Shown here: positions 1-20,125 of the stretch, in pieces
Layout: each line of letters begins with the position of its first letter
How positions within the stretch are numbered: the stretch's first letter is position 1
NCBI GenBank assembly: GCA_021737615.1
Contig: JAIPDR010000053.1
Span: 1-20,125, forward strand
From: Desulfohalobiaceae bacterium
Lineage (GTDB): Bacteria; Desulfobacterota; Desulfovibrionia; Desulfovibrionales; Desulfothermaceae
Length of the DNA stretch: 20,125 nucleotides
Direction: 5' to 3'
The notes under the pieces: model-generated
Databases searched by the model: none
What the model saw: the letters and a program-made list of their open reading frames with translations, nothing else
Told to the model about the DNA's origin: nothing
Made by a program: the position numbers and the translations under genes

Positions 1-183
1 TTGAAAGGCTGAAATCAGGGAAACCAGCAGCTCCGGGGCTGAAGTCCCCATGGCCACGACTGTCAGTCCAACCGCCAATTCAGAAATCCCCAGGCGCAGG
101 GCCAATGAGCTCCCCCCTTCCACCAGGGCATAGGCGCCGGCCAGGAGCAGGACCAGGCCGATGAAAAACAGAATGATTGTCAA
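1..183 (-). CDS. CaCA-family Na+/Ca2+ antiporter (YrbG-like), N-terminal 61 codons; continues beyond window start
   Basis: Absent from the ORF track because no stop lies in the window. Minus-strand translation from TTG 183..181 gives (M)TIILFFIGLVLLLAGAYALVEGGSSLALRLGISELAVGLTVVAMGTSAPELLVSLISAFQ. This is a TM helix followed by the GTSxPE alpha-repeat signature of sodium/calcium exchangers. AGAGG lies 6 nt upstream of the TTG. The start codon is uncertain. Confidence 0.6.
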   Translation of the reverse strand, partial: MTIILFFIGLVLLLAGAYALVEGGSSLALRLGISELAVGLTVVAMGTSAPELLVSLISAFQ

Positions 184-200
184 GGGAAACCTCTGTAGAT

Positions 201-456
201 ATTTCCGATTTCCGATTGCCGATTTTTAAAAAAGGCAGACCTGAAATTGCCGATTTTATGAAACACTCATTTAACGCGGTTGATTTCTGGCTGCGGAAAT
301 CCGTGACGCCGCCATAATCGCTGTGAGTTCGTCTGCTTCTTGGCGGAGACTTGCAACCAATTCTTTGTTGAATTGAAGCTTTACTGCTCAAATCGAAAAT
401 TGGCAATCGGAAATCGGAAATATCAAGAATCGCAAATCCAAAATCCAAAATCAATC
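201..456. repeat. Spacer bracketed by inverted heptamer arrays (CGATTTC/CGATTGC and GGATTTT-type units)
   Basis: Left array 201-228 is atttccgatttccgattgccgattttt. Right array 390-456 is aaatcgaaaattggcaatcggaaatcggaaat...cgcaaatccaaaatccaaaatc. Positions 201-220 are the perfect reverse complement of 402-421 (20 bp). The left array starts 17 nt from the antiporter start and the right array overlaps the MscS stop codon (455-457). Confidence 0.9.
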
Positions 457-1312
457 ATCCCCGGCCCGCCAGGGCCTTGACGGCCTTGGTCTGCTCCAGG
501 AACAGCTGCAGATGAGGAAAGGGAATCTCAATACCGGCCAGATCCAGAGCCTTCTTACATTTTTCCGTGTACTCCCACATCAGGGCGTATTTCATTCCGG
601 GATCTTCCGTCCAGAAGCGAAGCTGCAGGTTGACGCTGCTGTCTCCCAGGCTGGTAACAACGACTGACGGGGCCGGGTCCGGCAAGATCCTCTCATCCCC
701 TTGTATGGTGTTCAGGAGAATGTTCCTGGCCGTATCGATGTCCTCCTTATACGCTATGCCGATGGACATGCGCACCCGCGACTTCGGAGTCAGGGTGTAG
801 TTGATCACCCGTTCCTGGGCCAACTGCTTGTTGGGGACCACCACGGTTTCATTGTCAAAGGTCGTGAGTATGGTGGTTCGCAGCCGTATCTGGGATACCG
901 AGGCGTGCATGTCGCCTATGGATATCCAGTCGCCCTCCTTGAAGGGACGGTCGATGATGATGGCCACCCCGGAAATCAGATTGGCGATGGTGTCCTGCGC
1001 CGCAAAGGACAGGGCCAGACCGGCAATACCTACACCGGCGATCAGTGAGCCCACGTTGATCGAAAGCTGCCCGGCTACGGTCAGAAAGGCAAAAACAAAC
1101 AGGGCATATCTGGCAAAGCGGAGAATGAGATTGACGGCCTGCGGAGAAACCGTGGTCTTGGCCAGGGCGGTGGAAGTGGTTTTCTGGATAACTTTGTTCA
1201 CGATCCAGAACAAGATGATCAAGAAAACGGCCCCAATGACATTGGGGACATATTCCGCGATCCGGGTCATCAAAGATTGCAGGTCAATGGCTTGAAGCAT
1301 ACGTTCGAACAT
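455..1312 (-). CDS. MscS-family small-conductance mechanosensitive channel
   Basis: 285-aa ORF. ATG at 1312 is preceded by AAGGAGG 6 nt upstream. N-terminal TM helices are followed by LISGVAIIIDRPFKEGDWISIGD...TVVVPNKQL, typical of the MscS pore helix and beta domain. Confidence 0.85.
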   Translation of the reverse strand: MFERMLQAIDLQSLMTRIAEYVPNVIGAVFLIILFWIVNKVIQKTTSTALAKTTVSPQAVNLILRFARYALFVFAFLTVAGQLSINVGSLIAGVGIAGLALSFAAQDTIANLISGVAIIIDRPFKEGDWISIGDMHASVSQIRLRTTILTTFDNETVVVPNKQLAQERVINYTLTPKSRVRMSIGIAYKEDIDTARNILLNTIQGDERILPDPAPSVVVTSLGDSSVNLQLRFWTEDPGMKYALMWEYTEKCKKALDLAGIEIPFPHLQLFLEQTKAVKALAGRG

Positions 1313-1322
1313 GAGAGCCTCC

Positions 1323-1351
1323 TTTTAGTCACTTACAAACTTTAGGTGTAC
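1323..1351. repeat. Solo arm of the AAGTGCCTAAAGT hairpin-element family (in the MscS 5' leader)
   Basis: ttttagtcacttacaaactttaggtgtac closely matches the arm at 7311-7338 (gttcacttacaaacttgagtcac). Confidence 0.7.
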
Positions 1352-1404
1352 AGGGCTTGACATTTTGCAACGAAAATGCAAATTTTCAAAAAAGAGGCGA
1401 AAAC

Positions 1405-1786
1405 ATGGTCAATCCGTACATCCAACGCTCTCTGGAGCCGGTTATCAGCAAGGCTGCCGCTCAATTCCCGGCAGTAATCCTGACCGGCCCCCGACAGTCC
1501 GGGAAAACAACCCTGCTCAAACACCTCTTTGGCTTGCAGTATCGATATGTATCCCTGGAAGCCCCTGATTTTCGCGGATCAGCCCAGGAAGATCCGCGCA
1601 GCTTTCTTGAAATTCACGCCCCGCCTGTTATTTTCGGCAACACCCCGTCCGGCTATGGCCTCAGCCCTGAAATCCTTTCACAAGGATTTTCCGAACAAAA
1701 CCCGGCCTGAGTATGTCATCCACCCGGGTGAAGCCTGCTTGCCTCTGGGTCAAAACATAATGGCCCTTCCTTTTGCGCGGCTGTAA
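1405..1786 (+). pseudogene. Remnant of an AAA_14/DUF4143-type ATPase gene (internal deletion plus frame change)
   Basis: ATG 1405 opens MVNPYIQRSLEPVISKAAAQFPAVILTGPRQSGKTTLLKHLF, with Walker A GPRQSGKT, as in ~400-aa DUF4143 ATPases. Family-like sequence is lost after ...PPVIF (~1640) and that frame stops at 1710. A different frame (ORF 1529..1786) ends YVIHPGEACLPLGQNIMALPFARL, resembling the family C-terminus. This is the only plus-strand gene in the window. Confidence 0.6.
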
Positions 1787-1801
1787 AATCAAGAGTCAAT
1801 T

Positions 1802-1846
1802 CCTTTAGGCACTTTAGTTCATTTATCAACTTGAGGCACTTCTTCT
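1802..1846. repeat. Arm of the AAGTGCCTAAAGT hairpin-element family overlapping the 3' end of the PAS kinase gene
   Basis: cctttaggcactttagttcatttatcaacttgaggcacttcttc aligns with the right arm of the element at 15917-15967. Positions 1827-1844 are the exact reverse complement of 6339-6356 (18 nt). The arm encodes EEVPQVDK plus the stop codon. Confidence 0.85.
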
Positions 1847-4800
1847 CTCCCGTCCAGCACCTCCCTCACTTTTCCGGCGATACCTTCCCGCTGAAAGGGT
1901 TTCATGAGTACGGCCCGGATCCCCTTTTCCTTGAGATTCTCCCTGGTAATCCGTTCGCTGAATCCAGTGCAGATGATCACGGGTAGATCCGGCCGGATGG
2001 CCAGCAACCGCAGGGTCAAGTCCTCCCCGGTCATCTGCGGCATGTCCATGTCGGTGATAACCAGATCAAAGGCTTCCGGGTCTGCGGCAAAGACCTCCAG
2101 GGCCTCGAGACTCCCGGTTCGGGCCTCGACCCGATAACCGAGGCCCTCGAGCATCCGCCTGCCGATTCGGACAATGGAGGGTTCGTCGTCCACCAGGAGA
2201 ATACGTTCGGTTCCGGCCTGGAGGGAGGCTTCCGGTTTGGATCGAGGGCCTTCTTCCGCCTCGAGTGCCGGCAGGTAAACCCGAAAGGTCGAGCCCCGGC
2301 CCGGCTCGCTATAGACCGAGATCATGCCTCCGTGCTCCTTGACAATGCCATAGGCCGTGGACAGGCCCAAACCGGTGCCCTTGTGTTTGTCCTTGGTGGT
2401 AAAGAAAGGTTCGAAGATCCGCTGCCTGACCTCCGGCGACATGCCGGGGCCGGTATCGCTGACGGTCAGACGAAGATATTCGCCCGGCTCCATATCGGCA
2501 TCCCGCTTTGTGAATCCTGCATCCAGGTCCGTGACCGAGAGTCCAATCTCAAGAACACCCCCGGTCTCGGCCATGGCCTGGGCCGCGTTGGTGCAGAGAT
2601 TCATCAAGACCTGATGCAGCTGGGAGGGATCACCGGAAACCAAGGGCAGATTCCCCTGAATTTCCCGGCGAATCTCAATGCCGGCCGACAGCGTGGCCTG
2701 GAGCATCTTCACGCTTTCTTTGACCAGGGCCTGGAGTTCCACTGGTTCTTTGTCTCCTTTTTGTTTTCGACTGAAAGCCAAGATCCGCTGCACCAGATCC
2801 GCAGCCCGGTTTCCGGCTTTGAGGATCTCATGCAGATCCCGATGAACCGGGCTGCCCGGTTTGGCCTCCGCAGCGGCCAGCTGGGCCGTGCCAATGATTG
2901 CGGTCAAAATATTGTTGAAATCATGAGCGATACCCCCGGCCAGGGTGCCGATGGCCTCCATTTTCTGGGCCTGCAGAAGTTTGACTTCCAGGTCCTGTTT
3001 CTCCTGTTCAGCCATTTTCCAGTCCGTGATATCACGGGCCAGGCCCTGTACACCCAGGACCTTGCCCAGAGCGTCTTTGCGCAGGGCGGCATTGGTGGAG
3101 ACCCAGACCAGGGAGCCGTCCCGGGCGGGCATTTCCGCCTGAAAATCCTTGAGTTCCCCGGTTTCTTGCAGCGCCGCCAGAAGATCCTCCCGCTGCTCAG
3201 GAATGCGGTAAAATCGAGACATTTGCTCGCCCAGAACCTCTTCCGGGGCATAGCCCAGGATATCCCTAACCGACGGAGAAATAACCGTGATGCGGCCCTT
3301 AGCGTCCGTACGGTAAAAAATGTCCGTGATACTGTAAAAAATATCCTGATATTCCTGCCGGCTTTGCCGCAGAGATCGTTCCATGTCTTTGCGCCGGCTG
3401 ATGTCCTGAACCATGACCTGCACGGCCGGCTGGCCCTCGTAGCTCAGGGCCGTGGCCATGACCTCGACGTCGATGGCCTGCCCGTCCAGGCGGACATAAC
3501 GGTCTTCCACCGGATAGAGACCGGTCTCCCCGGCCAGCATGCGCCGGATTCTGTCCCTTGCCGCGTCCCAATTGTCCGGGTGAATGATCTCCTTGATCGG
3601 CTTGCCCATAAGCTCTTCCGGGGAAGCGGCCCCGATGATCTCCGCCCCGGCCTGATTGCTGAAAACCACCCGTCCCCCGGCATGCACGCAGATCCCCACC
3701 GGCGAGACCTCGATCAGGTTGCGGTAGCGGGCCTCACTCTCCTGGAGCAATTGCTCGGCCTTTTTCAAGCTGCTGATATCGGTGTGGGTGCCGACCACCC
3801 GGACCGCCTTTCCCTGCTCATCATACGAAAAAACCTTGCCCCGGCCCAGGATCCACTTCCAGTGCCCGGATTTCGTCTCCAGCCTGAACTCTTTTTCAAA
3901 AGGCTCGGATTTCTGTGCAATGTGCTCAAGAATGCCTGCCTCGACACCTGCTCTGTCCTCCGGATGCAAAAGACCGGCCCAGGTCTCGTAGCTCTGGGGC
4001 AGCTCATAAGGCGTATAGCCGAGCATGGTGAAATAGCGAGGACTGAAATAGACCTCCCCGGTCCGGACATTCCAGTCCCAGAGGCCGTCATTACTGGCTT
4101 CCAGGGCAAAGGTGAGGCGCTCTTCACTTTTTTTCAGGGCCTCTTCCATGTCAATTTTTTCAGTGACATCCTCGGCCACCTTCACGAAATGAGTGATCGA
4201 GCCGTCTTCAGCAAACATGGGTGAGATGGAGGCCTGCTCCCAATAGAACTTATCATTTTTTTTCCGGTTAGAGAACATCCCCCGCCACTCCCGCCCTGAG
4301 AGCAGGGCCTCAAGCATTTCTTCAGCCTCTTTCTCCGATTGTTCACCCAATTCCATGGCCTTCCGGCCCAGAATCTCTGCGGCGGTATAGCCAGTTATTT
4401 GCTCAAACTTGGGATTCACGTACTCAATGTTGCCTTCACCATCGGTGATCATGACGATGTTCGGGCTTTGTTCGACGGCAGCGGACAATTTTCGAATTTC
4501 TCTCTCCGCCTCCTTGCGCCTGGCCAGCTCCGCCTCCAGGTCCTGCATCTTCTTTTCCAGCTTCTGTACCAAGCGCTGGCTGTAGAGTTTGTAGGTCTCT
4601 TCTTCTGCTCGCTGAGCCGGCTGACCCGGCTCAAGGCCTCGGGCCTCGGCTTCCTCCATCACCGCCTGGACTGCCTTGAGGAAATCGTTCGGCTGCATCG
4701 GCTTGCGCAGGAAGCGGTCCGCCCCCAGCTTAAGGGCAAAAGTCTCGTCCTTGTCGTCCACATACGTGGCCGTGTAAAAGATGAAAGGAATGTTTCGCAG

Positions 4801-5013
4801 GGCCTCGTTGCCCTTGCAGTGCTTGCAGAGCTGGAATCCGTCCATGACCGGCATGAGGATGTCGGCAATGATCAGGTCAAAGGGCTCGGCCTGGAGTTTG
4901 TCCAGGGCTTCCTGGCCGTTTGCAGCCGTGACGGTCTCATACCCCTTGGCCTGGAACATGGTCTGGAGCAGGTAGAGGTTTTCCAGCTTGTCGTCGACGA
5001 TGAGGGCCTTCAT
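1819..5013 (-). CDS. Hybrid sensor histidine kinase: REC - coiled coil - 4 PAS - HisKA - HATPase_c - REC
   Basis: 1064-aa ORF. ATG 5013 follows GGAGAG. The N-terminal receiver has VDD...DLIIADILMP. Four PAS-like blocks follow. The H-box is IAHDFNNILTAI and the HATPase G-boxes are DTGPGM and GTGLGLS. The C-terminal receiver has LLVDDE...DLVITDMDMP...LMKP. Confidence 0.92.
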   Translation of the reverse strand: MKALIVDDKLENLYLLQTMFQAKGYETVTAANGQEALDKLQAEPFDLIIADILMPVMDGFQLCKHCKGNEALRNIPFIFYTATYVDDKDETFALKLGADRFLRKPMQPNDFLKAVQAVMEEAEARGLEPGQPAQRAEEETYKLYSQRLVQKLEKKMQDLEAELARRKEAEREIRKLSAAVEQSPNIVMITDGEGNIEYVNPKFEQITGYTAAEILGRKAMELGEQSEKEAEEMLEALLSGREWRGMFSNRKKNDKFYWEQASISPMFAEDGSITHFVKVAEDVTEKIDMEEALKKSEERLTFALEASNDGLWDWNVRTGEVYFSPRYFTMLGYTPYELPQSYETWAGLLHPEDRAGVEAGILEHIAQKSEPFEKEFRLETKSGHWKWILGRGKVFSYDEQGKAVRVVGTHTDISSLKKAEQLLQESEARYRNLIEVSPVGICVHAGGRVVFSNQAGAEIIGAASPEELMGKPIKEIIHPDNWDAARDRIRRMLAGETGLYPVEDRYVRLDGQAIDVEVMATALSYEGQPAVQVMVQDISRRKDMERSLRQSRQEYQDIFYSITDIFYRTDAKGRITVISPSVRDILGYAPEEVLGEQMSRFYRIPEQREDLLAALQETGELKDFQAEMPARDGSLVWVSTNAALRKDALGKVLGVQGLARDITDWKMAEQEKQDLEVKLLQAQKMEAIGTLAGGIAHDFNNILTAIIGTAQLAAAEAKPGSPVHRDLHEILKAGNRAADLVQRILAFSRKQKGDKEPVELQALVKESVKMLQATLSAGIEIRREIQGNLPLVSGDPSQLHQVLMNLCTNAAQAMAETGGVLEIGLSVTDLDAGFTKRDADMEPGEYLRLTVSDTGPGMSPEVRQRIFEPFFTTKDKHKGTGLGLSTAYGIVKEHGGMISVYSEPGRGSTFRVYLPALEAEEGPRSKPEASLQAGTERILLVDDEPSIVRIGRRMLEGLGYRVEARTGSLEALEVFAADPEAFDLVITDMDMPQMTGEDLTLRLLAIRPDLPVIICTGFSERITRENLKEKGIRAVLMKPFQREGIAGKVREVLDGREEVPQVDK
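4500..5013. repeat. Copy 1 of a ~514-bp direct duplication (REC + coiled-coil module)
   Basis: Collinear with 5825-6338 at a constant offset of 1325 nt. By eye there are only scattered substitutions, and the stretch 4800-4990 versus 6125-6315 is almost identical. Confidence 0.9.
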
Positions 5014-5027
5014 GCGCTCTCCATATC

Positions 5028-5212
5028 ACATTTTGGATTTTGGATTGCGGACCTTCGGATTTTGGCCTATGCCCCGGCTTCCGTCTAGTAGAGCCTACAG
5101 CTCGAAGAGAAGGATTGCGGATAGATTTCAAGAAGAAAATTTTGGTTTTTTCTCATAATAACCAGCTCTTATTCTTCATCTTAACGATCCAAAATCCGCA
5201 ATCCAAAATCCT
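5028..5212. repeat. Spacer bracketed by inverted heptamer arrays, with a conserved core
   Basis: Arrays are 5028-5065 (acattttggattttggattgcggaccttcggattttgg) and 5186-5212 (gatccaaaatccgcaatccaaaatcc). Positions 5035-5051 are the exact reverse complement of 5195-5211 (17 bp). The right array overlaps the HD-GYP stop (5211-5213) and the left array ends 14 nt from the kinase ATG. Core 5127-5187 is homologous to 9601-9662 and, inverted, to 14058-14118. Confidence 0.9.
5155..5184 (-). promoter_or_regulatory. Sigma-70-like hexamer pair inside the conserved core (speculative)
   Basis: The minus strand reads TTAAGA-18 nt-TATTAT. The equivalent positions in the other copies read TTAAGA-18-TATCTG (9600s, minus strand) and GGAAGA-18-CTATAT (14060s, plus strand). 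There is no experimental support and the 18-nt spacer is suboptimal. Confidence 0.2.
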
Positions 5213-6338
5213 AAAAGCTGCCGGCATCGAAAGAAAAGCCTTTGTCCAGATACAGCCTGAGGCAGGCATCCACTGCTCCTGGATCGTACCTGATGCCCCG
5301 GCCCTGCTCGATCTCCTCCAATGCCTGATCCAAATCCAAGGCCGTACGGTAGGGCCGATGAGAGGTCATGGCCTCGACCACGTCGGCCACGGCCATGATA
5401 CGGGCTTCCAACAAGATATCCTTTTCGGACAGGCCCTGGGGATAACCGGAGCCATCCAGTCGCTCGTGATGCTGGAACACGGTCCGGGCGATGGGCCAGG
5501 GGAAGTCGATGTCCTTCAGGATGTCATAACCCGTCTGGGAATGGTTTTGAATCAGGCTGTATTCCATATCTGACAAGCGGACTGATTTGGATAGGATTTC
5601 CGCAGGCACCGCGATCTTTCCAAGATCGTGGATCATGCCTGCCAGAGAGACTCCCTTTTTCTGTTGTTCAGGAAGGGCCAATTCCCCGGCAATGGCCCGG
5701 GCGAGCCTGGCGACGCGGCTCTGGTGCCCGGATGTATAAGGGTCACGCAATTCGACCATTCTGGCGGTGGCCTTGACTGTTCCCTCCAAGGCCTTCCACA
5801 GTTGGGCATGAGCTTTCTGTAGGTTCTCCTCCGCTTGCTTGCGGCCGGCCAGCTCCACTTCCAGATCCTGCATCTTCTGTTCCAGCTTCTGCACCAAGCG
5901 CTGGCTGTAGAGTTTGTAGGTCTCTTCTTCTGCTCGCTGGGCCGGCTGGCCCGGCTCAAGGCCTCGGGCCTCGGCTTCCTCCATCACCGCCTGGGCTGCC
6001 CCGAGAAAGCCGTTCGGCTGCATGGGCTTGCGCAGGAAGCGGTCCGCACCCAGCTTCAAAGCAAAGGCCTCGTCTTTTTCATCCACATACGTGGCCGTGT
6101 AAAAGATGAAAGGAATGTTTCGCAGGGCCTCGTCGCCCTTGCAGTGCTTGCAGAGCTGAAATCCGTCCATGACCGGCATCAGGATGTCGGCAATGATCAG
6201 GTCAAAGGGCTCGGCCTGGAGTTTGTCCAGGGCTTCCTGGCCGTTTGCAGCCGTGACGGTCTCATACCCCTTGGCCTGGAACATGGTCTGGAGCAGGTAG
6301 AGGTTTTCCGGCTTGTCGTCGACGAGGAGGATTTTCAT
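5211..6338 (-). CDS. Response regulator with HD-GYP domain (RpfG-like c-di-GMP phosphodiesterase)
   Basis: ORF 5211..6377. I place the start at ATG 6338 (MKILLVDDKPENLYLL) because it aligns with the MKALIVDDKLENLYLL start of the paralogous module and GAGG lies 8 nt upstream. The longer ORF starts at a GTG inside a repeat. The HD-GYP motifs HDLGK and HHERLDGSGYPQGL are intact. Confidence 0.9.
   Translation of the reverse strand: MKILLVDDKPENLYLLQTMFQAKGYETVTAANGQEALDKLQAEPFDLIIADILMPVMDGFQLCKHCKGDEALRNIPFIFYTATYVDEKDEAFALKLGADRFLRKPMQPNGFLGAAQAVMEEAEARGLEPGQPAQRAEEETYKLYSQRLVQKLEQKMQDLEVELAGRKQAEENLQKAHAQLWKALEGTVKATARMVELRDPYTSGHQSRVARLARAIAGELALPEQQKKGVSLAGMIHDLGKIAVPAEILSKSVRLSDMEYSLIQNHSQTGYDILKDIDFPWPIARTVFQHHERLDGSGYPQGLSEKDILLEARIMAVADVVEAMTSHRPYRTALDLDQALEEIEQGRGIRYDPGAVDACLRLYLDKGFSFDAGSF
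5825..6338. repeat. Copy 2 of the REC + coiled-coil module duplication
   Basis: See 4500-5013. The protein segments are near-identical from LVDDK through QRLVQKLE.KMQDLE.ELA.RK.AE. Confidence 0.9.
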
Positions 6339-6356
6339 AAGAAGTGCCTCAAGTTG
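6339..6356. repeat. Solo arm of the AAGTGCCTAAAGT family immediately upstream of the HD-GYP start
   Basis: aagaagtgcctcaagttg is the exact reverse complement of 1827-1844. Confidence 0.85.
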
Positions 6357-6368
6357 TTTTACATTGTG

Positions 6369-6695
6369 AATCTCCACATTTTGGATTTTGGATTGCGGAA
6401 TTCAGAGTCATGATTTTGAGACTATTTGCTTTTTCTCGCGGTTTTTATCGAAGATACGATTATTGCGATAATTTCATCGTTTTCTTTCATGAGAGCAGGT
6501 ACCGAGTTCGTTTCAAGAATTTTCATCTCCTCTATGATCTCAAGCCAAAACAATGTTTCATCGGCTTCTTCTTCCACTATGGCCAATTTTGAAATAAAAT
6601 CAGCTACAACACCATCCTCCAATCTTCATTCCCCAATCCCTCAGGGGCTTAGTCCAAAGTCCACTTCCCCAATCCAAAATCCGCAATCCAAAATC
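6369..6695. repeat. Inverted heptamer arrays bracketing the four-helix-bundle gene remnant
   Basis: Arrays are 6369-6399 (aatctccacattttggattttggattgcgga) and 6669-6695 (ccaatccaaaatccgcaatccaaaatc). Positions 6384-6399 are the exact reverse complement of 6680-6695 (16 bp). The right array abuts the receiver stop codon (6694-6696). Confidence 0.9.
6422..6622 (-). pseudogene. C-terminal half of a four-helix-bundle protein (23S rRNA intervening-sequence protein family), N-terminal half missing
   Basis: The 66-aa ORF has a TTG as first codon and no ATG. The sequence ...DFISKLAIVEEEADETLFWLEIIEEMKIL...ENDEIIAIIVSSIKTARKSK matches helices 3-4 of the ~120-aa family (..EA.ET.YWLELL..). Upstream sequence in all frames is heptamer repeat, not helices 1-2. 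Confidence 0.6.
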
Positions 6696-7158
6696 ACAGA
6701 TATCGCCTGACCTCGTCCACAAACGATCCGGTATCAATCGGTTTTTCAATATAGCCGTCACAGCCGGCCGCAAAGGTCTTTTCCCGATCGCCCTTCATGG
6801 CATAGGCGGTCATGGCCACTACAGGCATACGCTTCATTTTGGATTTTGGATCTTGGATTTTGGATTCTTCTTTATTCTGTAATCCGGATTCCAAATTCCG
6901 AATTCGCCTCGTGGCCTCATACCCGTCCAGTTTGGGCAACTGCATATCCATCAGAACCAAATCGGGCTTCTTTTGAATGGCCTTTTGCACGCCCTCCTCT
7001 CCATCCCTGGCCTCCAAGACTTCAAAGCCGGCAATTTCCAGTAGAAATCTGGCCAGATACAAGTTTTTCTCCTCATCCTCAACGATCAAGACCTTCTTAT
7101 TCTGCGGCGAAAAATCAGGATTATAGCCCTTGGTGTTCATCATGCTCCATCCTTTCAT
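6694..7158 (-). CDS. Single-domain CheY-like response regulator with an expanded loop
   Basis: 154-aa ORF with ATG at 7158. Alternative starts at 7143/7140 have a better SD (AAGGATGGAG). REC motifs are VLIVEDEE, DLVLMDMQLP, VVAMTAYAMKGD and YIEKP. The loop between RRIRNLE and PVVAMTA is about twice its usual length (see 6835-6905). Confidence 0.88.
   Translation of the reverse strand: MKGWSMMNTKGYNPDFSPQNKKVLIVEDEEKNLYLARFLLEIAGFEVLEARDGEEGVQKAIQKKPDLVLMDMQLPKLDGYEATRRIRNLESGLQNKEESKIQDPKSKMKRMPVVAMTAYAMKGDREKTFAAGCDGYIEKPIDTGSFVDEVRRYL
6835..6905. repeat. Miniature heptamer element inside the receiver CDS, in frame
   Basis: The minus strand reads cggaatttggaatccggatt-acagaataaagaag-aatccaaaatccaagatccaaaatccaaaatg. 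That is an array, an AGAATAA(A)GA core and an inverse array. It translates as NLESGLQNKEESKIQDPKSKMK. Confidence 0.85.
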
Positions 7159-7222
7159 TTTCTTGACTTTATCAACAAATATTAAACAGAATCCCGATTA
7201 TTTTCTCATAATAGTTATTTCC

Positions 7223-7341
7223 GTAAGTGCCTAAAATTAAGCGTTCTGTGTTTCATCGTTTCCCTATTGTCAATGTCTTCCTCTTCCAATTCTGCCAACT
7301 TTAGACACTTTCGTTCACTTACAAACTTGAGTCACTTCGTC
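7223..7341. repeat. ~119-bp hairpin (MITE-like) element, AAGTGCCTAAAGT family
   Basis: The left arm is gtaagtgcctaaaattaagcg (7223-7243). The right arm is ccaactttagacactttcgttcacttacaaacttgagtcacttcgtc (7295-7341). The right arm contains the last six codons (RSDSSL) and the stop codon (7319-7321) of the upstream kinase. Confidence 0.8.
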
Positions 7342-9454
7342 TCCCTCCTTCTCCCAAAGCCTTTTTGATATCCCGCAACAGATCTTCCCGGCTGGATTGC
7401 TGCTTCTGGATGATATTCTCGATCTTGCTGTTGAGCCAGGCCACTTCTTCCTGGGTCAACTTTTTACCGGAAACAATAATAATCGGGATATGCTTGGTGG
7501 GTTCTTCCTGTTTCAACCTGCCGATGACCTCAAAGCCGTCCACCTCCGGCATCATCAAGTCCAGGATGATCAGATCCGGGGCCTGCTCCGAGACCCTGTC
7601 CAGCCCCTCCTGCCCGCCATAGGCCTTTCTGACCCTGTAGCCGTTGATCTCTTCCAGGTATCTGGACAAGAGCTCCACGGCCCGGGCATCATCGTCCACG
7701 ATCAGGATATCGAAGATAGGCCGCATTTTCTTGAGCCGATCCAGCTCCCGGGTCAACCGGTCCTTGTCGATCGGTTTGACCAGGTATTCCACGGCTCCGA
7801 GGGAGAGGCCCAGCTCCCGGTTGTCCAGGATGGAGATGCAGATAACCGGAATGTTTTCGGTTTCAGGATCGTTTTTGAGTTCTTCCAGGATGTCCCAGCC
7901 ATCCCGGCCGGGCATGACGATATCCAGGGTCACGGCGAAGGGTTTGAATTTCCGGGCCAGCTGCAGGGCCTCCAGACCGTTGTAGGCCTGGATGACTTCA
8001 TAACCTTCGGCCTGGAGGTAGGTTGTAAGGATCTCCTGGGCCTCCAGCTCGTCGTCGATGGTCAGGATCAATTTCCTGGTCTGATCCAGGGTTTCAGGAG
8101 AGACAGCAGGCGGCCTGGCAGCCGGACCGGCCTCCTGGACGGGAATGTTGAAAAAAAAGCAGGAGCCCTGGCCATATTCGCTGTTCACCCCAATGGACCC
8201 GCCCATCATCTCCACCATTTTCTTGCAGATGGCCAGGCCCAGTCCTGTGCCCCCGGGTTTTTCCTTAAGCGGACCGTCGATCTGCTTGAATTCGTCAAAG
8301 ACCTCCTCCAGGTGCTCGGGCCGGATGCCCAGACCGGTGTCGGACACGCTGAAGCGGATCAGGGCCGGGCCGGCCGGTTCCACCCTCAGCTCTATCCGGC
8401 CGGAGCTGGTAAATTTTACGGCGTTGGACAGCATGTTGATCAAGACCTGCTTGATGCGGTTCTTGTCATTGTACAAGCCGGAGGGGACACCATCGGCTAC
8501 ATTCACAAAAAAATTTAAACCCTTATCCTGAACCAGGGGAGAGAACATGCCCTGGACCGTGTCAACAAGGCTTTGGACATCGAATTCAGCAGGCTGGATC
8601 TCGATCTTGCCGGCCTCGATCTTGGACAGGTCCAGGACGTCGTTGATCAGGCCCAAGAGGTGCTGGGCGCTGCCGTAGACCATGTTCAGCTGTTTTTTTT
8701 GTTCCGCATTGAGCTCGCCCGCCAATCCCTCGAGGATGATGCCGCTGAAGCCGATTATGGAGTTCAGGGGCGAGCGCAGTTCGTGGCTCATATTGGCCAT
8801 AAACTGGGACTTGAGCCGGCCGGCCTCTTCCAGGCGCTGGTTGGCCTTTTCCAGCTCCTGTTTCTTTTCCTTGAGTTCCGTGTTGACCCGGGTCAACTCT
8901 TCCTGACCGGCCCGCAGTTCATCCAGGGCCTGCAACAGGTCCTGGTTTTGCTGCTGGACTTCTGCAAACGCGGACCTGGGTCCCCCGGCTGCCAGCCCGG
9001 AGGTGAGGCGCTGGATATCTGCAGGGCCCCAAGGTTCCCGGCCCTCGGGAAGGGCCTTTCCCATGAGCACGCGGGTGCCCTGGCCCGGCCTGGAATCGAT
9101 CTCAAAATGGTCCATGAGCCGCCTGGCCCCGGCAAGGCCGATGCCCAGCCCGCTTTTGGAGGCATAGCCTTGCTTTAAGACGGCCTCCAGATCGGCAATC
9201 CCGGGGCCTTGGTCCTCGAAAGACATGCACAGCATCTGCGGCGAGGCCTCCAGGTCCAACTGGAAATCCAGCTTGCCGTCCCCGGCGTACTGGTAAACAT
9301 TGCGGGCCAGCTCGGACACAGCCGTGGTGATCCGGGTCTGATCCTGGGAGGTAAAGCCGATCAATCCGGCGATCTCCCTGGAGCGCTGCCTGGACAGAAT
9401 CACGTCGTCCTCGAAACGGATCTGAATGCTGAGGATCTTTGTTGGCATCTTCAT
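7319..9454 (-). CDS. Hybrid histidine kinase with N-terminal RsbT-like GHKL domain: RsbT-like - coiled coil - HisKA - HATPase_c - REC - REC
   Basis: ORF 7319..9562. Candidate ATG starts are 9454, 9448, or the repeat-encoded in-frame ATG 9493. The N-terminal domain reads QTRITTAVSELARNVYQYAGDGKL...DQGPGI...SGLGIGLAGARRLMDHFEIDSRPGQGTRV, which resembles RsbT as I recall it from B. subtilis. It is followed by MSHELRSPLNSI (H-box), the HATPase N/G boxes, and two receivers (LDIVMPGRDG and LDLMMPEVDG). Confidence 0.88.
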   Translation of the reverse strand: MKMPTKILSIQIRFEDDVILSRQRSREIAGLIGFTSQDQTRITTAVSELARNVYQYAGDGKLDFQLDLEASPQMLCMSFEDQGPGIADLEAVLKQGYASKSGLGIGLAGARRLMDHFEIDSRPGQGTRVLMGKALPEGREPWGPADIQRLTSGLAAGGPRSAFAEVQQQNQDLLQALDELRAGQEELTRVNTELKEKKQELEKANQRLEEAGRLKSQFMANMSHELRSPLNSIIGFSGIILEGLAGELNAEQKKQLNMVYGSAQHLLGLINDVLDLSKIEAGKIEIQPAEFDVQSLVDTVQGMFSPLVQDKGLNFFVNVADGVPSGLYNDKNRIKQVLINMLSNAVKFTSSGRIELRVEPAGPALIRFSVSDTGLGIRPEHLEEVFDEFKQIDGPLKEKPGGTGLGLAICKKMVEMMGGSIGVNSEYGQGSCFFFNIPVQEAGPAARPPAVSPETLDQTRKLILTIDDELEAQEILTTYLQAEGYEVIQAYNGLEALQLARKFKPFAVTLDIVMPGRDGWDILEELKNDPETENIPVICISILDNRELGLSLGAVEYLVKPIDKDRLTRELDRLKKMRPIFDILIVDDDARAVELLSRYLEEINGYRVRKAYGGQEGLDRVSEQAPDLIILDLMMPEVDGFEVIGRLKQEEPTKHIPIIIVSGKKLTQEEVAWLNSKIENIIQKQQSSREDLLRDIKKALGEGGRRSDSSL
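7361..8850. repeat. Copy 1 of a ~1.5-kb duplicated transmitter module (HisKA-HATPase-REC-REC)
   Basis: Collinear with 15983-17480 at an offset of 8622-8631 nt with a few small indels. Long identical nucleotide runs occur, for example ctcgatcttgccggcctcgatcttggacaggtccaggacgtc. The protein segments are roughly 85% identical by eye. Confidence 0.9.
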
Positions 9455-9691
9455 ATTGCGGATCTTCCGATTTTTGATTTTGGATCTCCACATTTTGGAT
9501 TTTGGATTGCGGAATGCTGATTGCGGATTTTCCGATTTTTCCCGCTTTATGTCGCTTCCCAACTTTAGTCACTTCTTCGCTCTGCAATATTCACTATAGG
9601 CTTTAAGAAAAAGTTTTTGGATTTATGCCAGATAACCAACTCTTATTCTTTGTCTTAACAATCGAAAATCCAAAATCCAAAATCTAAAATT
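9455..9691. repeat. Spacer bracketed by inverted heptamer arrays, with a conserved core
   Basis: Arrays are 9455-9541 and 9659-9691. Positions 9492-9508 (attttggattttggatt) are the exact reverse complement of 9667-9683 (17 bp). Core 9601-9662 is homologous to 5127-5187. The spacer also carries a solo AAGTG-family arm at 9558-9580 (cccaactttagtcacttcttcgc). Confidence 0.9.
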
Positions 9692-9700
9692 CTATAGTCA

Positions 9701-10750
9701 CTATTCAATCACCCGCCCCACCACCACGGTCAGATCATCGTCCCGTTGGTAGTCGCGGTACAGAACGCCGGCGATCAGCGCAGGGTGCCTGGTCACGAGT
9801 CCGGGGTAAGGGTCCAGACTCCAGCCTGTCTTCAAGCCATCGGAATGCATGACCAGCAAGGGAGGGGAGCCGCCTTCTCTCTCCGGCCAGGGAGTGACGT
9901 AGACCCGGCTGAGCTCCTGGCGGCGCCCCACAATTCCATACCGGGAGACCAGGTGCCGGTTCTGGCTTCCGGAGAGGAGGCAGGCGGAGATGTTTCCCAA
10001 CCCGACAAAACGGACTTCCCGCTTCTGCCTGTCCATTTCCGCAACTGCAGCGGCCGCTCCCCGGGTGCCCCGCAGCCCTGCCTGCATACGCTGCATCATG
10101 TCCTGCAGGTCCAGGCCCGGGTTGGCCTGAAAAATTCGTCTGAGCTCCAGAGAGGCCTCGGCCGCTCCAGGACCATGCCCCAGTCCGTCCGCCACCAAAA
10201 CGGCCCAGCCGTTGGGGCGAGGCTGGAGGGCCCAGTTGTCCCCGCAGACGCTCTGGCCCGGCTTGGGCAGGCAGATCCCGGCCACCTCGAACCCGGGGGC
10301 TGAAGGCTTGGCCAGACCGCCTTTCGGCCGGAGGCAGGCCATGAGCACGGTCCCCTGGTCCGGGAGGGAATGGATATCAAACTGGGAACTCAAACGGCGC
10401 ATGGCCCCGAGACCGGTTCCCGGGCTGCCTGTGCTGGAAAAGCCGTCCTGGAGACATTGTCCCACATTCTGCATCCCCGGTCCCTTGTCAATAGCCACGA
10501 TCCGCAGGCCGGACATTTGGCCCAGCTGGACCGTATCCAGGAGCAGCTCCCCGGACCGGGCGTGTTTGAGCAGGTTGGTCCCGGCCTCGGTGACCACGAT
10601 GGCTGTTTTGCCGGTTTGATCCTCACTGAAGCCCAGCTTGCGGGCCAGGTTCACGGCCTTCCGCCGCACTTCGGCGATCCGGCTTTGCTCGGTAACGGAA
10701 AAGGCCAGGCTGCAGCCCGGGCTTTCCTGAGGTATTGAATATGGTCTCAT
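9701..10750 (-). CDS. Fusion of GHKL Ser-kinase-like domain (HATPase_c_2, RsbW/RsbT-like) and PP2C/SpoIIE phosphatase (RsbX/RsbU role)
   Basis: ORF 9701..10804. I place the start at ATG 10750 (MRPYSIPQE), which forms an ATGA overlap with the rsbT stop (10747-10749). Kinase-like motifs are VTEAGTNLLKHA, DKGPGM and GSPGTGLGAMRR. PP2C motifs are VCGDNW, VADGLGHGPGAA, MHSDGL and DDDLTVVV. Confidence 0.85.
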   Translation of the reverse strand: MRPYSIPQESPGCSLAFSVTEQSRIAEVRRKAVNLARKLGFSEDQTGKTAIVVTEAGTNLLKHARSGELLLDTVQLGQMSGLRIVAIDKGPGMQNVGQCLQDGFSSTGSPGTGLGAMRRLSSQFDIHSLPDQGTVLMACLRPKGGLAKPSAPGFEVAGICLPKPGQSVCGDNWALQPRPNGWAVLVADGLGHGPGAAEASLELRRIFQANPGLDLQDMMQRMQAGLRGTRGAAAAVAEMDRQKREVRFVGLGNISACLLSGSQNRHLVSRYGIVGRRQELSRVYVTPWPEREGGSPPLLVMHSDGLKTGWSLDPYPGLVTRHPALIAGVLYRDYQRDDDLTVVVGRVIE

Positions 10751-11157
10751 TTCCACATGATCATGCATACCCGGGTCCCTTGTCCTGCTTGGGATTCTAT
10801 CCAAAATTCATCCACCAGCCTTTTGCTGCCGGGCAGGCCCAGACCCAGGCCCTTGTTCGTGCTGTACCCTTTTTGCATGGCCAGCTGCACATCCTTCAGA
10901 CCCGGCCCTGTATCCGTAAATATCAGGCGCAGACCGAAACGGACTGCATTGTCCACGGCCTCCAGGAGCGCCTTCCCCTCCCGGCCGTATCGAGCCGTAT
11001 TGCGGGCGATCTCACTGGCCGCCGTGACCAGCTTGGTCTGCAGGATCAACGAAAACCCGAACTCCTTTGCCCATTCGCGGACGACCCGCCTGACCCGGGC
11101 CACATCCTGATCAGTGCGGACCGGCAAGGTTTCATGCTTCCGTACGGTCAGGGACAC
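10747..11157 (-). CDS. rsbT: RsbT-like serine kinase / switch protein
   Basis: This lies in ORF 10747..11313. The likely start is GTG 11157 (GGAGAAGG just upstream), overlapping the rsbS 3' end by 26 nt. The ~136-aa sequence includes ...AASEIARNTARYG...DTGPGL...KGLGLGLPGSKRLVDEFWIESQAGQGTRV, a single GHKL domain of RsbT size. The start codon is uncertain. Confidence 0.8.
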   Translation of the reverse strand: MSLTVRKHETLPVRTDQDVARVRRVVREWAKEFGFSLILQTKLVTAASEIARNTARYGREGKALLEAVDNAVRFGLRLIFTDTGPGLKDVQLAMQKGYSTNKGLGLGLPGSKRLVDEFWIESQAGQGTRVCMIMWK

Positions 11158-11533
11158 GGCCCTTCTCCCGGGAAGACGATCCCAGCCTCTTGGCAAGCAG
11201 GGCCATGCCTTTGTCCACATCCAGGGCGGTCCGGATGCCTTTGATGGCCAGGCCCAGCTCGACAATGGTGATGGCCACCTCCGGCTGCATACCCACCAGG
11301 ACCGTTTCCGCATCCAGAAGGCCGGCCGTGGCCGCCATGTCTCCCAGGGTGCGGCCCATGAAGGAATCGATCATCTGCAGGGCTGAGATGTCGATCAATA
11401 CCCCCCTGGCCCCGGTTTTTTGAATCTGCTCGGCCAGGTCATCCCGCAGGGCCAGGGCCAAGCGGTCGTGCAAGTCCACTTGAATGATCACCAAAAGAAA
11501 ATTCCCCCACTTGAGGATCGGAATCCGTTCCAT
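11132..11533 (-). CDS. rsbS: RsbS-like single-STAS stressosome scaffold protein
   Basis: This lies in ORF 11132..11626. The start is ATG 11533 (MERIPILKWGNFLLVIIQ), since upstream codons are heptamer repeat. It is a STAS fold with DISALQMIDSFMGRTL, where the Ser sits at the expected phospho-acceptor position. Confidence 0.85.
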   Translation of the reverse strand: MERIPILKWGNFLLVIIQVDLHDRLALALRDDLAEQIQKTGARGVLIDISALQMIDSFMGRTLGDMAATAGLLDAETVLVGMQPEVAITIVELGLAIKGIRTALDVDKGMALLAKRLGSSSREKGRVPDRTEA

Positions 11534-11579
11534 GCTAGCGCCTTTCAGAAGAGGTTTTGATTGACTATTGATTATTTCA

Positions 11580-11650
11580 GCAATCGACAATCCAACATGT
11601 GAAGATCCAAAATCTCCAATCCGCAATCCAAAATCCGCAATCCAAAATCC
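11580..11650. repeat. Unpaired 71-bp heptamer array filling most of the rsbR-rsbS spacer
   Basis: gcaatcgacaatccaacatgtgaagatccaaaatctccaatccgcaatccaaaatccgcaatccaaaatcc starts directly after the rsbR stop codon (11651-11653). I found no complementary array before the rsbS start. Confidence 0.9.
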
Positions 11651-12520
11651 CTAGAATCTGCCCGGCTCCCCCTTGACCACATAACCGCTGCGTTCCAAGG
11701 CCAGGGCAAGCGCATCCGCCAGGGTGGCCTTGGTGGGAATTCCCCCCAGCTCCAGGCCCATGTCCACCATGGACTGGGCGATCATCGGCCGGATCCCGCT
11801 GATGATGCACTCGGCGCCCATGAGACCGGCCGCGGATACGGTCTTGATCAGATGCTGGGCCACCAGGGTGTCCACGGTGGGCACGCCGGTGATATCCATA
11901 ATGGCGATGGTGGATTTGGTTTCCACAATCATCTGCAAAAGGTTTTCCATGACCGTCTGGGTGCGGGCGCTGTCCAGGGTCCCGATCAGGGGGACCGCCA
12001 GGACCCCGTGCCAGAGCTGGACCACAGGCGTGGACAGCTCCATGATCTCCTCCTGCTGGCGCCGGATGACCTGTTCCCGGTGCTGAATAGAAGCTTCGGT
12101 GGTATACAGGCCCAGCTTGTCCAGCAGCCGGGTCGCGGTCCAGATTTCCTGCACCAGTTCCTCTGGATTCTCGGCCAGAAGGCTCTGGAGGAGGTACATC
12201 AGGGGCTGTTTAAAGGAAAAGATACAGGTGGCCACCTCCGAGGGGGTAAAGCCTTTTTCCCCCCGGGTGCGGGAGATCCTGGACAGCATGTCCCTGACTT
12301 CTTTCCAGGCTTCAGCGCTTGTATCAACGACTCCGCCCGCCTGCAGGGCCGAGCGGAAAAGACTGATAAATTCAGCAGCTTCTTCCCGCAGTGCGGTTTC
12401 ATCAATCAAATCCGGCCGCAAGACGCCGGAACTCAATTGTTCCCGGATCCAGTCCTTCAACAGCTCCTGTTCATACTTTTCAAGTATCTCCGGCAGGCGC
12501 GTTGTCTCTTGATCATTCAT
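11651..12520 (-). CDS. rsbR: RsbR-like stressosome sensor (N-terminal helical sensory domain + C-terminal STAS)
   Basis: 289-aa ORF. ATG 12520 has AGGAGG 7 nt upstream. The C-terminal STAS reads STPVVQLWHGVLAVPLIGTLDSARTQ...IMDITGVPTVDTLVAQHL, with Thr at the RsbR phospho-site position. The N-terminal ~150 aa resemble RsbR-type sensory domains (ILEKYEQELLKDWIREQL). Confidence 0.88.
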   Translation of the reverse strand: MNDQETTRLPEILEKYEQELLKDWIREQLSSGVLRPDLIDETALREEAAEFISLFRSALQAGGVVDTSAEAWKEVRDMLSRISRTRGEKGFTPSEVATCIFSFKQPLMYLLQSLLAENPEELVQEIWTATRLLDKLGLYTTEASIQHREQVIRRQQEEIMELSTPVVQLWHGVLAVPLIGTLDSARTQTVMENLLQMIVETKSTIAIMDITGVPTVDTLVAQHLIKTVSAAGLMGAECIISGIRPMIAQSMVDMGLELGGIPTKATLADALALALERSGYVVKGEPGRF

Positions 12521-12551
12521 CCTGAAACCTCCTGTTTTGAATTGAATATGG

Positions 12552-12592
12552 GGAAGAAGTGCCTAAAGTTTGAAAAAGTACCTGAAGGAATT
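12552..12592. repeat. Arm of the AAGTGCCTAAAGT family in the rsbR leader
   Basis: ggaagaagtgcctaaagtttgaaaaagtacctgaaggaatt contains two sub-repeats (aagtgcctaaagt and aagtacctgaagg). It may pair with the arm at 12846-12880 across a 250-bp insert. Confidence 0.75.
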
Positions 12593-12845
12593 GGCTATCG
12601 AATAAATCCACAAGTCACTCTCTCCGATCTGTAGGCTCTACGAGTAGGAAGCCGTCCATTAAGCCTTACTCTCTGACCCGTAGACTCCCGGGTCTACCCT
12701 CCAGCCTGTAAACCCTACGGGCTGTAAGCGGAACCGGGAGCCCTGTCTAAGCCAAGATTTTCTATATATTCCATCTCCGTTGCATACATTTTGATCTTTT
12801 GTCAAACTCAGGTCGTCCTCCGTCGATATCTTGAAAATCGAAAAT

Positions 12846-12880
12846 CCTATAGTTCACTTATCGACTTGAGGCGCTTCTTC
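12846..12880. repeat. Arm of the AAGTGCCTAAAGT family overlapping the 3' end of the SBP/4-Cys sensor gene
   Basis: Positions 12854-12880 (tcacttatcgacttgaggcgcttcttc) differ at only 3 of 27 positions from 1819-1845. The arm encodes EEAPQVDK plus the stop codon. Confidence 0.85.
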
Positions 12881-14020
12881 AAATTCAGAGTAGAGCAGGG
12901 CCTCGCAATCCGGGCAGATGCCGTGGGAAAATGTAGCTTCTGAGTGTTTCTTGATGAAGAATTCGATCTGGTTCCAGTAGCCCTGGTCGTCCCGGATCTT
13001 TTTGCAGTTGGCGCAGATTGGGATGAGCCCTTTCAAGGTCTTGACTTGGACCAGGGCTTCCTGGAGCCGGTTCCGCTCATTGAGAAGCGCAGTCTCAGCC
13101 GCAGTTTTCCGGGCGATTTCCTCCTCCAGGGTCGTATTACGTTCCTTCAATTCTCTGGTTTTGGATCTGACCTGCTGTTTCAAGACCAGGCTGAAGAGAG
13201 CAAACAGACAGCCCAGGCCGACTGCCGCGGCCAATCCGAAAAGCAAAGCCCTGGGCACCTCCCGTTCCACCCGCATGTCGAACCAGTGCTCCAGGGTCTG
13301 GTTGTAGAAGGAATTCCGGTCCTGCTTCAGGACGGAAAGCTGTTGATCAATAGCGGCCGCCAGGTCCTGGTTATGCCCTTTGGGAAAGGCGAATCTGAGT
13401 TCCACCGGGGCCAGGACGATGGGCGTCCGCCTGACCTCGTATTTGTCCTCCTCGGCCAGGCCGTAGAGCCTGCTGATGATCCCGGCCTCCGCCGCTCCCC
13501 GGTCCAGGGCTTGAAAGACTTCTTTGTAACCGCTGCAGAGCACATACTCGCAGGCAATGTTGAACTGCTTGAAGCGTTCAAAGGAGATACCCCCTTGCAT
13601 GACCGCGACTCTTTTGCCCTGAAGCTGCTCGACGTTTTCAATGTCCAATCCTGCGCGGCTGTAAATCCTAGCCCAGTTGGAGAGCACGGTCTCCCGGTTG
13701 AAGTCATACATTTCGGCCCGGTCCCGGCTATAGGCCACATCCACCATGATATCCAGCTTGCCGGCCCGCAGCCGGTCCAGGCACTGCTGCCAGGTCCCGG
13801 GCACATAGTCCAGGTCCCAGCCTTCCTGCCTCGCGATATCCCCCAGAAGATCCACCCAGATTCCGGCGGGCCTGCCGGCCTCATCCAGGTAGACCTTGGG
13901 CTTGTTCTGATAGATGCCCACCCGGACCGTCTCGGCAGCAGACCCTGAAGCCGGGAGCCAGAACAGGAGCAACAGGGCGATGAGCAGCCGTATGAAATTT
14001 TGGATTTTGGATCTCCACAT
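12854..14020 (-). CDS. Membrane sensor: signal peptide - periplasmic SBP_bac_3 (Venus-flytrap) domain - TM - coiled coil - short 4-Cys C-terminal domain
   Basis: ORF 12854..14101 has a TTG as first codon. The likely start is ATG 14020 (MWRSKIQNFIRLLIALLLLFWLPASGSAA, signal-peptide-like). The SBP domain begins VRVGIYQNKPKVYLDEAG...DIMVDVAYSRDRAEMYDF. The TM segment is ALLFGLAAAVGLGCLFALFSLVL. The C-terminus is ICANCKKIRDDQGYWNQIEFFIKKHSEATFSHGICPDCEALLY. Confidence 0.85.
   Translation of the reverse strand: MWRSKIQNFIRLLIALLLLFWLPASGSAAETVRVGIYQNKPKVYLDEAGRPAGIWVDLLGDIARQEGWDLDYVPGTWQQCLDRLRAGKLDIMVDVAYSRDRAEMYDFNRETVLSNWARIYSRAGLDIENVEQLQGKRVAVMQGGISFERFKQFNIACEYVLCSGYKEVFQALDRGAAEAGIISRLYGLAEEDKYEVRRTPIVLAPVELRFAFPKGHNQDLAAAIDQQLSVLKQDRNSFYNQTLEHWFDMRVEREVPRALLFGLAAAVGLGCLFALFSLVLKQQVRSKTRELKERNTTLEEEIARKTAAETALLNERNRLQEALVQVKTLKGLIPICANCKKIRDDQGYWNQIEFFIKKHSEATFSHGICPDCEALLYSEFEEAPQVDK
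13090..13965. repeat. Copy 1 of a ~0.88-kb duplicated sensor module (SBP domain + TM + start of coiled coil)
   Basis: Collinear with 17542-18417 at an offset of 4452 nt. Identical runs of 40-60 nt occur, for example gccaggccgtagagcctgctgatgatcccggcctccgccgctcccc. The protein segments are roughly 85-90% identical by eye. Confidence 0.9.
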
Positions 14021-14247
14021 TTTGGATTTTGGATCTCCACATTTTGGATTTTGGATTAGGAAGACACAGAATAAGAACTGGTCTATATGGAATAAATCCA
14101 ATACCTTTTTCCTAAAGCATCTATCCCTCAGGGCCGGCCTCCAGCTCCGCTACGGGCCGGAGAGTAAAGTATACGCCCTGGAGAAAAGCCAAAATCGACC
14201 CTCTTTCTTTTTCCGCAATCCAAAATCCGCATTCCAAAATCCAAAAT
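13996..14247. repeat. Spacer bracketed by inverted heptamer arrays, with the conserved core in opposite orientation
   Basis: The left array (13996-14057) contains the 22-bp unit attttggattttggatctccac in 2.8 tandem copies (13997-14018, 14019-14040, 14041-14057). The right array is 14212-14247. Positions 14041-14055 are the exact reverse complement of 14233-14247 (15 bp). Core 14058-14118 is homologous to the reverse complement of 9601-9662. Confidence 0.9.
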
Positions 14248-14250
14248 TCT

Positions 14251-15783
14251 TCAAACGCTTTCCCACTCAAACCCCACGATATTCCGTTTCTCACTGGAAA
14301 ACTCCACCCCGATCAAATAGACCTCCTGCCCGGCGAATTTTTCCGCGTACCCCCTGGCCTTGATCTGTTCCAGGGCCCCGGCTTGATCCGTGAGCTCCAC
14401 CACCTTGAACTCGATCAGATAGATCCGGTCCTCAAAACGCAGGGTCAGGTCCATCCTGCCCTTGTTCGTCGGCTCTTCAGGATGGACGTCCAGCCCAAGG
14501 GCTGCAAAATAACAGTAGACAATGGAGGCGTAGTAGCCTTCATACCCGGCCAATTGGTTCTTGCGATACCAGTCATGGGGGATGGAGGCGAAAAAGGCCT
14601 GAAACAGCTCACGGAGCTTATCCAGGTCATTGACTGAGAGGGCATCCAGCAGATCGGACTGATTTCTGGTCTTGGCCAGGCGGGCCTGGGATAGTCCGTT
14701 CAAAATGGAGTTGGTCAGACTGGCCTTGACCTCCATGTTGGGGTAACCAAGGCGATACCGGCTAAAGGCCCCGGTCTGGGAAAAGCCCCTGATAGTCAAG
14801 TAGCCGGTCTGGAAAAGAAGGGCCTCCGCAACAATTGAATCGATATCAAAACTGCCCACGATTTCCTCTCCCACGGTCAGGTCTTCCACTTCCGGGATGC
14901 TGTACCGGCCCTCCTGCAGCAGTTTGACCAGAAAACCCGGGGTTCCGGTTTCAAACCAATAATTCCGAAATTCCTTAGAATCCAAATACAGCAGAATATC
15001 AAAAGGGTTATAGACCTCGTCTCCCAGCCAGTTGTACCCATTGTACCACTGTTGGACCTGATCCTTATCCACCCCGTCCAAACGATCCACAAAGACCGTC
15101 TCCAATTCCTGCTGGGTATATCCACAAATCGCTGAAAAGCGCTTATCCAGGGTGATGTCCTTGAGGTTGTTCAAACCGCTGAACAAGGAAACCTTGCTGA
15201 ATTTGGAGACCCCGGTGATGAATACGAATTCTAGATAGGGATCGGCATCCTTGATCACTGAGTAGTAGTTCTTGAGCTCCTCTCTGATTTCCACAGCTGT
15301 TGCCGGTTTTTCAATATTGTCCAGGATGGGCTTGTCATATTCGTCCACCAGGACCACCACTTTTTGGCCGAATTGCCTGCACAAGGTGTGGATCAGTTCG
15401 GCGAAGCGGCTTCTCAAATCATCATAGCTGAAAGAAATTTTGTATTCTTTCGCATGCTCGGATAATATATAGGTAAAAGATTGCTGAAGCTCCTCAATAG
15501 TTCTCAGCACTCCGGAGCCAAAGCTGATATGGACCACCGGATTCGTCCGGTCCCAATCCCAGTGATCAAAAAGATACTGTCCTTGAAACAAGTCCTTTTT
15601 GCCTTGATAGGCGGCCTTGATGGTGCTCAGGAACAAACTCTTGCCGAAGCGCCTAGGCCGGGAGAGGAAGTAATAATCCCCGGCCTGGGCCAGCTCGCTG
15701 ATAAACCGTGTTTTATCGACATAGTAACAGTTGCTTTCAATCAGCTTTTCAAAGGTCTGAATGCCGATGGGCAGCTTTTTCAT
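14251..15783 (-). CDS. AAA-ATPase-like protein with C-terminal PD-(D/E)XK nuclease domain (AAA-ATPase_like + PDDEXK_9 architecture)
   Basis: 510-aa ORF. ATG 15783 has AGGAG 9 nt upstream. The N-terminus MKKLPIGIQTFEKLIESNCYYVDKTRFI...FLSRPRRFGKSL is the family hallmark. The C-terminus GRMDLTLRFEDRIYLIEFKV carries the D...ExK nuclease motif. Confidence 0.88.
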   Translation of the reverse strand: MKKLPIGIQTFEKLIESNCYYVDKTRFISELAQAGDYYFLSRPRRFGKSLFLSTIKAAYQGKKDLFQGQYLFDHWDWDRTNPVVHISFGSGVLRTIEELQQSFTYILSEHAKEYKISFSYDDLRSRFAELIHTLCRQFGQKVVVLVDEYDKPILDNIEKPATAVEIREELKNYYSVIKDADPYLEFVFITGVSKFSKVSLFSGLNNLKDITLDKRFSAICGYTQQELETVFVDRLDGVDKDQVQQWYNGYNWLGDEVYNPFDILLYLDSKEFRNYWFETGTPGFLVKLLQEGRYSIPEVEDLTVGEEIVGSFDIDSIVAEALLFQTGYLTIRGFSQTGAFSRYRLGYPNMEVKASLTNSILNGLSQARLAKTRNQSDLLDALSVNDLDKLRELFQAFFASIPHDWYRKNQLAGYEGYYASIVYCYFAALGLDVHPEEPTNKGRMDLTLRFEDRIYLIEFKVVELTDQAGALEQIKARGYAEKFAGQEVYLIGVEFSSEKRNIVGFEWESV

Positions 15784-15797
15784 AAGGACAGGCTCCT

Positions 15798-15844
15798 GAT
15801 TTTGGATTGCGGATTTTGGATTGCGGATTGCAGATTTTGGATTT
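15798..15844. repeat. Heptamer array just upstream of the AAA-ATPase-like gene's RBS
   Basis: gattttg gattgcg gattttg gattgcg gattgca gattttg gattt is about 6.7 units. It lies 14 nt from the ATG at 15783. Confidence 0.9.
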
Positions 15845-15847
15845 GAC

Positions 15848-15967
15848 GGAAGTGCCTAAAGTCGGGGAACACCTAAAGTATTCGGAATTATAAGAGCGGT
15901 CGCTGCAGTCTCCGTTCCGTCAACTTTAGTCGCTTTAGTTCACTTCTCAACTTTAGCTCACTTCTTC
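15848..15967. repeat. ~120-bp hairpin (MITE-like) element, AAGTGCCTAAAGT family
   Basis: The left arm is ggaagtgcctaaagtcggggaacacctaaagtattcgg (15848-15885). The right arm is ccgtcaactttagtcgctttagttcacttctcaactttagctcacttcttc (15917-15967). The terminal ~15 nt are imperfect inverted repeats. The right arm encodes EEVS plus the stop codon (15953-15955) of the upstream kinase. Confidence 0.85.
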
Positions 15968-18460
15968 TCCACCTCCCAAAGCCTTTTTGATATCCCGCAG
16001 CAAATTCTCCTTGTTGAATTGTTCTTTCTGGATGATATATTCGATCCTGCTGTTGAGCCACTCTATTTCTTCCTGGGTCATTTTTTTTCCGGAGACGATA
16101 ATAATCGGGATATGCTTGCCGGGCTCTTCTTTCTTCAGCCGGCCGATGACCTCAAAGCCGTCCACCTCCGGCATCGCCAGATCCAGGATGATCAGGTCCG
16201 GGGCCTGTTCCGAGACCCTGTCCAGCCCCTCCTGCCCGCCATAGGCCTTTCTGATCCTGTAGCCGTTGAGTTCTTCAAGGGACCTGGACAAAAGCTCCAC
16301 GGCCAGGGGATCATCGTCCACGATCAGGATATCGAAGATGGACCGTATTTTCTTCAGCCGCTCCAGCTCCCGGGTCAGCCGGTCCTTGTCGATCGGCTTG
16401 ACCAGATAGTCCACTGCCCCCAGGGAGAGGCCCAGTTCGCGGTTATCCAGCATGGAGATGCAGATAACCGGGATATCCTCGGTCTGGGGATCATTTTTAA
16501 GTTCTTCCAGGATATCCCAGCCGTCCCGGCCGGGCATGACGATATCCAGGGTCACGGCAAAGGGCTTGAATTTCCGGGCCAGCTGCACGGCCTCCAGGCC
16601 GTTGCAAGCCTGGACGACTTCATAGCCCTCGGCCTGGAGATAGGCTTTGAGGATCTCCTGAGCCTCCTTATCGTCATCGATGGTCAGGATCAACTTTTTG
16701 TCCGGATCCAGATCTTCAGAAGAAATCGCGGGGCTTTTTTCGAAAGTAGCCGGTGCTTGAACCGGAATGGTGAACCAGAAGCAGGAACCCTGGCCGTATT
16801 CGCTGTCCACTCCGATGCATCCGCCCATCATCTCCACCATTTTCTTGCAGATGGCCAGGCCCAGCCCGGTGCCTCCGGGCTTTTCCTTGAGGGGGCCGTC
16901 GATCTGCTGGAACTCATCAAAGACCTCTTCCAGGTGTTCGGTGCGGATACCCAGACCGGTGTCGGAGACACTGAAACGGATCATTTCCCCACCGGCCTCC
17001 CCCTTGAGCAGGTCGGTTTTGAGGCAGACCCTGCCTGATTCCGTGAATTTTACGGCGTTGGAGAGCAGGTTGATCAGAATCTGCTTGATGCGATTCTTGT
17101 CGTTGTACAAGGTGGATGGGATATCCGAGACGTCGAGACCAAAATTCAGGCCTTTTTTCTGAACCAGGGGGGCCACCATGTCTTGCACCGATTTCAGTAG
17201 CTCCCTGAGCTCGAATTCAGCAGGCTGGATCTCGATCTTGCCGGCCTCGATCTTGGACAGGTCCAGGACGTCATTGATCAGCCCCAACAGGTGCTGGGCG
17301 CTGTCATAGACCATGCCCAGCTGCTTGCGCTGCTCTTGGTTGAGCTCCCCTGCCAGCCCCTCCAGGAGGATTCCGCTGAAGCCGATGATGGAGTTCAGGG
17401 GAGAACGCAGCTCGTGGCTCATGTTGGCCAGAAACTGGGACTTGAGCCGGCCGGCCTCTTCCAGACGCTGGTTGGCTTCAGACAATTCCCGGGTCCGGCC
17501 TTCGACCTTTTGTTCCAAGGTCTCGGCATAGTCCTGCAAACGAGTTTCCGCCTGCCGGCGTTTCAAGATTTCGGCTTCCAGGGCCTGGTTGCGCTCCGAG
17601 AGTTCCCGGGTTTTGGCCCGGACCTGCCGTCTGAGGACCAGGGCGAATATAAAAAACAGGCCCCCCAGGCCCACGGCCGCGGCCAGTCCAAAGAGCAAAA
17701 CCCCGGGCACTTCCCGCTCCACCCGCCTGTCGAACCACTGCTCCAGGGTCTGGTGGTAGAAAGAATCCCGGTTCTGCTTCAAGGCGGACAGGCGCCGGTC
17801 AATGGCGGCAATCAGGTCCCGGCCTTGATCCTTGGGAAAAGCGAACCTGAGCTCCACCGGAGCCAGGACGATGGGTGTCCGCCTGACCTCGTATCTGTCT
17901 TCCTCGGCCAGGCCGTAGAGCCTGCTGATGATCCCGGCCTCCGCCGCTCCCCGATCCAGAACTTGAAAGACCTCTTTGTAGCCGCTGCAGAGCACATACT
18001 CGCAGGCAATGTTGAACTGCTTGAAGCGCTCGAAGGAGATCCCCCCTTGCATAACCGCGACCCTTTTTCCCTGGAGCTGCTCGACGTTTTCAATGTCCAA
18101 TCCCGAGCGGCTGTAGACCCGGGCCCAATTTGAGAGCACGGTCTCTCTGTTGAAGTCAAAAAGTTCGGCCCGGTCCCGGCTGTAGGCCACGTCCACCATG
18201 ATATCAAGCTCGCCCGCCTGCAGCCGGTCCAGGCACTGCTGCCAGGTCCCGGTCACATACTCCAGATCCCAGCCTTCCTGCCTCGCGATATACCCCAGAA
18301 GATCCACCCAGAGCCCAGCCGGATTCCCGGCCTCATCCAGGTAGACCTTGGGCTTGTTCTGATAAATGCCCACCCGGAGCGTCTCGGCCGCTGTCCCTGT
18401 AACCGGGAGCCAGGACAGGATTAGCAAAGTTAGCACAGGGGTCAGGCAGCGGAGTGTCAT
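15953..18460 (-). CDS. Hybrid histidine kinase: signal peptide - periplasmic SBP_bac_3 domain - TM - coiled coil - HisKA - HATPase_c - REC - REC
   Basis: ORF 15953..18475 has a GTG as first codon. The likely start is ATG 18460 (MTLRCLTPVLTLLILSWLPVTGTAA). The N-terminal ~320 aa are paralogous to the 12854-14020 product and the C-terminal ~510 aa to the 7319-9454 product. The H-box is MSHELRSPLNSI. Confidence 0.9.
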   Translation of the reverse strand: MTLRCLTPVLTLLILSWLPVTGTAAETLRVGIYQNKPKVYLDEAGNPAGLWVDLLGYIARQEGWDLEYVTGTWQQCLDRLQAGELDIMVDVAYSRDRAELFDFNRETVLSNWARVYSRSGLDIENVEQLQGKRVAVMQGGISFERFKQFNIACEYVLCSGYKEVFQVLDRGAAEAGIISRLYGLAEEDRYEVRRTPIVLAPVELRFAFPKDQGRDLIAAIDRRLSALKQNRDSFYHQTLEQWFDRRVEREVPGVLLFGLAAAVGLGGLFFIFALVLRRQVRAKTRELSERNQALEAEILKRRQAETRLQDYAETLEQKVEGRTRELSEANQRLEEAGRLKSQFLANMSHELRSPLNSIIGFSGILLEGLAGELNQEQRKQLGMVYDSAQHLLGLINDVLDLSKIEAGKIEIQPAEFELRELLKSVQDMVAPLVQKKGLNFGLDVSDIPSTLYNDKNRIKQILINLLSNAVKFTESGRVCLKTDLLKGEAGGEMIRFSVSDTGLGIRTEHLEEVFDEFQQIDGPLKEKPGGTGLGLAICKKMVEMMGGCIGVDSEYGQGSCFWFTIPVQAPATFEKSPAISSEDLDPDKKLILTIDDDKEAQEILKAYLQAEGYEVVQACNGLEAVQLARKFKPFAVTLDIVMPGRDGWDILEELKNDPQTEDIPVICISMLDNRELGLSLGAVDYLVKPIDKDRLTRELERLKKIRSIFDILIVDDDPLAVELLSRSLEELNGYRIRKAYGGQEGLDRVSEQAPDLIILDLAMPEVDGFEVIGRLKKEEPGKHIPIIIVSGKKMTQEEIEWLNSRIEYIIQKEQFNKENLLRDIKKALGGGEEVS
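15983..17480. repeat. Copy 2 of the duplicated transmitter module
   Basis: See 7361-8850. Confidence 0.9.
17542..18417. repeat. Copy 2 of the duplicated SBP sensor module
   Basis: See 13090-13965. Confidence 0.9.
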
Positions 18461-18475
18461 GTACAAGCTCTTCAC

Positions 18476-18521
18476 ATTGCGGATTTTGGATCTTCCGATT
18501 TTGAATCTCCCGATTTTGGAG
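18476..18521. repeat. Heptamer array filling the 50-nt spacer between the DUF5615 remnant and the SBP kinase
   Basis: attgcggattttggatcttccgattttgaatctcccgattttggag mixes GGATTTT and CGATTTT units. Confidence 0.85.
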
Positions 18522-18525
18522 ATCT

Positions 18526-18857
18526 TTAGAGAGGCAAGAATTGAACATGAGTTAGCAGATCTTCAGGTTCGCCGGCAGTTGAAATGAGCTCCAGATCTCT
18601 TATACAAGTGCCGATCGTCGTCCCCATCGGATGGCAATAGATTACCCCCGCAAAAGGCGTTTCCTCCTTTTGTCGTTTTGCCGCCTCAGCGAGAAAATCG
18701 TCATCATGCGTGAAAAGCACCCGGCCCAGTTGTGTGGATCGGTCTAACAATTCTGAATCGTCCATCTCGTCGGAACCATCTTCATGTGGGCTGTCAGAAC
18801 ATCTACACCATGTAAACGCAGACCCAAGGTTATGGATCGGGGGACATTATGGTCCAT
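18526..18857 (-). pseudogene. DUF5615 (PIN-like, Mut7-C-type) toxin gene disrupted by a frameshift near 18784
   Basis: ATG 18857 opens MDHNVPRSITLGLRLHGVDVLTAH. That frame then runs into MKMVPTRWTIQNC and a stop. The family sequence continues in another frame as EDGSDEMDDSELLDRSTQLGRVLFTHDDDFL... (ORF 18526..18765). Two extra nt (at, 18785-18784), or equivalently one missing nt, separate the two frames. The gene lies 17 nt downstream of the DUF433 gene. Confidence 0.7.
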
Positions 18858-18874
18858 ATAAAGTGGAATCACAA

Positions 18875-19201
18875 TCAGATCAGTCCCTTGGATTTGAGCC
18901 TGGCCGCGAGAGGGGTTTGGCCCTCGGTTTTTCGAGCCTGCCTCACAAAAGCAAGCCTTTTTTCAATGTCCCTATCAATCGCTTCCTGGTGATCCCAATA
19001 GTAAGCCAAAGCAGAGTATATCTGGCCAAGTGTCAGGTGAGGATGCTGAAAATACAGTTCTTCGGGGCTCCACCCGTAGGCGATCTTTTCCACAACGATC
19101 TCGATCACCTTCATGTTTGTTCCTGCTATGACCGGTACGCCTTTGGCATCCAGCGCCACGTGCTCATACCGTGTTTTCTCAACAGTCAATGACATGATCA
19201 T
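18875..19201 (-). CDS. DUF433-domain antitoxin-like protein
   Basis: ORF 18875..19204 has a GTG first codon followed by ATGs at 19201 and 19195. AGGA lies upstream. The sequence ...VPVIAGTNMKVIEIVVEKIAYGWSPEELYFQHPHLTLGQIYSALAYYWDHQEAID is a typical DUF433 core. Confidence 0.8.
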   Translation of the reverse strand: MIMSLTVEKTRYEHVALDAKGVPVIAGTNMKVIEIVVEKIAYGWSPEELYFQHPHLTLGQIYSALAYYWDHQEAIDRDIEKRLAFVRQARKTEGQTPLAARLKSKGLI

Positions 19202-19412
19202 CACCTTTTCCTTTCATCTCCTGTTTCATGGGTACCTCTTATCTTCTATACCAGAAGTTGGCATAAATTGCGCTTCTTATCTGCCGTCGATGACAGCTCT
19301 CCTGGGTCATGTGAGACAGGAGATGTATTTTGGGCCAACTTCTGGTATCTATTTGATAAATTGAAATATAAAAAAACTCAAAAGTCAAGAAACCACCCCC
19401 GTCCCTCCTCCT

Positions 19413-19558
19413 CTCCAATCCAAAATCCGCAATCCCTCCGGGGCATAGGCCCCTACGGGCCGGAGGCCAAAATCCAATATTCAATTCCTCCTCCCCATTC
19501 CCCATTCCCCATACCCCATTCCGCATTCCAAAATCCAAAATGTGAAGATCCAAAATCA
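19413..19558. repeat. Composite heptamer arrays with variant units downstream of the GGDEF gene
   Basis: 19413-19439 reads ctccaatccaaaatccgcaatccctcc. 19494-19558 reads cccattccccattccccataccccattccgcattccaaaatccaaaatgtgaagatccaaaatcac, about 9 units grading from CCCCATT to CCAAAAT. The second array overlaps the GGDEF stop codon (19556-19558). Confidence 0.9.
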
Positions 19559-20125
19559 CCAGCCCCCGCATACCCTGTTCCTGCCCTCCGCCTTGGCCTG
19601 ATACAGGGCGCTGTCCGCGGCGGCCACCAGATCCTCTGGCGCAGCAGAGTCATCCGGAATGCGCCAGGCCACGCCCAGACTCACGGTCACATGTGCGGCC
19701 ACCGGTGAAGCCTCATGTGGGACATCCAGTTGCTGAACCCCGTCTTTGATTTTCTCTGCGAGCCTCATGGCTCCGCTCGCCCCGGTATGTGGCAGGATCA
19801 CGGCAAACTCCTCGCCCCCGTATCTGGCCGCGAGATCCCCAGGCCGTTTCACACTTTTTTTGAGCTGTTGGGCCACCTGCTGCAGGCACCAATCCCCCTG
19901 TTGGTGGCCGTAGGTATCGTTATAAGCCTTGAAATGATCGATATCCAGCATGATCAGGGACAGGGGGCTCTGATTCCGGGTCATACGCCGCCATTCCCGG
20001 TCCAGGGTCTGTTCGAACAGCCTGCGGTTGGCCACCCCGGTCAAGCCGTCCTGAAAGGACAACCGCTGGAGTTCTTCCTCCATCTTTTTCCGGTGGCTAA
20101 TGTCCCGGACAATCCCAACGGCGTG
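19556..20125 (-). CDS. Diguanylate cyclase (GGDEF domain), C-terminal part; an upstream PAS-like segment runs off the window end
   Basis: The frame stays open to 20125 (HAVGIVRDISHRKKMEEELQRLSFQDGLTGVANRR...). The active-site motif GGEEF and an I-site RPGD five residues upstream of it (RPGDLAARYGGEEF) are both present. Confidence 0.9.
   Translation of the reverse strand, partial: HAVGIVRDISHRKKMEEELQRLSFQDGLTGVANRRLFEQTLDREWRRMTRNQSPLSLIMLDIDHFKAYNDTYGHQQGDWCLQQVAQQLKKSVKRPGDLAARYGGEEFAVILPHTGASGAMRLAEKIKDGVQQLDVPHEASPVAAHVTVSLGVAWRIPDDSAAPEDLVAAADSALYQAKAEGRNRVCGGW

Follow-up and report, generated by a model that had tools for sequence, protein, structure and literature searches.

The tandem heptanucleotide arrays found in the intergenic spacers of a 20,125-nt contig from a Desulfohalobiaceae metagenome-assembled genome (hereafter the window, i.e. 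that whole stretch of DNA) are probably terminal inverted repeats, built of NNGGATT heptamers, that form the two arms of small selfish elements which inserted themselves into the spaces between genes. The best reading of the window elements is that they are decayed selfish elements resembling the intervening sequences of rRNA, residing in mRNA spacers. The evidence comes from the placement and pairing of the arrays, from an orthologous operon, from gene remnants in the loops and from surveys of related loci.

The sequence-only reading of the window had claimed that heptamer arrays are paired across spacers and adjoin stop and start codons, and all of this was confirmed. Tandem Repeats Finder (TRF) returned period-7 arrays at essentially all of the coordinates given there, the gene assignments agree with Pfam, and the five complementary runs (201-220/402-421, 5035-5051/5195-5211, 6384-6399/6680-6695, 9492-9508/9667-9683 and 14041-14055/14233-14247) are exact reverse complements. 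The arrays are as follows, with the supporting evidence in brackets:

201-228: arm of CCGATTT/GGATT type as read on the plus strand, 17 nt from the antiporter start (183); partner 390-456, exact 20-nt complement (TRF; closing stem in fold)
390-456: arm reading AAATCGG/AAAATCC on the plus strand, overlaps the MscS stop (455) (TRF)
5028-5065: arm, PAS-kinase start (5013) 14 nt downstream (TRF, fold)
5186-5212: arm, overlaps the HD-GYP stop (TRF, fold)
6369-6399: arm, HD-GYP start (6338) 30 nt downstream (TRF, fold)
6666-6695: arm (CCCCAATCCAAAATCCGCAATCCAAAATC), touches the REC stop (6694) (TRF)
9455-9541: arm, begins directly upstream of the RsbT-kinase start (9454) (TRF, fold)
9659-9691: arm, PP2C stop (9701) about 10 nt away (TRF, fold)
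11575-11650: well-kept arm, touches the rsbR stop (11651) (TRF)
12835-12853: short two-unit array not listed earlier, 6 nt after the SBP/4-Cys stop (12854; TGA ACTATAGGATTTTCGATTTTC)
13996-14057: arm arranged in 22-nt units of higher order (ATTTTGGATTTTGGATCTCCAC), with the candidate SBP start (14020) inside the arm (TRF, 22-nt period, 100% match; fold)
14212-14247: arm, 3 nt from the AAA-ATPase stop (14251) (TRF, fold)
15798-15844: arm, AAA-ATPase start (15783) 14 nt downstream (TRF)
18476-18521: arm, SBP-kinase start (18460) 15 nt downstream (TRF)
19417-19558: AATCC/CCCCATT-type arrays, end on the GGDEF stop (19556) (TRF)

At the stop codons, TGA is followed directly by TTGATTTTGG in MscS and by TTTTGG in both REC and GGDEF, and TAG by GATTTTGG in HD-GYP (minus strand) and by GGATTTTGG in rsbR; the array begins 3 nt after the TGA of the AAA-ATPase gene and about 10 nt after the TAG of PP2C. 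On the other side, the listed start codons lie 14-30 nt from arrays or are contained in them. In a window that is 84% coding, 14 of 17 occurrences of GATTTTG, 17 of 18 of CAAAATC and 14 of 15 of AAAATCC are intergenic, and the 20-mer GATTTTGGATTGCGGATTTT is present in four copies against 0.00 expected, so the placement of the arrays is not due to chance. The architecture is (GGATTNN)n...(NNAATCC)n on either strand; because such an element reads alike on both strands, the position-dependent orientation stressed earlier restates the presence of one convergent inverted pair per spacer. The rsbR-rsbS spacer, of 117 nt, has a degenerate partner arm at about 11545-11570, before the rsbS start (11533, as set by alignment to the L200 operon described below), and the loop of about 970 nt that runs from the arrays at 19417-19558 back to 18521 contains a DUF433 gene together with a DUF5615-like gene that is broken. 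The array at 19417-19435 is an addition to those first listed. The arm at 15798-15844 has no heptamer partner in its spacer, the remainder of which is occupied by a second repeat family (GAAGTGCCTAAAGTT / AACTTTAGGCACTTC). Copies of this family occupy those spacers that lack a heptamer pair (1313-1818, 7159-7318, 12521-12853 and part of 15784-15952), and most copies share the geometry of the heptamer arrays.

The window spacers are themselves insertions. In the orthologous operon of a relative, L200 (RsbR-S-T-PP2C-kinase-REC), the spacers measure -4 to 17 nt, compared with 117-355 nt in the window; the L200 junctions either overlap or span 14-17 nt and carry no arrays, and the C-termini of PP2C and REC fall at the same position in both (VVVGRVIE and VMVGKVI for PP2C, FVDEVRRYL and FVDEVKKFL for REC). 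It is this compactness that identifies the window spacers as insertions, although they cannot be dated from L200, whose operon is only distantly orthologous (32-65% protein identity) and does not come from a sister genome. The element fills the whole spacer, and its arms therefore touch the upstream stop codon and sit just ahead of the downstream ribosome-binding site. A further pair, missed by the sequence-only reading, lies inside a gene:

6836-6905: inverted heptamer mini-pair, in frame within the REC gene, encoding ...RNLESGLQNKEESKIQDPKSKMK... (TRF)

The mini-pair is absent from all eight unexpanded homologues aligned, which is evidence of insertion into a gene. Most of the 120 homologues listed are 119-124 aa, i.e. 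the unexpanded length, and a few homologues carry the mini-pair with loops of variable length.

Two loops retain remnants of a PF05635/TIGR02436 gene, whose product is a four-helix-bundle protein:

6425-6625, minus strand: 5'-truncated gene for the 23S rRNA intervening-sequence protein, C-terminal half, inside the arm pair
274-387, minus strand: weak remnant, within the 184-454 spacer loop, of the last helix encoded by the four-helix-bundle gene

The remnant at 6425-6625 matches Pfam PF05635 with an E-value of 1.5e-5 over profile positions 56-105 of 106 and TIGR02436 with 41 bits against a cut-off of 24, and it reaches 5e-24 with our own HMM, built from 80 PF05635 genes; its DNA is 68-83% identical to PF05635 loci. 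The same HMM detects 274-387 with an E-value of 2.2e-4 among 509 window segments (profile positions 87-113), a segment for which there was no NCBIfam match. Both remnants are on the host-gene strand and end 24-45 nt from an arm, as intact elements do.

The association of PF05635 genes with heptamer arrays extends well beyond the window. The 80 PF05635 genes were picked by protein similarity alone; they are the top-ranking tblastn hits (44-56% identity) for a query taken from an element flanked by arrays, which biases the sample toward the subfamily of the query. Within this sample a GGATT array lies upstream of 27 genes, an AATCC array downstream of 31 and both around 23, compared with about one case of the reverse layout. 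Arrays number 1.65 per kb within 250 nt of the gene and 0.03 per kb on the remainder of the same contigs, a 55-fold difference in density, and a period-7 array flanks the gene on one or both sides at 52 of the 62 loci whose flanks are long enough. With genes called crudely in the surveys as stop-to-stop ORFs of at least 80-100 aa, the distance between a host stop codon of the same orientation and the start of the upstream array is -5 to +15 nt in 31 of 39 cases, against a 5% background. The elements have a median length of 502 nt, the exact complementary run between their arms has a median of 17 nt, and none of the 80 loci is located in an rRNA gene. PF05635 sequence is absent from most array pairs of the window and of the array-rich genomes sampled, and an ORF-bearing origin for these pairs would be an extrapolation from those that have it.

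Co-occurrence with PF05635 genes would also suit a doubtful alternative, itself compatible with selfish elements, in which the arrays are primarily periodic sites for a candidate binding protein and the hairpin is secondary. Candidates include the PF05635 pentamer itself, which is related to Avd, the accessory protein of DGRs, as well as CsrA, which recognises GGA motifs, ribosomal protein S1 and cold-shock proteins. The stop-side RNA has one GGA per 7 nt; for the TAACTGA repeats, binding by S1, Csp and CsrA has been put forward (PMC4679880), and a putative heptamer-binding factor has been suggested for Nostoc (bioRxiv 10.1101/2022.06.06.494920). However, most window arrays have no intact PF05635 gene nearby, the units differ widely across PF05635 elements (GGATTTT, GCGGAAT, GCGAAAT, ATTTACT), and the strongly predicted stem would compete with single-strand binding.

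A second sample, 119 loci from many phyla, was drawn via the array itself. One exact 20-mer occurs at more than 119 loci against about one expected, and mixtures of GGATTTT and GGATTGC recur in distant phyla. Among these loci there are 29 convergent pairs with a gap of at most 150 nt and no divergent ones; the outer array edge lies within 10 nt of a stop codon in 19 of 31 and 19 of 40 cases, compared with 2 of 43 and 1 of 27 for the inner edge. Full-length PF05635 genes lie inside pairs at two loci (L043 and L108) and beside arrays at another (L093), and arrays between tRNA genes and between convergent genes form pairs with very short loops. The two arms of one element match each other, their complementary run averaging 15.5 nt as against 12.0 nt for arms of different elements (p = 1.6e-6). 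The elements showed neither a transposase nor a target-site duplication, nor any other mobility signature.

It seems unlikely that the arrays are instead simple-sequence repeats born in place by polymerase slippage, their orientation sorted, without any mobile element, by selection that tolerates or favours unstructured AAAAUCC leaders, poor in G and rich in A, before starts and the complement after stops. Unit order and copy number do vary between related loci (window 15798-15844 and L037 596-660), no other long simple repeats are as over-represented in bacteria as heptamers according to work cited in passages of PMC4679880 and PMC4692102, and position-specific selection would give the same geometry as a single insertion, whatever the arrangement of neighbouring genes. 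Against this stand the recurrence of one 20-mer and the same unit mixtures in distant phyla, the concentration of arrays around PF05635 genes, which lie inside pairs and not outside them, the very short-loop pairs between convergent genes and between tRNA genes, and the unit-by-unit match of the two arms.

The claim that each paired spacer could fold into a long stem was borne out by prediction, an array-array stem appearing in the minimum-energy and centroid structures alike. Folding was better than that of dinucleotide shuffles in four of the paired spacers (z-scores of -5.64 for 13990-14253, -4.68 for 5014-5215, -3.27 for 184-460 and -2.25 for 9455-9703) and only weakly so in 6339-6697, with its long loop (-1.14). 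Under the selfish-element reading, elements would have inserted right behind the native stop codons of a signalling operon that was compact in its ancestral state, and would later have decayed, leaving 5'-truncated PF05635 remnants in two loops, a toxin-antitoxin remnant in one and no recognisable ORF in the others. Read-through from the host gene would transcribe the element, the arms would pair as a stem of roughly 17-30 bp, and cleavage by RNase III, as in rRNA intervening sequences, would cut out the RNA of the element and so divide the polycistronic transcript. Slippage may account for drift in array length and unit order while the arms of one element remain matched. That the stems are RNase III substrates is plausible by analogy, and the resemblance suggested earlier has an experimental precedent in the Coxiella 23S intervening sequence, with RNase III cleavage mapped inside its 28-bp terminal stem (PMC4990558). 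Host expression might also be affected. It is improbable that the stems evolved as host regulatory devices that bring stop beside start for RNase III processing, translational coupling or ribosome-binding site occlusion: stems predicted in all five paired spacers and the greater complementarity of arms within an element are in its favour, but the L200 operon lacks such spacers, the Shine-Dalgarno sequence and AUG lie outside the predicted stem in three spacers (5014-5215, 6339-6697 and 9455-9703), arrays also occur after unrelated genes in many phyla, in the REC coding sequence and between tRNA genes, and the loops hold pseudogene remnants, so the coupling or occlusion device proposed previously is not supported.

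The window elements are likened to classical intervening sequences on the basis of their common architecture and protein family. S23p intervening sequences are transcribed within host RNA and are regarded as selfish and horizontally acquired; in Coxiella a decaying S23p ORF accompanies GACAGAT heptamers, which are repeated in tandem at the 5' arm and vary in copy number (PMC4990558), and the portion of that paper concerning Leptospira places an S23p ORF between terminal inverted repeats in 23S rRNA. A decaying PF05635 ORF bounded by terminal inverted repeats is common to both, whereas classical intervening sequences sit in rRNA helices and the elements here follow protein-coding genes (the window contains no rRNA), each of the two arms here is a long heptamer array, and cleavage by RNase III has been demonstrated for the rRNA elements only. 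TAACTGA direct repeats, known from marine Beggiatoaceae, Cyanobacteria and Bacteroidetes, end a few nt upstream of start codons, are found in ribosomal-protein operons, have a patchy distribution across phyla that suggests horizontal spread, and occasionally lie in frame within ORFs (MacGregor 2015, PMC4679880). They share with the window arrays the position near starts, the patchy phyla and the occasional in-frame copies, but have another unit, are almost only direct (one inverted pair among 170 sets) and have no reported stop-codon arm or cargo gene (PMC4679880).

As short palindromic intergenic elements without their own transposase, the window elements also resemble bacterial MITEs that are processed in mRNA, such as Correia/NEMIS, and REP/BIME elements (overview: PMC2229807). 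Correia/NEMIS (in Neisseria) and REP/BIME are intergenic or sometimes in-frame intragenic and are co-transcribed with their neighbours, and their hairpins can be RNase III targets or stabilise mRNA ends; REP sequences are often found just after stop codons. Their inverted repeats are of unique sequence, in contrast to the tandem heptamer arrays of the window. Correia elements have TA target duplications and REP sequences a dedicated RAYT transposase, neither of which was found for the window elements.

Contrary to the earlier view, the boundary-specific inverted arrangement is already described. In Rehm et al. 2015 (PMC4692102), the heptamers GGGAATC of Xanthomonas and GGGGAYT of Nostoc PCC 7120 form convergent pairs, with the G-rich strand on the coding strand 0-50 bp after stop codons, sometimes overlapping them, and on the non-coding strand before start codons; Xanthomonas has 70-75 convergent inverted pairs per genome, and about 90% of the repeats are intergenic. 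Tandem 7-nt units with variable positions, convergent pairs and the strand rule are all found in the window, and the suggested likeness to cyanobacterial STRR repeats also holds, the AATCCCC units of the window being a rotation of STRR1 CCCCAAT / GGGGATT. The host, a Desulfohalobiaceae MAG, is different, and GGATTTT and GGATTGC have just two Gs, unlike the G-rich units of Rehm et al., so the G-quadruplex idea of PMC4692102 does not apply. No connection to PF05635 was made in that paper, although its table has repeat #15 on XCC0516. In the Xanthomonas campestris isolate, repeat #15 sits 6 nt after the stop codon of bccP (XCC0517) and overlaps the annotated start of XCC0516, an S23p protein of solved structure (PMC4990558). 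The association between heptamer arrays and PF05635 genes appears to be new.

Pfam-type domain calls place about 15 genes in the window, all on the minus strand:

Minus strand: MscS, PAS hybrid kinase, HD-GYP response regulator, single-domain REC, RsbT-like hybrid kinase, PP2C, RsbT, RsbS and RsbR
Minus strand: SBP protein, AAA-ATPase_like/PDDEXK_9 protein, SBP hybrid kinase, DUF433 and GGDEF

Exact-sequence look-ups of the window proteins returned no record, and an Rfam search of the window gave no match. The heptanucleotide arrays that a sequence-only reading had located at the gene boundaries were recovered at the same positions, with a period of 7, by Tandem Repeats Finder; the unit consists of a conserved GGATT core and two variable nucleotides, repeated head-to-tail. 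All five complementary runs reported between arrays are exact reverse complements of 15-20 nt, seven stop codons have an array touching them or following within about 10 nt (e.g. TGA followed by TTTTGG, TAG followed by GATTTTGG or by GGATTTTGG), and each start-side array either contains its assigned start or precedes it by 14-30 nt. A two-unit array after the SBP stop had been missed. Between 82 and 94% of core heptamers are intergenic in a window that is 84% coding and 16% non-coding, and one exact 20-mer is present in 4 copies versus 0.00 expected; chance is no explanation for the placement of the arrays. The strictly position-dependent orientation claimed for them holds as a pattern but not as an independent fact, because (GGATTNN)n...(NNAATCC)n is the same on both strands and a single convergent pair filling each spacer gives that pattern for any orientation of the neighbouring genes.

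A consensus scan of the window found 15 promoter-like sites (9.6 ± 3.3 in shuffles) and 25 terminator-like sites (24.2 in shuffles), none of them on the arms, as the two arrays of a pair are called here; since the stems are also not followed by a U-tract, the arms are not intrinsic terminators. Start-side arms carry AAAATGTGGAGAT, which combines GGAG and ATG, at 13997-14056, where it is organised as a 22-nt higher-order repeat, and also at 6370-6382 and 9484-9496. The downstream gene may draw a ribosome-binding site or a start codon from this motif. A general role as an outward-facing Shine-Dalgarno at the element end was dropped, and AAAATGTGGAGAT is taken to be lineage-specific, as it has five copies in the window and is absent from 203/203 loci examined elsewhere.

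Since 1990 the STRR-like heptanucleotide arrays in genomes of Cyanobacteria, Xanthomonas and many other bacteria have remained unexplained. To our knowledge, none of the repeats reported piecemeal (STRR, GGGAATC/GGGGAYT and TAACTGA) has an accepted origin or function, and the PF05635 "intervening-sequence proteins" come from orphan genes that are abundant and, despite a solved structure, have no known role. The likeness to STRR repeats suggested for the window arrays extends to the head-to-tail 7-nt units, the intergenic bias and the strand rule of convergent pairs. The exact 20-mer GATTTTGGATTGCGGATTTT occurs at no fewer than 119 loci in species-representative genomes, compared with about 1 expected by chance, and by record title the hosts of the matches listed include Acidobacteriota/Pyrinomonadaceae, Planctomycetota, Chloroflexota and Desulfobacterales as well as Cyanobacteria (Nostoc, Chamaesiphon, Rivularia), Bacteroidota, Calditrichia, Nitrospinota, Chlamydiae and Omnitrophica. 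Among the 119 matches listed, gaps of up to 150 nt separate 29 convergent pairs and 0 divergent ones, and the outer arm edge falls within 10 nt of an ORF stop in 19/31 and 19/40 cases, the inner edge in 2/43 and 1/27. Array pairs also occur between convergent genes. In an Acidobacteriota MAG (locus L066, 2431-4667) heptamer hairpins occupy successive spacers of the ribosomal-protein operon (S5, L18, L6, S8), and at two further loci (L106, 5854-5925; L017, 4029-4082) they lie between or beside tRNA genes, indicating that such hairpins are tolerated in highly expressed, essential transcription units.

The sequence-only reading knew of no description of this boundary-specific inverted arrangement, but the geometry itself is already known from work on related units (Rehm et al. 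2015, PMC4692102). The GGGAATC repeats of Xanthomonas and GGGGAYT repeats of Nostoc are 89-93% intergenic, form 70-75 convergent pairs per genome and are G-rich on the coding strand 0-50 bp after stops, stop overlaps included, and on the non-coding strand before starts (PMC4692102); the window arrays share the convergent pairs and both strand preferences. TAACTGA heptamers ending a few nucleotides before starts were likewise described in Beggiatoaceae, Cyanobacteria and Bacteroidetes (MacGregor 2015, PMC4679880), and neither study explains the arrangement (PMC4692102, PMC4679880). The Xanthomonas/Nostoc class differs in its G3-G4 tracts for G-quadruplexes, whereas GGGG in the window is confined to minor AATCCCC units and the dominant GGATTTT and GGATTGC have GG only; G-quadruplex formation by the window arrays was therefore dropped.

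A relative has a compact version of the operon. Locus L200 (ENA ERZ24794647 NODE_36358, 865-5842) carries the orthologous RsbR-RsbS-RsbT-PP2C-kinase-REC operon with junctions, in operon order, of 14 nt, an overlap, 15, -4 and 17 nt, while in the window 117 nt separate rsbR from rsbS, 246 nt PP2C from the kinase and 160 nt the kinase from REC, and 355 nt follow REC. The C-terminal residues of PP2C and REC end alike in both genomes, so the native stops have been kept and the extra DNA starts directly after them. With L200 serving as an "empty-site" reference for the window operon, the long spacers of the window are, on this alignment, insertions. An element landing in so short a gap (17 nt or less) is bound to abut the stop on one side and the next start region on the other, which is what the sequence-only reading had observed. 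An operon that was compact and translationally coupled can thus acquire, through such elements, 100-350 nt spacers folding as hairpins.

The REC gene itself contains a further pair, missed previously:

6836-6905, minus strand: inverted heptamer mini-pair in the REC gene (6694-7158), from Tandem Repeats Finder and in-frame translation

In translation the pair adds a loop of about 25 aa (RNLESGLQNKEESKIQDPKSKMK) to a DivK-like receiver domain. REC homologues are mostly 119-124 aa long (among 120 listed), and eight of them, aligned at about 119-124 aa, read ...RIKADE-KLSKIPVVALT... without the insertion, whereas the window REC and a few relatives have the heptamer pair translated at the insertion point (RNLESGL...SKIQDPKSK). 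The insertion is present with differing loop lengths in four homologous proteins (P0003, P0004, P0006 and P0022), and in two relatives the arms are separated by about 35 additional aa of loop. The alignment makes the mini-pair a second apparent sign of insertion.

What was inserted is indicated by the loops. That of spacer 6339-6693 encodes, on the host strand (6425-6625), a four-helix-bundle protein of the PF05635/TIGR02436 family, known as S23p or "23S rRNA intervening sequence protein", of which the C-terminal half is present (Pfam PF05635, E 1.5e-5, covering 56-105 of 106 profile positions; TIGR02436, 41 bits with the cut-off at 24; E 5e-24 with an HMM built here from 80 PF05635 genes). 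PF05635 genes of unrelated contigs match this DNA at 68-83% identity. A weaker remnant of the last PF05635 helix lies in the loop of spacer 184-454 (274-387; E 2.2e-4 with the same HMM among 509 segments), and no PF05635 remnant was detected in loops 5014-5215, 9455-9703, 13990-14253 and 12521-12853. Among loci selected for their arrays, full-length PF05635 genes lie within convergent pairs at L043 (Calditrichia) and L108 and adjoin arrays at L093. The association was also approached from the opposite side, with 80 metagenome PF05635 genes chosen on protein similarity alone. Within 250 nt of these, GGATT-type arrays lie upstream of 27, AATCC-type arrays downstream of 31 and both at 23, the reverse arrangement occurring about once, and many of the other genes show the same layout with other heptamers (GCGGAAT, GCGAAAT, CGATTTT, GGAGTGC, ATTTACT). 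Array density is 1.65/kb beside the PF05635 gene versus 0.03/kb in the remaining 165 kb of the same contigs; where at least 300 nt of flank was available on each side, a period-7 array is found on one or more sides in 52/62 loci and on both in 28/62. These elements have a median length of 502 nt and a median exact complement between arms of 17 nt, with PF05635 genes inside the array pairs and ordinary genes outside. In 31/39 cases the upstream array begins between -5 and +15 nt relative to the stop of an ORF (80 aa or longer) in the same orientation, compared with 5% for a random-position background, with stop and first unit often in register (TGA-TTTTGGATT, TAA-TTTTGG, TAG-GATTTT).

An independent isolate-genome example of array plus PF05635 is the bccP-XCC0516 junction of Xanthomonas, where repeat #15 of Rehm's supplementary table is found 6 nt past the stop of bccP (XCC0517) and extends over the start annotated for XCC0516, an S23p homologue of known pentameric structure (Lin et al. 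2006, as cited in PMC4990558). Literature searches for a connection between heptamer arrays and PF05635 yielded a single remark, on the GACAGAT repeat of Coxiella, and those on raw heptamer strings found nothing relevant. Apart from that remark, the link between heptamer arrays and PF05635, together with placement right after stops across many phyla, appears to be new relative to the literature searched.

The arrays most likely derive from a family of selfish elements resembling rRNA intervening sequences (IVS), with heptamer arrays as their arms. A further reading, for which the balance is roughly even, is that STRR-like arrays in general are the arms of one widespread, PF05635-encoding, IVS-like family, lodged directly after host stops, co-oriented with the host genes and riding host transcripts, which on decay leaves ORF-less heptamer hairpins. 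Under this reading, the factor that the element itself supplies to act on its heptamer arms would be the pentameric four-helix-bundle protein, which is related to Avd, the accessory protein of DGRs. The evidence links two puzzles, the gene-boundary heptamer arrays and the PF05635 orphan genes. That the arrays are protein-binding sites, for the PF05635 pentamer, CsrA, S1 or Csp, is a doubtful proposal in its own right, albeit compatible with an element origin. Pure slippage with orientation sorted by selection predicts the same geometry but is improbable, as it leaves unexplained why different phyla share identical mixtures of units, why arrays accompany PF05635 genes and why arms match unit by unit, their complementary runs averaging 15.5 nt within an element versus 12.0 nt between different elements (p = 1.6e-6). 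A regulatory device evolved by the host is unlikely given the compact orthologous operon, the spread of arrays across phyla and the pseudogene cargo in the loops.

The proposal of an IVS-like element family has a close parallel in the 23S IVS of Coxiella, a 428-nt selfish element with a decaying S23p ORF, a 28-bp terminal stem, three to four tandem GACAGAT heptamers at the 5' arm, variable in number between strains, and RNase III cleavage sites mapped inside the stem (PMC4990558). For the window, each paired spacer is predicted to fold as RNA with the arrays as the closing stem, in minimum-energy as well as centroid structures, and z relative to dinucleotide-shuffled controls is -4.68, -5.64, -3.27, -2.25 and -1.14 for the five paired spacers. 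The Coxiella-like architecture, predicted closing stems and matched arms together suggest a sequence of four steps: read-through from the host gene would transcribe the element, the arms would pair, RNase III would cut the stem, removing the element RNA and splitting the operon transcript, and gradual loss of the ORF would leave ORF-less hairpins. The earlier interpretation is partly right, in view of the predicted folds and the RNase III cleavage precedent; its alternative of translational coupling or occlusion is unsupported, since in three spacers the stems include neither the Shine-Dalgarno nor the AUG of the downstream gene. If RNase III does cut the stems, large-scale reshaping of operon transcripts would be expected in Desulfobacterota, Acidobacteriota, Planctomycetota, Cyanobacteria and other phyla, and the elements would also account for repetitive in-frame insertions in proteins.

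With rRNA IVS the window elements share complementary termini forming a long stem, and a subset of IVS carries an S23p/PF05635 ORF, of which the window retains the truncated 6425-6625 and weak 274-387 copies, other loops having none. A defining trait of IVS is that RNase III removes them from the precursor RNA with no religation, for which Coxiella provides the precedent (PMC4990558). IVS sit in a 16S or 23S rRNA helix, whereas the window elements and sampled PF05635 loci follow protein-coding genes; with rRNA overlap in 0/80 loci, residence of the sampled subfamily in rRNA genes was dropped. MITEs resemble the elements in their terminal inverted repeats, many copies and lack of transposase; domain searches found no transposase domain in the window, and the target-site duplication that flanks MITE copies was not evident in 35 aligned left junctions and the array pairs inspected. 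REP/REPIN sequences are RAYT-mobilised, imperfect palindromes of 20-40 nt, whereas the window arms are tandem heptamer arrays and not single palindromic units. An integron attC cassette array was rejected, because the arm ends have no RYYYAAC / GTTRRRY core sites and the RsbR-S-T-PP2C-kinase-REC order is a conserved operon in L200 and not a set of unrelated promoterless cassettes.

A second repeat family, GAAGTGCCTAAAGTT / AACTTTAGGCACTTC, had also been missed:

1335-1350, 1805-1845, 6343-6360, 7222-7240, 7290-7340 and 9558-9578: copies of GAAGTGCCTAAAGTT / AACTTTAGGCACTTC
12555-12590, 12855-12880, 15852-15885 and 15920-15965: further copies of GAAGTGCCTAAAGTT / AACTTTAGGCACTTC

Most copies form convergent pairs with the same geometry as the heptamers, and the family mostly fills spacers without heptamer pairs. 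Its copies overlap the final codons and stop of three hybrid kinases/SBP genes (C-termini EVPQVDK*, EVTQVCK*, EAPQVDK*), and at L037, a locus of a related MAG, it follows the GGDEF stop, at the position of the heptamers in the window. Other cargo and remnants in the window are as follows:

18875-19204, minus strand: DUF433 gene, inside the 18476-19558 arm pair
18744-18872 and 18526-18765, minus strand: DUF5615-like gene in two frames (Pfam E 2e-4, below cut-off)
1357-1710, plus strand: AAA_14 ATPase fragment of 117 aa, in spacer 1313-1818, the sole plus-strand ORF with a domain match

The DUF433 gene and the broken DUF5615-like gene that follows it look like loop cargo (18526-19204) in the form of a toxin-antitoxin pair that has decayed, and the AAA_14 fragment is probably a pseudogene remnant. 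Finally, the PAS hybrid kinase and HD-GYP genes are 93.6% identical over 502 nt in their N-terminal receiver-domain regions (4504-5005 and 5829-6330, respectively), which points to recent duplication or gene conversion, and the identity stops 8 nt ahead of both start codons.

Follow-up and report, generated by a model that had tools for sequence, protein, structure and literature searches.

Tandem-repeat junction elements that probably supply stop codons to sensor genes in a Desulfohalobiaceae contig

The window analysed here, a stretch of 20,125 nucleotides of Desulfohalobiaceae DNA (contig JAIPDR010000053.1), carries dispersed repeats inside which four large sensor genes terminate. We consider it probable, at roughly 60%, that these repeats belong, as copies without an ORF or as decayed ones, to a horizontally spread family of intercistronic elements resembling the intervening sequences (IVSs) of 23S rRNA. 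Comparison with other loci shows that the arrays are distributed across phyla, form tight junctions with stop and start codons, are linked to a gene for a four-helix-bundle protein and vary in length by whole units.

Results

Repeat units and arms in the window

The 13-mer AAGTGNCTAAAGT occurs 12 times in the window at up to two mismatches, some 20-fold above the expected 0.62 (standard deviation 0.83, maximum 4 in 100 shuffles). The matches start at 1322, 1802, 1829, 6342, 7225, 7298, 7325, 9562, 12557, 12864, 15850 and 15923, each copy being extragenic or within a gene's final codons, and they cover every arm listed in a preliminary description of this DNA, so that the dispersed repeat reported there is real. 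The 13-mer proposed as its sub-repeat is also real, but the unit behind it is a degenerate 9-nt tandem repeat in which AAGTGNCTA and AAGTTGANN alternate along the arrays, giving an effective period of about 18 nt.

Two ORF-less hairpin elements on the minus strand have the lengths previously given. Element 2 (15848-15967, 120 bp) lies between the stop codon of the SBP-kinase gene and an AAA-ATPase/PDDEXK_9 gene; its 5' sense arm occupies 15915-15967 and has a purine-rich head that extends to about 15978, whereas its 3' antisense arm occupies 15848-15880. The loop at 15890-15912, which reads ATAAGAGCGGTCGCTGCAGTCTC on the plus strand, is common to hairpin elements at unrelated sites in two other Desulfohalobiaceae MAGs, and element 2 is homologous from end to end, loop included, to elements in loci L009 and L085. 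Element 1 (7223-7341, 119 bp), between the stop codon of the RsbT-kinase gene (7319-7321) and a REC gene, has its 5' arm at 7290-7341, its 3' arm at 7223-7238 and a loop unrelated to that of element 2.

Sense arm A (1795-1846, minus strand) lacks an inverted partner downstream. Sense arm C (12846-12881, minus strand) and antisense arm G (12552-12592, plus strand), previously taken for unrelated solo arms, are in fact an inverted pair about 290 nt apart, and arm G ends 36 nt ahead of the RsbR ATG (12520). Antisense arm H (6339-6357, plus strand; CAACUUGAGGCACUUCUU in the mRNA) abuts the ATG (6336-6338) of a REC-HD-GYP gene. On the minus strand, sense unit F (GAAGAAGTGACTAAAGTTG, 9558-9580), an identical 19-mer of which is present in L009 and L069, belongs to an all-repeat gap between an RsbT/SpoIIE gene and the RsbT-kinase gene, and sense units E (CCTAAAGTTTGTAAGTGACTAAAAGGAGG, 1322-1351) continue into the Shine-Dalgarno sequence of MscS, whose ATG is at 1312.

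All minus-strand intercistronic gaps of the window open, at the stop codon, with sense 9-mers or heptamers and close with antisense copies just ahead of the next ATG. Because this layout is shared by all of them, the repeats that had been described as a separate second family are better regarded as the second arm type of one kind of junction hairpin. The specificity for sensor genes and 3' ends that had been suggested does not hold, since every minus-strand gap has repeats, both at stops and before ATGs.

The hairpins predicted earlier fold, but weakly: element 1 has a z-score of -2.17 against shuffled sequences and element 2 one of -1.65 (-33.6 kcal/mol), so that their stability is only marginally above that of shuffled sequence, and arm A gives -0.17. 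Cleaner ORF-less hairpins in relatives fold strongly (z-scores of -4.6, -5.8 and -8.1). No U-tract or terminator-like site was found at the window elements, which supports the earlier view that they are not classical terminators.

Origin of the sensor gene ends

The stop codons of all four large sensor genes lie inside a repeat copy, as had been claimed, and the domain assignments made for them were right. All four are on the minus strand. The REC-PAS-HisKA-HATPase-REC gene (1819-5013) ends in REEVPQVDK and a TGA (1819-1821) encoded by arm A; the gene for SBP_bac_3 with a 4-Cys tail (12854-14101) ends in EEAPQVDK and a TGA (12854-12856) encoded by arm C; the SBP_bac_3-HisKA-HATPase-REC-REC gene (15953-18475) ends in GGGEEVS, its TAA (15953-15955) lying within the unit AAGTGAGCTAAAGT of element 2; and the HATPase_c_2 (RsbT-like)-HisKA-HATPase-REC-REC gene (7319-9562) ends in RRSDSSL. 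The first two proteins have unrelated C-terminal domains, REC and 4-Cys respectively, and the last 27 nt of their genes (1819-1845 and 12854-12880) differ at 3 positions, as reported before.

The 17-19 nt that encode this tail recur as non-coding sequence, inverted, immediately 5' of an ATG (6339-6357), and the RsbT-kinase gene reads element DNA in a different frame. Native C-termini, which the preliminary description had proposed to recover from orthologues, were found in homologues, where tails of the EEVPQVDK type are absent. Tails beyond C..C..LY are unrelated in 55 4-Cys-domain homologues, and the homologues nearest to the kinase C-terminus, at 59-67% identity, terminate in DIK(K/R)ALEKI(S/EG/EA), whereas the window kinases end in ALGGGEEVS or ALGEGGRRSDSSL; the boundary between kinase and element lies a few codons upstream of the homologue stop position. 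Judged by these homologues, the native final codons of the window kinases are replaced by the element. Since the same DNA is also found non-coding, in both orientations and in several frames, and since the 4-Cys and kinase homologues lack the tails, the sequences support the earlier proposal that the C-terminal codons and stops are element-derived and not an ancestral peptide. The donated part starts, however, a few codons before the boundary first drawn, in the purine-rich head GGRGRAGAAGAAG.

Arrays in other loci

Arrays of the same 13-mer were found in records titled Desulfohalobiaceae (L009, L069, L085, L093, L104), Bacteroidales (L016, L099), Chloroflexota (L002, L024) and Planctomycetia (L083), and in many metagenome contigs with GC contents of 37 to 58%; 9-nt arrays also occur in MAGs labelled Calditrichia and Desulfobacterales, all of these taxon names being the labels of MAG records. 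Heptamer arrays stand alongside the 9-mers in the window and in L016, L064, L223 and L237.

The arrays typically begin on the upstream stop codon or 0-10 nt past it, and the inverted arm reaches the start of the next gene. A junction of TGA followed directly by AGAAGTGNCTAAAGTTG is repeated in L002, L083, L164, L093, L223 and L193. When genes were predicted simply by taking the longest ORF, 25 of the 58 orientation runs began between -45 and +10 nt from the stop of a co-oriented ORF, a proportion that could be biased by the GAAGAAG head contained in the pattern used to find the loci. Other copies lie 20-90 nt past the stop (L009, L069, L016, L237), and in most loci the gene's stop comes ahead of the array. 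At a single site, samples with an identical protein carry arrays that differ in length by whole units.

Association with a four-helix-bundle gene

PF05635/TIGR02436, a family related to DGR Avd, is that of the 'S23p/IVS protein' of 23S rRNA intervening sequences. The window has no intact four-helix-bundle gene; a truncated ORF of this family (6422-6622, minus strand, 66 aa) aligns to positions 52-108 of the 109 in TIGR02436 (E 1.6e-10, 41 bits against a cut-off of 24) and matched the IVP genes of L085, L164 and L179 by tblastn and HMM. It is placed between sense arrays 5' and antisense arrays 3'. The sense heptamer arm (TGATTTTGGATTGCGGATTTTGGATTGG, 6652-6696, minus strand) overlaps the TGA stop of a REC gene (6694-6696), with a degenerate 9-mer unit after it; the antisense heptamer arm (6363-6417, minus strand; CCGCAATCCAAAATCCAAAATG in the mRNA) lies on the 3' side, and arm H is the 3' terminal arm of this IVP-remnant cassette. 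The remnant shares only about 35% identity with the array-flanked subfamily, and heptamers make up most of its flanks.

The same layout surrounds the PF05635/TIGR02436 gene in all nine related loci that carry one. These comprise L164, L179 and L085 and six further loci (L226, L228, L229, L237, L247, L248; 6/6) that were picked solely by protein similarity and length of contig. Among the six, the array starts on the upstream stop or within 5 nt of it in four (for example TAA followed by GTGACTAAAGT, and TAG followed by TGACTAAAGT) and about 30 nt past it in L237, the junction in L247 being ambiguous; the 3' arrays stop about 5-25 nt short of the next start codon. In the two PF05635 cassettes that were folded, the minimum-energy structure is a long arm-arm stem closing around the ORF. 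No PF05635-type gene was present in about 200 loci having chance motif matches alone. Most array loci from the pattern scans have no four-helix-bundle gene within their 2-8 kb of sequence, and the arrays may thus spread independently of the gene. The cassettes, the truncated gene of the window and the spread across phyla had no place in the preliminary description.

Discussion

A canonical member of the proposed family is located between two co-oriented genes. Its 5' arm, composed of the purine-rich head GGRGRAGAAGAAG and tandem AAGTGNCTA units often alternating with AAGTTGANN, begins on or a few nucleotides from the upstream stop codon, and its 3' arm, an inverted array (TAGNCACTT)n, ends just ahead of the downstream ribosome-binding site and start codon. 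The loop is short and conserved, as in hairpins of about 120 nt such as 15848-15967, or is occupied by a gene for a four-helix-bundle protein of about 117 aa of the PF05635/TIGR02436 family. Base-pairing of the arms within the polycistronic mRNA may, as in rRNA IVSs, create a long stem that RNase III is predicted to cleave, a cut that would free the loop and uncouple the cistrons on either side. Slippage or recombination could make the arrays grow, shrink and convert, and the family would spread horizontally. In two of the three frames the units contain TAA and TGA, so that a junction would tolerate losing the spacer together with a few dispensable codons of the C-terminus, the element then supplying a stop and a short tail (EEVPQVDK, EEVS or RSDSSL). 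Stop-codon donation may therefore be a by-product of a junction-filling selfish element and not a sensor-specific function. The marginal window hairpins, the partnerless arm A and the low identity of the IVP remnant are points against this reading.

Alternatively, hosts may have selected the repeats as 3'-UTR hairpins of the REP/BIME kind, in which the stem at the stop is retained to protect the upstream mRNA from 3' exonucleases or to modulate termination or ribosome release, with the four-helix-bundle gene as an occasional passenger. REP elements in E. coli operons stabilise upstream mRNA and, near stop codons, affect translation; such a role would fit arrays located immediately past stop codons, the lack of a U-tract, the strong folds in relatives and the majority of array loci without the protein gene. 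It is not expected, however, that a host-evolved stabiliser would keep one sequence across phyla of very different GC content, and the hypervariable array length at one site, the decay of the window copies, the arms that equally abut start codons and the tight PF05635 link where the gene is present (9/9) make this explanation a possible but rather unlikely one. Less likely again is a dedicated recombinase or transposase that inserts the repeats site-specifically at stops or at the 3' ends of genes, as for integron attC sites or RAYT-type REPs, and replaces the native stop. No integrase or Y1 transposase is present among the window genes or beside arrays in the inspected loci, inspection of the boundaries revealed neither GTTRRRY/RYYYAAC core sites nor GTAG heads, and both the kinase boundary upstream of homologue stops and the copies 20-90 nt past a stop conflict with insertion targeted to stops, even though precise junctions in which the stop forms the first bases of a unit (TAA/GTG, TAG/TGA, TGA/AGAAG), imperfect attC-like palindromes of 57-141 nt directly 3' of ORFs and the same element at unrelated sites in three MAGs would all accord with it.

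The similarity of the gene ends might also reflect segmental duplication of paralogous sensor genes with their 3' flanks. The two kinases with full elements are indeed recent paralogues, since 7345-7644 and 15967-16266 are 87% identical and additional blocks 82-88%. However, high identity halts at the element boundary, the loops of elements 1 and 2 are unrelated, the PAS kinase and the 4-Cys protein have a common tail on unrelated C-terminal domains, and copies occur inverted, non-coding and in other genomes and phyla, all of which largely refutes duplication and leaves it very improbable. It is scarcely credible that EEVP(Q/K)V is a peptide conserved at the C-terminus for its function, for instance as a tag or degron, and that the DNA repeat is secondary to it: two proteins of L085 end in EEVPKVS and EEVPKVIK, recalling EEVPQVDK and EEAPQVDK in the window, but the same DNA is read in another frame, cut short (EEVS) or non-coding in either orientation, the stop precedes the array in most loci and homologues lack the tail. 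The frame and orientation data refute this peptide.

The IVS-like element family that we favour can be set beside several known repeat systems. Rickettsia palindromic elements and Neisseria Correia elements are MITEs whose sequence joins host ORFs or transcripts; the repeats here are likewise small palindromes that enter host ORFs or transcripts, but donate only the last few codons and a stop, and neither target duplications nor terminal repeats of the transposase type were identified here. In common with the REP, BIME and REPIN sequences of Proteobacteria they are short, multicopy extragenic palindromes, often in inverted pairs in operons just past stops, with hairpins lacking a U-tract, whereas tandem 9-nt arms, unit-wise length variation, a sequence common to several phyla and a four-helix-bundle gene set them apart, as do the absence of the GTAG head and of any RAYT gene seen here. 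Integron attC sites are also imperfect palindromes, of about 60-140 bp, right 3' of ORFs and often over the stop, with structure conserved above loop; here, inspection showed no R''/R' core sites, an integrase was likewise not seen, the arms consist of tandem arrays and the flanking genes are ordinary operon genes rather than promoterless cassettes.

Like the 23S rRNA IVSs with an S23p ORF (Coxiella burnetii, Leptospira, Xanthomonas, Brucella), the elements described here have terminal inverted repeats whose pairing, predicted here, gives a long stem around an ORF of the PF05635 family; a purine-rich stretch of the AGAAGA type and tandem heptamers lie between stem and ORF, and the ORF shows decay. 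The Coxiella IVS has its S23p ORF in the loop, AGAAGA and heptamer repeats upstream of that ORF and a 28-bp terminal stem that is cut by RNase III, and 23S rRNA IVSs are regarded as selfish elements of unknown mobility (PMC4990558). The host sites differ, being junctions of protein-coding cistrons here and helix 25 or 45 in 23S rRNA; the arms here are tandem 9-nt arrays conserved across phyla that overlap stops and approach starts, many copies are ORF-less, and RNase III cleavage is a prediction. TAACTGA heptamer repeats of Beggiatoaceae, Cyanobacteria and Bacteroidetes adjoin starts and sometimes overlap the upstream stop, as the unit carries stops; the paper on these repeats describes no PF05635 link, and 'S23' and 'intervening sequence' are absent from its text (PMC4679880). 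The unit here is 9 and not 7 nt long, and its inverted pairs form hairpins across the whole junction; in common with intergenic heptamer repeats and cyanobacterial STRR, the repeats are short and tandem, with a patchy spread across phyla that suggests horizontal transfer.

Results

The preliminary description had proposed that hairpin elements of about 120 bp donate the C-terminal codons and stop codons of four sensor genes, and its coordinates, the lengths of both full elements (7223-7341, after the RsbT-kinase gene, and 15848-15967, after the SBP-kinase gene) and the four C-terminal peptides were all reproduced here. The sequence AAGTGNCTAAAGT occurs 12 times in the window with up to two mismatches, against 0.62 expected, a count that none of 100 shuffles attained, and all 12 copies are intergenic or lie inside the last eight codons of a gene. 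In register, this 13-mer belongs to a tandem array whose 9-nt units are degenerate (AAGTGNCTA, AAGTTGANN, AAGTGAACTA, AAGTGNCTA), with a purine-rich head, GGRGRAGAAGAAG, on its 5' side. The genes of interest are all on the minus strand and encode, in order, a MscS channel, a REC-PAS-HisKA-HATPase-REC kinase, a REC-HD-GYP protein, a single REC protein, an RsbT-like HATPase fused to HisKA-HATPase-REC-REC, an RsbT/SpoIIE protein with RsbT, STAS and RsbR, an SBP_bac_3 protein with a 4-Cys tail, an AAA-ATPase_like/PDDEXK_9 protein (14251-15783) and an SBP_bac_3-HisKA-HATPase-REC-REC kinase. Scanned against Rfam with hits accepted to E 1, the window gave nothing relevant and no rRNA match. A truncated AAA_14 ATPase fragment on the plus strand (1357-1710), probably a pseudogene remnant, lies in the 506-nt gap between the arm at the PAS-kinase end (arm A, 1795-1846) and the repeat units at 1322-1351.

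The tails of the sensor genes are derived from this repeat DNA. As had been claimed, the PAS-kinase and 4-Cys gene ends (1819-1845 and 12854-12880) differ at 3 of 27 positions. The 17-nt core AGAAGTGCCTCAAGTTG, which codes for the EEVPQV of the PAS-kinase tail, is also present inverted and non-coding at 6339-6357, flush against the ATG of the REC-HD-GYP gene, with further copies 5' of the RsbR and MscS genes. In the RsbT-kinase, element DNA is read in another frame to give RSDSSL and a stop, and in the SBP-kinase one extra base brings a TAA into frame, so that the stop comes early, after EEVS. Among 55 homologues of the 4-Cys domain, tails after C..C..LY are variable and none ends in EEAPQVDK. 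Comparison with homologues recovered a native C-terminus for the kinase: the closest relatives of this region (59-67% identical) end ...DIK(K/R)ALEKI(S/EG/EA), whereas the window paralogues end ...DIKKALGGGEEVS and ...DIKKALGEGGRRSDSSL; the repeat has thus taken the place of the stop and of about three to six native codons. The occurrence of the same DNA in non-coding and inverted form and in another frame, together with homologues that have no such tail, bears out the proposed element origin.

The same observations decide between other accounts of the shared endings. A conserved peptide tag is contradicted by the several frames and orientations in which the same DNA is found. Simple duplication of gene ends was rejected on these grounds and on the loops: identity between the paralogous kinases is 87% as far as the element boundary, but the loops of their elements are unrelated. 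Selenocysteine insertion or read-through, with a UGA followed by a hairpin, was rejected because an in-frame TAA follows the TGA within three codons. A kinase in another Desulfohalobiaceae MAG (L085) also ends in an element; it is a 35%-identical homologue rather than an orthologue and thus provides no date for the insertion.

Pattern scans of a set with one genome per species, the source genome not being among them (104 matches), and of metagenomes (120 matches) returned mostly single chance matches, from which the informative loci were sorted by motif density. Arrays are present in two other Desulfohalobiaceae MAGs (L009, L093, L104; L069, L085), two Bacteroidales MAGs (L016, L099), one Chloroflexota MAG (L002, L024), one Planctomycetia MAG (L083) and one unclassified bacterium (L064), the taxon names being those of the MAG records, and the metagenome scan adds L164, L179, L223, L193, L167, L156, L155, L145, L124 and L109. 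The GC content of the array loci ranges from 37 to 58%. Perfect runs of 9-mers include six copies of ACTTTAGTC in L099 and eleven of ACTTTAGGC in L226, a locus added through its PF05635 gene. The full element at 15848-15967 aligns along its entire length, loop AGACTGCAGCGACCGCTCTTATA included, with elements in L009 and L085. Since those sites are unrelated to the one in the window (the L009 copy follows a TolC-like gene), the element is dispersed rather than locally duplicated.

The AAA-ATPase_like/PDDEXK_9 gene of the window (14251-15783, minus strand) has a counterpart in L069 (5293-5630) that is 74% identical over the first 110 aa; in both places it is preceded by a 9-mer hairpin and heptamer-like sequence, the upstream genes differ, and it may move together with the repeats. 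As a general partner of the arrays it was rejected, since among the other array loci L069 alone carries it.

Across the loci, sense arms start on, or just past, the stop of the ORF that precedes them in the same orientation, and inverted arms end shortly 5' of the ribosome-binding site or ATG of the next gene. A TGA followed directly by AGAAGTGNCTAAAGTTG forms the junction in L002, L083, L164, L093, L223 and L193, and close variants of it occur in L145, L179, L024 and L099. For loci ascertained by a pattern that contains the head sequence, and with ORFs called simply in the related loci, 58 orientation runs have an upstream ORF of like orientation; 25 of these start -45 to +10 nt from the end of its stop codon, and most of the rest are inverted partner arms. 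On the minus strand of the window, every intercistronic gap opens with sense 9-mers or heptamers at the stop (for example TAG followed by GATTTTGGATTGCGG, TGA by TTTTGGATTGCGG or TAG by TGACTATAG) and closes with antisense copies before the ATG. With repeats at both ends of each gap, the elements are therefore junction-filling and specific neither to sensor genes nor to 3' ends.

Heptamer repeats, previously regarded as a first, separate family, fill junctions in the same way as the 9-mers. Their GATTTTG/GATTGCG arrays lie at 5187-5215/5030-5065, 6652-6696/6363-6417, 9655-9699/9455-9530, 11605-11650, 14198-14256/13982-14057 and 15797-15846. These arrays start right at stops (TAG then GATTTTG, TGA then TTTTGG) and return inverted just before the next ATG, and are thus junction-spanning inverted pairs, like the 9-mers. 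Beside the same 9-mers, other genomes carry heptamers of their own, namely GACTGAR in L016, TTGGGAT in L064, CAGTGAT in L223 and GGTTCAR in L237.

At each of the three array-richest loci, a gene of about 120 aa between the arrays matches PF05635 ('23S rRNA intervening sequence protein') and TIGR02436 ('four helix bundle protein'); the nearest solved structure of its product is 2RLD. Homologues about 70% identical fall into thousands of clusters, and because many are on contigs shorter than 1.5 kb, the arrays probably break assemblies. Six further PF05635 genes, picked by protein similarity and contig size alone (L226, L228, L229, L237, L247 and L248), lie between UDP-glucose dehydrogenase and sigma-54 activator genes, between mgtE and recO in two organisms, between pmbA and tldD, between an HMGL-like gene and an HTH-cupin gene, and between acyl-CoA dehydrogenase and enoyl-CoA hydratase genes. 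In all six, as in all cassettes sampled, the gene is preceded by sense arrays and followed by antisense ones, and in the added cassettes the stop codon of the preceding gene often forms the opening bases of a unit (TAA followed by GTGACTAAAGT, TAG by TGACTAAAGT). Intact PF05635/TIGR02436 copies lie between arrays in 9/9 related loci, and no PF05635 gene was found in the approximately 200 chance-match loci. At one site recovered from several metagenomes (L237-L245) the protein is identical and the 3' array ranges from 241 to 265 nt in steps of whole heptamer or 9-mer units. In L085 the four-helix-bundle gene ends in array-like sequence (2190-2221, ...GGGGAAGAAGTGATTGAATGA followed by AGAAGTGCCTAAAGT), so that the repeat furnishes the stop of this passenger gene as well.

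The window holds a single, truncated copy of this gene, a minus-strand ORF at 6422-6622 (66 aa, TIGR02436 positions 52-108, E 1.6e-10) that corresponds to the C-terminal half of the protein, the N-terminal ~50 codons being missing. Sense heptamers overlapping the TGA of the REC gene lie 5' of it, and on its 3' side are antisense heptamers and then an antisense 9-mer arm (6339-6357) touching the next ATG, so that the cassette (6339-6696) consists of inverted heptamer arms and one 9-mer arm. No ORF lies in either full element or in the solo arms, and an HMM search of the six-frame translation of the window found no further four-helix-bundle remnants, either between the arms at 12846-12881 (the end of the 4-Cys gene) and 12552-12592 or elsewhere.

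In minimum-energy folds of two cassettes, an arm-arm stem closes around the ORF, and clean inverted pairs at other loci fold strongly (z -4.6 in L009, -5.8 in L069 and -8.1 in L002). In the window, the two hairpins are only slightly more stable than their shuffled counterparts (z -2.2 and -1.65), and arm A forms no hairpin (z -0.2). A terminator role was rejected, in agreement with the original view that these are not classical Rho-independent terminators: no T runs follow the stems, terminator-like sites are absent from the elements, and the count of such sites in the whole window, 25, is at shuffle level (24.2).

Discussion

The closest known systems are rRNA intervening sequences (IVSs) with S23p, REP/BIME/REPIN sequences, TAACTGA/STRR heptamers, attC sites and coding MITEs. 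In the 23S rRNA IVS of Coxiella, an S23p ORF occupies the loop of a 28-bp terminal stem that is cut by RNase III, AGAAGA and tandem heptamers lie upstream of this ORF, and the element is regarded as selfish, its mobility being unknown (PMC4990558). The elements described here share with such IVSs the terminal inverted repeats that, in the folds, pair around a loop or ORF; however, rRNA IVSs occupy helix 25 or 45 of 23S rRNA, whereas all copies here lie between protein-coding genes. Many dispersed, extragenic, palindromic copies are present, as in REP/REPIN families, but those have a cognate RAYT (Y1 transposase) gene between the repeats and a conserved GTAG-type head; the head here is GGRGRAGAAGAAG, and no Y1_Tnp domain was found among window proteins or array neighbours at the inspected loci. 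TAACTGA/STRR heptamers are repeats that cross phyla (PMC4679880); their unit is 7 nt, in contrast to the 9 nt found here, and heptamers form a separate family that co-occurs with the 9-mers. Unlike attC sites, the elements are bounded, by inspection, by GAAGAAGTG... and ...CACTTCTTC without R''(RYYYAAC)/R'(GTTRRRY) core sites, the GTTGAGA and GTTGGCA at the boundaries not matching GTTRRRY, and the window has no integrase. They also differ from Rho-independent terminators, in which a GC-rich stem is followed by a U-tract, by having no U-tract.

Because their anatomy matches that of the 23S rRNA IVS, we place the window elements in an IVS-like family which inhabits operon junctions and has crossed between phyla; within it they would be decayed or ORF-less copies. 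We assign this reading a probability of about 0.6. Directly documented are the structure of the elements, their distribution, their junctions with genes, the tie to the protein gene, the length polymorphism and the replaced tails. By analogy with the rRNA elements, the arms would pair in mRNA and be cleaved by RNase III, and the arrays may change in length through slippage or conversion. A neutral route to the altered gene ends can be envisaged in which arrays carrying TAA and TGA would come to supply the stop once a few dispensable codons had been lost.

A more speculative proposal, which we consider rather unlikely, is that one system, passed on horizontally, 'punctuates' the operons of five or six bacterial phyla at the least, with sequence-conserved 9-nt arrays and genome-specific heptamers forming stems from stop to start that are processed like rRNA IVSs, and with a loop-encoded, Avd-like four-helix-bundle protein that binds the arrays, as RNA or single-stranded DNA, and that drives or regulates the way they spread or are processed. 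Were this so, rRNA IVSs would be a special case of a general intervening element of mRNA and rRNA.

To our knowledge, no function or mode of spread has been known for the S23p/four-helix-bundle proteins and their rRNA IVSs for more than 30 years, and the open-access literature that we searched contained no description of this 9-mer/13-mer or of four-helix-bundle cassettes between protein genes. To this puzzle is added that the protein family also resides at thousands of operon junctions, between copies of a 9-nt repeat that is conserved across phyla, and that hairpin derivatives without an ORF rewrite host genes at their 3' ends; for annotation, C-terminal tails such as EEVPKV... are to be read as element-derived. 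The system now offers a defined nucleic-acid motif to be used in binding assays, defined stems on which RNase III can be assayed and polymorphic sites for population analysis.

The junction loops contain further repeats. A module of about 40 nt, TATAGGCTTTAAGAAAAAGTTTTTGGATTTATGCCAGATA, recurs in them in either orientation (9595-9634; 14084-14123, inverted) and also in another MAG (L009, 3100-3145), and is adjoined by a second module, GTTAAGAYRAAGAATAAGAGYTGGTTAT (5160-5186, 9635-9662, 14058-14082). A GTAG/CTAC-rich palindromic segment, for example GTAGACCCGGGAGTCTAC, is found in two junction loops (5075-5110 and 12619-12654, inverted, 86%; 12640-12740), where it takes up much of the 290-nt centre between the arms at 12846-12881 and 12552-12592, and looks like a further REP-like family.

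Recent duplication or domain shuffling is also evident among the sensor genes: the REC N-termini at 4504-5013 and 5829-6338 are 91% identical, the HisKA-HATPase-REC-REC segments at 7345-8850 and 15967-17480 are 82-88% identical, and the SBP domains at 13115-13414 and 17567-17866 are 77% identical. That duplicated blocks end at repeat arrays suggests that the arrays act as recombination breakpoints, which bears on how 'domain shuffling' among such sensor kinases is read.

Follow-up and report, generated by a model that had tools for sequence, protein, structure and literature searches.

Sensor kinases of Desulfovibrio have undergone lineage-specific expansion with domain shuffling and include orphan kinases (Alm, Huang & Arkin 2006, PMC1630713). 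The source of the shuffled sensor domains could not be traced in that study, and the mechanism was left open. The RsbRST stressosome module is described in PMC4976288, citing Pane-Farre, Lewis & Stulke (2005), as also occurring with outputs other than sigma-B. Kinases controlled by a receiver (REC) domain are activated via a coiled coil, the length of which shows a preference for multiples of seven (PMC13269768).

The window analysed here is the whole of a 20,125 nt stretch from a metagenome-assembled genome (MAG) of an uncultured Desulfohalobiaceae bacterium of the sulfate-reducer type, which belongs to the same order as the Desulfovibrio of Alm et al.; its RecA, which served as the taxonomic marker (rpoB is not present in the MAG), is 80–81% identical to those of Desulfovibrionaceae MAGs. 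Five signalling genes within 14 kb of the window have modules in common but unrelated remainders (Table 1). The locus is a case of lineage-specific expansion with domain shuffling, the process already described for Desulfovibrio kinases. Two of its kinase cores (module C) are mutual closest relatives (support 100/100; ~81% amino acid identity, against at most 67% outside) and carry different N-terminal sensors, HATPase_c_2 (RsbT-like) in one and SBP_bac_3 with a transmembrane (TM) segment in the other. The second of these, the SBP kinase, is an orphan with an AAA/PDDEXK gene after it and no adjoining receiver gene, and the RsbT-like kinase is followed by the single-domain receiver REC154. The window goes beyond the cases of Alm et al. 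in that the same 14 kb contains second copies of a sensor head (module B) and a receiver head (module A) as well and, unlike in that study, donors can be named and the events dated at the nucleotide level.

Table 1. Features of the signalling locus. Positions are those of the window.
Feature	Position	Strand	Evidence
PAS kinase, REC-4xPAS-HisKA-HATPase-REC	1819-5013	-	Pfam
REC-HD-GYP response regulator	5211-6338	-	Pfam Response_reg + HD_5
RsbT-like stressosome-output kinase, HATPase_c_2 + HisKA-HATPase-REC-REC	7319-9454	-	Pfam
SBP-TM-coil-4Cys protein, SBP_bac_3 + TM + 4-Cys tail	12854-14020	-	Pfam
SBP kinase, SBP_bac_3 + HisKA-HATPase-REC-REC	15953-18460	-	Pfam
Module A copy 1, REC + ~55-aa helical linker, head of PAS kinase	4498..5013	-	
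Module A copy 2, REC + linker, head of REC-HD-GYP; 92% aa, 93% nt vs copy 1	5824..6338	-	
Single-domain receiver REC154	6694..7158	-	
Module C copy 1, transmitter of RsbT-like kinase	7290..8845	-	
Module C copy 2, transmitter of SBP kinase; 82% nt, ~82% aa vs copy 1	15915..17476	-	
Private connector of SBP kinase, ~30 aa, unlike either parent module	17477..17566	-	
Module B copy 2, signal/TM1 end + SBP_bac_3 + TM2 + first post-TM helix turns, SBP kinase	17567..18420	-	
Module B copy 1, same sensor module, head of SBP-TM-coil-4Cys protein	13115..13968	-	
4-Cys C-terminal tail of SBP protein	12857..13096	-	
Stressosome core, upstream of RsbT-like kinase	9701..12520	-	Pfam
RsbX-like, HATPase_c_2 + SpoIIE	9701-~10768	-	Pfam
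RsbT, HATPase_c_2	10747-~11150	-	Pfam
RsbS, STAS	11132-~11533	-	Pfam
RsbR, RsbRD_N + STAS	11651-12520	-	Pfam
~3.6 kb segment absent from congener contig G002:C458	15969..19572	.	

In the stressosome core, RsbR, RsbS, RsbT and an RsbX-like PP2C protein cluster together with a two-component output after them, and in this the core resembles the RsbRST module. The same gene order is found in metagenome locus L018, and the core is syntenic with both L013 and L018, in which the cassette order is kept, SBP and HD-GYP genes are absent, and REC154 is retained downstream of the RsbT-like kinase. The latter is collinear over its full length with the kinase of L013 (59% identity over 715 aa). In contrast to the RsbRST module, the output kinase of the window itself includes an RsbT-like domain, fused to HisKA-HATPase-REC-REC, and a copy of its transmitter is now joined to a periplasmic sensor. 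The arrangement further downstream is reminiscent of LvrA and LvrB of Leptospira (PMC13269768), with a hybrid kinase upstream of one that begins with a REC domain and helical linker. NCBIfam returned matches well short of the curated cut-offs, LvrA-like for both transmitters and LvrB-like for the PAS kinase; the PAS kinase scores 174 bits where the LvrB model has its cut-off at 500, and falls outside the LvrB type. Unlike LvrB, it carries four PAS domains between linker and DHp as well as a C-terminal REC, and the comparison is best read as an analogy of mechanism, not as membership.

A comparison of the window with itself (BLASTN) gave exactly three long internal matches, all direct, between minus-strand genes and each with E = 0. 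Module A matches over 516 nt (93.0% nucleotide identity), module B over 854 nt without gaps (85.7%) and module C over 1573 nt (81.8%). Together with the Pfam domain content, these matches bear out the original prediction, made from the sequence alone, that A heads both a 4xPAS hybrid kinase and an HD-GYP phosphodiesterase, that B heads both a 4-Cys protein and a hybrid kinase, and that C ends both the latter and the stressosome-output kinase. All three lie within 25 nt of the positions it gave; at 82–86% nt, B and C do not merit the description 'near-identical'. Across the whole 3.84-Mb assembly there are five intra-contig repeats of at least 400 nt, three of which are modules A, B and C. Amino acid identity to the next-best relative in the genome is 35% for A, 25% for B and 37% for C, and the best outside matches among 5.8 billion proteins are ~62%, 56% and 67%, respectively. 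Within module C, amino acid identity between the copies is 93% for DHp, 76% for CA, 90% for REC1 and 84% for REC2, and the SBP core of module B is 88% identical, also in amino acids. The REC-HD-GYP protein has the HD-GYP motif HHExxDGxGYP after its REC domain (it reads QHHERLDGSGYP) and is of the RpfG type. The 4-Cys tail is a very conserved, widespread output module that gave no Pfam or NCBIfam family, no PDB sequence match and no Foldseek match at E<1, and a search for papers containing its motif found none.

The edges of the modules, mapped by 30-nt sliding identity and base-level views, are sharp. Identity drops abruptly at ~4497/5822 for module A, module C begins sharply at 8845/17476, and module B stops at ~13114/17566, past a more diverged stretch comprising the TM and post-TM sequence. 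The duplications are thus confirmed as real, sharp-edged outliers in identity, and a uniform level of family conservation was not seen. The SBP kinase had been described as an exact chimera of B and C; both modules are present, and between them lies the ~30-aa private connector instead of a seamless join. Chimeric kinases have been engineered (e.g. Taz and YF1) with the sensor–transmitter join in the signalling helix, N-terminal to DHp, where heptad register has to be kept. The joins in the window are placed likewise but are natural. In an AlphaFold model of the SBP kinase, one continuous helix (residues 290–366) bears the phospho-His349 and contains both the end of B (~residue 299) and the start of C (~residue 329), so that the private connector sits in the long helix leading into DHp. 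The expectation that junctions fall in coiled-coil linkers is supported for the inner junctions, which are situated in helical linkers and which base-level views show to be in frame and repeat-free. In four other sister pairs of the transmitter clade, with different sensors, the likeness starts 9–40 residues before the phospho-His, giving, with the window pair, five independent sister pairs joined at this site.

Synonymous divergence (dS) between the copies is 0.19 (0.11–0.30) for A, 0.49 (0.36–0.65) for B and 0.61 (0.49–0.75) for C. With dN/dS at ~0.2, both copies of every module have since been under purifying selection. Putative orthologues in the window genome and a congener (G002) differ by dS 0.57–0.59. 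This is a rough yardstick, provided by the only pieces of the locus present in G002 (C-terminal REC of the PAS kinase, REC154, MscS and GGDEF-AAA); no module orthologue is assembled in the congeners. By this measure B and C are roughly as old as the split from the congener, and A is younger. The predicted 'recent duplication or ongoing gene conversion' is not supported by these values. Among 40 relatives from the same genus, family and order, there was no match above 50% to the SBP kinase and none to RsbR, and the best match to an A-type head in three congeners was 41%.

A tree of transmitters (63 rows) placed the two window copies of C as sisters (100/100), with a nearest outgroup that includes the RsbT-type kinase of L013 (90/83). 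In a quick tree of module A, the two window copies together form the sister group (SH-aLRT 89) of REC heads from syntenic REC-PAS kinases in L013 and L015. Trees and synteny thus point, with moderate support, to the stressosome (RsbT-like) kinase as the donor of C and to the PAS-kinase lineage as the donor of A. For module B, only partial or truncated outgroups were available, and the nearest (P0122 and P0123) carry neither architecture. The sensor label switches at least 29 times across the transmitter tree, and SBP–transmitter fusions are polyphyletic in both the transmitter and SBP module trees. The module trees are incongruent with whole-protein architecture, in keeping with the exchange originally predicted, and the stressosome-output transmitter is a portable cassette that has been re-coupled to other sensors in several lineages. 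Relative to a contig of the congener, the window also carries ~3.6 kb (Table 1) that is absent there between the GGDEF and AAA/PDDEXK genes (arranged GGDEF-spacer-AAA/PDDEXK). Besides the SBP kinase, this segment contains a MITE-like element, a DUF433 gene and a DUF5615 gene with a frameshift. The corresponding 'empty site' is bounded by a stop-codon motif and is only 76–82% identical, and its AAA/PDDEXK gene is multi-copy, which makes orthology uncertain.

These findings are best combined in a single account, to which we give a probability of about 0.78, of a plastic signalling island, three separate module transfers and wiring through shared receivers. It builds on the duplications, their breakpoints, ages and selection, the donors of A and C and the recurring junction site. 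The core of the island would have been the conserved cassette of RsbR-RsbS-RsbT-RsbX, the RsbT-like hybrid kinase, the single REC and the REC-PAS kinase. Partial-gene duplication or recombination would then have occurred three separate times. The transmitter of the stressosome kinase would have been copied to become the C-terminus of an SBP-headed membrane kinase (C), an SBP+TM head would have come to be held in common by that kinase and the SBP-4Cys protein (B), and later the REC+linker head of the PAS kinase would have been copied onto, or have overwritten the head of, the neighbouring REC-HD-GYP gene (A). Register-preserving joins within the signalling helix would stay functional, and the outer edges are gene ends adjoining dispersed repeats. 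As to the recombination route, we infer either duplication and fusion or in-register replacement.

Replacement, by ectopic, homeologous gene conversion, would mean that five canonical genes with modules ~55–60% identical already existed, and that one module was overwritten by that of a neighbour. No new chimeric gene would have been born, and this is a rival only for the route, not for module transfer itself; it is a possible route, though less likely than not. All five architectures (REC-HD-GYP, REC-PAS-HK, RsbT-HK-REC-REC, SBP-HK-REC-REC and SBP-TM-4Cys) are present in other lineages, so that the five genes are canonical family members now with modules in common, not unprecedented chimeras. 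The REC-HD-GYP protein aligns without gaps to family members of 369–371 aa, and the A tract stops at ~aa 165–171, the very point at which the REC-PAS-HK and REC-HD-GYP families cease to be homologous. Its dS also lies well under the congener-orthologue value of 0.57, as if a later event had overwritten an older head. However, conversion at only ~60–65% DNA identity is mechanistically hard, the tracts span the whole homologous unit without arbitrary internal ends, and no segment of older divergence is left over within A or C. For the SBP kinase, the congener contig suggests insertion of the whole gene, and the polyphyly of SBP–transmitter fusions in both trees indicates that de novo fusion is common in the clade.

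Bacterial paralogues such as tufA/tufB are known to undergo ectopic gene conversion and concerted evolution. As there, the window shows sharp-edged, raised identity ending where homology ends; unlike there, dS is large (0.19–0.61) and not mosaic, and B and C show no more similarity between paralogues than is seen with congener orthologues. That old copies have been held alike by frequent, continuing conversion is accordingly improbable. In its favour are the first 52 codons of A, which include one difference-free run of 46 silent-capable codons (p = 0.05) and have a dS of 0.04–0.08, against 0.2–0.4 further on. However, permutation tests for mosaic tracts on silent-capable codons (longest identical run and number of runs, two sequences per module) were borderline for A (p = 0.05) and not significant for B (p = 0.38) or C (p = 0.11), and the longest exact runs common to both copies are only 129, 53 and 62 nt for A, B and C, respectively.

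The outer edges of all three duplications adjoin dispersed repeats, and the likeness of module C reaches ~25 nt beyond the stop codon of copy 1, into such a repeat. Repeats of this sort flank nearly every gene of the island and are heptamer arrays (10 of the 27 detected in the genome are on the window contig), MITE-like hairpins of ~104 nt and a short motif giving stop codons. It is conceivable, but unlikely, that these repeats served as recombination or landing sites in a 'sensor workshop' assembling such genes, given that the inner junctions are free of them; if true, repeat-driven assembly would explain the domain-shuffling mechanism left open by Alm et al.

Against the island account stands that each of the four proteins checked is seen on a single contig. 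Nor is the bin clean, as 9.7% of its bases match other contigs at ~85% identity, and the statement that the modules belong to the same genome rests on contig continuity for that reason. Such redundancy, and the MITE-like elements (95–99% identical, on 22 contigs), which could mislead an assembler, raise the question of whether assembly fused related populations into one contig, at repeats or identical stretches, so that the modules would not coexist in one genome. This is very improbable. The window contig has no partner contig in the bin, and the MITE-like copies, being internal to contigs instead of terminal, were resolved by the assembler. Each module has two intact, in-frame copies that are under purifying selection and have diverged evenly along their length, and the inner junctions join sequences that share no homology, a setting in which assemblers do not switch. 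Independent metagenome contigs repeat the order RsbX / RsbT-kinase / REC / REC-PAS-kinase, and even in an artefact the genes would remain module-sharing chimeras. Finally, ordinary conservation of REC, SBP and transmitter domains without specific duplications, suggested by the large conserved families from which all three come, is ruled out by the sharp edges and outlier identity of the pairs (82–92% aa, against 25–37% for the next paralogue and 56–67% for the best outside protein), which are alike at silent sites too and lose that likeness abruptly.

Returning to the island account, its wiring would bring two inputs to one transmitter type and one phospho-input to two outputs, a plausible arrangement. 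A periplasmic ligand (through the SBP kinase) and the cytoplasmic stressosome (through the RsbT-like kinase) would phosphorylate one set of receivers, consisting of REC154, likely a shared phospho-acceptor, and the two A-type REC heads. Via REC-controlled coiled-coil linkers, as in the step from LvrA to LvrB, these receivers would in turn activate both another kinase and a c-di-GMP phosphodiesterase. Signalling through shared partners is reasonable because the DHp and REC surfaces are conserved: in alignments, the C copies differ by no more than a conservative I/L exchange in the part of DHp helix 1 that follows the His, and the two A-type RECs have the same alpha-1 helix. Of the six differences in DHp, four are located in the loop and at the beginning of helix 2, a clustering that could reflect partial insulation rather than shared partners. 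No Hpt is encoded within the window and five Hpt matches are found elsewhere in the genome (two in open frames of ~150 aa), so a hybrid-kinase route to other receivers is putative.

Current understanding is unchanged by the locus, which is a clean and datable but ordinary case of sensor building by domain shuffling. With three dated transfers in 14 kb, two of them with identifiable donors, it forms a compact natural experiment in sensor rewiring, and its junctions lie in signalling helices, the class of site that engineers use for chimeric kinases. It bears on the level of cross-talk that can be tolerated once a transmitter or receiver head has been copied and, with DHp differences clustering around the loop and the beginning of helix 2, on how fast insulation follows.

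Self-BLASTN of the window returned three long matches, all direct, which correspond to the three internal duplications of the original prediction: module A (receiver, REC, plus linker), module B (SBP plus TM) and module C (a HisKA-HATPase-REC-REC transmitter). Their coordinates, and those of the genes, are listed in the table. The edges are abrupt both in sliding identity and in base-level alignments. Module A opens with the start codon and reaches about codon 171. Module B runs from within the signal peptide across the SBP domain and TM2, its similarity fading over the first post-TM turns and stopping at about 13114/17566. Module C starts 20 codons ahead of the phospho-His and continues for about 25 nt beyond the stop codon into a dispersed repeat. 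The best other paralogues in the genome share 35% (A), 25% (B) and 37% (C) amino acid identity, and the top outside matches among 5.8 billion proteins about 62%, 56% and 67%. Each pair is thus an extreme outlier among its relatives, and not a case of uniform family-level similarity lacking sharp breakpoints. Of the intra-contig repeats in the whole assembly, only five reach 400 nt, and the modules account for three of them. The SBP kinase had been described as an exact chimera of B and C; it is built from both, but with a private connector of about 30 aa between them.

Genes, duplicated modules and repeats of the window (genes in transcription order)
Feature	Positions	Strand	Details
GGDEF	19556-20083	minus	open at contig end
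DUF433 gene	18875-19204	minus	intact
DUF5615 gene	18526-18872	minus	frameshifted; split as 18744-18872 and 18526-18765
SBP kinase	15953-18460	minus	
AAA-ATPase_like/PDDEXK_9	14251-15783	minus	
SBP-TM-4Cys protein	12854-14020	minus	
RsbR, RsbS, RsbT, RsbX-like protein	9701-12520	minus	
RsbT-like HisKA-HATPase-REC-REC kinase	7319-9454	minus	
REC154	6694-7158	minus	
REC-HD-GYP	5211-6338	minus	
REC-4xPAS-HisKA-HATPase-REC	1819-5013	minus	
MscS	455-1312	minus	
Module A	4498-5013 vs 5824-6338		93.0% identity, 516 nt
Module B	13115-13968 vs 17567-18420		85.7% identity, 854 nt, ungapped
Module C	7290-8845 vs 15915-17476		81.8% identity, 1573 nt
SBP kinase connector	17477-17566		
4-Cys tail	12857-13096	minus	C-terminal
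MITE-like element	9594-9697, 5121-5216, 14019-14118		
Heptamer arrays (examples)	5021-5065, 9455-9541, 11602-11650, 13982-14076, 15797-15842		
GAAGTGNCTNAAGTT-like motif	1796-1849, 7298-7338, 12854-12880, 15915-15970		inverted copy 6339-6360

The window spans essentially the whole of contig C70 (20,126 bp), which belongs to a metagenome-assembled genome (G000) of 3.84 Mb in 280 contigs, and all genes of interest lie on the minus strand. Judged by RecA, which is 80-81% identical to that of Desulfovibrionaceae/Desulfovibrio MAGs, the bin belongs to the Desulfovibrionales; rpoB (PF00562) is absent from it. Matches of at least 1 kb to its other contigs cover 9.7% of G000 at a median identity of about 85% (e.g. 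C16 and C102, 5.7 kb at 87%; C10 and C41, 5.3 kb at 90%), so G000 is probably a mixture of two related populations. No such partner was found for C70 among the contigs of G000; its composition is typical of the bin, and the four window proteins checked were each found on C70 only.

A MITE-like element of about 104 nt occupies three intergenic spacers; near-full copies number 24 in the genome, spread over 22 contigs and with 18 at ≥95%, and three congeneric genomes, with which C70 shares these genus-specific elements, carry dozens more at 90-99%. Heptamer arrays (GGATTTT/GGATTGC and complements) flank genes in nearly all intergenic spacers, and a simple pattern search placed 10 of the genome's 27 arrays on C70 alone. 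A short dispersed motif (GAAGTGNCTNAAGTT-like) overlaps the 3' ends of four sensor genes, final codons and stop codon included, gives two of them the same ...PQVDK end, and also terminates the GGDEF gene on contig C458 of the congener G002. The DUF433 and DUF5615 genes adjoin the SBP kinase on its upstream side and are likely a toxin-antitoxin remnant. Between both SBP genes sits the AAA/PDDEXK gene, a multi-copy gene in this genus (G002 has five or more copies or fragments, 69-88% nt identity, and G001 at least one full-length copy, 69%) that may be mobile or selfish.

The duplications had been called near-identical, recent and possibly subject to ongoing gene conversion, which overstates the case. 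Nei-Gojobori dS (95% bootstrap intervals) was 0.19 (0.11-0.30) for module A, 0.49 (0.36-0.65) for B, with 0.37 in the SBP core, and 0.61 (0.49-0.75) for C; dN/dS was 0.18-0.23 in all three. Fragments of the locus assembled in G002 served as an age yardstick, with dS values of 0.59 (C-terminal REC of the PAS kinase), 0.57 (REC154, a single-domain receiver) and 0.57 (GGDEF). By this measure B and C are about as old as the species split from G002, and A is younger. In permutation tests on silent-capable codons, identical tracts were not significantly clustered (A, p = 0.05; B, 0.38; C, 0.11).

Sequence comparison indicates that the architectures of the module-sharing genes are not new. Other lineages carry SBP-HK-REC-REC (45-49% identity) and RsbT-HK-REC-REC proteins (55-59%), and SBP-TM-coil-4Cys also occurs elsewhere (P0124 and others). 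The A-type REC with its 55-aa linker is a conserved unit that heads HD-GYP, PAS-HD-GYP, GAF-HD-GYP and PAS-HK proteins. C-type transmitters are joined to at least 12 sensor kinds, with at least 29 label changes over the 63 rows of the transmitter tree. The predicted location of the junctions in coiled coils is supported by AlphaFold: in the SBP kinase model (mean pLDDT 80), B ends and C starts within one helix (290-366) containing His349. The pattern is general; four more sister pairs of this transmitter clade, with unlike sensor heads, also become highly similar from 9-40 residues before the phospho-His.

The 4-Cys tail of the SBP-TM-4Cys protein is an output module of about 60 aa whose sequence is extremely conserved (consensus KTLxGLxPICAxCKKIRDDxGYWxQxExYIxxHSEAxFSHGICPxC). 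It was present in 111 of the 240 proteins collected, behind REC, PAS, GAF, MASE3, SBP, HAMP and other heads, and at >532 loci across many phyla (63-81% identity). It gave no match in Pfam, NCBIfam, PDB or Foldseek; AlphaFold models it as beta-alpha-alpha-beta-alpha (pLDDT 86).

The same core cassette as in the window, minus the HD-GYP and SBP genes, is present on two metagenome contigs, L013 and L018. L018 encodes RsbR-RsbS-RsbT-RsbX, an RsbT-like kinase, a REC and a REC-PAS-HK-REC protein; L013 matches the window at 61% (RsbT), 53% (RsbX), 59% over 715 aa (kinase), 60% (REC154) and 60% (A-type head). The two C copies are sisters in the transmitter tree (100/100), and since their nearest outgroup (90/83) holds the L013 RsbT-type kinase, the stressosome kinase is the likely donor of C. 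The A pair groups as sister (SH-aLRT 89) with the REC heads that the syntenic REC-PAS kinases carry in L013 and L015, which makes the HD-GYP gene the likely recipient of A. The B copies are also sisters; their nearest outgroups, P0122 and P0123, are either partial or differ in their output. On G002 contig C458, GGDEF is followed by a 390-nt spacer and AAA/PDDEXK, and the approximately 3.6 kb with the SBP kinase is absent. This fits an insertion of that segment in the present lineage, although the 76-82% identity and the multi-copy AAA gene make the two sites no more than putative orthologues.

Two routes of transfer fit the data, weighed at roughly 55:45. The first is partial duplication followed by in-frame fusion, with selection for register acting as a filter. 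It is favoured by the possible empty site on C458, by the polyphyly of SBP-transmitter fusions, and by the difficulty of recombination between DNA only about 60-65% identical, which tells against the second route, the overwriting in register of a homologous module within a pre-existing canonical gene. Two observations favour replacement of this kind: the HD-GYP protein is collinear with its own family (zero gaps against members of 369-371 aa, about 60% identity in both halves), and the A tract stops exactly at the limit of homology between the REC-PAS-HK and REC-HD-GYP families.

Cassettes elsewhere (L013, L014, L015, L018) repeat the order [sensor]-HK-REC-REC, small REC, A-type REC plus PAS protein. 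The sensor of this three-gene unit varies (RsbT-like, SBP and MASE3 heads); between L013 and L015 the transmitters are 87% and the A-type heads about 94% identical, while the sensors differ. The window's SBP kinase has no REC genes of its own. Its DHp, the phospho-His helical domain, shares 93% identity with the stressosome kinase's, and past the His helix 1 is the same save for a conservative I/L change. In the likeliest wiring, both kinases would feed REC154 and the two A-type heads. Through its coiled-coil linker, each head would in turn switch its own output, the PAS kinase or the HD-GYP phosphodiesterase, on the model of the LvrA-LvrB relay, where such control has been shown (PMC13269768). 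Of the six DHp differences, four map to the loop or to where helix 2 starts, so the two transmitters may be partly insulated. No Hpt is encoded in the window, and five Hpt matches occur elsewhere in the genome.

The stressosome cassette was found in none of 40 searched relatives (same genus, family or order) and is syntenic with L013 and L018, so horizontal acquisition of the island is possible. In G002 (contigs C326 and C332) the REC154 orthologue (83% aa identity) follows another PAS-HK-REC gene and not the stressosome kinase, and about 4.3 kb of other genes lie between the PAS-kinase end and MscS. Within the genus, plasticity of the locus is high. Alm et al. (PMC1630713) described lineage-specific expansion with domain shuffling and orphan kinases in Desulfovibrio, and the window likewise combines expansion, shuffling and an orphan kinase. 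It is not a new kind of system but an unusually complete case: three modules are involved, two of them with a likely donor, the events are dated, and the junction site recurs.

Follow-up and report, generated by a model that had tools for sequence, protein, structure and literature searches.

We analysed a window of 20,125 nt from contig JAIPDR010000053.1 of a Desulfohalobiaceae MAG, whose host is an uncultured sulfate-reducer-type bacterium. The window holds a signalling cluster in which three spacers, each bracketed by arrays of a 7-nt unit, share a conserved core at positions 5127-5187, 9601-9662 and 14058-14118. A profile built from the genome-wide family of copies described below and then run on the window matches all three cores nearly full length and far above chance, at 5121-5219 (+ strand, E 2e-14), 9595-9696 (+, E 1e-30) and 14019-14119 (−, E 9e-16), which confirms the cores and the orientations (+, +, −) given for them in an earlier note on this DNA. 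Global pairwise alignment gives identities of 74.6% for cores 1 and 2, 78.1% for 2 and 3, and 67.7% for 1 and 3, a range of 68-78%; the estimate by eye had been about three-quarters. Two lesser resemblances did not survive: the AGAATAA(A)GA “truncated core” of a mini-copy in the receiver gene (6836-6905) and the partial match attatgagaaaa at 7195-7215 score at chance level, no better than shuffled sequence (p 0.35-0.85), when compared with the non-array core. Among the open reading frames of the window that were run against Pfam, none has a transposase domain, in line with the earlier note, and an Rfam search of the window gave no relevant match at E ≤ 1.

The three bracketed spacers are three separate insertions of one MITE, one recent and two ancient. 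Copy 2 (9597-9694, +) is young and canonical, and 101 of its 102 aligned positions agree with the family consensus. It sits 4 nt (9697-9700) beyond the stop codon (9701-9703) of a SpoIIE/PP2C-type gene, and a hybrid kinase gene starts 141 nt after it. Its target-site duplication, read from the sequence, consists of a left TA (9595-9596) preceded by C9594 and a right TA (9695-9696) followed by G9697, which points to a target of C-TA-G; the ends of this copy were set by the flank statistics and the empty site presented below. Copies 1 and 3 are old and decayed, each with 75% identity to the consensus. The heptamer end of copy 1 (5121-5219, +; model positions 3-100) overlaps the final codons of an HD-GYP response-regulator gene together with its TAG stop (5211-5213). 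Copy 3 (14019-14119, −; model positions 6-97) is inverted relative to copies 1 and 2, and its heptamer end runs on into the array at 13997-14057, in which the likely ATG (14018-14020) of an SBP sensor gene sits. The “outer” array of spacer 3, beside the stop of an AAA-ATPase-like gene, is supplied by a probable truncated second copy (14193-14250, +; model positions 41-100, E 0.0025), opposite in orientation to copy 3. The outer arrays of spacers 1 (5025-5065, +) and 2 (9455-9540, +) lie outside the unit and contain window-specific variant units, CCGCAAT in the former and GTGGAGAT together with CCGCAAT in the latter; neither unit of the latter array occurs in the young copy 2. The window also contains the C-terminal half of a PF05635 gene (“23S rRNA intervening-sequence protein”; 6455-6604, −), a remnant flanked by inverted heptamer arrays at 6378-6394 and 6671-6695, which is not part of the MITE and serves here as context for the origin of the arrays.

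In both ungapped and aligned views, the copies of the family cease abruptly to resemble one another, at TATAG on the left side and at CTATA on the right side; the flanks beyond are unrelated. The unit thus delimited is 98 bp plus a TA duplication; it has no coding capacity, runs from TAG to CTA, and reads, with its flanking TA, TA-TAG[G/C]CTTTAAGAAAAAGTTTTTGGATTTATGCCAGATAACCAGCTCTTATTCTTTGTCTTAACAATCGAAAATCCAAAATCCAAAATCTAAAATTCTA-TA in the consensus. Of the 42 non-redundant copies, from three genomes of the genus, on which the end statistics rest, 38-39 retain TATAG; C precedes it in 24, and G follows CTATA in about half. An apparent 7-bp direct repeat, TCACTAT, around copy 2 was rejected, being absent at other copies. 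The two ends form an inverted repeat of ~30 bp and agree at 26 of 41 positions, TATAG and TTTTGGATTT among them; 14 nt of the repeat are missing from the right end, which makes it imperfect. The left end is a normal terminal inverted repeat, whereas the right end retains only the outermost TATAG and the inner ATTTTGG motif, the latter as four tandem heptamers. The proposal of a dispersed, insertable, MITE-like unit therefore stands on many copies, sharp ends, a duplication and an empty site, with the size corrected from ~200-250 bp to 98 bp; of the heptamer arrays taken as its termini, the one at the right end (four units) belongs to the unit and the second lies outside it, and canonical copies elsewhere have unrelated sequence where that second array would be. 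Folding of the unit gives a terminal hairpin that exceeds shuffled sequence only modestly (z about −1.9; 10-11 of 200 shuffles do equally well). Separately, a tiny GC-rich palindrome is nested inside some copies.

The core recurs far beyond this locus, as expected of a dispersed family. The MAG (G000) carries 23 near-identical copies (E ≤ 6e-24) and three decayed full-length ones, giving 26 full-length copies over 24 contigs, all intergenic, and no shared flanks of the kind expected of segmental duplication were seen among the canonical copies. Each of the four species' genomes of the genus has at least 21 matches; in 37 other relatives searched, nothing beyond the heptamer tail was found, and an exact 30-mer of the core occurs only in two Desulfohalobiaceae MAGs. 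The heptamer end is nearer the gene boundary in 20 of the 26 G000 copies (median 16 vs 119 nt, p 0.009), a bias that random TA insertion does not explain and that counts against the MITE account; however, it is not repeated in sister genomes (8 of 17 copies), and we dropped the rule that the heptamer end abuts a gene boundary.

Both the duplication and the empty-site polymorphism that a mobile unit calls for were found, the former as a TA duplicated inside a CTAG-like target. At a filled site on contig C277 of G000 the sequence is CTCCAC-TA-[TAGAATTT...AAAGGCTA]-TA-GACTG, and the orthologous site in a sister species (G001, contig C118), with flanks 85% identical, reads CTCCAC-TA-GACTG with a single TA; the two differ by exactly the 98-bp unit plus one TA. 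For the copy on contig C276, an empty site is also present in G002 and G003. Other sites carry the unit in one species and lack it in another, and there are insertions common to species. When copies of sister genomes were compared with G000, several orthologous sites proved empty in G000, with boundaries blurred because of intergenic divergence. The comparison in the reverse direction gave the C277 case, the only empty site with base-precise boundaries, and that there is only one counts against the MITE account.

We consider it very probable that the core common to the spacers forms the interior of a non-autonomous DNA transposon (MITE) of 98 bp and of the TA-targeting, IS630/Tc1-mariner type, contributing one array to each spacer. 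The MITE inserts at TA, preferably within C-TA-G, and duplicates the TA. Transposases of the IS630/Tc1-mariner group insert at TA and duplicate it; the MITE was therefore most likely moved in trans by such an enzyme, which would be encoded elsewhere and was not found in this incomplete assembly. A search of G000 (90% complete, 280 contigs) with the Pfam models DDE_3 and DDE_Tnp_1 gave no match; insertion sequences often stay unassembled. The search for a cognate transposase with the same termini, which the earlier note had proposed and which used DDE_3 in the genus and in 121 genomes of the order, found none there or in G000, and none of ~30 IS630 loci from those 121 genomes carries the MITE repeat. 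Two IS630-family elements, one in the genus (G001, contig C96) and one in the order (G094, contig C5), also begin TA-TAG and are TA-flanked; they have only this terminus in common with the MITE, and the former is the one IS630 element in the genus. As no matching IS630 partner was found, the filing of the MITE under IS630 rests on mechanism-type evidence, not on a demonstrated partner. A pattern search of metagenome contigs with the left end yielded no transposase; it yielded a sibling MITE of ~128 bp with a near-perfect repeat (contigs LGVD, LGVE and LGVF), both sides of which carry that left end (25 of 27 identical), around an interior that differs from that of the 98-bp MITE. Nineteen matches to the same pattern in viral contigs were set aside as chance occurrences inside unrelated AT-rich phage sequence. 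The absence of 14 nt of the inverted repeat from the right end counts against the MITE account and makes recognition by a transposase puzzling.

In each spacer, the element supplies one of the bracketing arrays and the other is locus DNA of the same heptamer type. Arrays of this second sort form a distinct system of inverted heptamer arms, spread through the genome, which elsewhere stand on either side of PF05635 genes. The 32 PF05635 matches in the four genomes of the genus have no MITE ends or core nearby, apart from the adjacency in the window. The “polarity” of arrays relative to genes was rejected as evidence of selection because it follows geometrically from the inverted-repeat structure.

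It is conceivable, although we regard it as unlikely, that the right end is itself such a heptamer arm and that the MITE spreads a functional RNA or DNA motif, being more than a selfish insert. The arm could have been captured from an AAAATCC-armed PF05635 cassette or have grown from the inner motif of the element's own repeat, and each transposition would then seed a new heptamer array beside a gene boundary. MITE and cassette arrays would together form inverted pairs bracketing nearly every cistron of the signalling cluster; such pairs could be stems for RNase III-type processing, like those of rRNA intervening sequences, or points of recombination for the module shuffling seen among the paralogous sensor genes, or both.

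Less probable still is mobility of the whole array-bracketed spacer (200-250 bp, with arrays as both termini), for instance as a gutted heptamer-armed PF05635 cassette, in which case the 98-bp unit would be merely the best-conserved part. Several features of the genome and window are in line with it: PF05635 genes with inverted arrays on either side, the remnant with AAAATCC-type arms at 6378-6695, long array-closed stems into which the three spacers fold (z −3.3, −2.0 and −4.9), window-specific variant units common to solo arrays and the arrays of the old copies 1 and 3, the second, partial and opposite copy within spacer 3, and another dispersed family (AACCGTG type) with heptamer arrays at both ends. 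However, none of 23 canonical copies has a left heptamer array, and the sequence to their left is unrelated from the base that precedes TATAG onwards; what the empty site lacks is the 98-bp unit with one TA and nothing else; spacer 2 had a single array until the young copy 2 inserted; and no PF05635 locus in the four genomes carries MITE ends or core. These observations largely refute the whole-spacer proposal for the canonical family, and the gutted-cassette origin was rejected for that family.

The earlier note had also placed a sigma-70-like TTAAGA-N18-TATTAT in the core. The pair is present in copy 1; it is absent from copies 2 and 3 and from the consensus, the second hexamer reading TATCTG in copy 2 and the consensus, and copy 3 has no promoter-like site. 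The sigma-70-like promoter is not a family feature. It is very improbable that the core is a locus-specific regulatory module, i.e. a promoter or operator of sensor-kinase genes duplicated with its paralogous genes: although the hexamer pair of copy 1 points toward the downstream kinase gene and the cluster holds recently duplicated gene modules, about 23 near-identical copies occur on other contigs with unrelated genes as neighbours, in either orientation and both downstream of stop codons and upstream of starts, the consensus and copies 2 and 3 lack the hexamer pair, and neither the TA duplication nor the empty site fits such a module. Equally improbable is a palindromic element of the REP/REPIN-like or IS200/IS605 type, whose Y1 (HUH) transposase would leave no duplication: the unit is a hairpin-forming intergenic repeat, G000 has a weak Y1_Tnp match (24 bits) and the tiny GC-rich palindrome nests within some copies, but TA stands at both ends and singly at the empty site, the ends consist of terminal inverted repeats and not of subterminal hairpins, and insertion occurs in both orientations.

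Returning to the MITE, its effects on neighbouring genes would be side effects of a selfish element, not its purpose. Copy 1 appears to supply a stop codon and copy 3 a start codon; a MITE array and its partner array could pair into long RNA stems, and the array end may contain an outward promoter. The shared core thus needs no special regulatory explanation, and two layers can now be told apart, one being the MITE and the other the heptamer arrays that occur genome-wide and are tied to PF05635 cassettes. The consensus lets annotators mask the MITE in hypersaline Desulfohalobiaceae MAGs, where it accounts for some contig breaks and odd gene ends (stop or start codons from repeat DNA). For studies of end recognition by IS630-type enzymes, the asymmetric end is a mild curiosity, a tandem heptamer having taken the place of part of the repeat.

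The MITE is undescribed, but it is a conventional and ordinary kind of mobile DNA. The ends of Correia elements, like those of the MITE, read TATAG. RUP (repeat unit of pneumococcus), a Streptococcus pneumoniae MITE related to IS630-Spn1 whose mobilisation in trans is ascribed to an IS630-family transposase, and the Correia elements have a TA target, terminal inverted repeats (TIRs) and a length of about 107 bp (PMC2229807). Our MITE resembles RUP in being ~100 bp long, non-coding, intergenic and multi-copy, with high identity among copies, TIRs and TA insertion (PMC2229807). It differs in that RUP has a known cognate IS with matching repeats, whereas none was found here; in its asymmetric right end, with part of the repeat deleted and a 7-nt motif tandemly repeated; and in its host, an uncultured Desulfohalobiaceae genus. 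Correia/NEMIS of Neisseria are likewise small TIR elements (~107-155 bp) with terminal 5'-TA-3' and TA duplication; they often lie near genes, can fuse to open reading frames, and form transcript stem-loops proposed as RNase III substrates (PMC2229807). The likeness probably does not extend to a sequence relationship, and Correia repeats are 24 bp, symmetric and without a heptamer array. The heptamer-armed PF05635 cassettes of this genome have the same kind of array as the right end of the MITE; the MITE, however, has an array at one end only, a TA duplication and TAG...CTA ends, and its core was not found at any PF05635 locus of the genus. A MITE of Porphyromonas gingivalis is also a bacterial MITE containing a tandem repeat; there the tandem repeat is an internal minisatellite, whereas here the 7-nt unit forms or replaces one terminal repeat (PMC4596501).

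The spacers of the window carry members of a real, well-delimited MITE family of conventional type that is previously undescribed. The earlier note had placed a shared core in three spacers, two in one orientation and one inverted; all three cores are present there (copies 1, 2 and 3 at 5121-5219, 9597-9694 and 14019-14119), with pairwise identities of 74.6%, 78.1% and 67.7%, and a profile search puts copies 1 and 2 on the plus strand and copy 3 on the minus strand. The core is not confined to this locus, because a BLAST search with core 2 against the whole source genome (G000) returned ~22 further matches at 90-100% identity on equally many contigs. An nhmmer profile search of G000 recovered 23 canonical members (E ≤ 6e-24) and three that are full-length but decayed (window copies 3 and 1 and one on contig C158), besides fragments that include model positions 41-100 at window 14193-14250 (E 0.0025) and a right-half copy on C207. 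A 54-bp deletion derivative at C187:33537-33590, comprising the left end, a short linker and two heptamers, shows that the family also yields mini-versions. All copies in G000 are intergenic; identity to the MITE consensus is 99% for copy 2 and ~75% for copies 1 and 3. In the genus, all four genomes gave at least 21 matches apiece, the scoring cap: copies in the sister genomes G001 and G002 are near-identical to the consensus, and those in the third sister, G003, are 78-94% identical. The same repeat occurs in the Desulfohalobiaceae MAG records JAIPER01 ('Tobar18m-G6') and CAZUMF01, and none of 37 other relatives searched contains the MITE beyond its heptamer tail.

In an ungapped line-up of all copies on the core, the similarity has abrupt limits: on the left it starts at TATAG[G/C], and on the right a fixed tail, CGAAAATCCAAAATCCAAAATCTAAAATT, leads up to CTATA(G), where it stops. 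DNA outside these limits is unrelated among copies. Among 42 non-redundant copies (G000 and two of its sisters), 38-39 retain T-A-T-A-G, only 24 have C just before it, and about half have G following CTATA; this base conservation defines the conserved unit as TATAG...CTATA within a C...G context. The joined flanks of 14 G000 copies were searched against the three sister genomes for empty sites. The C277 junction is spanned by G001 contig C118 at 85% identity and with an exact alignment: the filled site reads CTCCAC-TA-[TAGAATTTT...AAAGGCTA]-TA-GACTG, with TA on both sides, and the empty orthologous site reads CTCCAC-TA-GACTG, with a single TA. The insert is therefore 98 bp long and duplicated the TA of a CTAG. 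The C276 site is also empty in G002 and G003, where the flanks are more diverged, and other sites are filled in G001 too (e.g. the orthologues of C263, C184 and C90), so some insertions are shared and others lineage-specific. Around copy 2, TA stands at 9595-9596 (after C9594) and at 9695-9696 (before G9697).

The main inference of the earlier note, a dispersed MITE-like unit, thus stands, and its anatomy and promoter claims do not. It had taken the whole 200-250-bp spacer as the mobile unit, with arrays at both termini; canonical copies have no heptamer array left of TATAG. One of the two arrays bracketing each spacer is the MITE's own tail (5187-5215, 9660-9690 and part of 13997-14057), and the outer arrays (5025-5065, 9455-9540 and 14212-14247) lie 55-90 bp beyond its left end. 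Spacer 2 held one array before the young copy 2 inserted; the outer array of spacer 3 resembles the right half of another MITE copy in opposite orientation. The proposed sigma-70-like promoter, TTAAGA-N18-TATTAT, is not a family feature: our promoter scan found it in copy 1 only, the second hexamer is TATCTG in copy 2 and in the consensus, and copy 3 is without any site. The scan instead flags TTAACA-N17-CAAAAT and TCGAAA-N17-TAAAAT, directed outward through the heptamer tail, which as consensus matches only are candidate promoters. Neither the receiver-gene 'mini-copy' core nor the partial match at 7195-7215 can be told apart from shuffled sequence.

We infer that the MITE affects adjacent genes by way of stop codons, a start codon and RNA stems. 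The HD-GYP regulator ends, in copy 1, on a TAG (5211-5213) that is part of the tail motif TTTTAG, and the C54 copy in G000 likewise supplies a stop codon. In copy 3, the ATG at 14018-14020 lies within the tail array and is the likeliest start for the SBP sensor, reading MWRSKIQNF and then a signal-peptide core. When the spacer transcripts are folded, the tail and the outer array of each pair up to close a long stem (z -3.3, -2.0 and -4.9). Of 26 G000 copies, 20 have a gene boundary nearer to the tail end than to the opposite one (p 0.009), with a median distance to a stop or start codon of 16 nt for the heptamer end vs. 119 nt for the other; this bias is not reproduced in the sister genomes (8 of 17 copies). 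A lone 22-nt MITE left end (TATAGCCTTTAAGAAAAAGTTT) at G000 C141:507-528 supplies the final codons and stop (…KYSL*) of a gene; at its C-terminus, …LGIHRTHLYKKLQKYSL*, the product resembles an NtrC-family activator with a helix-turn-helix of Fis type. This lone end is either the truncated remnant of an old insertion that reshaped the end of the gene or a hint to the repeat's origin.

The window is contig C70 of G000 (3.84 Mb, 280 contigs, 55% G+C, 90% complete). Nearly every gene in it is a minus-strand gene for signalling; the products include hybrid histidine kinases, receiver proteins, an RsbR/STAS-GHKL-SpoIIE module, the SBP sensor, a GGDEF protein and an AAA-ATPase_like/PDDEXK_9 protein. 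The gene for the last (14251-15783) is itself multi-copy, because sister genomes hold several paralogues at 69-88% DNA identity. Window segments 19247-19371, 12902-13100, 2909-3010 and 15885-15969 are further dispersed repeat families, found on many sister-genome contigs at 76-92% identity, some at contig ends. Window segments 1092-1327 and 1889-2290, 0.56 kb apart here, have orthologues on G002:C332 with ~4.4 kb between them, and the extra segment has MITE copies near both ends (434-543 and 4800-4875); the difference may be a MITE-flanked insertion or deletion.

Heptamer arrays form a layer of their own. G000 contains 523 period-7 tandem-repeat rows with many units (AACCGTG 86, ACTCCTC 40, AAAATCC 34, and others); AAAATCC-like arrays number 56, including 13 on the window's 20-kb contig and ~23 MITE tails. 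The variant units AATCCGCAATCC and CCAAAATGTGGAGAT have 7 of 8 and 4 of 4 genomic matches, respectively, in the window. Because these near-window-confined variants are common to the tails of old copies 1 and 3 and to solo arrays, and are missing from young copy 2, the pattern points to arrays being spread or homogenised locally within the duplicating gene cluster. A second, more abundant dispersed family (~90 BLAST matches in G000, E ≤ 1e-5; C2:26019-26223, C9, C73, C87, C102 and many more), unlike the MITE, truly has arrays at both termini, as inverted AACCGTG/GGTTCAC heptamers around a ~60-bp core (…GGTTCACGGTTTGAAGAGGAAGAAGTTAAGAAAAAAACTGGATAGGTCAGAGGGCTATTTTCTTTTTCTTAACCGTGAACGGTGAACC…), and a GC hairpin, GGGTTGCGGGCGAAGCCCGC, often follows it. 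Heptamer arrays also contain a 31-bp GC-rich palindrome, CTCCGGGGC(G/A)TAGGCCCCTACGGGCCGGAGG, always just after ...TCC (window 19436-19466; G000 C259:4768, inside a MITE tail; C148:1516); the same ~31-bp insert also occurs at model position ~78 in several G001 and G002 MITE copies. The palindrome looks like a tiny nested mobile hairpin preferring heptamer arrays.

A sibling MITE of ~128 bp was found in LGVD/LGVE/LGVF records among metagenome contigs searched with the left end. Both its ends read TATAGGCTTTAAGAAAAAG(TT/AA)TTTTGGC (25 of 27 identical), and its interior differs from that of the window family. On loci L044-L049 (LGVD/LGVE/LGVF and Ga0209636 contigs), the terminal 26 nt are the same at both ends, a near-perfect repeat; the sibling is inserted at several different sites and is absent from G000. 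Relative to it, the right end of the window family has lost 14 nt (GCTTTAAGAAAAAG). What remains there is TATAG at the terminus and the inner motif (A)ATTTTGG in four tandem copies, which makes the heptamer tail a homologue of the terminal repeat's inner portion. Inverted heptamer arrays also bracket PF05635 genes, which encode the 23S rRNA intervening-sequence (IVS) protein, a four-helix bundle. G000 has seven PF05635 matches, and the unit differs per locus (ACTCCTC at C88:14819-15351, AACAATT at C275:5511-6065; arrays also at C205, C142, C110 and C68); one of the seven, a C-terminal remnant at window 6455-6604, lies between AAAATCC-type arms at 6378-6394 and 6671-6695. The tail may have been captured from such an arm or have grown from the MITE's own repeat motif. 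That the MITE is a gutted copy of an extant PF05635 cassette is ruled out, since of the genus's 32 PF05635 matches not one has MITE ends or core close by, apart from their adjacency in the window itself.

Duplication of TA at CTAG-like sites is the hallmark of IS630/Tc1-mariner transposition. The MITE ends form an imperfect inverted repeat, TATAG-NN-TTT-N-AGA-N5-TTTTGGATTT (26 of 41 positions match), and the element folds into a terminal hairpin only modestly (z about -1.9). Neither a DDE_3 nor a DDE_Tnp_1 domain was found in G000 (90% complete, 280 contigs). The one IS630-family element of the genus, on G001:C96, has TA on its flanks and begins TAGTGCTCCAATTTAGG; its end architecture is that of the MITE, but it is not the cognate repeat. 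The MITE repeat is likewise absent from ~30 IS630 loci in 121 genomes of the order, another of which also starts TA|TAG. As no transposase with matching ends was found in G000, the genus or these 121 genomes, what supports the assignment as IS630-derived is the insertion signature rather than an identified partner element. RUP of S. pneumoniae is the textbook bacterial MITE of IS630/Tc1-mariner type, and Correia elements likewise carry the terminal TA that the window MITE has (PMC2229807).

Follow-up and report, generated by a model that had tools for sequence, protein, structure and literature searches.

A heptamer-armed tract within a receiver gene

The window, by which we mean the whole 20,125-nt stretch of a Desulfohalobiaceae contig analysed here, carries on its minus strand a gene for a DivK/CheY-like response regulator, and within this gene lies an in-frame tract built of heptamer repeats. 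The gene and the parts of the tract are listed below; letters quoted for the tract are those of the minus strand, i.e. the coding strand.

6694..7158, minus strand: DivK/CheY-like single-domain response-regulator gene (ORF of 154 aa; Pfam Response_reg; AF2 model, pLDDT 86)
6826..6909, minus strand: whole tract, codons R84-M111 (28 codons), delimited by anchor lengths, sister-pair DNA alignments and a multiple DNA alignment (A2)
6881..6906, minus strand: 5' arm cgaattcggaatttggaatccggatt, coding R85-L93 (RIRNLESGL), of period 7 in Tandem Repeats Finder and the inverted-repeat partner of the 3' arm
6867..6880, minus strand: core acagaataaagaag of 14 nt, coding Q94-E97 and part of E98 (alignment A2)
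6835..6866, minus strand: 3' arm aatccaaaatccaagatccaaaatccaaaatg, 4.4 heptamers of (AATCCAA) type, coding ESKIQDPKSKM (Tandem Repeats Finder score 55)
6826..6834, minus strand: junction codons K109-R110-M111 (aag cgt atg), recognised by comparison with P0005 (NLAHIPVVA) and P0010-type sequences

The encoded protein is a DivK-type CheY-like receiver: its Pfam match, acidic pocket, phospho-acceptor Asp, Thr/Lys residues and fold all agree. Residues E27, D28, D71, T117 and K139 are present and are invariant in a homologue alignment (A1), and the AF2 model (mean pLDDT 86) has a normal (beta-alpha)5 receiver fold whose closest PDB structure is DivK (1m5t, 42% identity, E = 4e-12). The match to Pfam PF00072 Response_reg (6e-25) is broken into two stretches. 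The public annotation P0001, recorded as 'MAG: response regulator [Desulfohalobiaceae bacterium]', begins at 7143 and comprises 149 aa that are 100% identical to the window protein. The reading frame is open across the whole tract and continuous with the host ORF. Outside the insert, the gene differs from its orthologue L001, whose flanks are ~89% identical (~10% diverged), at 28 synonymous and 6 non-synonymous codons, a pattern which argues that the gene is functional and under purifying selection, and not the pseudogene that a preliminary description of the tract had named as a counter-case to its reading.

The spacing between the motifs LPxxDGxE and [LM]T[AS], which bracket the tract, is 34 aa in the window protein versus exactly 18 aa in 102 of the 112 homologues in which these conserved anchors could be located, out of the 120 best homologues taken. 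The tract occupies the place of 12 codons (RRIKADxxxxKI) in insert-less homologues, for a net gain of 16 aa. The preliminary description had proposed that an element lies in frame between alpha-3 and beta-4 of a receiver that is otherwise intact, and most of what it claimed about the protein held: the split Pfam match and the AF2 model place the insert between alpha-3 and beta-4, the frame and the catalytic residues are preserved, the loop is indeed roughly doubled, orthologues and close homologues lacking the insertion exist, and the translation given for the insert, SGLQNKEESKIQDPKSKMK (S91-K109), is correct. Its account of RRIRNLE as native helix needs revision; this segment is mostly coded by the 5' arm, and the 12 native codons have been replaced, not merely interrupted.

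Tandem Repeats Finder describes positions 6836-6866 as (ATTTTGG)x4.4 with 91% matches and a score of 55, and positions 6883-6905 as a weaker period-7 tract with a score of 32. The units of the 5' arm are heptamers in inverse orientation (GGAATxx/GGATTxx), and over 22 nt the two arms (6838-6859 vs 6881-6902) are 73% complementary. As first quoted, the 5' arm was cggaatttggaatccggatt (6900-6881); with cgaatt added it extends to 6906. The gene tract has just two perfect consecutive heptamer units, as had been noted at the outset. Folded as RNA, it reaches -15.2 kcal/mol (z = -1.4), a value equalled by 20 of 200 shuffled sequences; the hairpin in the gene copy is not significant and is degraded. 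In alignment A2 the core is a shortened remnant of the core GGAATAAAATCGAAGAAGGCCCTTATTC of its relatives. The junction codons at 6826..6834 may be a diverged leftover of the native (A)HI that precedes the conserved P-V-V-A, and the right-hand end of the cassette is defined no more closely than that.

Heptamer arrays between the genes of the contig

The heptamers of the tract belong to a family that is spread along the window. Allowing at most two mismatches, AATCCAAAATCC has 61 matches in the window versus 3.1 expected; five of them fall in 6834-6899, and the matches sit almost always just past stop codons and ahead of start codons. The 16-mer TCCAAAATCCAAAATG occurs in seven exact copies where none (0) is expected. 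Six of these terminate intergenic arrays, and the seventh (6835-6850) closes the 3' arm of the receiver. This abundance far above chance, together with the two repeat tracts and the inverted arms, bears out the array-core-inverse-array layout that had been proposed for the gene. The intergenic copies consist of inverse arrays that flank variable cores and fold as long stems, and four of them are listed here.

5026..5216, minus strand: reference array-core-inverse-array element, between a HD-GYP regulator gene and a PAS hybrid kinase gene
6378..6695, minus strand: intergenic heptamer element neighbouring the receiver, with inverse arrays at 6378-6394 and 6666-6695
9466..9694, minus strand: intergenic array-core-inverse-array element upstream of the hybrid kinase gene 7319..9562
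13997..14249, plus strand: intergenic element with a 22-nt unit ATTTTGGATTTTGGATCTCCAC x2.7 (Tandem Repeats Finder score 120) and an inverse array at 14212-14249

The arrays of the reference element pair as a stem of ~25 bp (-65.3 kcal/mol, z = -5.0), and the element at 9466-9694 folds with -51.1 kcal/mol (z = -2.0). The element next to the receiver, whose array begins at the receiver's stop codon, encloses a truncated 23S-rRNA-IVS/four-helix-bundle protein ORF at 6422..6622 (Pfam PF05635, 1.4e-5, profile positions 56-105 only; tblastn with the IVP of L002, 3e-15). A putative family core motif next to the arrays is AAGAATAAGAGnTGGTTAT / ACAGAATAAGAAC, and its form ACAGAATAAGAAC is contained in the core of 13997..14249. 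The receiver core ACAGAATAAAGAAG resembles positions 14069-14081 of the same element, in a short match with one indel that was judged by eye. Between the window and L001, the intergenic arrays at this locus differ in their number of units.

Arrays of AATCCAA, AATCCGC and AATCCGA have zero stop codons in all six frames; they can therefore lengthen ORFs and persist inside genes. At gathering thresholds, no Rfam family was found in the window or in L002, L006 and L008, and our literature search found no description of the AATCCAA heptamer family, of repeat insertions in receiver loops, or of IVP genes flanked by heptamers.

Homologous cassettes in other receivers

Homologous inserts occupy the same position in 14 distinct receiver genes, the window gene and 13 others (L001, L002, L004, L006, L007, L008, L012, L014, L017, L019, L021, P0121 and P0122), which were collected from the DNA of homologues, from two DNA collections scanned for the core and from one exhaustive HMMER protein search. 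Seven of the 120 best homologues carry the insert at this place. It always follows DG[YF]EAT and precedes IP..A[LM]T, opens with ATTCGGAAT[TC][TC/GC]GGAA-type units and closes with AAAATCC-type units. The full form, found in L002 and L004, reads ATTCGGAATTTGGAATGCGGATTGCGGAAT-AAAATCGAAGAAGGCCCTTATTC-AAAATCCGAGATCCGAAATCTAAAATCCAAAATC. In the 5' arm of the window copy, ATTCGGAATTTGGAA is identical to the 5' arm of L002, L004, L006, L007, L008 and L012, while the full core AATAAAATCGAAGAAGGYCCTTATTC (peptide NKIEEGPYS) has not been kept; alignment A2 indicates that GAATAAA..GAAG (peptide QNKEE) is retained and that the turn-coding part is deleted. On this alignment the window copy appears to be a truncated derivative of an L002-type cassette and no full member, with the homology of its core judged over a short alignment in which fragments of the relatives' core are all that is kept. 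The shortened core is shared with the orthologue L001, so that the cassette predates their split.

Several cassettes have been built upon. L006 and L014 carry an additional 102-nt element nested in the 3' arm; L008 has the 102-nt element plus a 39-nt GC-rich piece in the 5' arm, and L012, which lacks the 102-nt element, has a similar GC-rich piece at the same place. L017 and L019 contain another small insert, and the 3' arm of L007, whose flanks are 94% identical to those of L006, is made of another heptamer flavour (CAATCRT). L014 has two copies of the 102-nt element, each preceded by ...AAATCC, one in the cassette arm and the other in a direct array close by. All cassettes and nested additions are in frame, except in L021. 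The cassette-bearing relatives come from Desulfobacterota metagenomes. Odd NPKSKIQ/IRNLE peptides and split Pfam matches in these genomes are explained by the cassettes.

The preliminary description had pictured a one-off local insertion of this genome's own intergenic repeat. That picture does not hold for a cassette which is shared by many divergent receivers and is older than the separation of the window gene from L001. Among the carriers, L012, L014, P0121 and P0122 belong to hybrid kinases or other multi-domain proteins, and their receiver domains have only 35-47% protein identity to the DivK-like group. Long loops coded by unrelated codons had been named as evidence that would count against a repeat origin; the long loops that were found all owe their codons to this one heptamer-armed cassette. 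The cassette core was not found outside receiver genes in GTDB species genomes, JGI metagenomes or 1.84 billion protein representatives. A 24-mer core match in L015 (Chthoniobacterales), lacking both arms and receiver, was taken as chance, for which a rough estimate is 0.3-1 such match in 596 Gb.

The distribution of the cassette does not follow the phylogeny of its hosts. In a neighbour-joining tree of the flanks only, cassette-bearing DivK-like genes fall in five separate clades, each with close cassette-free neighbours. Three sister pairs for which DNA was available, one member filled and the other empty, have flanks that are 93% (L002+/L003-), 89% (L004+/L009-) and 88% (L008+/L010-) identical. 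Filled alleles of these pairs are without 36 native nt (RRIKADDRLAKI) that are seen in the empty alleles, and the alignments contain no target-site duplication. Overall, identity between genes is 86-98% in the cassette versus 50-63% in the flanks. For L002 vs L006 the values are 89% (third positions 85%) in the cassette and 63% (third positions 34%) in the flanks, and for L012 vs L014 they are 98% (third positions 100%) and 60% (third positions 44%). Because cassettes are so much more alike than the genes that carry them, we conclude that the cassette appears to move between receiver genes, with the reservation that the same similarity could arise without recent transfer if the cassette were strongly constrained at the nucleotide level.

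The codons on either side of the site, DG[YF]EAT and IP[VI][VI]A[LM]TA, rank among the most conserved of the domain. Of the possible routes, an exchange of segments between receiver genes by homologous recombination seems the likeliest and fits better than simple transposition, because 12 native codons have been replaced. We infer gene conversion only from this replacement and from the contrast between cassette and flank identity; a donor-recipient pair was not seen within one genome among the related loci, which lie on short metagenome contigs. Joint arrival of the cassette and the downstream IVP element by one recombination was considered and rejected: the 3' flanks follow the sister relationships (92%, 90%), and in the co-transfer comparison the IVP genes are 77% identical versus 96% for the cassettes. 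The junction codons 'KA' vs 'RR' were tried as markers of hitch-hiking during conversion and dropped, as both fit the heptamer register and may belong to the arm. At empty native sites the conserved R-I and K/H-I-P codons give the sequence CGGATCA...A[AC]ATCCC, in which two heptamer cores face each other in inverse orientation on a miniature scale. This resemblance may explain why the site first took up a heptamer hairpin.

The predicted protein structure of the full cassette is an antiparallel helix-turn-helix hairpin, which is the counterpart, in protein, of the DNA palindrome. In the AF2 model of P0003 (pLDDT 59-88 over residues 91-120) it comprises a helix at 88-98, a turn at G99-S102 and a second helix at 103-114. 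The alpha-to-beta connectors of CheY-like domains sit on the face opposite the phosphorylation site, and the modelled hairpin would project from that face. In the window model alpha-3 is lengthened (residues 75-93) and is followed by a lysine-rich coil of 15 residues (94-108) modelled at low confidence and by beta-4 (109-113); the block-mean pLDDT over residues 91-110 is ~58-76. In this model neither the turn nor the return helix remains in the window copy, which is left with the longer alpha-3 and the lysine-rich coil. Most likely, the window insert is either neutral or slightly modulates contacts with partners.

In six full-length cassettes all five variable codons in the core GLRNKIEEGPYS are synonymous, and non-synonymous changes occur only in the arms and junctions, indicating that the core of full-length cassettes is probably constrained at the protein level. 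The 39 nt over the 3' arm of the window copy (S99 to M111) are identical in L001, where ~4.5 changes are expected from the flanks (P ~0.01), while the 5' arm and core are strongly diverged between the two genes and the core is 6 nt shorter in L001. The 5' arm has decayed and the 3' arm has not changed; arm pairing has therefore not been maintained. The term 'domesticated', applied to the element in the preliminary description, thus stands in part: the insert appears to be tolerated and translated, and in full-length relatives its core is constrained, but the window copy has lost most of that core.

Origin of the cassette and comparison with known systems

We propose, with a probability of about 0.7, that a palindromic coding cassette, which has spread among receivers mainly by recombination, is present at 6826-6909 as a copy that has decayed but is still translated. 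An intergenic heptamer hairpin would once have been captured in a receiver loop that already resembled such a site (CGGATC...AAAATCC, a miniature pair of inverse heptamer cores), a capture made possible since these heptamers have no stop codon in six frames. The cassette would then have spread among receivers, mainly by homologous recombination or gene conversion via the DG[YF]EAT and IP[VI][VI]A[LM]TA codons, and the window copy would later have lost its turn and return helix.

Two other histories of the cassette were weighed against this one. A target-specific MITE-like element, inserted independently into each alpha3-beta4 loop by recognition of the native CGGATY...AAAATCC, would explain why the same site is filled in non-orthologous receivers; native sites do carry heptamer-like cores, and small array-targeting elements do exist in these genomes, the 102-nt element occurring twice in L014. 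Against it, the filled sites lack 36 native nt, the sister-pair alignments contain no target-site duplication, and across the collections searched the core was found only inside receiver genes. No transposase was seen in the window, and we regard independent insertion as unlikely. An old, vertically inherited and lineage-specific extension of the loop, with codons that are merely heptamer-like and short-loop homologues that lost it, is more doubtful still. The insert is common to the window gene and L001, so that particular event is not recent, but vertical descent requires many independent and precise losses, each restoring an 18-residue connector with RRIKAD..KIP. It also leaves the synonymous sites of the cassette 85-100% identical while those of the flanks are saturated (29-44%), and it leaves a 3' terminus that is identical to the terminus of the intergenic arrays. 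On the sequence comparisons, vertical inheritance with many precise losses is strongly disfavoured.

Two further readings concern function, and to each we assign very little probability. The preliminary description had raised the prospect of a contingency (phase-variation) tract, in which the receiver gene is toggled ON and OFF as heptamer units are gained or lost. Units of 7 nt do not divide evenly into codons, the intergenic arrays of the window and L001 have different numbers of units, and L021 lacks exactly two units (14 nt) of its 3' array, which shifts a frame that is otherwise intact downstream. Heptamer-unit slippage thus appears to occur and to be a liability, in a gene lineage different from that of the window. 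This mutational part of the suggestion stands; the switch itself is not supported, and the window gene gives no sign of being programmed in this way. Interrupted repeat units suppress slippage at simple-sequence-repeat contingency loci, and the window tract has interrupted units (AAGATCC), only two perfect consecutive ones, and a 3' arm that is unchanged in L001. The long perfect tract and the unit variation of a contingency locus are both absent from the comparison of the window with L001. The other reading would have an RNA-level element, an RNase III or regulatory hairpin, kept in the mRNA with the coded peptide as a by-product. The intergenic members do fold as long array stems (z reaching -5.0), the L002-type cassette forms a moderately good fold (-23.1 kcal/mol, z = -1.9), and the synonymous sites of the cassette are unusually conserved. 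Against this, the window hairpin is weak, the exclusively synonymous variation of the core points to constraint on the protein, and the unmaintained pairing of the arms argues against an RNA-hairpin function for the window copy.

The translated, recombining cassette therefore remains our preferred reading. A wider interpretation, which we offer tentatively as a rather improbable one, is that the cassette is a self-propagating 'loop parasite' of Desulfobacterota receivers, with arms that belong to a wider, undescribed heptamer-array stem system, the full-size members of which contain four-helix-bundle genes of the 23S-rRNA-IVS type. If so, the parasite would cross receiver subfamilies and species, add a helical-hairpin antenna opposite the phosphorylation site, and serve as a landing pad for further array-targeting mini-elements. 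A single kind of element would then underlie rRNA intervening sequences, intergenic heptamer arrays and in-frame protein insertions alike, and the IVP protein might assist in its mobilisation or processing.

Even in the narrower reading, the same piece of DNA would have moved between very different receivers, at one loop of the commonest bacterial signalling domain, to which the phenomenon is confined, and would then have been built upon by nested insertions. The cassettes thus provide a natural experiment on the origin of new surface features in two-component signalling proteins from repeat DNA. They are also a tractable entry point to the undescribed family of heptamer arrays and four-helix-bundle genes.

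Other heptamer repeat families share parts of this description. The cyanobacterial STRR are one intergenic example. TAACTGA direct repeats occur between genes in marine Beggiatoaceae and cyanobacteria (PMC4679880), and in Geobacter metallireducens elements of four heptanucleotides lie inside and between genes (PMC2700814). Common to these families and the present one are 7-nt units in short tandem arrays by start and stop codons, occasional intragenic copies and a suspected post-transcriptional role. The unit here is AATCC[A/G]N, in contrast, and inverse pairs form stems around variable cores; TAACTGA repeats provide stops on one strand, whereas AATCC arrays are stop-free in six frames.

A second likeness is to the 23S rRNA intervening sequences with a PF05635 ORF, in which an inverted-repeat stem carries the IVP ORF in its loop, as do the intergenic IVP elements at 6378-6695 in the window, 2233-2676 in L002 and 706-1146 in L004. 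Those intervening sequences, like the cassette, are found in scattered lineages, at a fixed site within a sequence that is highly conserved. The elements described here differ in lying between protein genes, with one miniature within a gene and none in rRNA, and the receiver cassette has no ORF of its own. MITE and REP-type elements that make in-frame fusions, such as BOX, ERIC and Correia (reviewed in PMC10969869), are likewise small, non-autonomous, hairpin-forming, multi-copy and occasionally translated within a host ORF. The cassette differs from them: it lacks a target-site duplication and defined terminal inverted repeats that match an IS, no transposase partner was seen, and its spread is apparently confined to one protein domain.

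The closest analogue appears to be the Rickettsia palindromic elements (RPE), protein-coding palindromic repeats that lie in frame within genes (Ogata et al. 2000, 2002, summarised in PMC10969869). Both are short palindromic DNA inserted in frame in functional genes, adding a peptide where the fold tolerates it; both occur in only part of a set of orthologues, and both have related copies outside genes. RPEs, however, are found in many unrelated genes, whereas the cassette core is found only in receiver domains and at one connector. The arms of the cassette are tandem heptamer arrays where an RPE is a unique palindrome, and the receiver cassette replaces native codons and carries nested secondary insertions. 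Of the features that characterise RPEs, the in-frame surface insert is present here, and dispersal of the same element is seen for the heptamer arms only. Translated selfish palindromes have been documented mainly in Rickettsia, and the receiver cassette would be a comparable case in free-living relatives of sulfate reducers.

Turnover within the receiver cassettes

The receiver genes of two related loci, L006 and L007, are 94% identical in the regions flanking the cassette, the heptamer-armed coding insert, and have its 5' arm in common, but downstream of that arm their cassettes are wholly different. Beyond the arm, the L006 cassette has the full core and a 102-nt element, whereas that of L007 has a short unique core and a CAATCGT/CAATCAT array. 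The content of arms and core thus changes far more rapidly than the gene that houses it.

The 102-nt element (CTGGCCCAGACC...GCCAGGGCAGGCC) has inverted ends and an insertion point after ...AAATCC, and was located at the following positions in loci with cassette-bearing receivers.

L014, near 1701 and near 1386, minus strand: 102-nt element, two copies
L006, from about 535: 102-nt element
L008, from about 1863: 102-nt element

The two L014 copies are nearly identical to each other: one sits in the 3' arm of the receiver cassette, and the other, 315 nt farther downstream on that contig, lies within a direct heptamer array. The element resembles a mini-element with heptamer arrays as its target. 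Inside receivers it is translated in frame, as PGPDLADQDDVMEKEVWEASKSNGISKSTRARAG.

Another related receiver gene, at L021, carries a full cassette except for one exact deletion.

L021, 449-916: receiver gene with a 14-nt deletion in the 3' array

This loss amounts to two heptamer units and frameshifts the gene; the receiver sequence beyond it is intact in the +1 frame. Possible explanations are that the gene was inactivated recently, that this is an OFF variant, or that the assembly is wrong here.

Repeats elsewhere in the window

A conserved sub-core, GTTAAGAnnAAGAATAAGAGnTGGTTAT, adjoins one arm in several intergenic elements, and a 22-nt unit, ATTTTGGATTTTGGATCTCCAC, forms a perfect tandem repeat.

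Window 5150-5180, minus strand: sub-core
Window 9630-9660, minus strand: sub-core
Window 14060-14085, plus strand: sub-core
L001 (the locus with the orthologous receiver) 40-62: sub-core
Window 13997-14056: 22-nt unit, 2.7 copies

The sub-core at 5150-5180 has a sequence that loosely resembles a sigma-70 -35/-10 pair; the copy at 14060 is oriented against the flanking genes. The complement of the 22-nt unit, GTGGAGATCCAAAATCCAAAAT, includes a Shine-Dalgarno-like GGAG motif; it is present again, in the form ...AAAATGTGGAGAT, ahead of a number of start codons (5029, 6377, 9491).

One set of short tandem-repeat signatures (GCTGACCCG/GCTGGCCCG, GGCCTCG and CTTGCAGAG) is present at both 4611-4832 and 5936-6157. 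Their recurrence at a spacing of 1325 nt indicates a duplicated receiver-coding segment common to genes 1819..5013 and 5211..6377, whose receiver sequences are near-identical around FQLCKHCKG[ND]EALRNIPFIFYTATY.

Signalling genes and IVP elements around the receivers

A stressosome-like module occupies window positions 9701-12520 and encodes an RsbRD_N+STAS protein, a STAS protein, an RsbT-like HATPase_c_2 kinase and a HATPase_c_2+SpoIIE phosphatase. After it come a hybrid kinase, the DivK-like receiver, an HD-GYP response regulator and a PAS hybrid kinase. The cassette-free receiver at L009, an orthologue, is likewise preceded by an RsbRD_N+STAS gene.

Directly 3' of three cassette-bearing receivers lie genes for IVP, the four-helix-bundle protein (PF05635) of the 23S-rRNA-intervening-sequence type, each enclosed by inverse heptamer arrays.

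Window 6378-6695, minus strand: IVP element, ORF 6422..6622
L002, 2233-2676: IVP element
L004, 706-1146: IVP element

The IVP gene is truncated in the window and full length in L002 and L004, where the two genes are 77% identical, a divergence equal to that of their host genes. The array-flanked element is absent from L003 and L009, the cassette-free sisters of L002 and L004, respectively. In all three elements the layout, a stem with an ORF in its loop, is like that of rRNA intervening sequences.

Follow-up and report, generated by a model that had tools for sequence, protein, structure and literature searches.

A stressosome-type operon with three RsbT-type kinase domains and a predicted two-component output

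How might a stressosome pass on its signal when no sigma factor is encoded beside it? A 20,125-nucleotide stretch of DNA from a Desulfohalobiaceae bacterium (GCA_021737615.1; hereafter, the window) raises this question. The window is an entire contig from a genome that is about 90% complete (89.9%). On its minus strand, at 7319-12520, Pfam identifies five genes: rsbR, rsbS, rsbT, a fusion of a GHKL domain to a PP2C phosphatase, and a hybrid histidine kinase. An earlier note on this DNA read the region as a stressosome module that lacks sigma-B and has three successive RsbT-type GHKL domains, translational coupling, and a two-component output, and this core reading holds. We think it probable that the region is a complete stressosome-type signaling operon of a widespread class with a triplicated RsbT, and that the RsbT-type domains at the heads of the phosphatase and the kinase serve as coupling devices. 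The operon's rsbR end is at 12520, and on one side the contig stops 7.3 kb past the operon.

This arrangement is not peculiar to the window. Across 87 loci (86 that we fetched, plus the window), 72 have all five genes of the cassette R|S|T|GHKL-PP2C|GHKL-HK, and a sixth gene (REC-HK-REC) is present in 46. Relatives of the fusion gene were confirmed in at least 548 species-representative genomes, and the fusion forms more than 5342 clusters at 90% identity. The carriers include Cyanobacteria, Oxalobacteraceae, Gemmatimonadota, Chloroflexota, Planctomycetota, and others, from more than ten phyla; the fusion was found in none of 40 relatives searched. This is a conserved and very widespread cassette, and in the literature open to search, its wiring is undescribed and without experimental characterization.

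The first two genes encode the putative scaffold. RsbR (11651-12520, minus strand) combines an RsbRD_N sensor of the non-heme globin type with a C-terminal STAS domain (Pfam, 2.8e-26 and 1.5e-13), and it matches Listeria RsbR over its full length (about 4e-28) and the STAS domain of Vibrio vulnificus RsbR (2e-32) in the PDB. RsbS (11132-11533, minus strand) is a single STAS domain (Pfam, 4.4e-9) whose best solved match is B. subtilis RsbS (6JHK, 8.6e-31); it also matches Listeria RsbS (8.7e-28). These matches place the products of 11132-12520 in the RsbS and RsbR families, as the earlier note had it, and the motifs that it quoted (DITGVPTVDT, DISALQMIDS, QTRITTAVSELARNVYQYAG, and TKLVTAASEIARNTARYG) are all found in the sequence. 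The phospho-acceptors of RsbR are T181 (11978-11980) and T218 (11867-11869). That of RsbS is Ser57 (11363-11365), which lies within MIDSF, and this DSF aligns with the DSF of B. subtilis RsbS. All three are almost invariant in the cassette: T181 is kept in 73 of 73 RsbRs, T218 in 73 of 74, and the serine in all 74 RsbSs. RsbR and RsbS would form the STAS scaffold, with the free-standing RsbT as its switch kinase. In stressosomes, such a scaffold is a large pseudo-icosahedral assembly of RsbR and RsbS by which RsbT is sequestered.

That switch kinase is encoded by rsbT (10747-11157, minus strand, with a GTG start), which lies directly 3' of rsbS. The protein is a free-standing GHKL domain (class T; Pfam HATPase_c_2, 3.1e-10) with intact ATP-site motifs; the RsbT profile matches SpoIIAB at 1.4e-8, and the window's RsbT agrees with the cassette's class T consensus, QTKivTAASELARN. 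The rsbS stop is at 11132 and the in-frame GTG of rsbT is at 11157, behind the run GGGAGAAGGG, which gives an overlap of 26 nt, and rsbT and the fusion share an ATGA overlap at 10750-10747. Both overlaps had been proposed before, and both are real when the sequence is read. According to the gene calls, overlaps recur in related loci (17-26 nt between rsbS and rsbT, and 1-4 nt between rsbT and the fusion), and the translational coupling that they predict is conserved across the cassette.

The fusion (9701-10750, minus strand) joins a second GHKL domain (class X; approximately 10340-10687, with HATPase_c_2 at residues 22-137, 2.9e-12) to a PP2C domain (approximately 9704-10291; SpoIIE/PP2C, 2.2e-9). 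When compared to the PDB, the profile of the fusion family matches MtX (3ZT9, 1.3e-25) and RsbX (3W40, 1.3e-22), and SpoIIE at only about 1e-11. The AlphaFold2 model of the fusion (pLDDT 86, pTM 0.88) has as its best Foldseek matches MtX (TM 0.82), RsbX (0.77), and SpoIIAB (about 0.75). Both halves of the fusion have invariant active-site motifs: the catalytic GD, DGLGHG, GN, SDG, and DD in the PP2C domain, and the N-box, G1, and G2 in the GHKL domain. As a short PP2C with the GN signature and intact metal ligands, the phosphatase belongs to the RsbX/MtX subgroup, although RsbX itself has no fused GHKL domain. It would dephosphorylate the scaffold and thereby reset the system.

An expanded spacer (9455-9700, minus strand), which contains heptamer arrays at 9469-9508 and 9660-9690 (tandem repeats), separates the fusion from the histidine kinase; the distance measures 252 nt in the window, whereas the median over 79 loci is 8 nt. 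The kinase (7319-9454, minus strand) most likely begins at the ATG at 9454 or 9448 rather than at 9562, because the 110 nt upstream are a heptamer array and because the homologs begin there. We number the residues of this putatively cytoplasmic kinase from the ATG at 9448. Within 7319-9562, Pfam identifies HATPase_c_2 (58-168, 6.4e-15), HisKA, HATPase_c, and two receivers; it finds no PAS domain in the kinase and no sensor domain besides the RsbT-type head. The head (class K; residues 1-132, 9053-9448) is 41% identical to the window's RsbT. It is a GHKL domain according to Pfam, with a confident AlphaFold2 model (block pLDDT of about 80-95 outside the ATP-lid region), and not an unrelated fold. 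Its best database matches are the N-termini of proteins of 400-750 residues, and 2699 clusters at 50% identity match it at E ≤ 1e-10, in most cases through the N-terminus of a long protein. In the AlphaFold2 secondary structure, the head is followed by a short helix and then by a continuous helix (160-239) that enters the DHp domain and contains H222; thus, an 80-residue helix links the head to the phospho-accepting helix. The H-box histidine, H222 (8783-8785), is followed by the CA domain, by REC1 with the acceptor D509, and by REC2 with the acceptor D630, as in a two-component hybrid kinase, and all three residues are invariant in 24 orthologs. The window's kinase is seven residues short in a linker motif that is otherwise nearly invariant (NRGVVALYAELDE), so this copy may be atypical in its behavior.

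Do the three GHKL domains represent distinct and functional classes? In the tree, T, K, and X each lie on one side of a branch, across phyla, with 97-100% support (97% for T and 99-100% for K). ATP-binding motifs are intact in all three: the N-box Glu/Asn, the G1 Asp/Gly, and the G2 Gly are kept in 74-76 of 76 K domains and in 82-84 of 84 X domains, and in class T they are invariant (80 of 80). We also considered whether the fused domains might be inactive relics that serve only in dimerization or folding and have no signaling link to the stressosome. Classes K and X do sit on long stems, and in class X the N-box arginine has been lost and threonine or serine stands in for the first G2 glycine. 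However, the residues that bind metal and ATP hardly vary in either fused class, more than ten phyla retain the fusions and the gene order, and in the model the two domains of the fusion pack confidently into a single unit (pTM 0.88). Degenerate heads are therefore very improbable. As for which domain is closest to canonical RsbT, the earlier note had favored the kinase head over the free-standing protein. This was not supported when RsbTs of proteobacterial modules with RsbU_N outputs were used as proxies for canonical RsbT, rather than B. subtilis RsbT itself: class T scores higher against them than class K does (means of 224 and 183), and the identities to four RsbTs in clear R-S-T modules are about equal (41-46% for the window's T and 40-50% for its K).

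The earlier note had also reported that RsbV, RsbW, and sigma factors are missing, and Pfam indeed finds none of them in the window. In the genome, no protein matches the SigB/F/G family above the cutoff (the best hit to TIGR02980 is 131 bits, versus a cutoff of 234), and the genome's only RsbW/RsbV-like pair is on another contig with no sigma gene adjoining. Neither this genome (89.9% complete) nor four other cassette genomes encode RsbU_N (PF08673); a control search detected the B. subtilis copy. The true output might still be a sigma factor with its anti-sigma factor, encoded elsewhere in the genome, with the adjacent kinase as a side branch. For example, contig C174 encodes an RsbW-like kinase, an RsbV-like STAS protein, and a HAMP-PP2C protein. 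Also, the window makes up its entire contig, in a genome about 90% complete, so that neighbors beyond it are unseen. Besides the lack of RsbU_N and of any SigB/F/G-family match above the cutoff, this explanation must contend with the other cassettes: the kinase keeps its synteny with R-S-T in 72 of 87 loci, and when the genome's own RsbV- and RsbW-like proteins were used as queries, none of the 86 other loci showed a relative 8 kb or less from the cassette, which also argues against an adjacent RsbVW cluster as the real output. We consider a hidden sigma factor to be improbable.

How the heads are coupled to the stressosome we infer from the domain identities, gene order, paralog classes, and conserved sites. 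We tentatively prefer the reading that the K and X heads bind directly to the RsbR/RsbS scaffold and phosphorylate it, as RsbT does, because all three classes have the full kinase active site and because STAS domains are the sole known ligands of the RsbT kinase family. The RsbT-type heads would then attach the kinase and the reset phosphatase to the stressosome, and both would be freed or re-bound depending on whether RsbS Ser57 and RsbR Thr181 and Thr218 are phosphorylated. Once released, the kinase dimer would be able to bring its long helices into the active register, so that H222 would be phosphorylated, and the phosphoryl group would move on to D509 and D630. SypE provides a precedent for a dual kinase/phosphatase that acts on one STAS protein (PMC8256260).

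Alternatively, the K and X heads might receive free RsbT, in the role of the N-terminal domain of RsbU in Bacillus: RsbT that is freed by stress would pair with the heads as a GHKL heterodimer, which would activate the histidine kinase and, by way of feedback, the phosphatase as well. Kinases of the SpoIIAB type are dimers, which is consistent with such pairing, but a heterodimer of RsbT with an RsbT-type domain has not been described. Free RsbT is present in every tallied locus that has RsbR and RsbS, and this retention fits a self-docking kinase less easily. Also, sister modules in Proteobacteria have the order R-S-T-(second GHKL)-RsbX-(RsbU_N-kinase), with the K head where RsbU_N sits (Heinz 2022, PMC9237108; Baral 2025, PMC12143880); by analogy, the shared position favors a head that receives RsbT. 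We recovered such loci with RsbU_N-headed kinases (L110, L112, L114, and L116), and the stand-alone second GHKL of the sister modules clusters with class X at 98% support. Finally, there are natural tandem fusions of a T/K-like domain to a further GHKL domain that scores as X- or T-like, one of which adjoins an RsbR-like gene, but these clusters number just two, which is a thin sample. A mere receptor would not need 97-100% conservation of the N-box, G1, and G2 across phyla, and overall, we consider heads as receptors to be unlikely.

From D509 and D630 of the kinase, the phosphoryl group would next reach two neighboring proteins, the second of which would lower c-di-GMP. The first is a CheY-like single receiver (6694-7158, minus strand; Pfam Response_reg in two stretches), a candidate phosphorelay partner whose gene has an in-frame heptamer-array insertion at 6836-6905 (tandem repeats). 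The second (5211-6377, minus strand; Pfam Response_reg and HD_5) is a receiver with an HD-GYP domain, a candidate c-di-GMP phosphodiesterase output with the motifs HDLGK and HHERLDGSGYP; it is analogous to V. vulnificus D2. What makes them candidates is adjacency to the kinase, across spacers of 160-350 nt. The earlier note's statement that these two genes adjoin the module stands, but the GGDEF enzyme that it also listed is a fragment (19556-20083) that is 7 kb away behind unrelated genes. Another hybrid kinase (1819-5013, minus strand; REC-PAS(x4)-HisKA-HATPase-REC according to Pfam) resembles the cassette's sixth gene in its domain layout; the sixth genes score lower against it (143 bits) than against the window's other hybrid kinases (193-195 bits).

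Among characterized systems, the stressosomes of B. subtilis and Listeria share with the window the non-heme globin RsbR with its STAS domain, the RsbS serine, the R-S-T order, and an RsbX-type PP2C reset phosphatase. They signal via RsbU, RsbV, RsbW, and sigma-B, whereas the window has no RsbU_N, no adjoining RsbV or RsbW, and no SigB; instead, its RsbX is fused to an RsbT paralog, and its output is a histidine kinase with another RsbT paralog. The V. vulnificus RsbR-S-T-X and D1/D2 module also lacks sigma-B, has its phosphatase directly 3' of rsbT, followed by a sensor kinase, and has a predicted c-di-GMP phosphodiesterase as downstream output. The sensor of RsbR there is a heme globin-coupled one, RsbX is described as a PP2C with no second domain, and D1 is reported to bear PAS (Heinz 2022, PMC9237108; Cutugno 2023, PMC10014275). 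No RsbT-type head is reported for D1, and those authors detected no binding between RsbT and D1 (PMC9237108; PMC10014275). In contrast, the window has a non-heme RsbRD_N, a GHKL-fused phosphatase, and a kinase without PAS.

The proteobacterial R-S-T-X modules with RsbU_N-kinases, and MtR/S/T/X of Moorella thermoacetica, share the scaffold, the switch kinase, the RsbX-type phosphatase, and an output enzyme that is coupled via an N-terminal module and a helical linker; in Moorella, the output is RsbU_N-GGDEF (Quin 2012, as described in PMC12143880). In these modules, the output enzyme bears an RsbT receptor, where the window has an RsbT paralog, and the class X GHKL is a separate gene or absent instead of being fused to the phosphatase. 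Two other proteins join similar domains. Rv1364c of Mycobacterium tuberculosis has PP2C and an anti-sigma-type GHKL kinase on one chain, but with the reversed domain order and a STAS domain included, whereas the fusion is GHKL and then PP2C. The fusion matches it weakly by profile (3KE6, E = 0.007), and in Foldseek at TM of about 0.45 over less than half of either chain, with the two-domain arrangement unmatched. SypE of Vibrio fischeri combines an RsbW-like kinase, a central receiver domain, and a PP2C. Like the fusion, it has a GHKL serine kinase and a PP2C in one polypeptide, and these act on a single STAS protein (PMC8256260). Its target is the single-domain protein SypA, and no stressosome scaffold is described for SypE.

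Overall, this cassette, in which the reset phosphatase and the output kinase each bear their own copy of RsbT, may account for stressosome signaling without sigma-B.

The window spans all of contig C70 from a metagenome-assembled genome of 3.84 Mb (89.9% complete), and every gene of interest in it lies on the minus strand. The earlier note had described a stressosome module without sigma-B here, and Pfam assigned all five of its products as claimed: RsbR (11651-12520; RsbRD_N and STAS), RsbS (11132-11533; STAS), RsbT (10747-11157; HATPase_c_2), a 349-residue kinase-like/PP2C fusion (9701-10750; HATPase_c_2 and SpoIIE/PP2C), and a hybrid histidine kinase with an RsbT-like head (7319-9454; HATPase_c_2, HisKA, HATPase_c, and two receivers). 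The note's gene overlaps were also seen in the sequence. The stop codon of rsbS is at 11132 and rsbT begins with an in-frame GTG at 11157, after a purine-rich GGGAGAAGGG run, so these genes overlap by 26 nt; rsbT and the fusion gene share an ATGA at 10750-10747. In the gene calls of four related loci, the corresponding overlaps are 17-26 nt and 1-4 nt, which makes the unusual GTG start of rsbT credible. On the 3' side of the cassette are a CheY-like receiver, a REC and HD-GYP protein whose HD and GYP motifs are intact, and then a REC-PAS-HK-REC protein. The G+C content is 0.56-0.63 across 8001-12000; for the most part it is lower elsewhere on the contig (0.47-0.60).

In every respect that could be tested, the scaffold, the switch kinase, and the reset phosphatase are those of a stressosome module. 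RsbS matches the RsbS of Bacillus subtilis (6JHK; E = 8.6e-31) and of Listeria (8.7e-28), and its phosphorylatable DSF motif aligns with the DSF of the solved RsbS. The whole length of RsbR aligns with its Listeria counterpart (about 4e-28), and its STAS domain matches RsbR from Vibrio vulnificus (2e-32). Both proteins thus belong to the families in which they had been placed. Across the related loci, the phospho-acceptors of the STAS domains are near-invariant: Ser57 of RsbS in 74 of 74 sequences, Thr181 of RsbR in 73 of 73, and Thr218 of RsbR in 73 of 74. NCBI names the fusion only "ATP-binding SpoIIE family protein phosphatase," but a profile of its family matches the stressosome phosphatase MtX of Moorella thermoacetica (3ZT9; 1.3e-25) and RsbX of B. 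subtilis (3W40; 1.3e-22), and its matches to SpoIIE are far weaker. An AlphaFold2 model of the fusion (pLDDT 86, pTM 0.88) has MtX (TM 0.82) and RsbX (0.77) as its top structural matches, and its N-terminal half resembles SpoIIAB (about 0.75).

The features of a sigma-B branch were tested for and were not found. RsbU_N (PF08673), the receptor domain for RsbT, is absent from the window genome and from four other genomes that carry the cassette, and no SigB-family sigma factor scored above the cutoff in the window genome; the module is without sigma-B, as had been proposed. The same genome does encode a separate partner-switching set on contig C174 (L001:1352-4338), with an RsbW-like kinase, an RsbV-like STAS protein, and a divergent HAMP-PP2C protein; the first two genes share 4 nt. 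No sigma factor gene adjoins this set. Contig C201 encodes one further single STAS protein. Among known systems, the Vibrio type, which has a heme RsbR, a single-domain RsbX, and a PAS kinase (PMC9237108), and the type with RsbU_N-kinases are related to the window's cassette but are wired differently. The nearest studied protein that joins a GHKL kinase to a PP2C domain, acting on one STAS substrate, is SypE (PMC8256260). A full-text literature search turned up no account of phosphatases or kinases with RsbT-type heads, although earlier stressosome papers may mention them.

The cassette is real, complete, and well conserved. Relatives of the fusion form more than 5342 clusters at 90% identity, all with the same two Pfam domains. 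When we scanned one genome per species, a relative was confirmed in at least 548 species-representative genomes or loci. We annotated the best 80 of these at least 548 loci, along with six metagenomic contexts, by using phmmer with the window's proteins as queries. RsbR, RsbS, RsbT, the fusion, and an RsbT-headed kinase were all present in 72 of the 87 loci tallied. Most of the incomplete loci are at contig ends or have their genes divided among contigs; in three of the four loci that lack the first three genes, RsbR and RsbS are encoded elsewhere in the genome, on a separate contig. In 46 of the 87, the cassette is followed by a sixth gene (REC-HK-REC). The carriers include Microcoleus, Nostoc, Calothrix, Tychonema, Janthinobacterium, Massilia, and Methylophilus, as well as Gemmatimonadota, Chloroflexota, Planctomycetota, Rokubacteria, Acidobacteriota, Myxococcota, Bacteroidota (Kapaibacterium), and Armatimonadota. 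With the kinase head alone as the query, most matches were to the N termini of proteins of 400-750 residues (141 clusters at 50% identity with E <= 1e-30 and 2699 with E <= 1e-10). It also matched free proteins of about 134 residues, named RsbT by JGI and about 52% identical to the head; the two whose contigs were examined (P0202 and P0172) are both within cassettes. Closer to home, the fusion gene was absent from all 40 relatives of the window genome that were searched (from the same genus, family, or order), and elsewhere its best relatives share only about 52% identity with it. The cassette is thus patchy in this lineage and was probably acquired horizontally.

The cassette contains three kinds of RsbT-like GHKL domain: free RsbT (class T), the head of the phosphatase fusion (class X), and the head of the kinase (class K). 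The window's T and K domains share 41% identity, and X is 35% identical to each of them. We built two maximum-likelihood trees from 89-99 domains of 30 cassettes, and in both of them classes X and K each lay to one side of a branch (99-100% support). Class T did so in the second tree (97%) and was placed between K and X in the first. T is intermediate; its stem to K is about 1.6 substitutions per site long, and that to X about 2.4. We read these trees as unrooted: when the genome's own RsbW-like protein was tried as a root, it attached inside class K on a branch of 9.4 substitutions per site. The classes group across phyla and not by organism, which suggests that the triplication is older than much of the cassette's spread.

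The earlier note had also judged the kinase head to be closer to canonical RsbT than the free gene is. Single-sequence and profile searches of the PDB sequence set did not find an RsbT chain, either from B. subtilis or Listeria or from another source. As proxies, we used RsbTs from proteobacterial modules whose outputs carry RsbU_N, which were identified by a scan of 401 genomes for PF08673. These proxies, which are proteobacterial and not B. subtilis RsbT, do not support the claim: their mean score was 224 against class T and 183 against class K, and the window's T (41-46% identity) and K (40-50%) are about equally similar to four proxies from clear R-S-T modules. In the tree, the proxies fell in the unresolved center, between T and K. 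The window's RsbT agrees with the consensus of its class, with a terminal branch of 0.73 (versus a median of 0.4).

How might the stressosome reach its output? The kinase has just one possible input domain, the RsbT-type head, and we found no transmembrane, PAS, or other sensor domain in it. In the structural model, with residues numbered from the ATG at 9448, the head (residues 1-132) has block pLDDT values of about 80-95 outside the ATP-lid region. It is followed by a short helix and then by one continuous helix (160-239) that contains the phospho-histidine, H222. Sensor domains drive histidine kinases through the same layout, as RsbT-bound RsbU_N drives RsbU (PMC12143880). Because the layout is typical of sensor-driven kinases and there is no other sensor domain, the RsbT-type head is the predicted input domain.

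We infer the coupling itself, which is the central mechanistic step. At close to an even chance, our tentative preference is that the K and X heads would bind the STAS scaffold directly and phosphorylate it. We favor this because the kinase active sites of the heads are nearly perfectly conserved: the N-box Glu and Asn, the G1 Asp-x-Gly-x-Gly, and the G2 glycines are kept in 80 of 80 T, 74-76 of 76 K, and 82-84 of 84 X domains. Only in class X have the N-box arginine and the first glycine of G2 been lost. Alternatively, the K and X heads might receive free RsbT. Related modules, with the orders R-S-T-(second free GHKL)-RsbX-(RsbU_N-kinase) and R-S-T-RsbX-(RsbU_N-kinase), have RsbU_N where the cassette has the K head; free T is strictly retained; and tandem GHKL fusions occur. 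These points favor a receptor role; a pure receptor should have no need of such conserved active sites, and we consider this model somewhat less likely than docking. The second free GHKL of the sister modules groups with class X (98% support), so the phosphatase-associated paralogue also occurs unfused. The tandem fusions form two clusters (L121:1917-2804 and L122:795-1673; 292-295 residues), in which a T/K-like domain is joined to a second GHKL domain that is X- or T-like by score; one is divergent from an adjacent RsbR-like gene. They are a possible Rosetta stone for pairing among the paralogous heads. Some apparent PP2C-K and X-PP2C-K fusion proteins (P0280 and P0337) may be artefacts of gene calling across ATGA overlaps, and we left them out as evidence.

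The window's copy of the cassette has several peculiarities. First, heptamer arrays (ATTTTGG/AATCCAA) enlarge two of its spacers: the R-S spacer is 117 nt (the median in about 79 related loci is 16) and the fusion-kinase spacer is 252 nt (median 8). Given these lengths, the arrays look like later insertions into a once tightly coupled operon. Tandem arrays fill spacers beside stop or start codons at 5030-5065, 5187-5215, 6378-6394, 6671-6695, 9469-9508, 9660-9690, and 11605-11650. Another array (6836-6905) is in frame within the receiver domain of the CheY-like gene (6694-7158), where it encodes ...KIQDPKSKMKR..., and the Pfam match to the receiver is split into two stretches. Second, the kinase's linker lacks exactly seven residues of a near-invariant NRGVVALYAELDE motif. 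The missing residues are GVVALYA of the ELEDTNRGVVALYAELDEKA motif, which is near-invariant in 23 orthologues, and the site is at about 8815-8835, near residue 205. This one-heptad deletion leaves the coiled-coil register intact but removes an apparent functional site. Third, the conserved sixth gene is replaced by the CheY, REC-HD-GYP, and PAS-rich hybrid kinase genes; we considered whether the REC-PAS-HK-REC gene (1819-5013) might be its ortholog, but this was not supported. Between the CheY and HD-GYP genes is a 51-codon remnant (6425-6577, minus strand) with weak similarity to the C terminus of proteins in the 23S rRNA intervening-sequence family (PF05635; E = 0.013, which does not reach the cutoff). 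Farther away, the genes at 12854-14101 and 15953-18475 both start with an SBP_bac_3 periplasmic binding domain, and one of them runs on into a full hybrid kinase while the other does not; an AAA-ATPase_like/PDDEXK_9 gene (14251-15783) lies between them.

Overall, this cassette bears on how stressosome signals are transferred in bacteria that lack RsbU and sigma-B; in V. vulnificus, binding of RsbT to the downstream kinase was not detected (PMC9237108). The cassette offers a concrete and testable answer, since a paralogue of RsbT is present in both the output kinase and the reset phosphatase, and it is likely to interest stressosome researchers. Genetics and biochemistry are feasible because the carriers among the at least 548 species-representative genomes include culturable strains of Nostoc, Microcoleus, Calothrix, Janthinobacterium, Massilia, and Methylophilus. 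The cassette also provides a naturally occurring case in which a single family of regulatory domains serves as free messenger, as phosphatase adaptor, and as the input module of a kinase. It is conceivable, if doubtful, that stressosomes of this class bind their output histidine kinase and their reset phosphatase directly, as alternative "RsbT" subunits, and that the three paralogues have split the work of Bacillus RsbT (phosphorylating the scaffold, activating the effector, and feeding back), each perhaps serving a single one of the three invariant phospho-acceptor sites. If so, a megadalton scaffold would gate a two-component phosphorelay through sequestration, and this would explain how stressosomes signal in the many phyla without RsbU and sigma-B.

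Follow-up and report, generated by a model that had tools for sequence, protein, structure and literature searches.

The window, a stretch of 20,125 nucleotides from a Desulfohalobiaceae bacterium, encodes a putative membrane sensor, designated P0001, its paralogue, the hybrid kinase P0002, and several further signalling genes (Table 1). P0001 consists of a signal peptide or first transmembrane segment (TM1), an SBP_bac_3 domain, a second transmembrane segment (TM2), a coiled coil and a C-terminal module with the pattern C-x2-C-x29-C-x2-C (the tail); the chain ends 16 residues past the last cysteine. Two hydrophobic segments, at about aa 6–30 and 255–284, stand out in the hydropathy profile. 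The match to SBP_bac_3 (PF00497) scores 61.3 bits against a gathering cut-off of 26.4, and the PDB entries nearest to this domain are 3H7M, a 'sensor protein', and glutamine or amino-acid binding domains. HisKA and HATPase_c are absent from P0001 according to Pfam and NCBIfam, which places it outside the sensor histidine kinases, and neither REC nor GGDEF was found with Pfam. A search of its surroundings for promoters and terminators gave nothing beyond chance level.

Table 1. Genes, protein regions and repeats in the part of the window around the P0001 gene.
Feature	Positions	Strand	Basis
Kinase with a transmitter paralogous to that of P0002 (HATPase_c_2, HisKA, HATPase_c, REC, REC)	7319..9562	-	Direct repeats and BLASTP
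Stressosome-like genes directly downstream of P0001 (RsbRD_N+STAS, STAS, HATPase_c_2, HATPase_c_2+SpoIIE)	9701..12520	-	Pfam
P0001 gene, 388-aa SBP sensor with Cys4 tail	12854..14020	-	Intact ORF, ATG at 14020; SBP_bac_3 is the sole Pfam match
P0001 Cys4 module, aa 334-380 (Cys336/339/369/372, Trp349, His366)	12881..13021	-	Six invariant residues
P0001 35-residue signalling helix of the cassette, aa 301-335, from 'EIARK'	13016..13120	-	End of kinase homology, a/d(/e) heptads
P0001 TM2, aa 255-282	13175..13258	-	Hydropathy windows up to 2.4
P0001 periplasmic SBP_bac_3, aa 32-248	13277..13927	-	Pfam E = 1e-16
P0001 N-terminal signal peptide or TM1, aa 1-29	13934..14020	-	Kyte-Doolittle windows >1.6 at aa ~6-30; basic n-region, then Leu-rich core
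Perfect 22-nt tandem repeat, 2.7 copies, spanning the P0001 start codon	13997..14056	.	Tandem Repeats Finder, 100% matches, score 120
AAA-ATPase_like + PDDEXK_9 gene between P0001 and P0002	14251..15783	-	Pfam
Paralogous hybrid kinase P0002, 840 aa (SBP_bac_3, HisKA, HATPase_c, REC, REC)	15953..18475	-	Pfam; BLASTP to P0001

The gene that separates P0001 from P0002 has two more partial copies in the genome, with 70–73% identity. A role for P0001 as a conserved part of the adjacent RsbR-RsbS-RsbT-like stressosome cluster was rejected, as no STAS or RsbT-like cluster recurs beside tail genes in 72 loci. Clustering of the neighbours of these 72 loci revealed no conserved neighbour, only generic kinase, REC and PAS genes, and three stand-alone helix-plus-tail genes located on long contigs have nothing in common in their surroundings. 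None of the 40 relatives searched encodes a full-length orthologue of P0001, of P0002 or of the kinase of the RsbRST-like cluster. The RecA of this genome shares 56–63% identity with that of each of 15 named genomes compared.

The sensor half of P0001 is paralogous to that of P0002, as originally predicted. The alignment is gapless over aa 13–312 of P0001 (aa 14–313 of P0002), with 82% amino-acid identity (BLASTP), which is slightly below the 85–90% first estimated, although the SBP domain taken alone reaches 88% in both amino acids and nucleotides. The sensor half shows a dN/dS of about 0.2 and, since the value for the binding domain is 0.18 at a dS of 0.37, P0001 is not a decaying copy and is under purifying selection. 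Divergence is unevenly distributed along the sensor half: the core of the binding domain (aa 133–212) has a dN of 0.011, whereas TM2 and the juxtamembrane helix (aa 253–292) have a dN of 0.20 and a nucleotide identity of 75%. Nucleotide identity between the two genes is 0.75–0.93 up to about aa 292 and 0.44 beyond; homology runs out near position 13115 (about aa 302), and it ends 35 residues before the first cysteine of the tail, Cys336. One sensor half is thus coupled both to a full phosphorelay, in P0002, two genes away, and to a mini-domain, in P0001, just as was first proposed.

The tail of P0001 stands in the place of the transmitter, as had been noticed; the direction of the change, from transmitter to tail, had been assumed, and P0002 is itself a mosaic. 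Its aa 330–836 share 76% amino-acid identity with the kinase encoded at 7319–9562 (dS about 0.66, dN/dS 0.23), and direct repeats D2, D4, D5 and D6 join the two transmitters at 82–88% nucleotide identity. On this basis, the architecture of P0002 could be the derived one, produced by the joining of the two parts. A search for the donor of the cassette carried by P0001, that is, the signalling helix with the tail, found the best matches in Tll0287-HAMP-tail proteins from its own genus and family (68–73% identity); as other tails reach 60–67%, a single donor was not identifiable.

The tail sequence quoted in the original prediction, with its CxxC...CxxC arrangement, was found to be correct, and the four cysteines are Cys336, Cys339, Cys369 and Cys372. 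They withstood the check on their conservation, being invariant in alignments of 112, 75 and 77 sequences. In P0001, as in the definition of the family, Trp and His follow the first cysteine at +13 and +30, and the module is C-terminal. All 365 distinct proteins retrieved contain C-x2-C-x29-C-x2-C, and the spacing between the two CxxC pairs is 29 in 291 of 292 motifs. The pattern-based search for loci inflates some conservation figures, which is corrected only in part by a set of 77 tails from 16 genomes, retrieved by score rather than by pattern, where the four cysteines, the Trp and the His never vary and Lys, Arg and Asp positions hardly do. Tails from different phyla are 57–76% identical. 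Paralogous tails within a genome are hardly more alike (0.696) than copies from different genomes (0.672), so the conservation reflects selection and not recent spread. The same figures mean that a genome-specific signature, which might hint at a co-evolving partner, barely rises over the background; a phylum-level signature, LYG versus LYP after the last cysteine, is clear.

By sequence, profile and fold (Pfam, NCBIfam and PDB), the tail belongs to no well-characterised family, consistent with the earlier failure to name an accession for it. Pfam and NCBIfam scans at E ≤ 10 gave nothing usable, the sole Pfam match of the tail being a 12-residue stretch of DUF3039 (E = 0.01, under the cut-off), and curated zinc-ribbon and zinc-finger profiles (zinc_ribbon_*, DZR, Zn-ribbon_8, DksA/TraR C4 and others) did not match at E ≤ 10. 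The PDB, queried with the tail sequence and with a 77-sequence profile, returned nothing below E = 0.17, and a Foldseek search of the PDB with the AlphaFold2 tail model returned nothing below E = 0.5. No description of the module was found in the literature. The model, predicted with moderate confidence (pLDDT 77.7), has the order strand–helix–helix–strand–helix, with each CxxC at a strand-to-helix junction. This order of elements and the lack of a Pfam zinc-ribbon match do not support the zinc ribbon, a fold of two β-hairpin zinc knuckles, that had been suggested.

The four cysteines most likely hold one structural metal ion, to judge from their pattern, and this metal is probably Zn. Their spacing is that of rubredoxin, C-x2-C-x29-C-x2-C, as found in 20 rubredoxins of this genome and its relatives. 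Membership in the rubredoxin family (PF00301) was rejected: hhalign gives a probability of 7.7% over 7 columns, and the PF00301 HMM, run over 21 genomes, matches true rubredoxins only and no tail.

The tail is a widespread element. At 50% identity, its family falls into 20,698 clusters from at least 15 phyla. Carriers occur among sulfate reducers and spirochaetes, the two groups first named, and in a far wider range that includes Chloroflexota, Acidobacteriota and Nitrospirota. Genomes contain 1–29 copies, with 1–17 in the phylum of this organism and up to 29 in a spirochaete. Such copy numbers resemble those of general-purpose output domains. Annotation of the carrier proteins goes no further than "PAS domain protein", "response regulator" or "hypothetical". 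Neither the 72,556 plasmids nor the 50,697 phage records searched with tblastn contained a match.

The domain partners of the tail were surveyed in 120 proteins with precomputed Pfam annotation and in 75 proteins from genome contigs, and its recurrence at the C-terminus of PAS- and REC-type signalling proteins, originally put forward, is borne out. The tail is preceded by PAS, REC, GAF, Cache, HAMP, Y_Y_Y/Reg_prop, MASE3, HisKA_7TM, VUPS, Tll0287, TPR or SBP domains; HisKA, HATPase_c, GGDEF, EAL and HTH do not occur among the partner families listed (for the 75-protein set, the 25 commonest of 49 families). It ends no more than 48 residues from the C-terminus of the protein, and copies inside a protein mark the ends of modules duplicated in tandem. 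The tail thus sits in the position of an output domain and is paired exclusively with input domains. The 45 residues of the module are few for an output domain, and this size was counted against the output reading.

The length of the linker preceding the tail is heptad-quantised across the family. From the PAS 'DIT' motif to the first cysteine there are 35 residues in 67 of 84 proteins, and the distance is a multiple of seven in 72 of the 84, the exceptions to 35 being mostly 21, 28 or 42. In REC-tail proteins, the distance from the phospho-Asp to the first cysteine peaks at 93, 100, 107 and 114. Conserved hydrophobic residues occupy linker positions -21/-20, -17, -14/-13, -10, -7 and -4/-3. 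The 'EIARK' of P0001 begins at aa 301, 35 residues ahead of Cys336, and fits this 35 (±7n) heptad-phased helix. In Rec-GGDEF proteins, linkers have an axxdexx pattern and lengths that differ by multiples of seven (PMC8041772); the tail linkers, with their steps of seven and axxdexx, show the linker pattern of these coiled-coil register-switch effectors.

These linkers bear on the proposal that the tail is itself an input, in which a metal or thiol centre of the four cysteines, perhaps with the histidine, senses redox state, oxygen, Zn or Fe in the cytoplasm and alters the oligomeric state, with output through other domains. Such a role would suit the rubredoxin-like spacing, the invariant His three residues before the third cysteine and the anaerobic life of many carrier lineages; of the 21 genomes searched (relatives and this genome), the 15 of good quality all encode rubredoxins. 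However, PAS-tail, GAF-tail and Cache-tail proteins would then be inputs without an output, a fixed heptad-phased linker after input domains marks what follows as an effector, and homology to rubredoxin itself was rejected, as described above. An input role is considered unlikely.

A second proposal assigns no output to P0001: it would act as a decoy or dominant negative, competing with P0002 for ligand or forming inactive heterodimers with it by way of the closely similar sensor, TM and coiled-coil regions, and the tail would be a stable cap. The close identity of the two sensor halves, the distance of 2 kb between the genes and the presence of merely two tail genes in this genome are compatible with it. 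A decoy or heterodimer, raised in the original prediction, is possible and is not favoured, as the tail is conserved in its own right: it occurs on tens of thousands of proteins, most of them without a kinase paralogue nearby, and the invariant Trp and His and the near-invariant Lys, Arg and Asp are not expected of a mere cap. In addition, TM2 and the juxtamembrane segment, at 75% identity versus 88% for the SBP domain, have diverged much more than the core of the binding domain, as expected for insulated paralogues. Decoy action is thus judged distinctly unlikely.

If the tail is an output, it might be a small zinc-finger domain that binds DNA or RNA, making its carriers one-component or response regulators and P0001 a membrane-tethered one. 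The REC-tail genes, often located after a histidine kinase gene, adjoin kinase genes in the manner of classical response-regulator transcription factors; Lys-Lys-x-Arg is conserved after the first CxxC, and DNA or RNA binding has been suggested for Cys-rich output domains of archaea (PMC5847659). Against this, the net charge of the tail core, with a median of -1 and a mean of -1.4 (n = 405), is acidic to neutral, integral membrane sensors make up a large share of the carriers, an unusual setting for a DNA-binding output, and no solved nucleic-acid-binding fold was matched. Nucleic-acid binding is accordingly rated very unlikely.

Alternatively, the dimeric module might be a very small enzyme or a second-messenger site, with the invariant His and the conserved Arg, Asp-Asp and Glu making up a second site, for catalysis or ligand binding, at the dimer interface. 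Several polar positions (R7, D8/D9, E17, H23 and H30) are indeed conserved to a degree unusual for a structural zinc finger, and the high membrane-bound share recalls enzymatic outputs such as kinases and cyclases. However, R7, D8, E17 and H23 are variable among spirochaete tails, the very small size of the module weighs against it, and no likeness to a catalytic fold or to a known nucleotide-binding motif was detected; a catalytic or messenger-binding role is regarded as highly improbable.

The reading preferred for P0001, held with about half confidence, is that of a functional dimeric membrane receptor with a metal-binding output head that acts on an unlinked target. The periplasmic domain, of the family-3, amino-acid type, would sense the ligand, and the signal would pass through TM2 into a parallel coiled coil, the last five heptads of which would be part of a portable cassette. 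This cassette would comprise a junction motif of the 'DIT/EIxRK' type, the 35-residue helix and the 45-residue Cys4/Trp/His module and, in one of its states, would present a composite surface to a conserved cytoplasmic target encoded elsewhere. The target is placed away from the locus because no conserved neighbour was found, which is in part an argument from absence. We infer metal binding, how the dimer is arranged and switched, and that a target exists. The pair of P0001 and P0002 would feed one periplasmic signal, or two close ones, into a phosphorelay and into the tail pathway.

For the family as a whole, a more tentative proposal, held at somewhat under half confidence, is that the helix-plus-Cys4 cassette represents a major undescribed class of output. 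The geometry of its metal-holding dimeric head would depend on the helix register, and the invariant His might form a second site across the dimer. The head would address a conserved cellular component without recourse to phosphotransfer, cyclic nucleotides or binding to DNA. Censuses of bacterial signalling sort proteins by output domain and lack this module, the sole candidate output in more than 20,000 protein clusters. The target, once found, would explain what a great number of sensors from many phyla do and possibly reveal a new signalling mechanism. The present locus shows cassette exchange at a defined junction, 35 residues before the first cysteine, which provides a cut site for chimeras, and it offers one sensor domain that feeds a kinase, whose output can be assayed, as well as a tail. 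If the reading as a novel output is true, P0001 and P0002 constitute a natural split of one periplasmic signal between a classical phosphorelay and a new pathway.

Among known systems, P0001 resembles SBP-3 sensor histidine kinases, such as P0002 and the 'sensor protein' 3H7M, in the succession of signal peptide or TM1, SBP_bac_3, TM2 and signalling helix, and differs in that this helix ends in the Cys4 module and not in HisKA, HATPase_c and REC. Rubredoxins (PF00301) share the Cys spacing and a CPxC second knuckle with the tail, but the Gly that follows each of their knuckles is absent from it, and helices take the place of the rubredoxin loops and small sheet in the predicted tail structure. 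HalOD2 and TackOD1, Cys-rich output domains of archaeal response regulators, are, judged by their description (PMC5847659), likewise small uncharacterised modules with CxxC pairs, defined solely by their output position after REC. HalOD2, however, has 20–25 residues between the CxxC pairs and is limited to a few halobacteria, TackOD1 has 11 cysteines, and both are described without the invariant Trp/His pattern of the tail. The organisation of tail proteins, with an input domain, a parallel coiled coil and a C-terminal effector, is that of the Rec-, PAS- and phytochrome-coiled-coil-GGDEF cyclases DgcR, WspR and PadC, whose GGDEF effectors work as dimers (PMC8041772). The likeness to the Rec-GGDEF type extends to linker steps of seven and to axxdexx in the last heptads; the effector differs, being a 45-residue module with four cysteines in place of a GGDEF domain.

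The window comprises all but one base of its 20,126-bp contig, which belongs to a metagenome-assembled genome of 3.84 Mb (G+C 55%). P0001, the solute-binding sensor with a four-cysteine tail, has a single Pfam domain, SBP_bac_3 (aa 32–248), and the nearest solved structures to this binding domain are the kinase sensor domain 3H7M and glutamine/amino-acid binding domains. According to hydropathy, the protein starts with a signal/TM segment and has a second TM segment at aa ~255–282; a helical stretch follows and then the C-terminal tail, with Cys336, Cys339, Cys369 and Cys372. The C-terminal sequence quoted in the original prediction is indeed present and carries these four cysteines. The P0001 start codon lies inside 2.7 copies of a 22-nt unit repeated in tandem without mismatch. 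The repeat duplicates the ATG, in a different frame, 22 nt further upstream, and this second ATG opens a 53-aa ORF overlapping the start of the P0001 gene. A similar array of 15-nt units is located just upstream of the start of P0002, the paralogous 840-aa hybrid kinase.

Features of the window and their positions
Feature	Position	Strand	Description
P0001 ORF	12854–14020	−	Intact, 388 residues
P0002	15953–18475	−	Pfam: SBP_bac_3, HisKA, HATPase_c, two REC
747-aa kinase gene	7319–9562	−	In the stressosome-like cluster
Stressosome-like cluster	7319–12520		RsbRD_N+STAS, STAS, HATPase_c_2 (RsbT-like), HATPase_c_2+SpoIIE, hybrid kinase (N-terminal HATPase_c_2)
Paralogous transmitter segments	15956–17605 and 7322–8965	−	HisKA-HATPase_c-REC-REC of P0002 and the 747-aa kinase
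REC/REC pair segments	4504–4803 and 5829–6128		Nucleotide comparison
AAA-ATPase_like + PDDEXK_9 gene	14251–15783		Between P0001 and P0002
Small DUF433/DUF5615 gene pair	18526–19204		Upstream of P0002
22-nt tandem repeat	13997–14056		Contains P0001 start codon
53-aa ORF	13881–14042		Overlaps P0001 gene start
15-nt array	18482–18520		Upstream of P0002 start
7-nt arrays (examples)	5030–5065, 6836–6866, 9660–9690, 11605–11650, 14212–14247, 15798–15844, 19492–19557		Intergenic

The tail had no usable match in Pfam (E ≤ 10) or NCBIfam, and no relative in the PDB was found by sequence or with a 77-sequence profile. A Foldseek search with its AlphaFold2 model returned nothing below E = 0.5, and no description of the module was found in the literature. 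The model (pLDDT 77.7) has a strand–helix–helix–strand–helix order in which each CxxC falls where a strand passes into a helix, a predicted topology that differs from that of a classical zinc ribbon. Rubredoxin shares the C-x2-C-x29-C-x2-C spacing; as an assignment it was rejected, the PF00301 model picking up no tail in 21 genomes and hhalign giving a probability of 7.7% over seven columns only. The tail core is slightly acidic (median net charge −1), which disfavours a nucleic-acid-binding finger; binding of nucleic acid by the tail is very unlikely.

The module is abundant. A phmmer search with aa 330–388 against 1.84 billion cluster representatives matched 20,698 clusters (E ≤ 1e-3), of which 13,213 reach E ≤ 1e-10, and at least 582 loci were confirmed when each species was represented by a single genome. 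The best 80 of these, with 57–76% identity to the P0001 tail, are distributed among Thermodesulfobacteriota, Chloroflexota, Acidobacteriota, Gemmatimonadota, Verrucomicrobiota, Bacteroidota and relatives, Nitrospirota, Nitrospinota, Spirochaetota, Latescibacterota, Elusimicrobiota, Sumerlaeota, Poribacteria and Actinomycetes. The tail is encoded in 141 of 301 sampled genomes of the organism's own phylum (1–17 copies each) and in 21 of 101 Spirochaetota genomes, with a maximum of 29 copies in one; plasmid and phage collections gave no match. The genome of P0001 itself has two copies. The second (L002:802–1710, contig C244) belongs to a 302-aa multi-TM protein without a Pfam domain, in which the near-invariant His at +23 is replaced by Arg and ‘SHG’ by ‘SHS’.

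The 77 tails from 16 genomes, picked by score and not by pattern, show no variation at the four Cys, at Trp +13 or at His +30, and K4, I6, R7, D9, G11, Y19 and F28 are nearly invariant. Several spirochaete tails have Glu, Asp or Gln where CPxC has Pro, and LYG versus LYP past the last Cys is a phylum-level signature. In the 6.3-Mb spirochaete genome with 29 matches (G351, locus L020; loci L124–L152), CPxC has become CEEC or CEDC in several tails and LYG takes the place of LYP at the end of most, a lineage-specific variant of the module. Tails within a genome are hardly more alike than those of other genomes of the same phylum (0.696 versus 0.672; 0.553 versus 0.537); they are old paralogues under strong purifying selection and not a recently spread cassette. 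A minimal enzyme or a ligand-binding site at the dimer interface is a highly improbable role for this conserved module.

The tail ends no more than 48 residues from the C-terminus, and tails that seem internal each close one unit of a tandem module duplication. Among the families listed for 120 proteins with precomputed Pfam annotation and for 75 more taken from genome contigs, its partners are input domains only (PAS, REC, GAF, Cache, HAMP, Reg_prop/Y_Y_Y, MASE3, HisKA_7TM, VUPS, Tll0287, TPR and SBP); kinase, cyclase, phosphodiesterase and HTH domains are absent. A histidine kinase gene often precedes a REC–tail gene. These partners, the terminal position and this gene order point to an output module; that the tail serves as a cytoplasmic redox or metal input is unlikely. 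Two-tail metagenome proteins (P0003, P0122, P0124, P0125, P0126, P0130 and P0147) have the whole sensor–helix–tail module duplicated in tandem within one ORF, as membrane–tail, REC–tail or propeller–tail pairs; one protein is REC–tail–tail.

When every gene up to three positions from the tail gene was clustered for 72 loci, only one recurrent cluster emerged, whose members are kinase, REC and PAS proteins of generic type (17 loci), and stand-alone helix-plus-tail genes (83–119 aa) on long contigs have unrelated contexts. The stressosome-like set just downstream of P0001 does not recur at the 72 loci; beyond it lie REC, REC-HD-GYP and REC-PASx4 kinase genes. The tail gene has a CBS-DUF294 nucleotidyltransferase gene immediately upstream in a Nitrospira genome (L037:5287–7302) and in a Sumerlaeota MAG (L050:3478–7101), an adjacency in two unrelated genomes that, at two of 72 loci, could be due to chance. 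The AAA-ATPase_like + PDDEXK_9 gene has two further partial copies (70–73% identity) at the ends of other contigs of the genome and may be mobile or selfish, and the DUF433/DUF5615 pair looks like a toxin–antitoxin-type pair. Arrays of a 7-nt unit (ATTTTGG/AATCCAA and variants) occupy most spacers among the minus-strand genes.

P0001 aa 13–312 align with P0002 without gaps at 82% identity. Nucleotide identity is 0.75–0.93 to aa ~292 and then falls to 0.44, the final conserved block stopping near position 13115 (aa ~302). The binding domains have dS 0.37 and dN/dS 0.18, so both sensor copies have been maintained by selection since duplication. A role of P0001 as a decoy for P0002 is improbable. 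Direct-repeat analysis identified the P0002 transmitter (aa 330–836) as a recent paralogue of that of the 747-aa kinase (82–88% nucleotide and 76% amino acid identity, dS ~0.66, dN/dS 0.23). As sensor and transmitter, which cover P0002 almost end to end, each have a paralogue elsewhere on the contig, P0002 is a mosaic of modules with second copies there. A third case of the same module with a different partner inside 20 kb is the REC of the REC-HD-GYP protein (5211–6377) and the N-terminal REC of the 1064-aa PAS kinase (1819–5013), with 90% nucleotide identity and dS 0.24. One fusion making P0002 would account for both its similarities; the alternative requires two events. A search of 40 relatives found no full-length orthologue of either P0001 or the 747-aa kinase, so either architecture may have come first, and the earlier wording that the transmitter ‘is replaced’ by the tail cannot be used as history, P0002 being a mosaic too.

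The distance from the C-terminal ‘DIT’ of PAS to the first Cys is a multiple of seven in 72 of 84 PAS–tail proteins: exactly 35 residues in 67 and 21, 28 or 42 in five more. From the REC phospho-Asp, distances peak at 93, 100, 107 and 114 (14 of 30). Hydrophobic positions of the helix are conserved at −21/−20, −17, −14/−13, −10, −7 and −4/−3, an a/d/e heptad pattern. In P0001, the first residue of ‘EIARK’ is aa 301, which puts it exactly 35 residues ahead of Cys336, and the homology with P0002 ends at this start; therefore, the exchanged unit is the whole cassette of about 85 residues, comprising the junction motif, five heptads and the Cys4 module. In the best-supported model, which we regard with about even confidence, P0001 is a dimeric receptor whose signalling helix would set the relative position of two small, putatively metal-holding heads, which would act on a conserved target whose gene lies elsewhere. 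The heptad pattern of the helix is similar to that of the axxdexx linkers in Rec-GGDEF cyclases, whose lengths also differ by multiples of seven and which are reported to switch register upon activation (PMC8041772).
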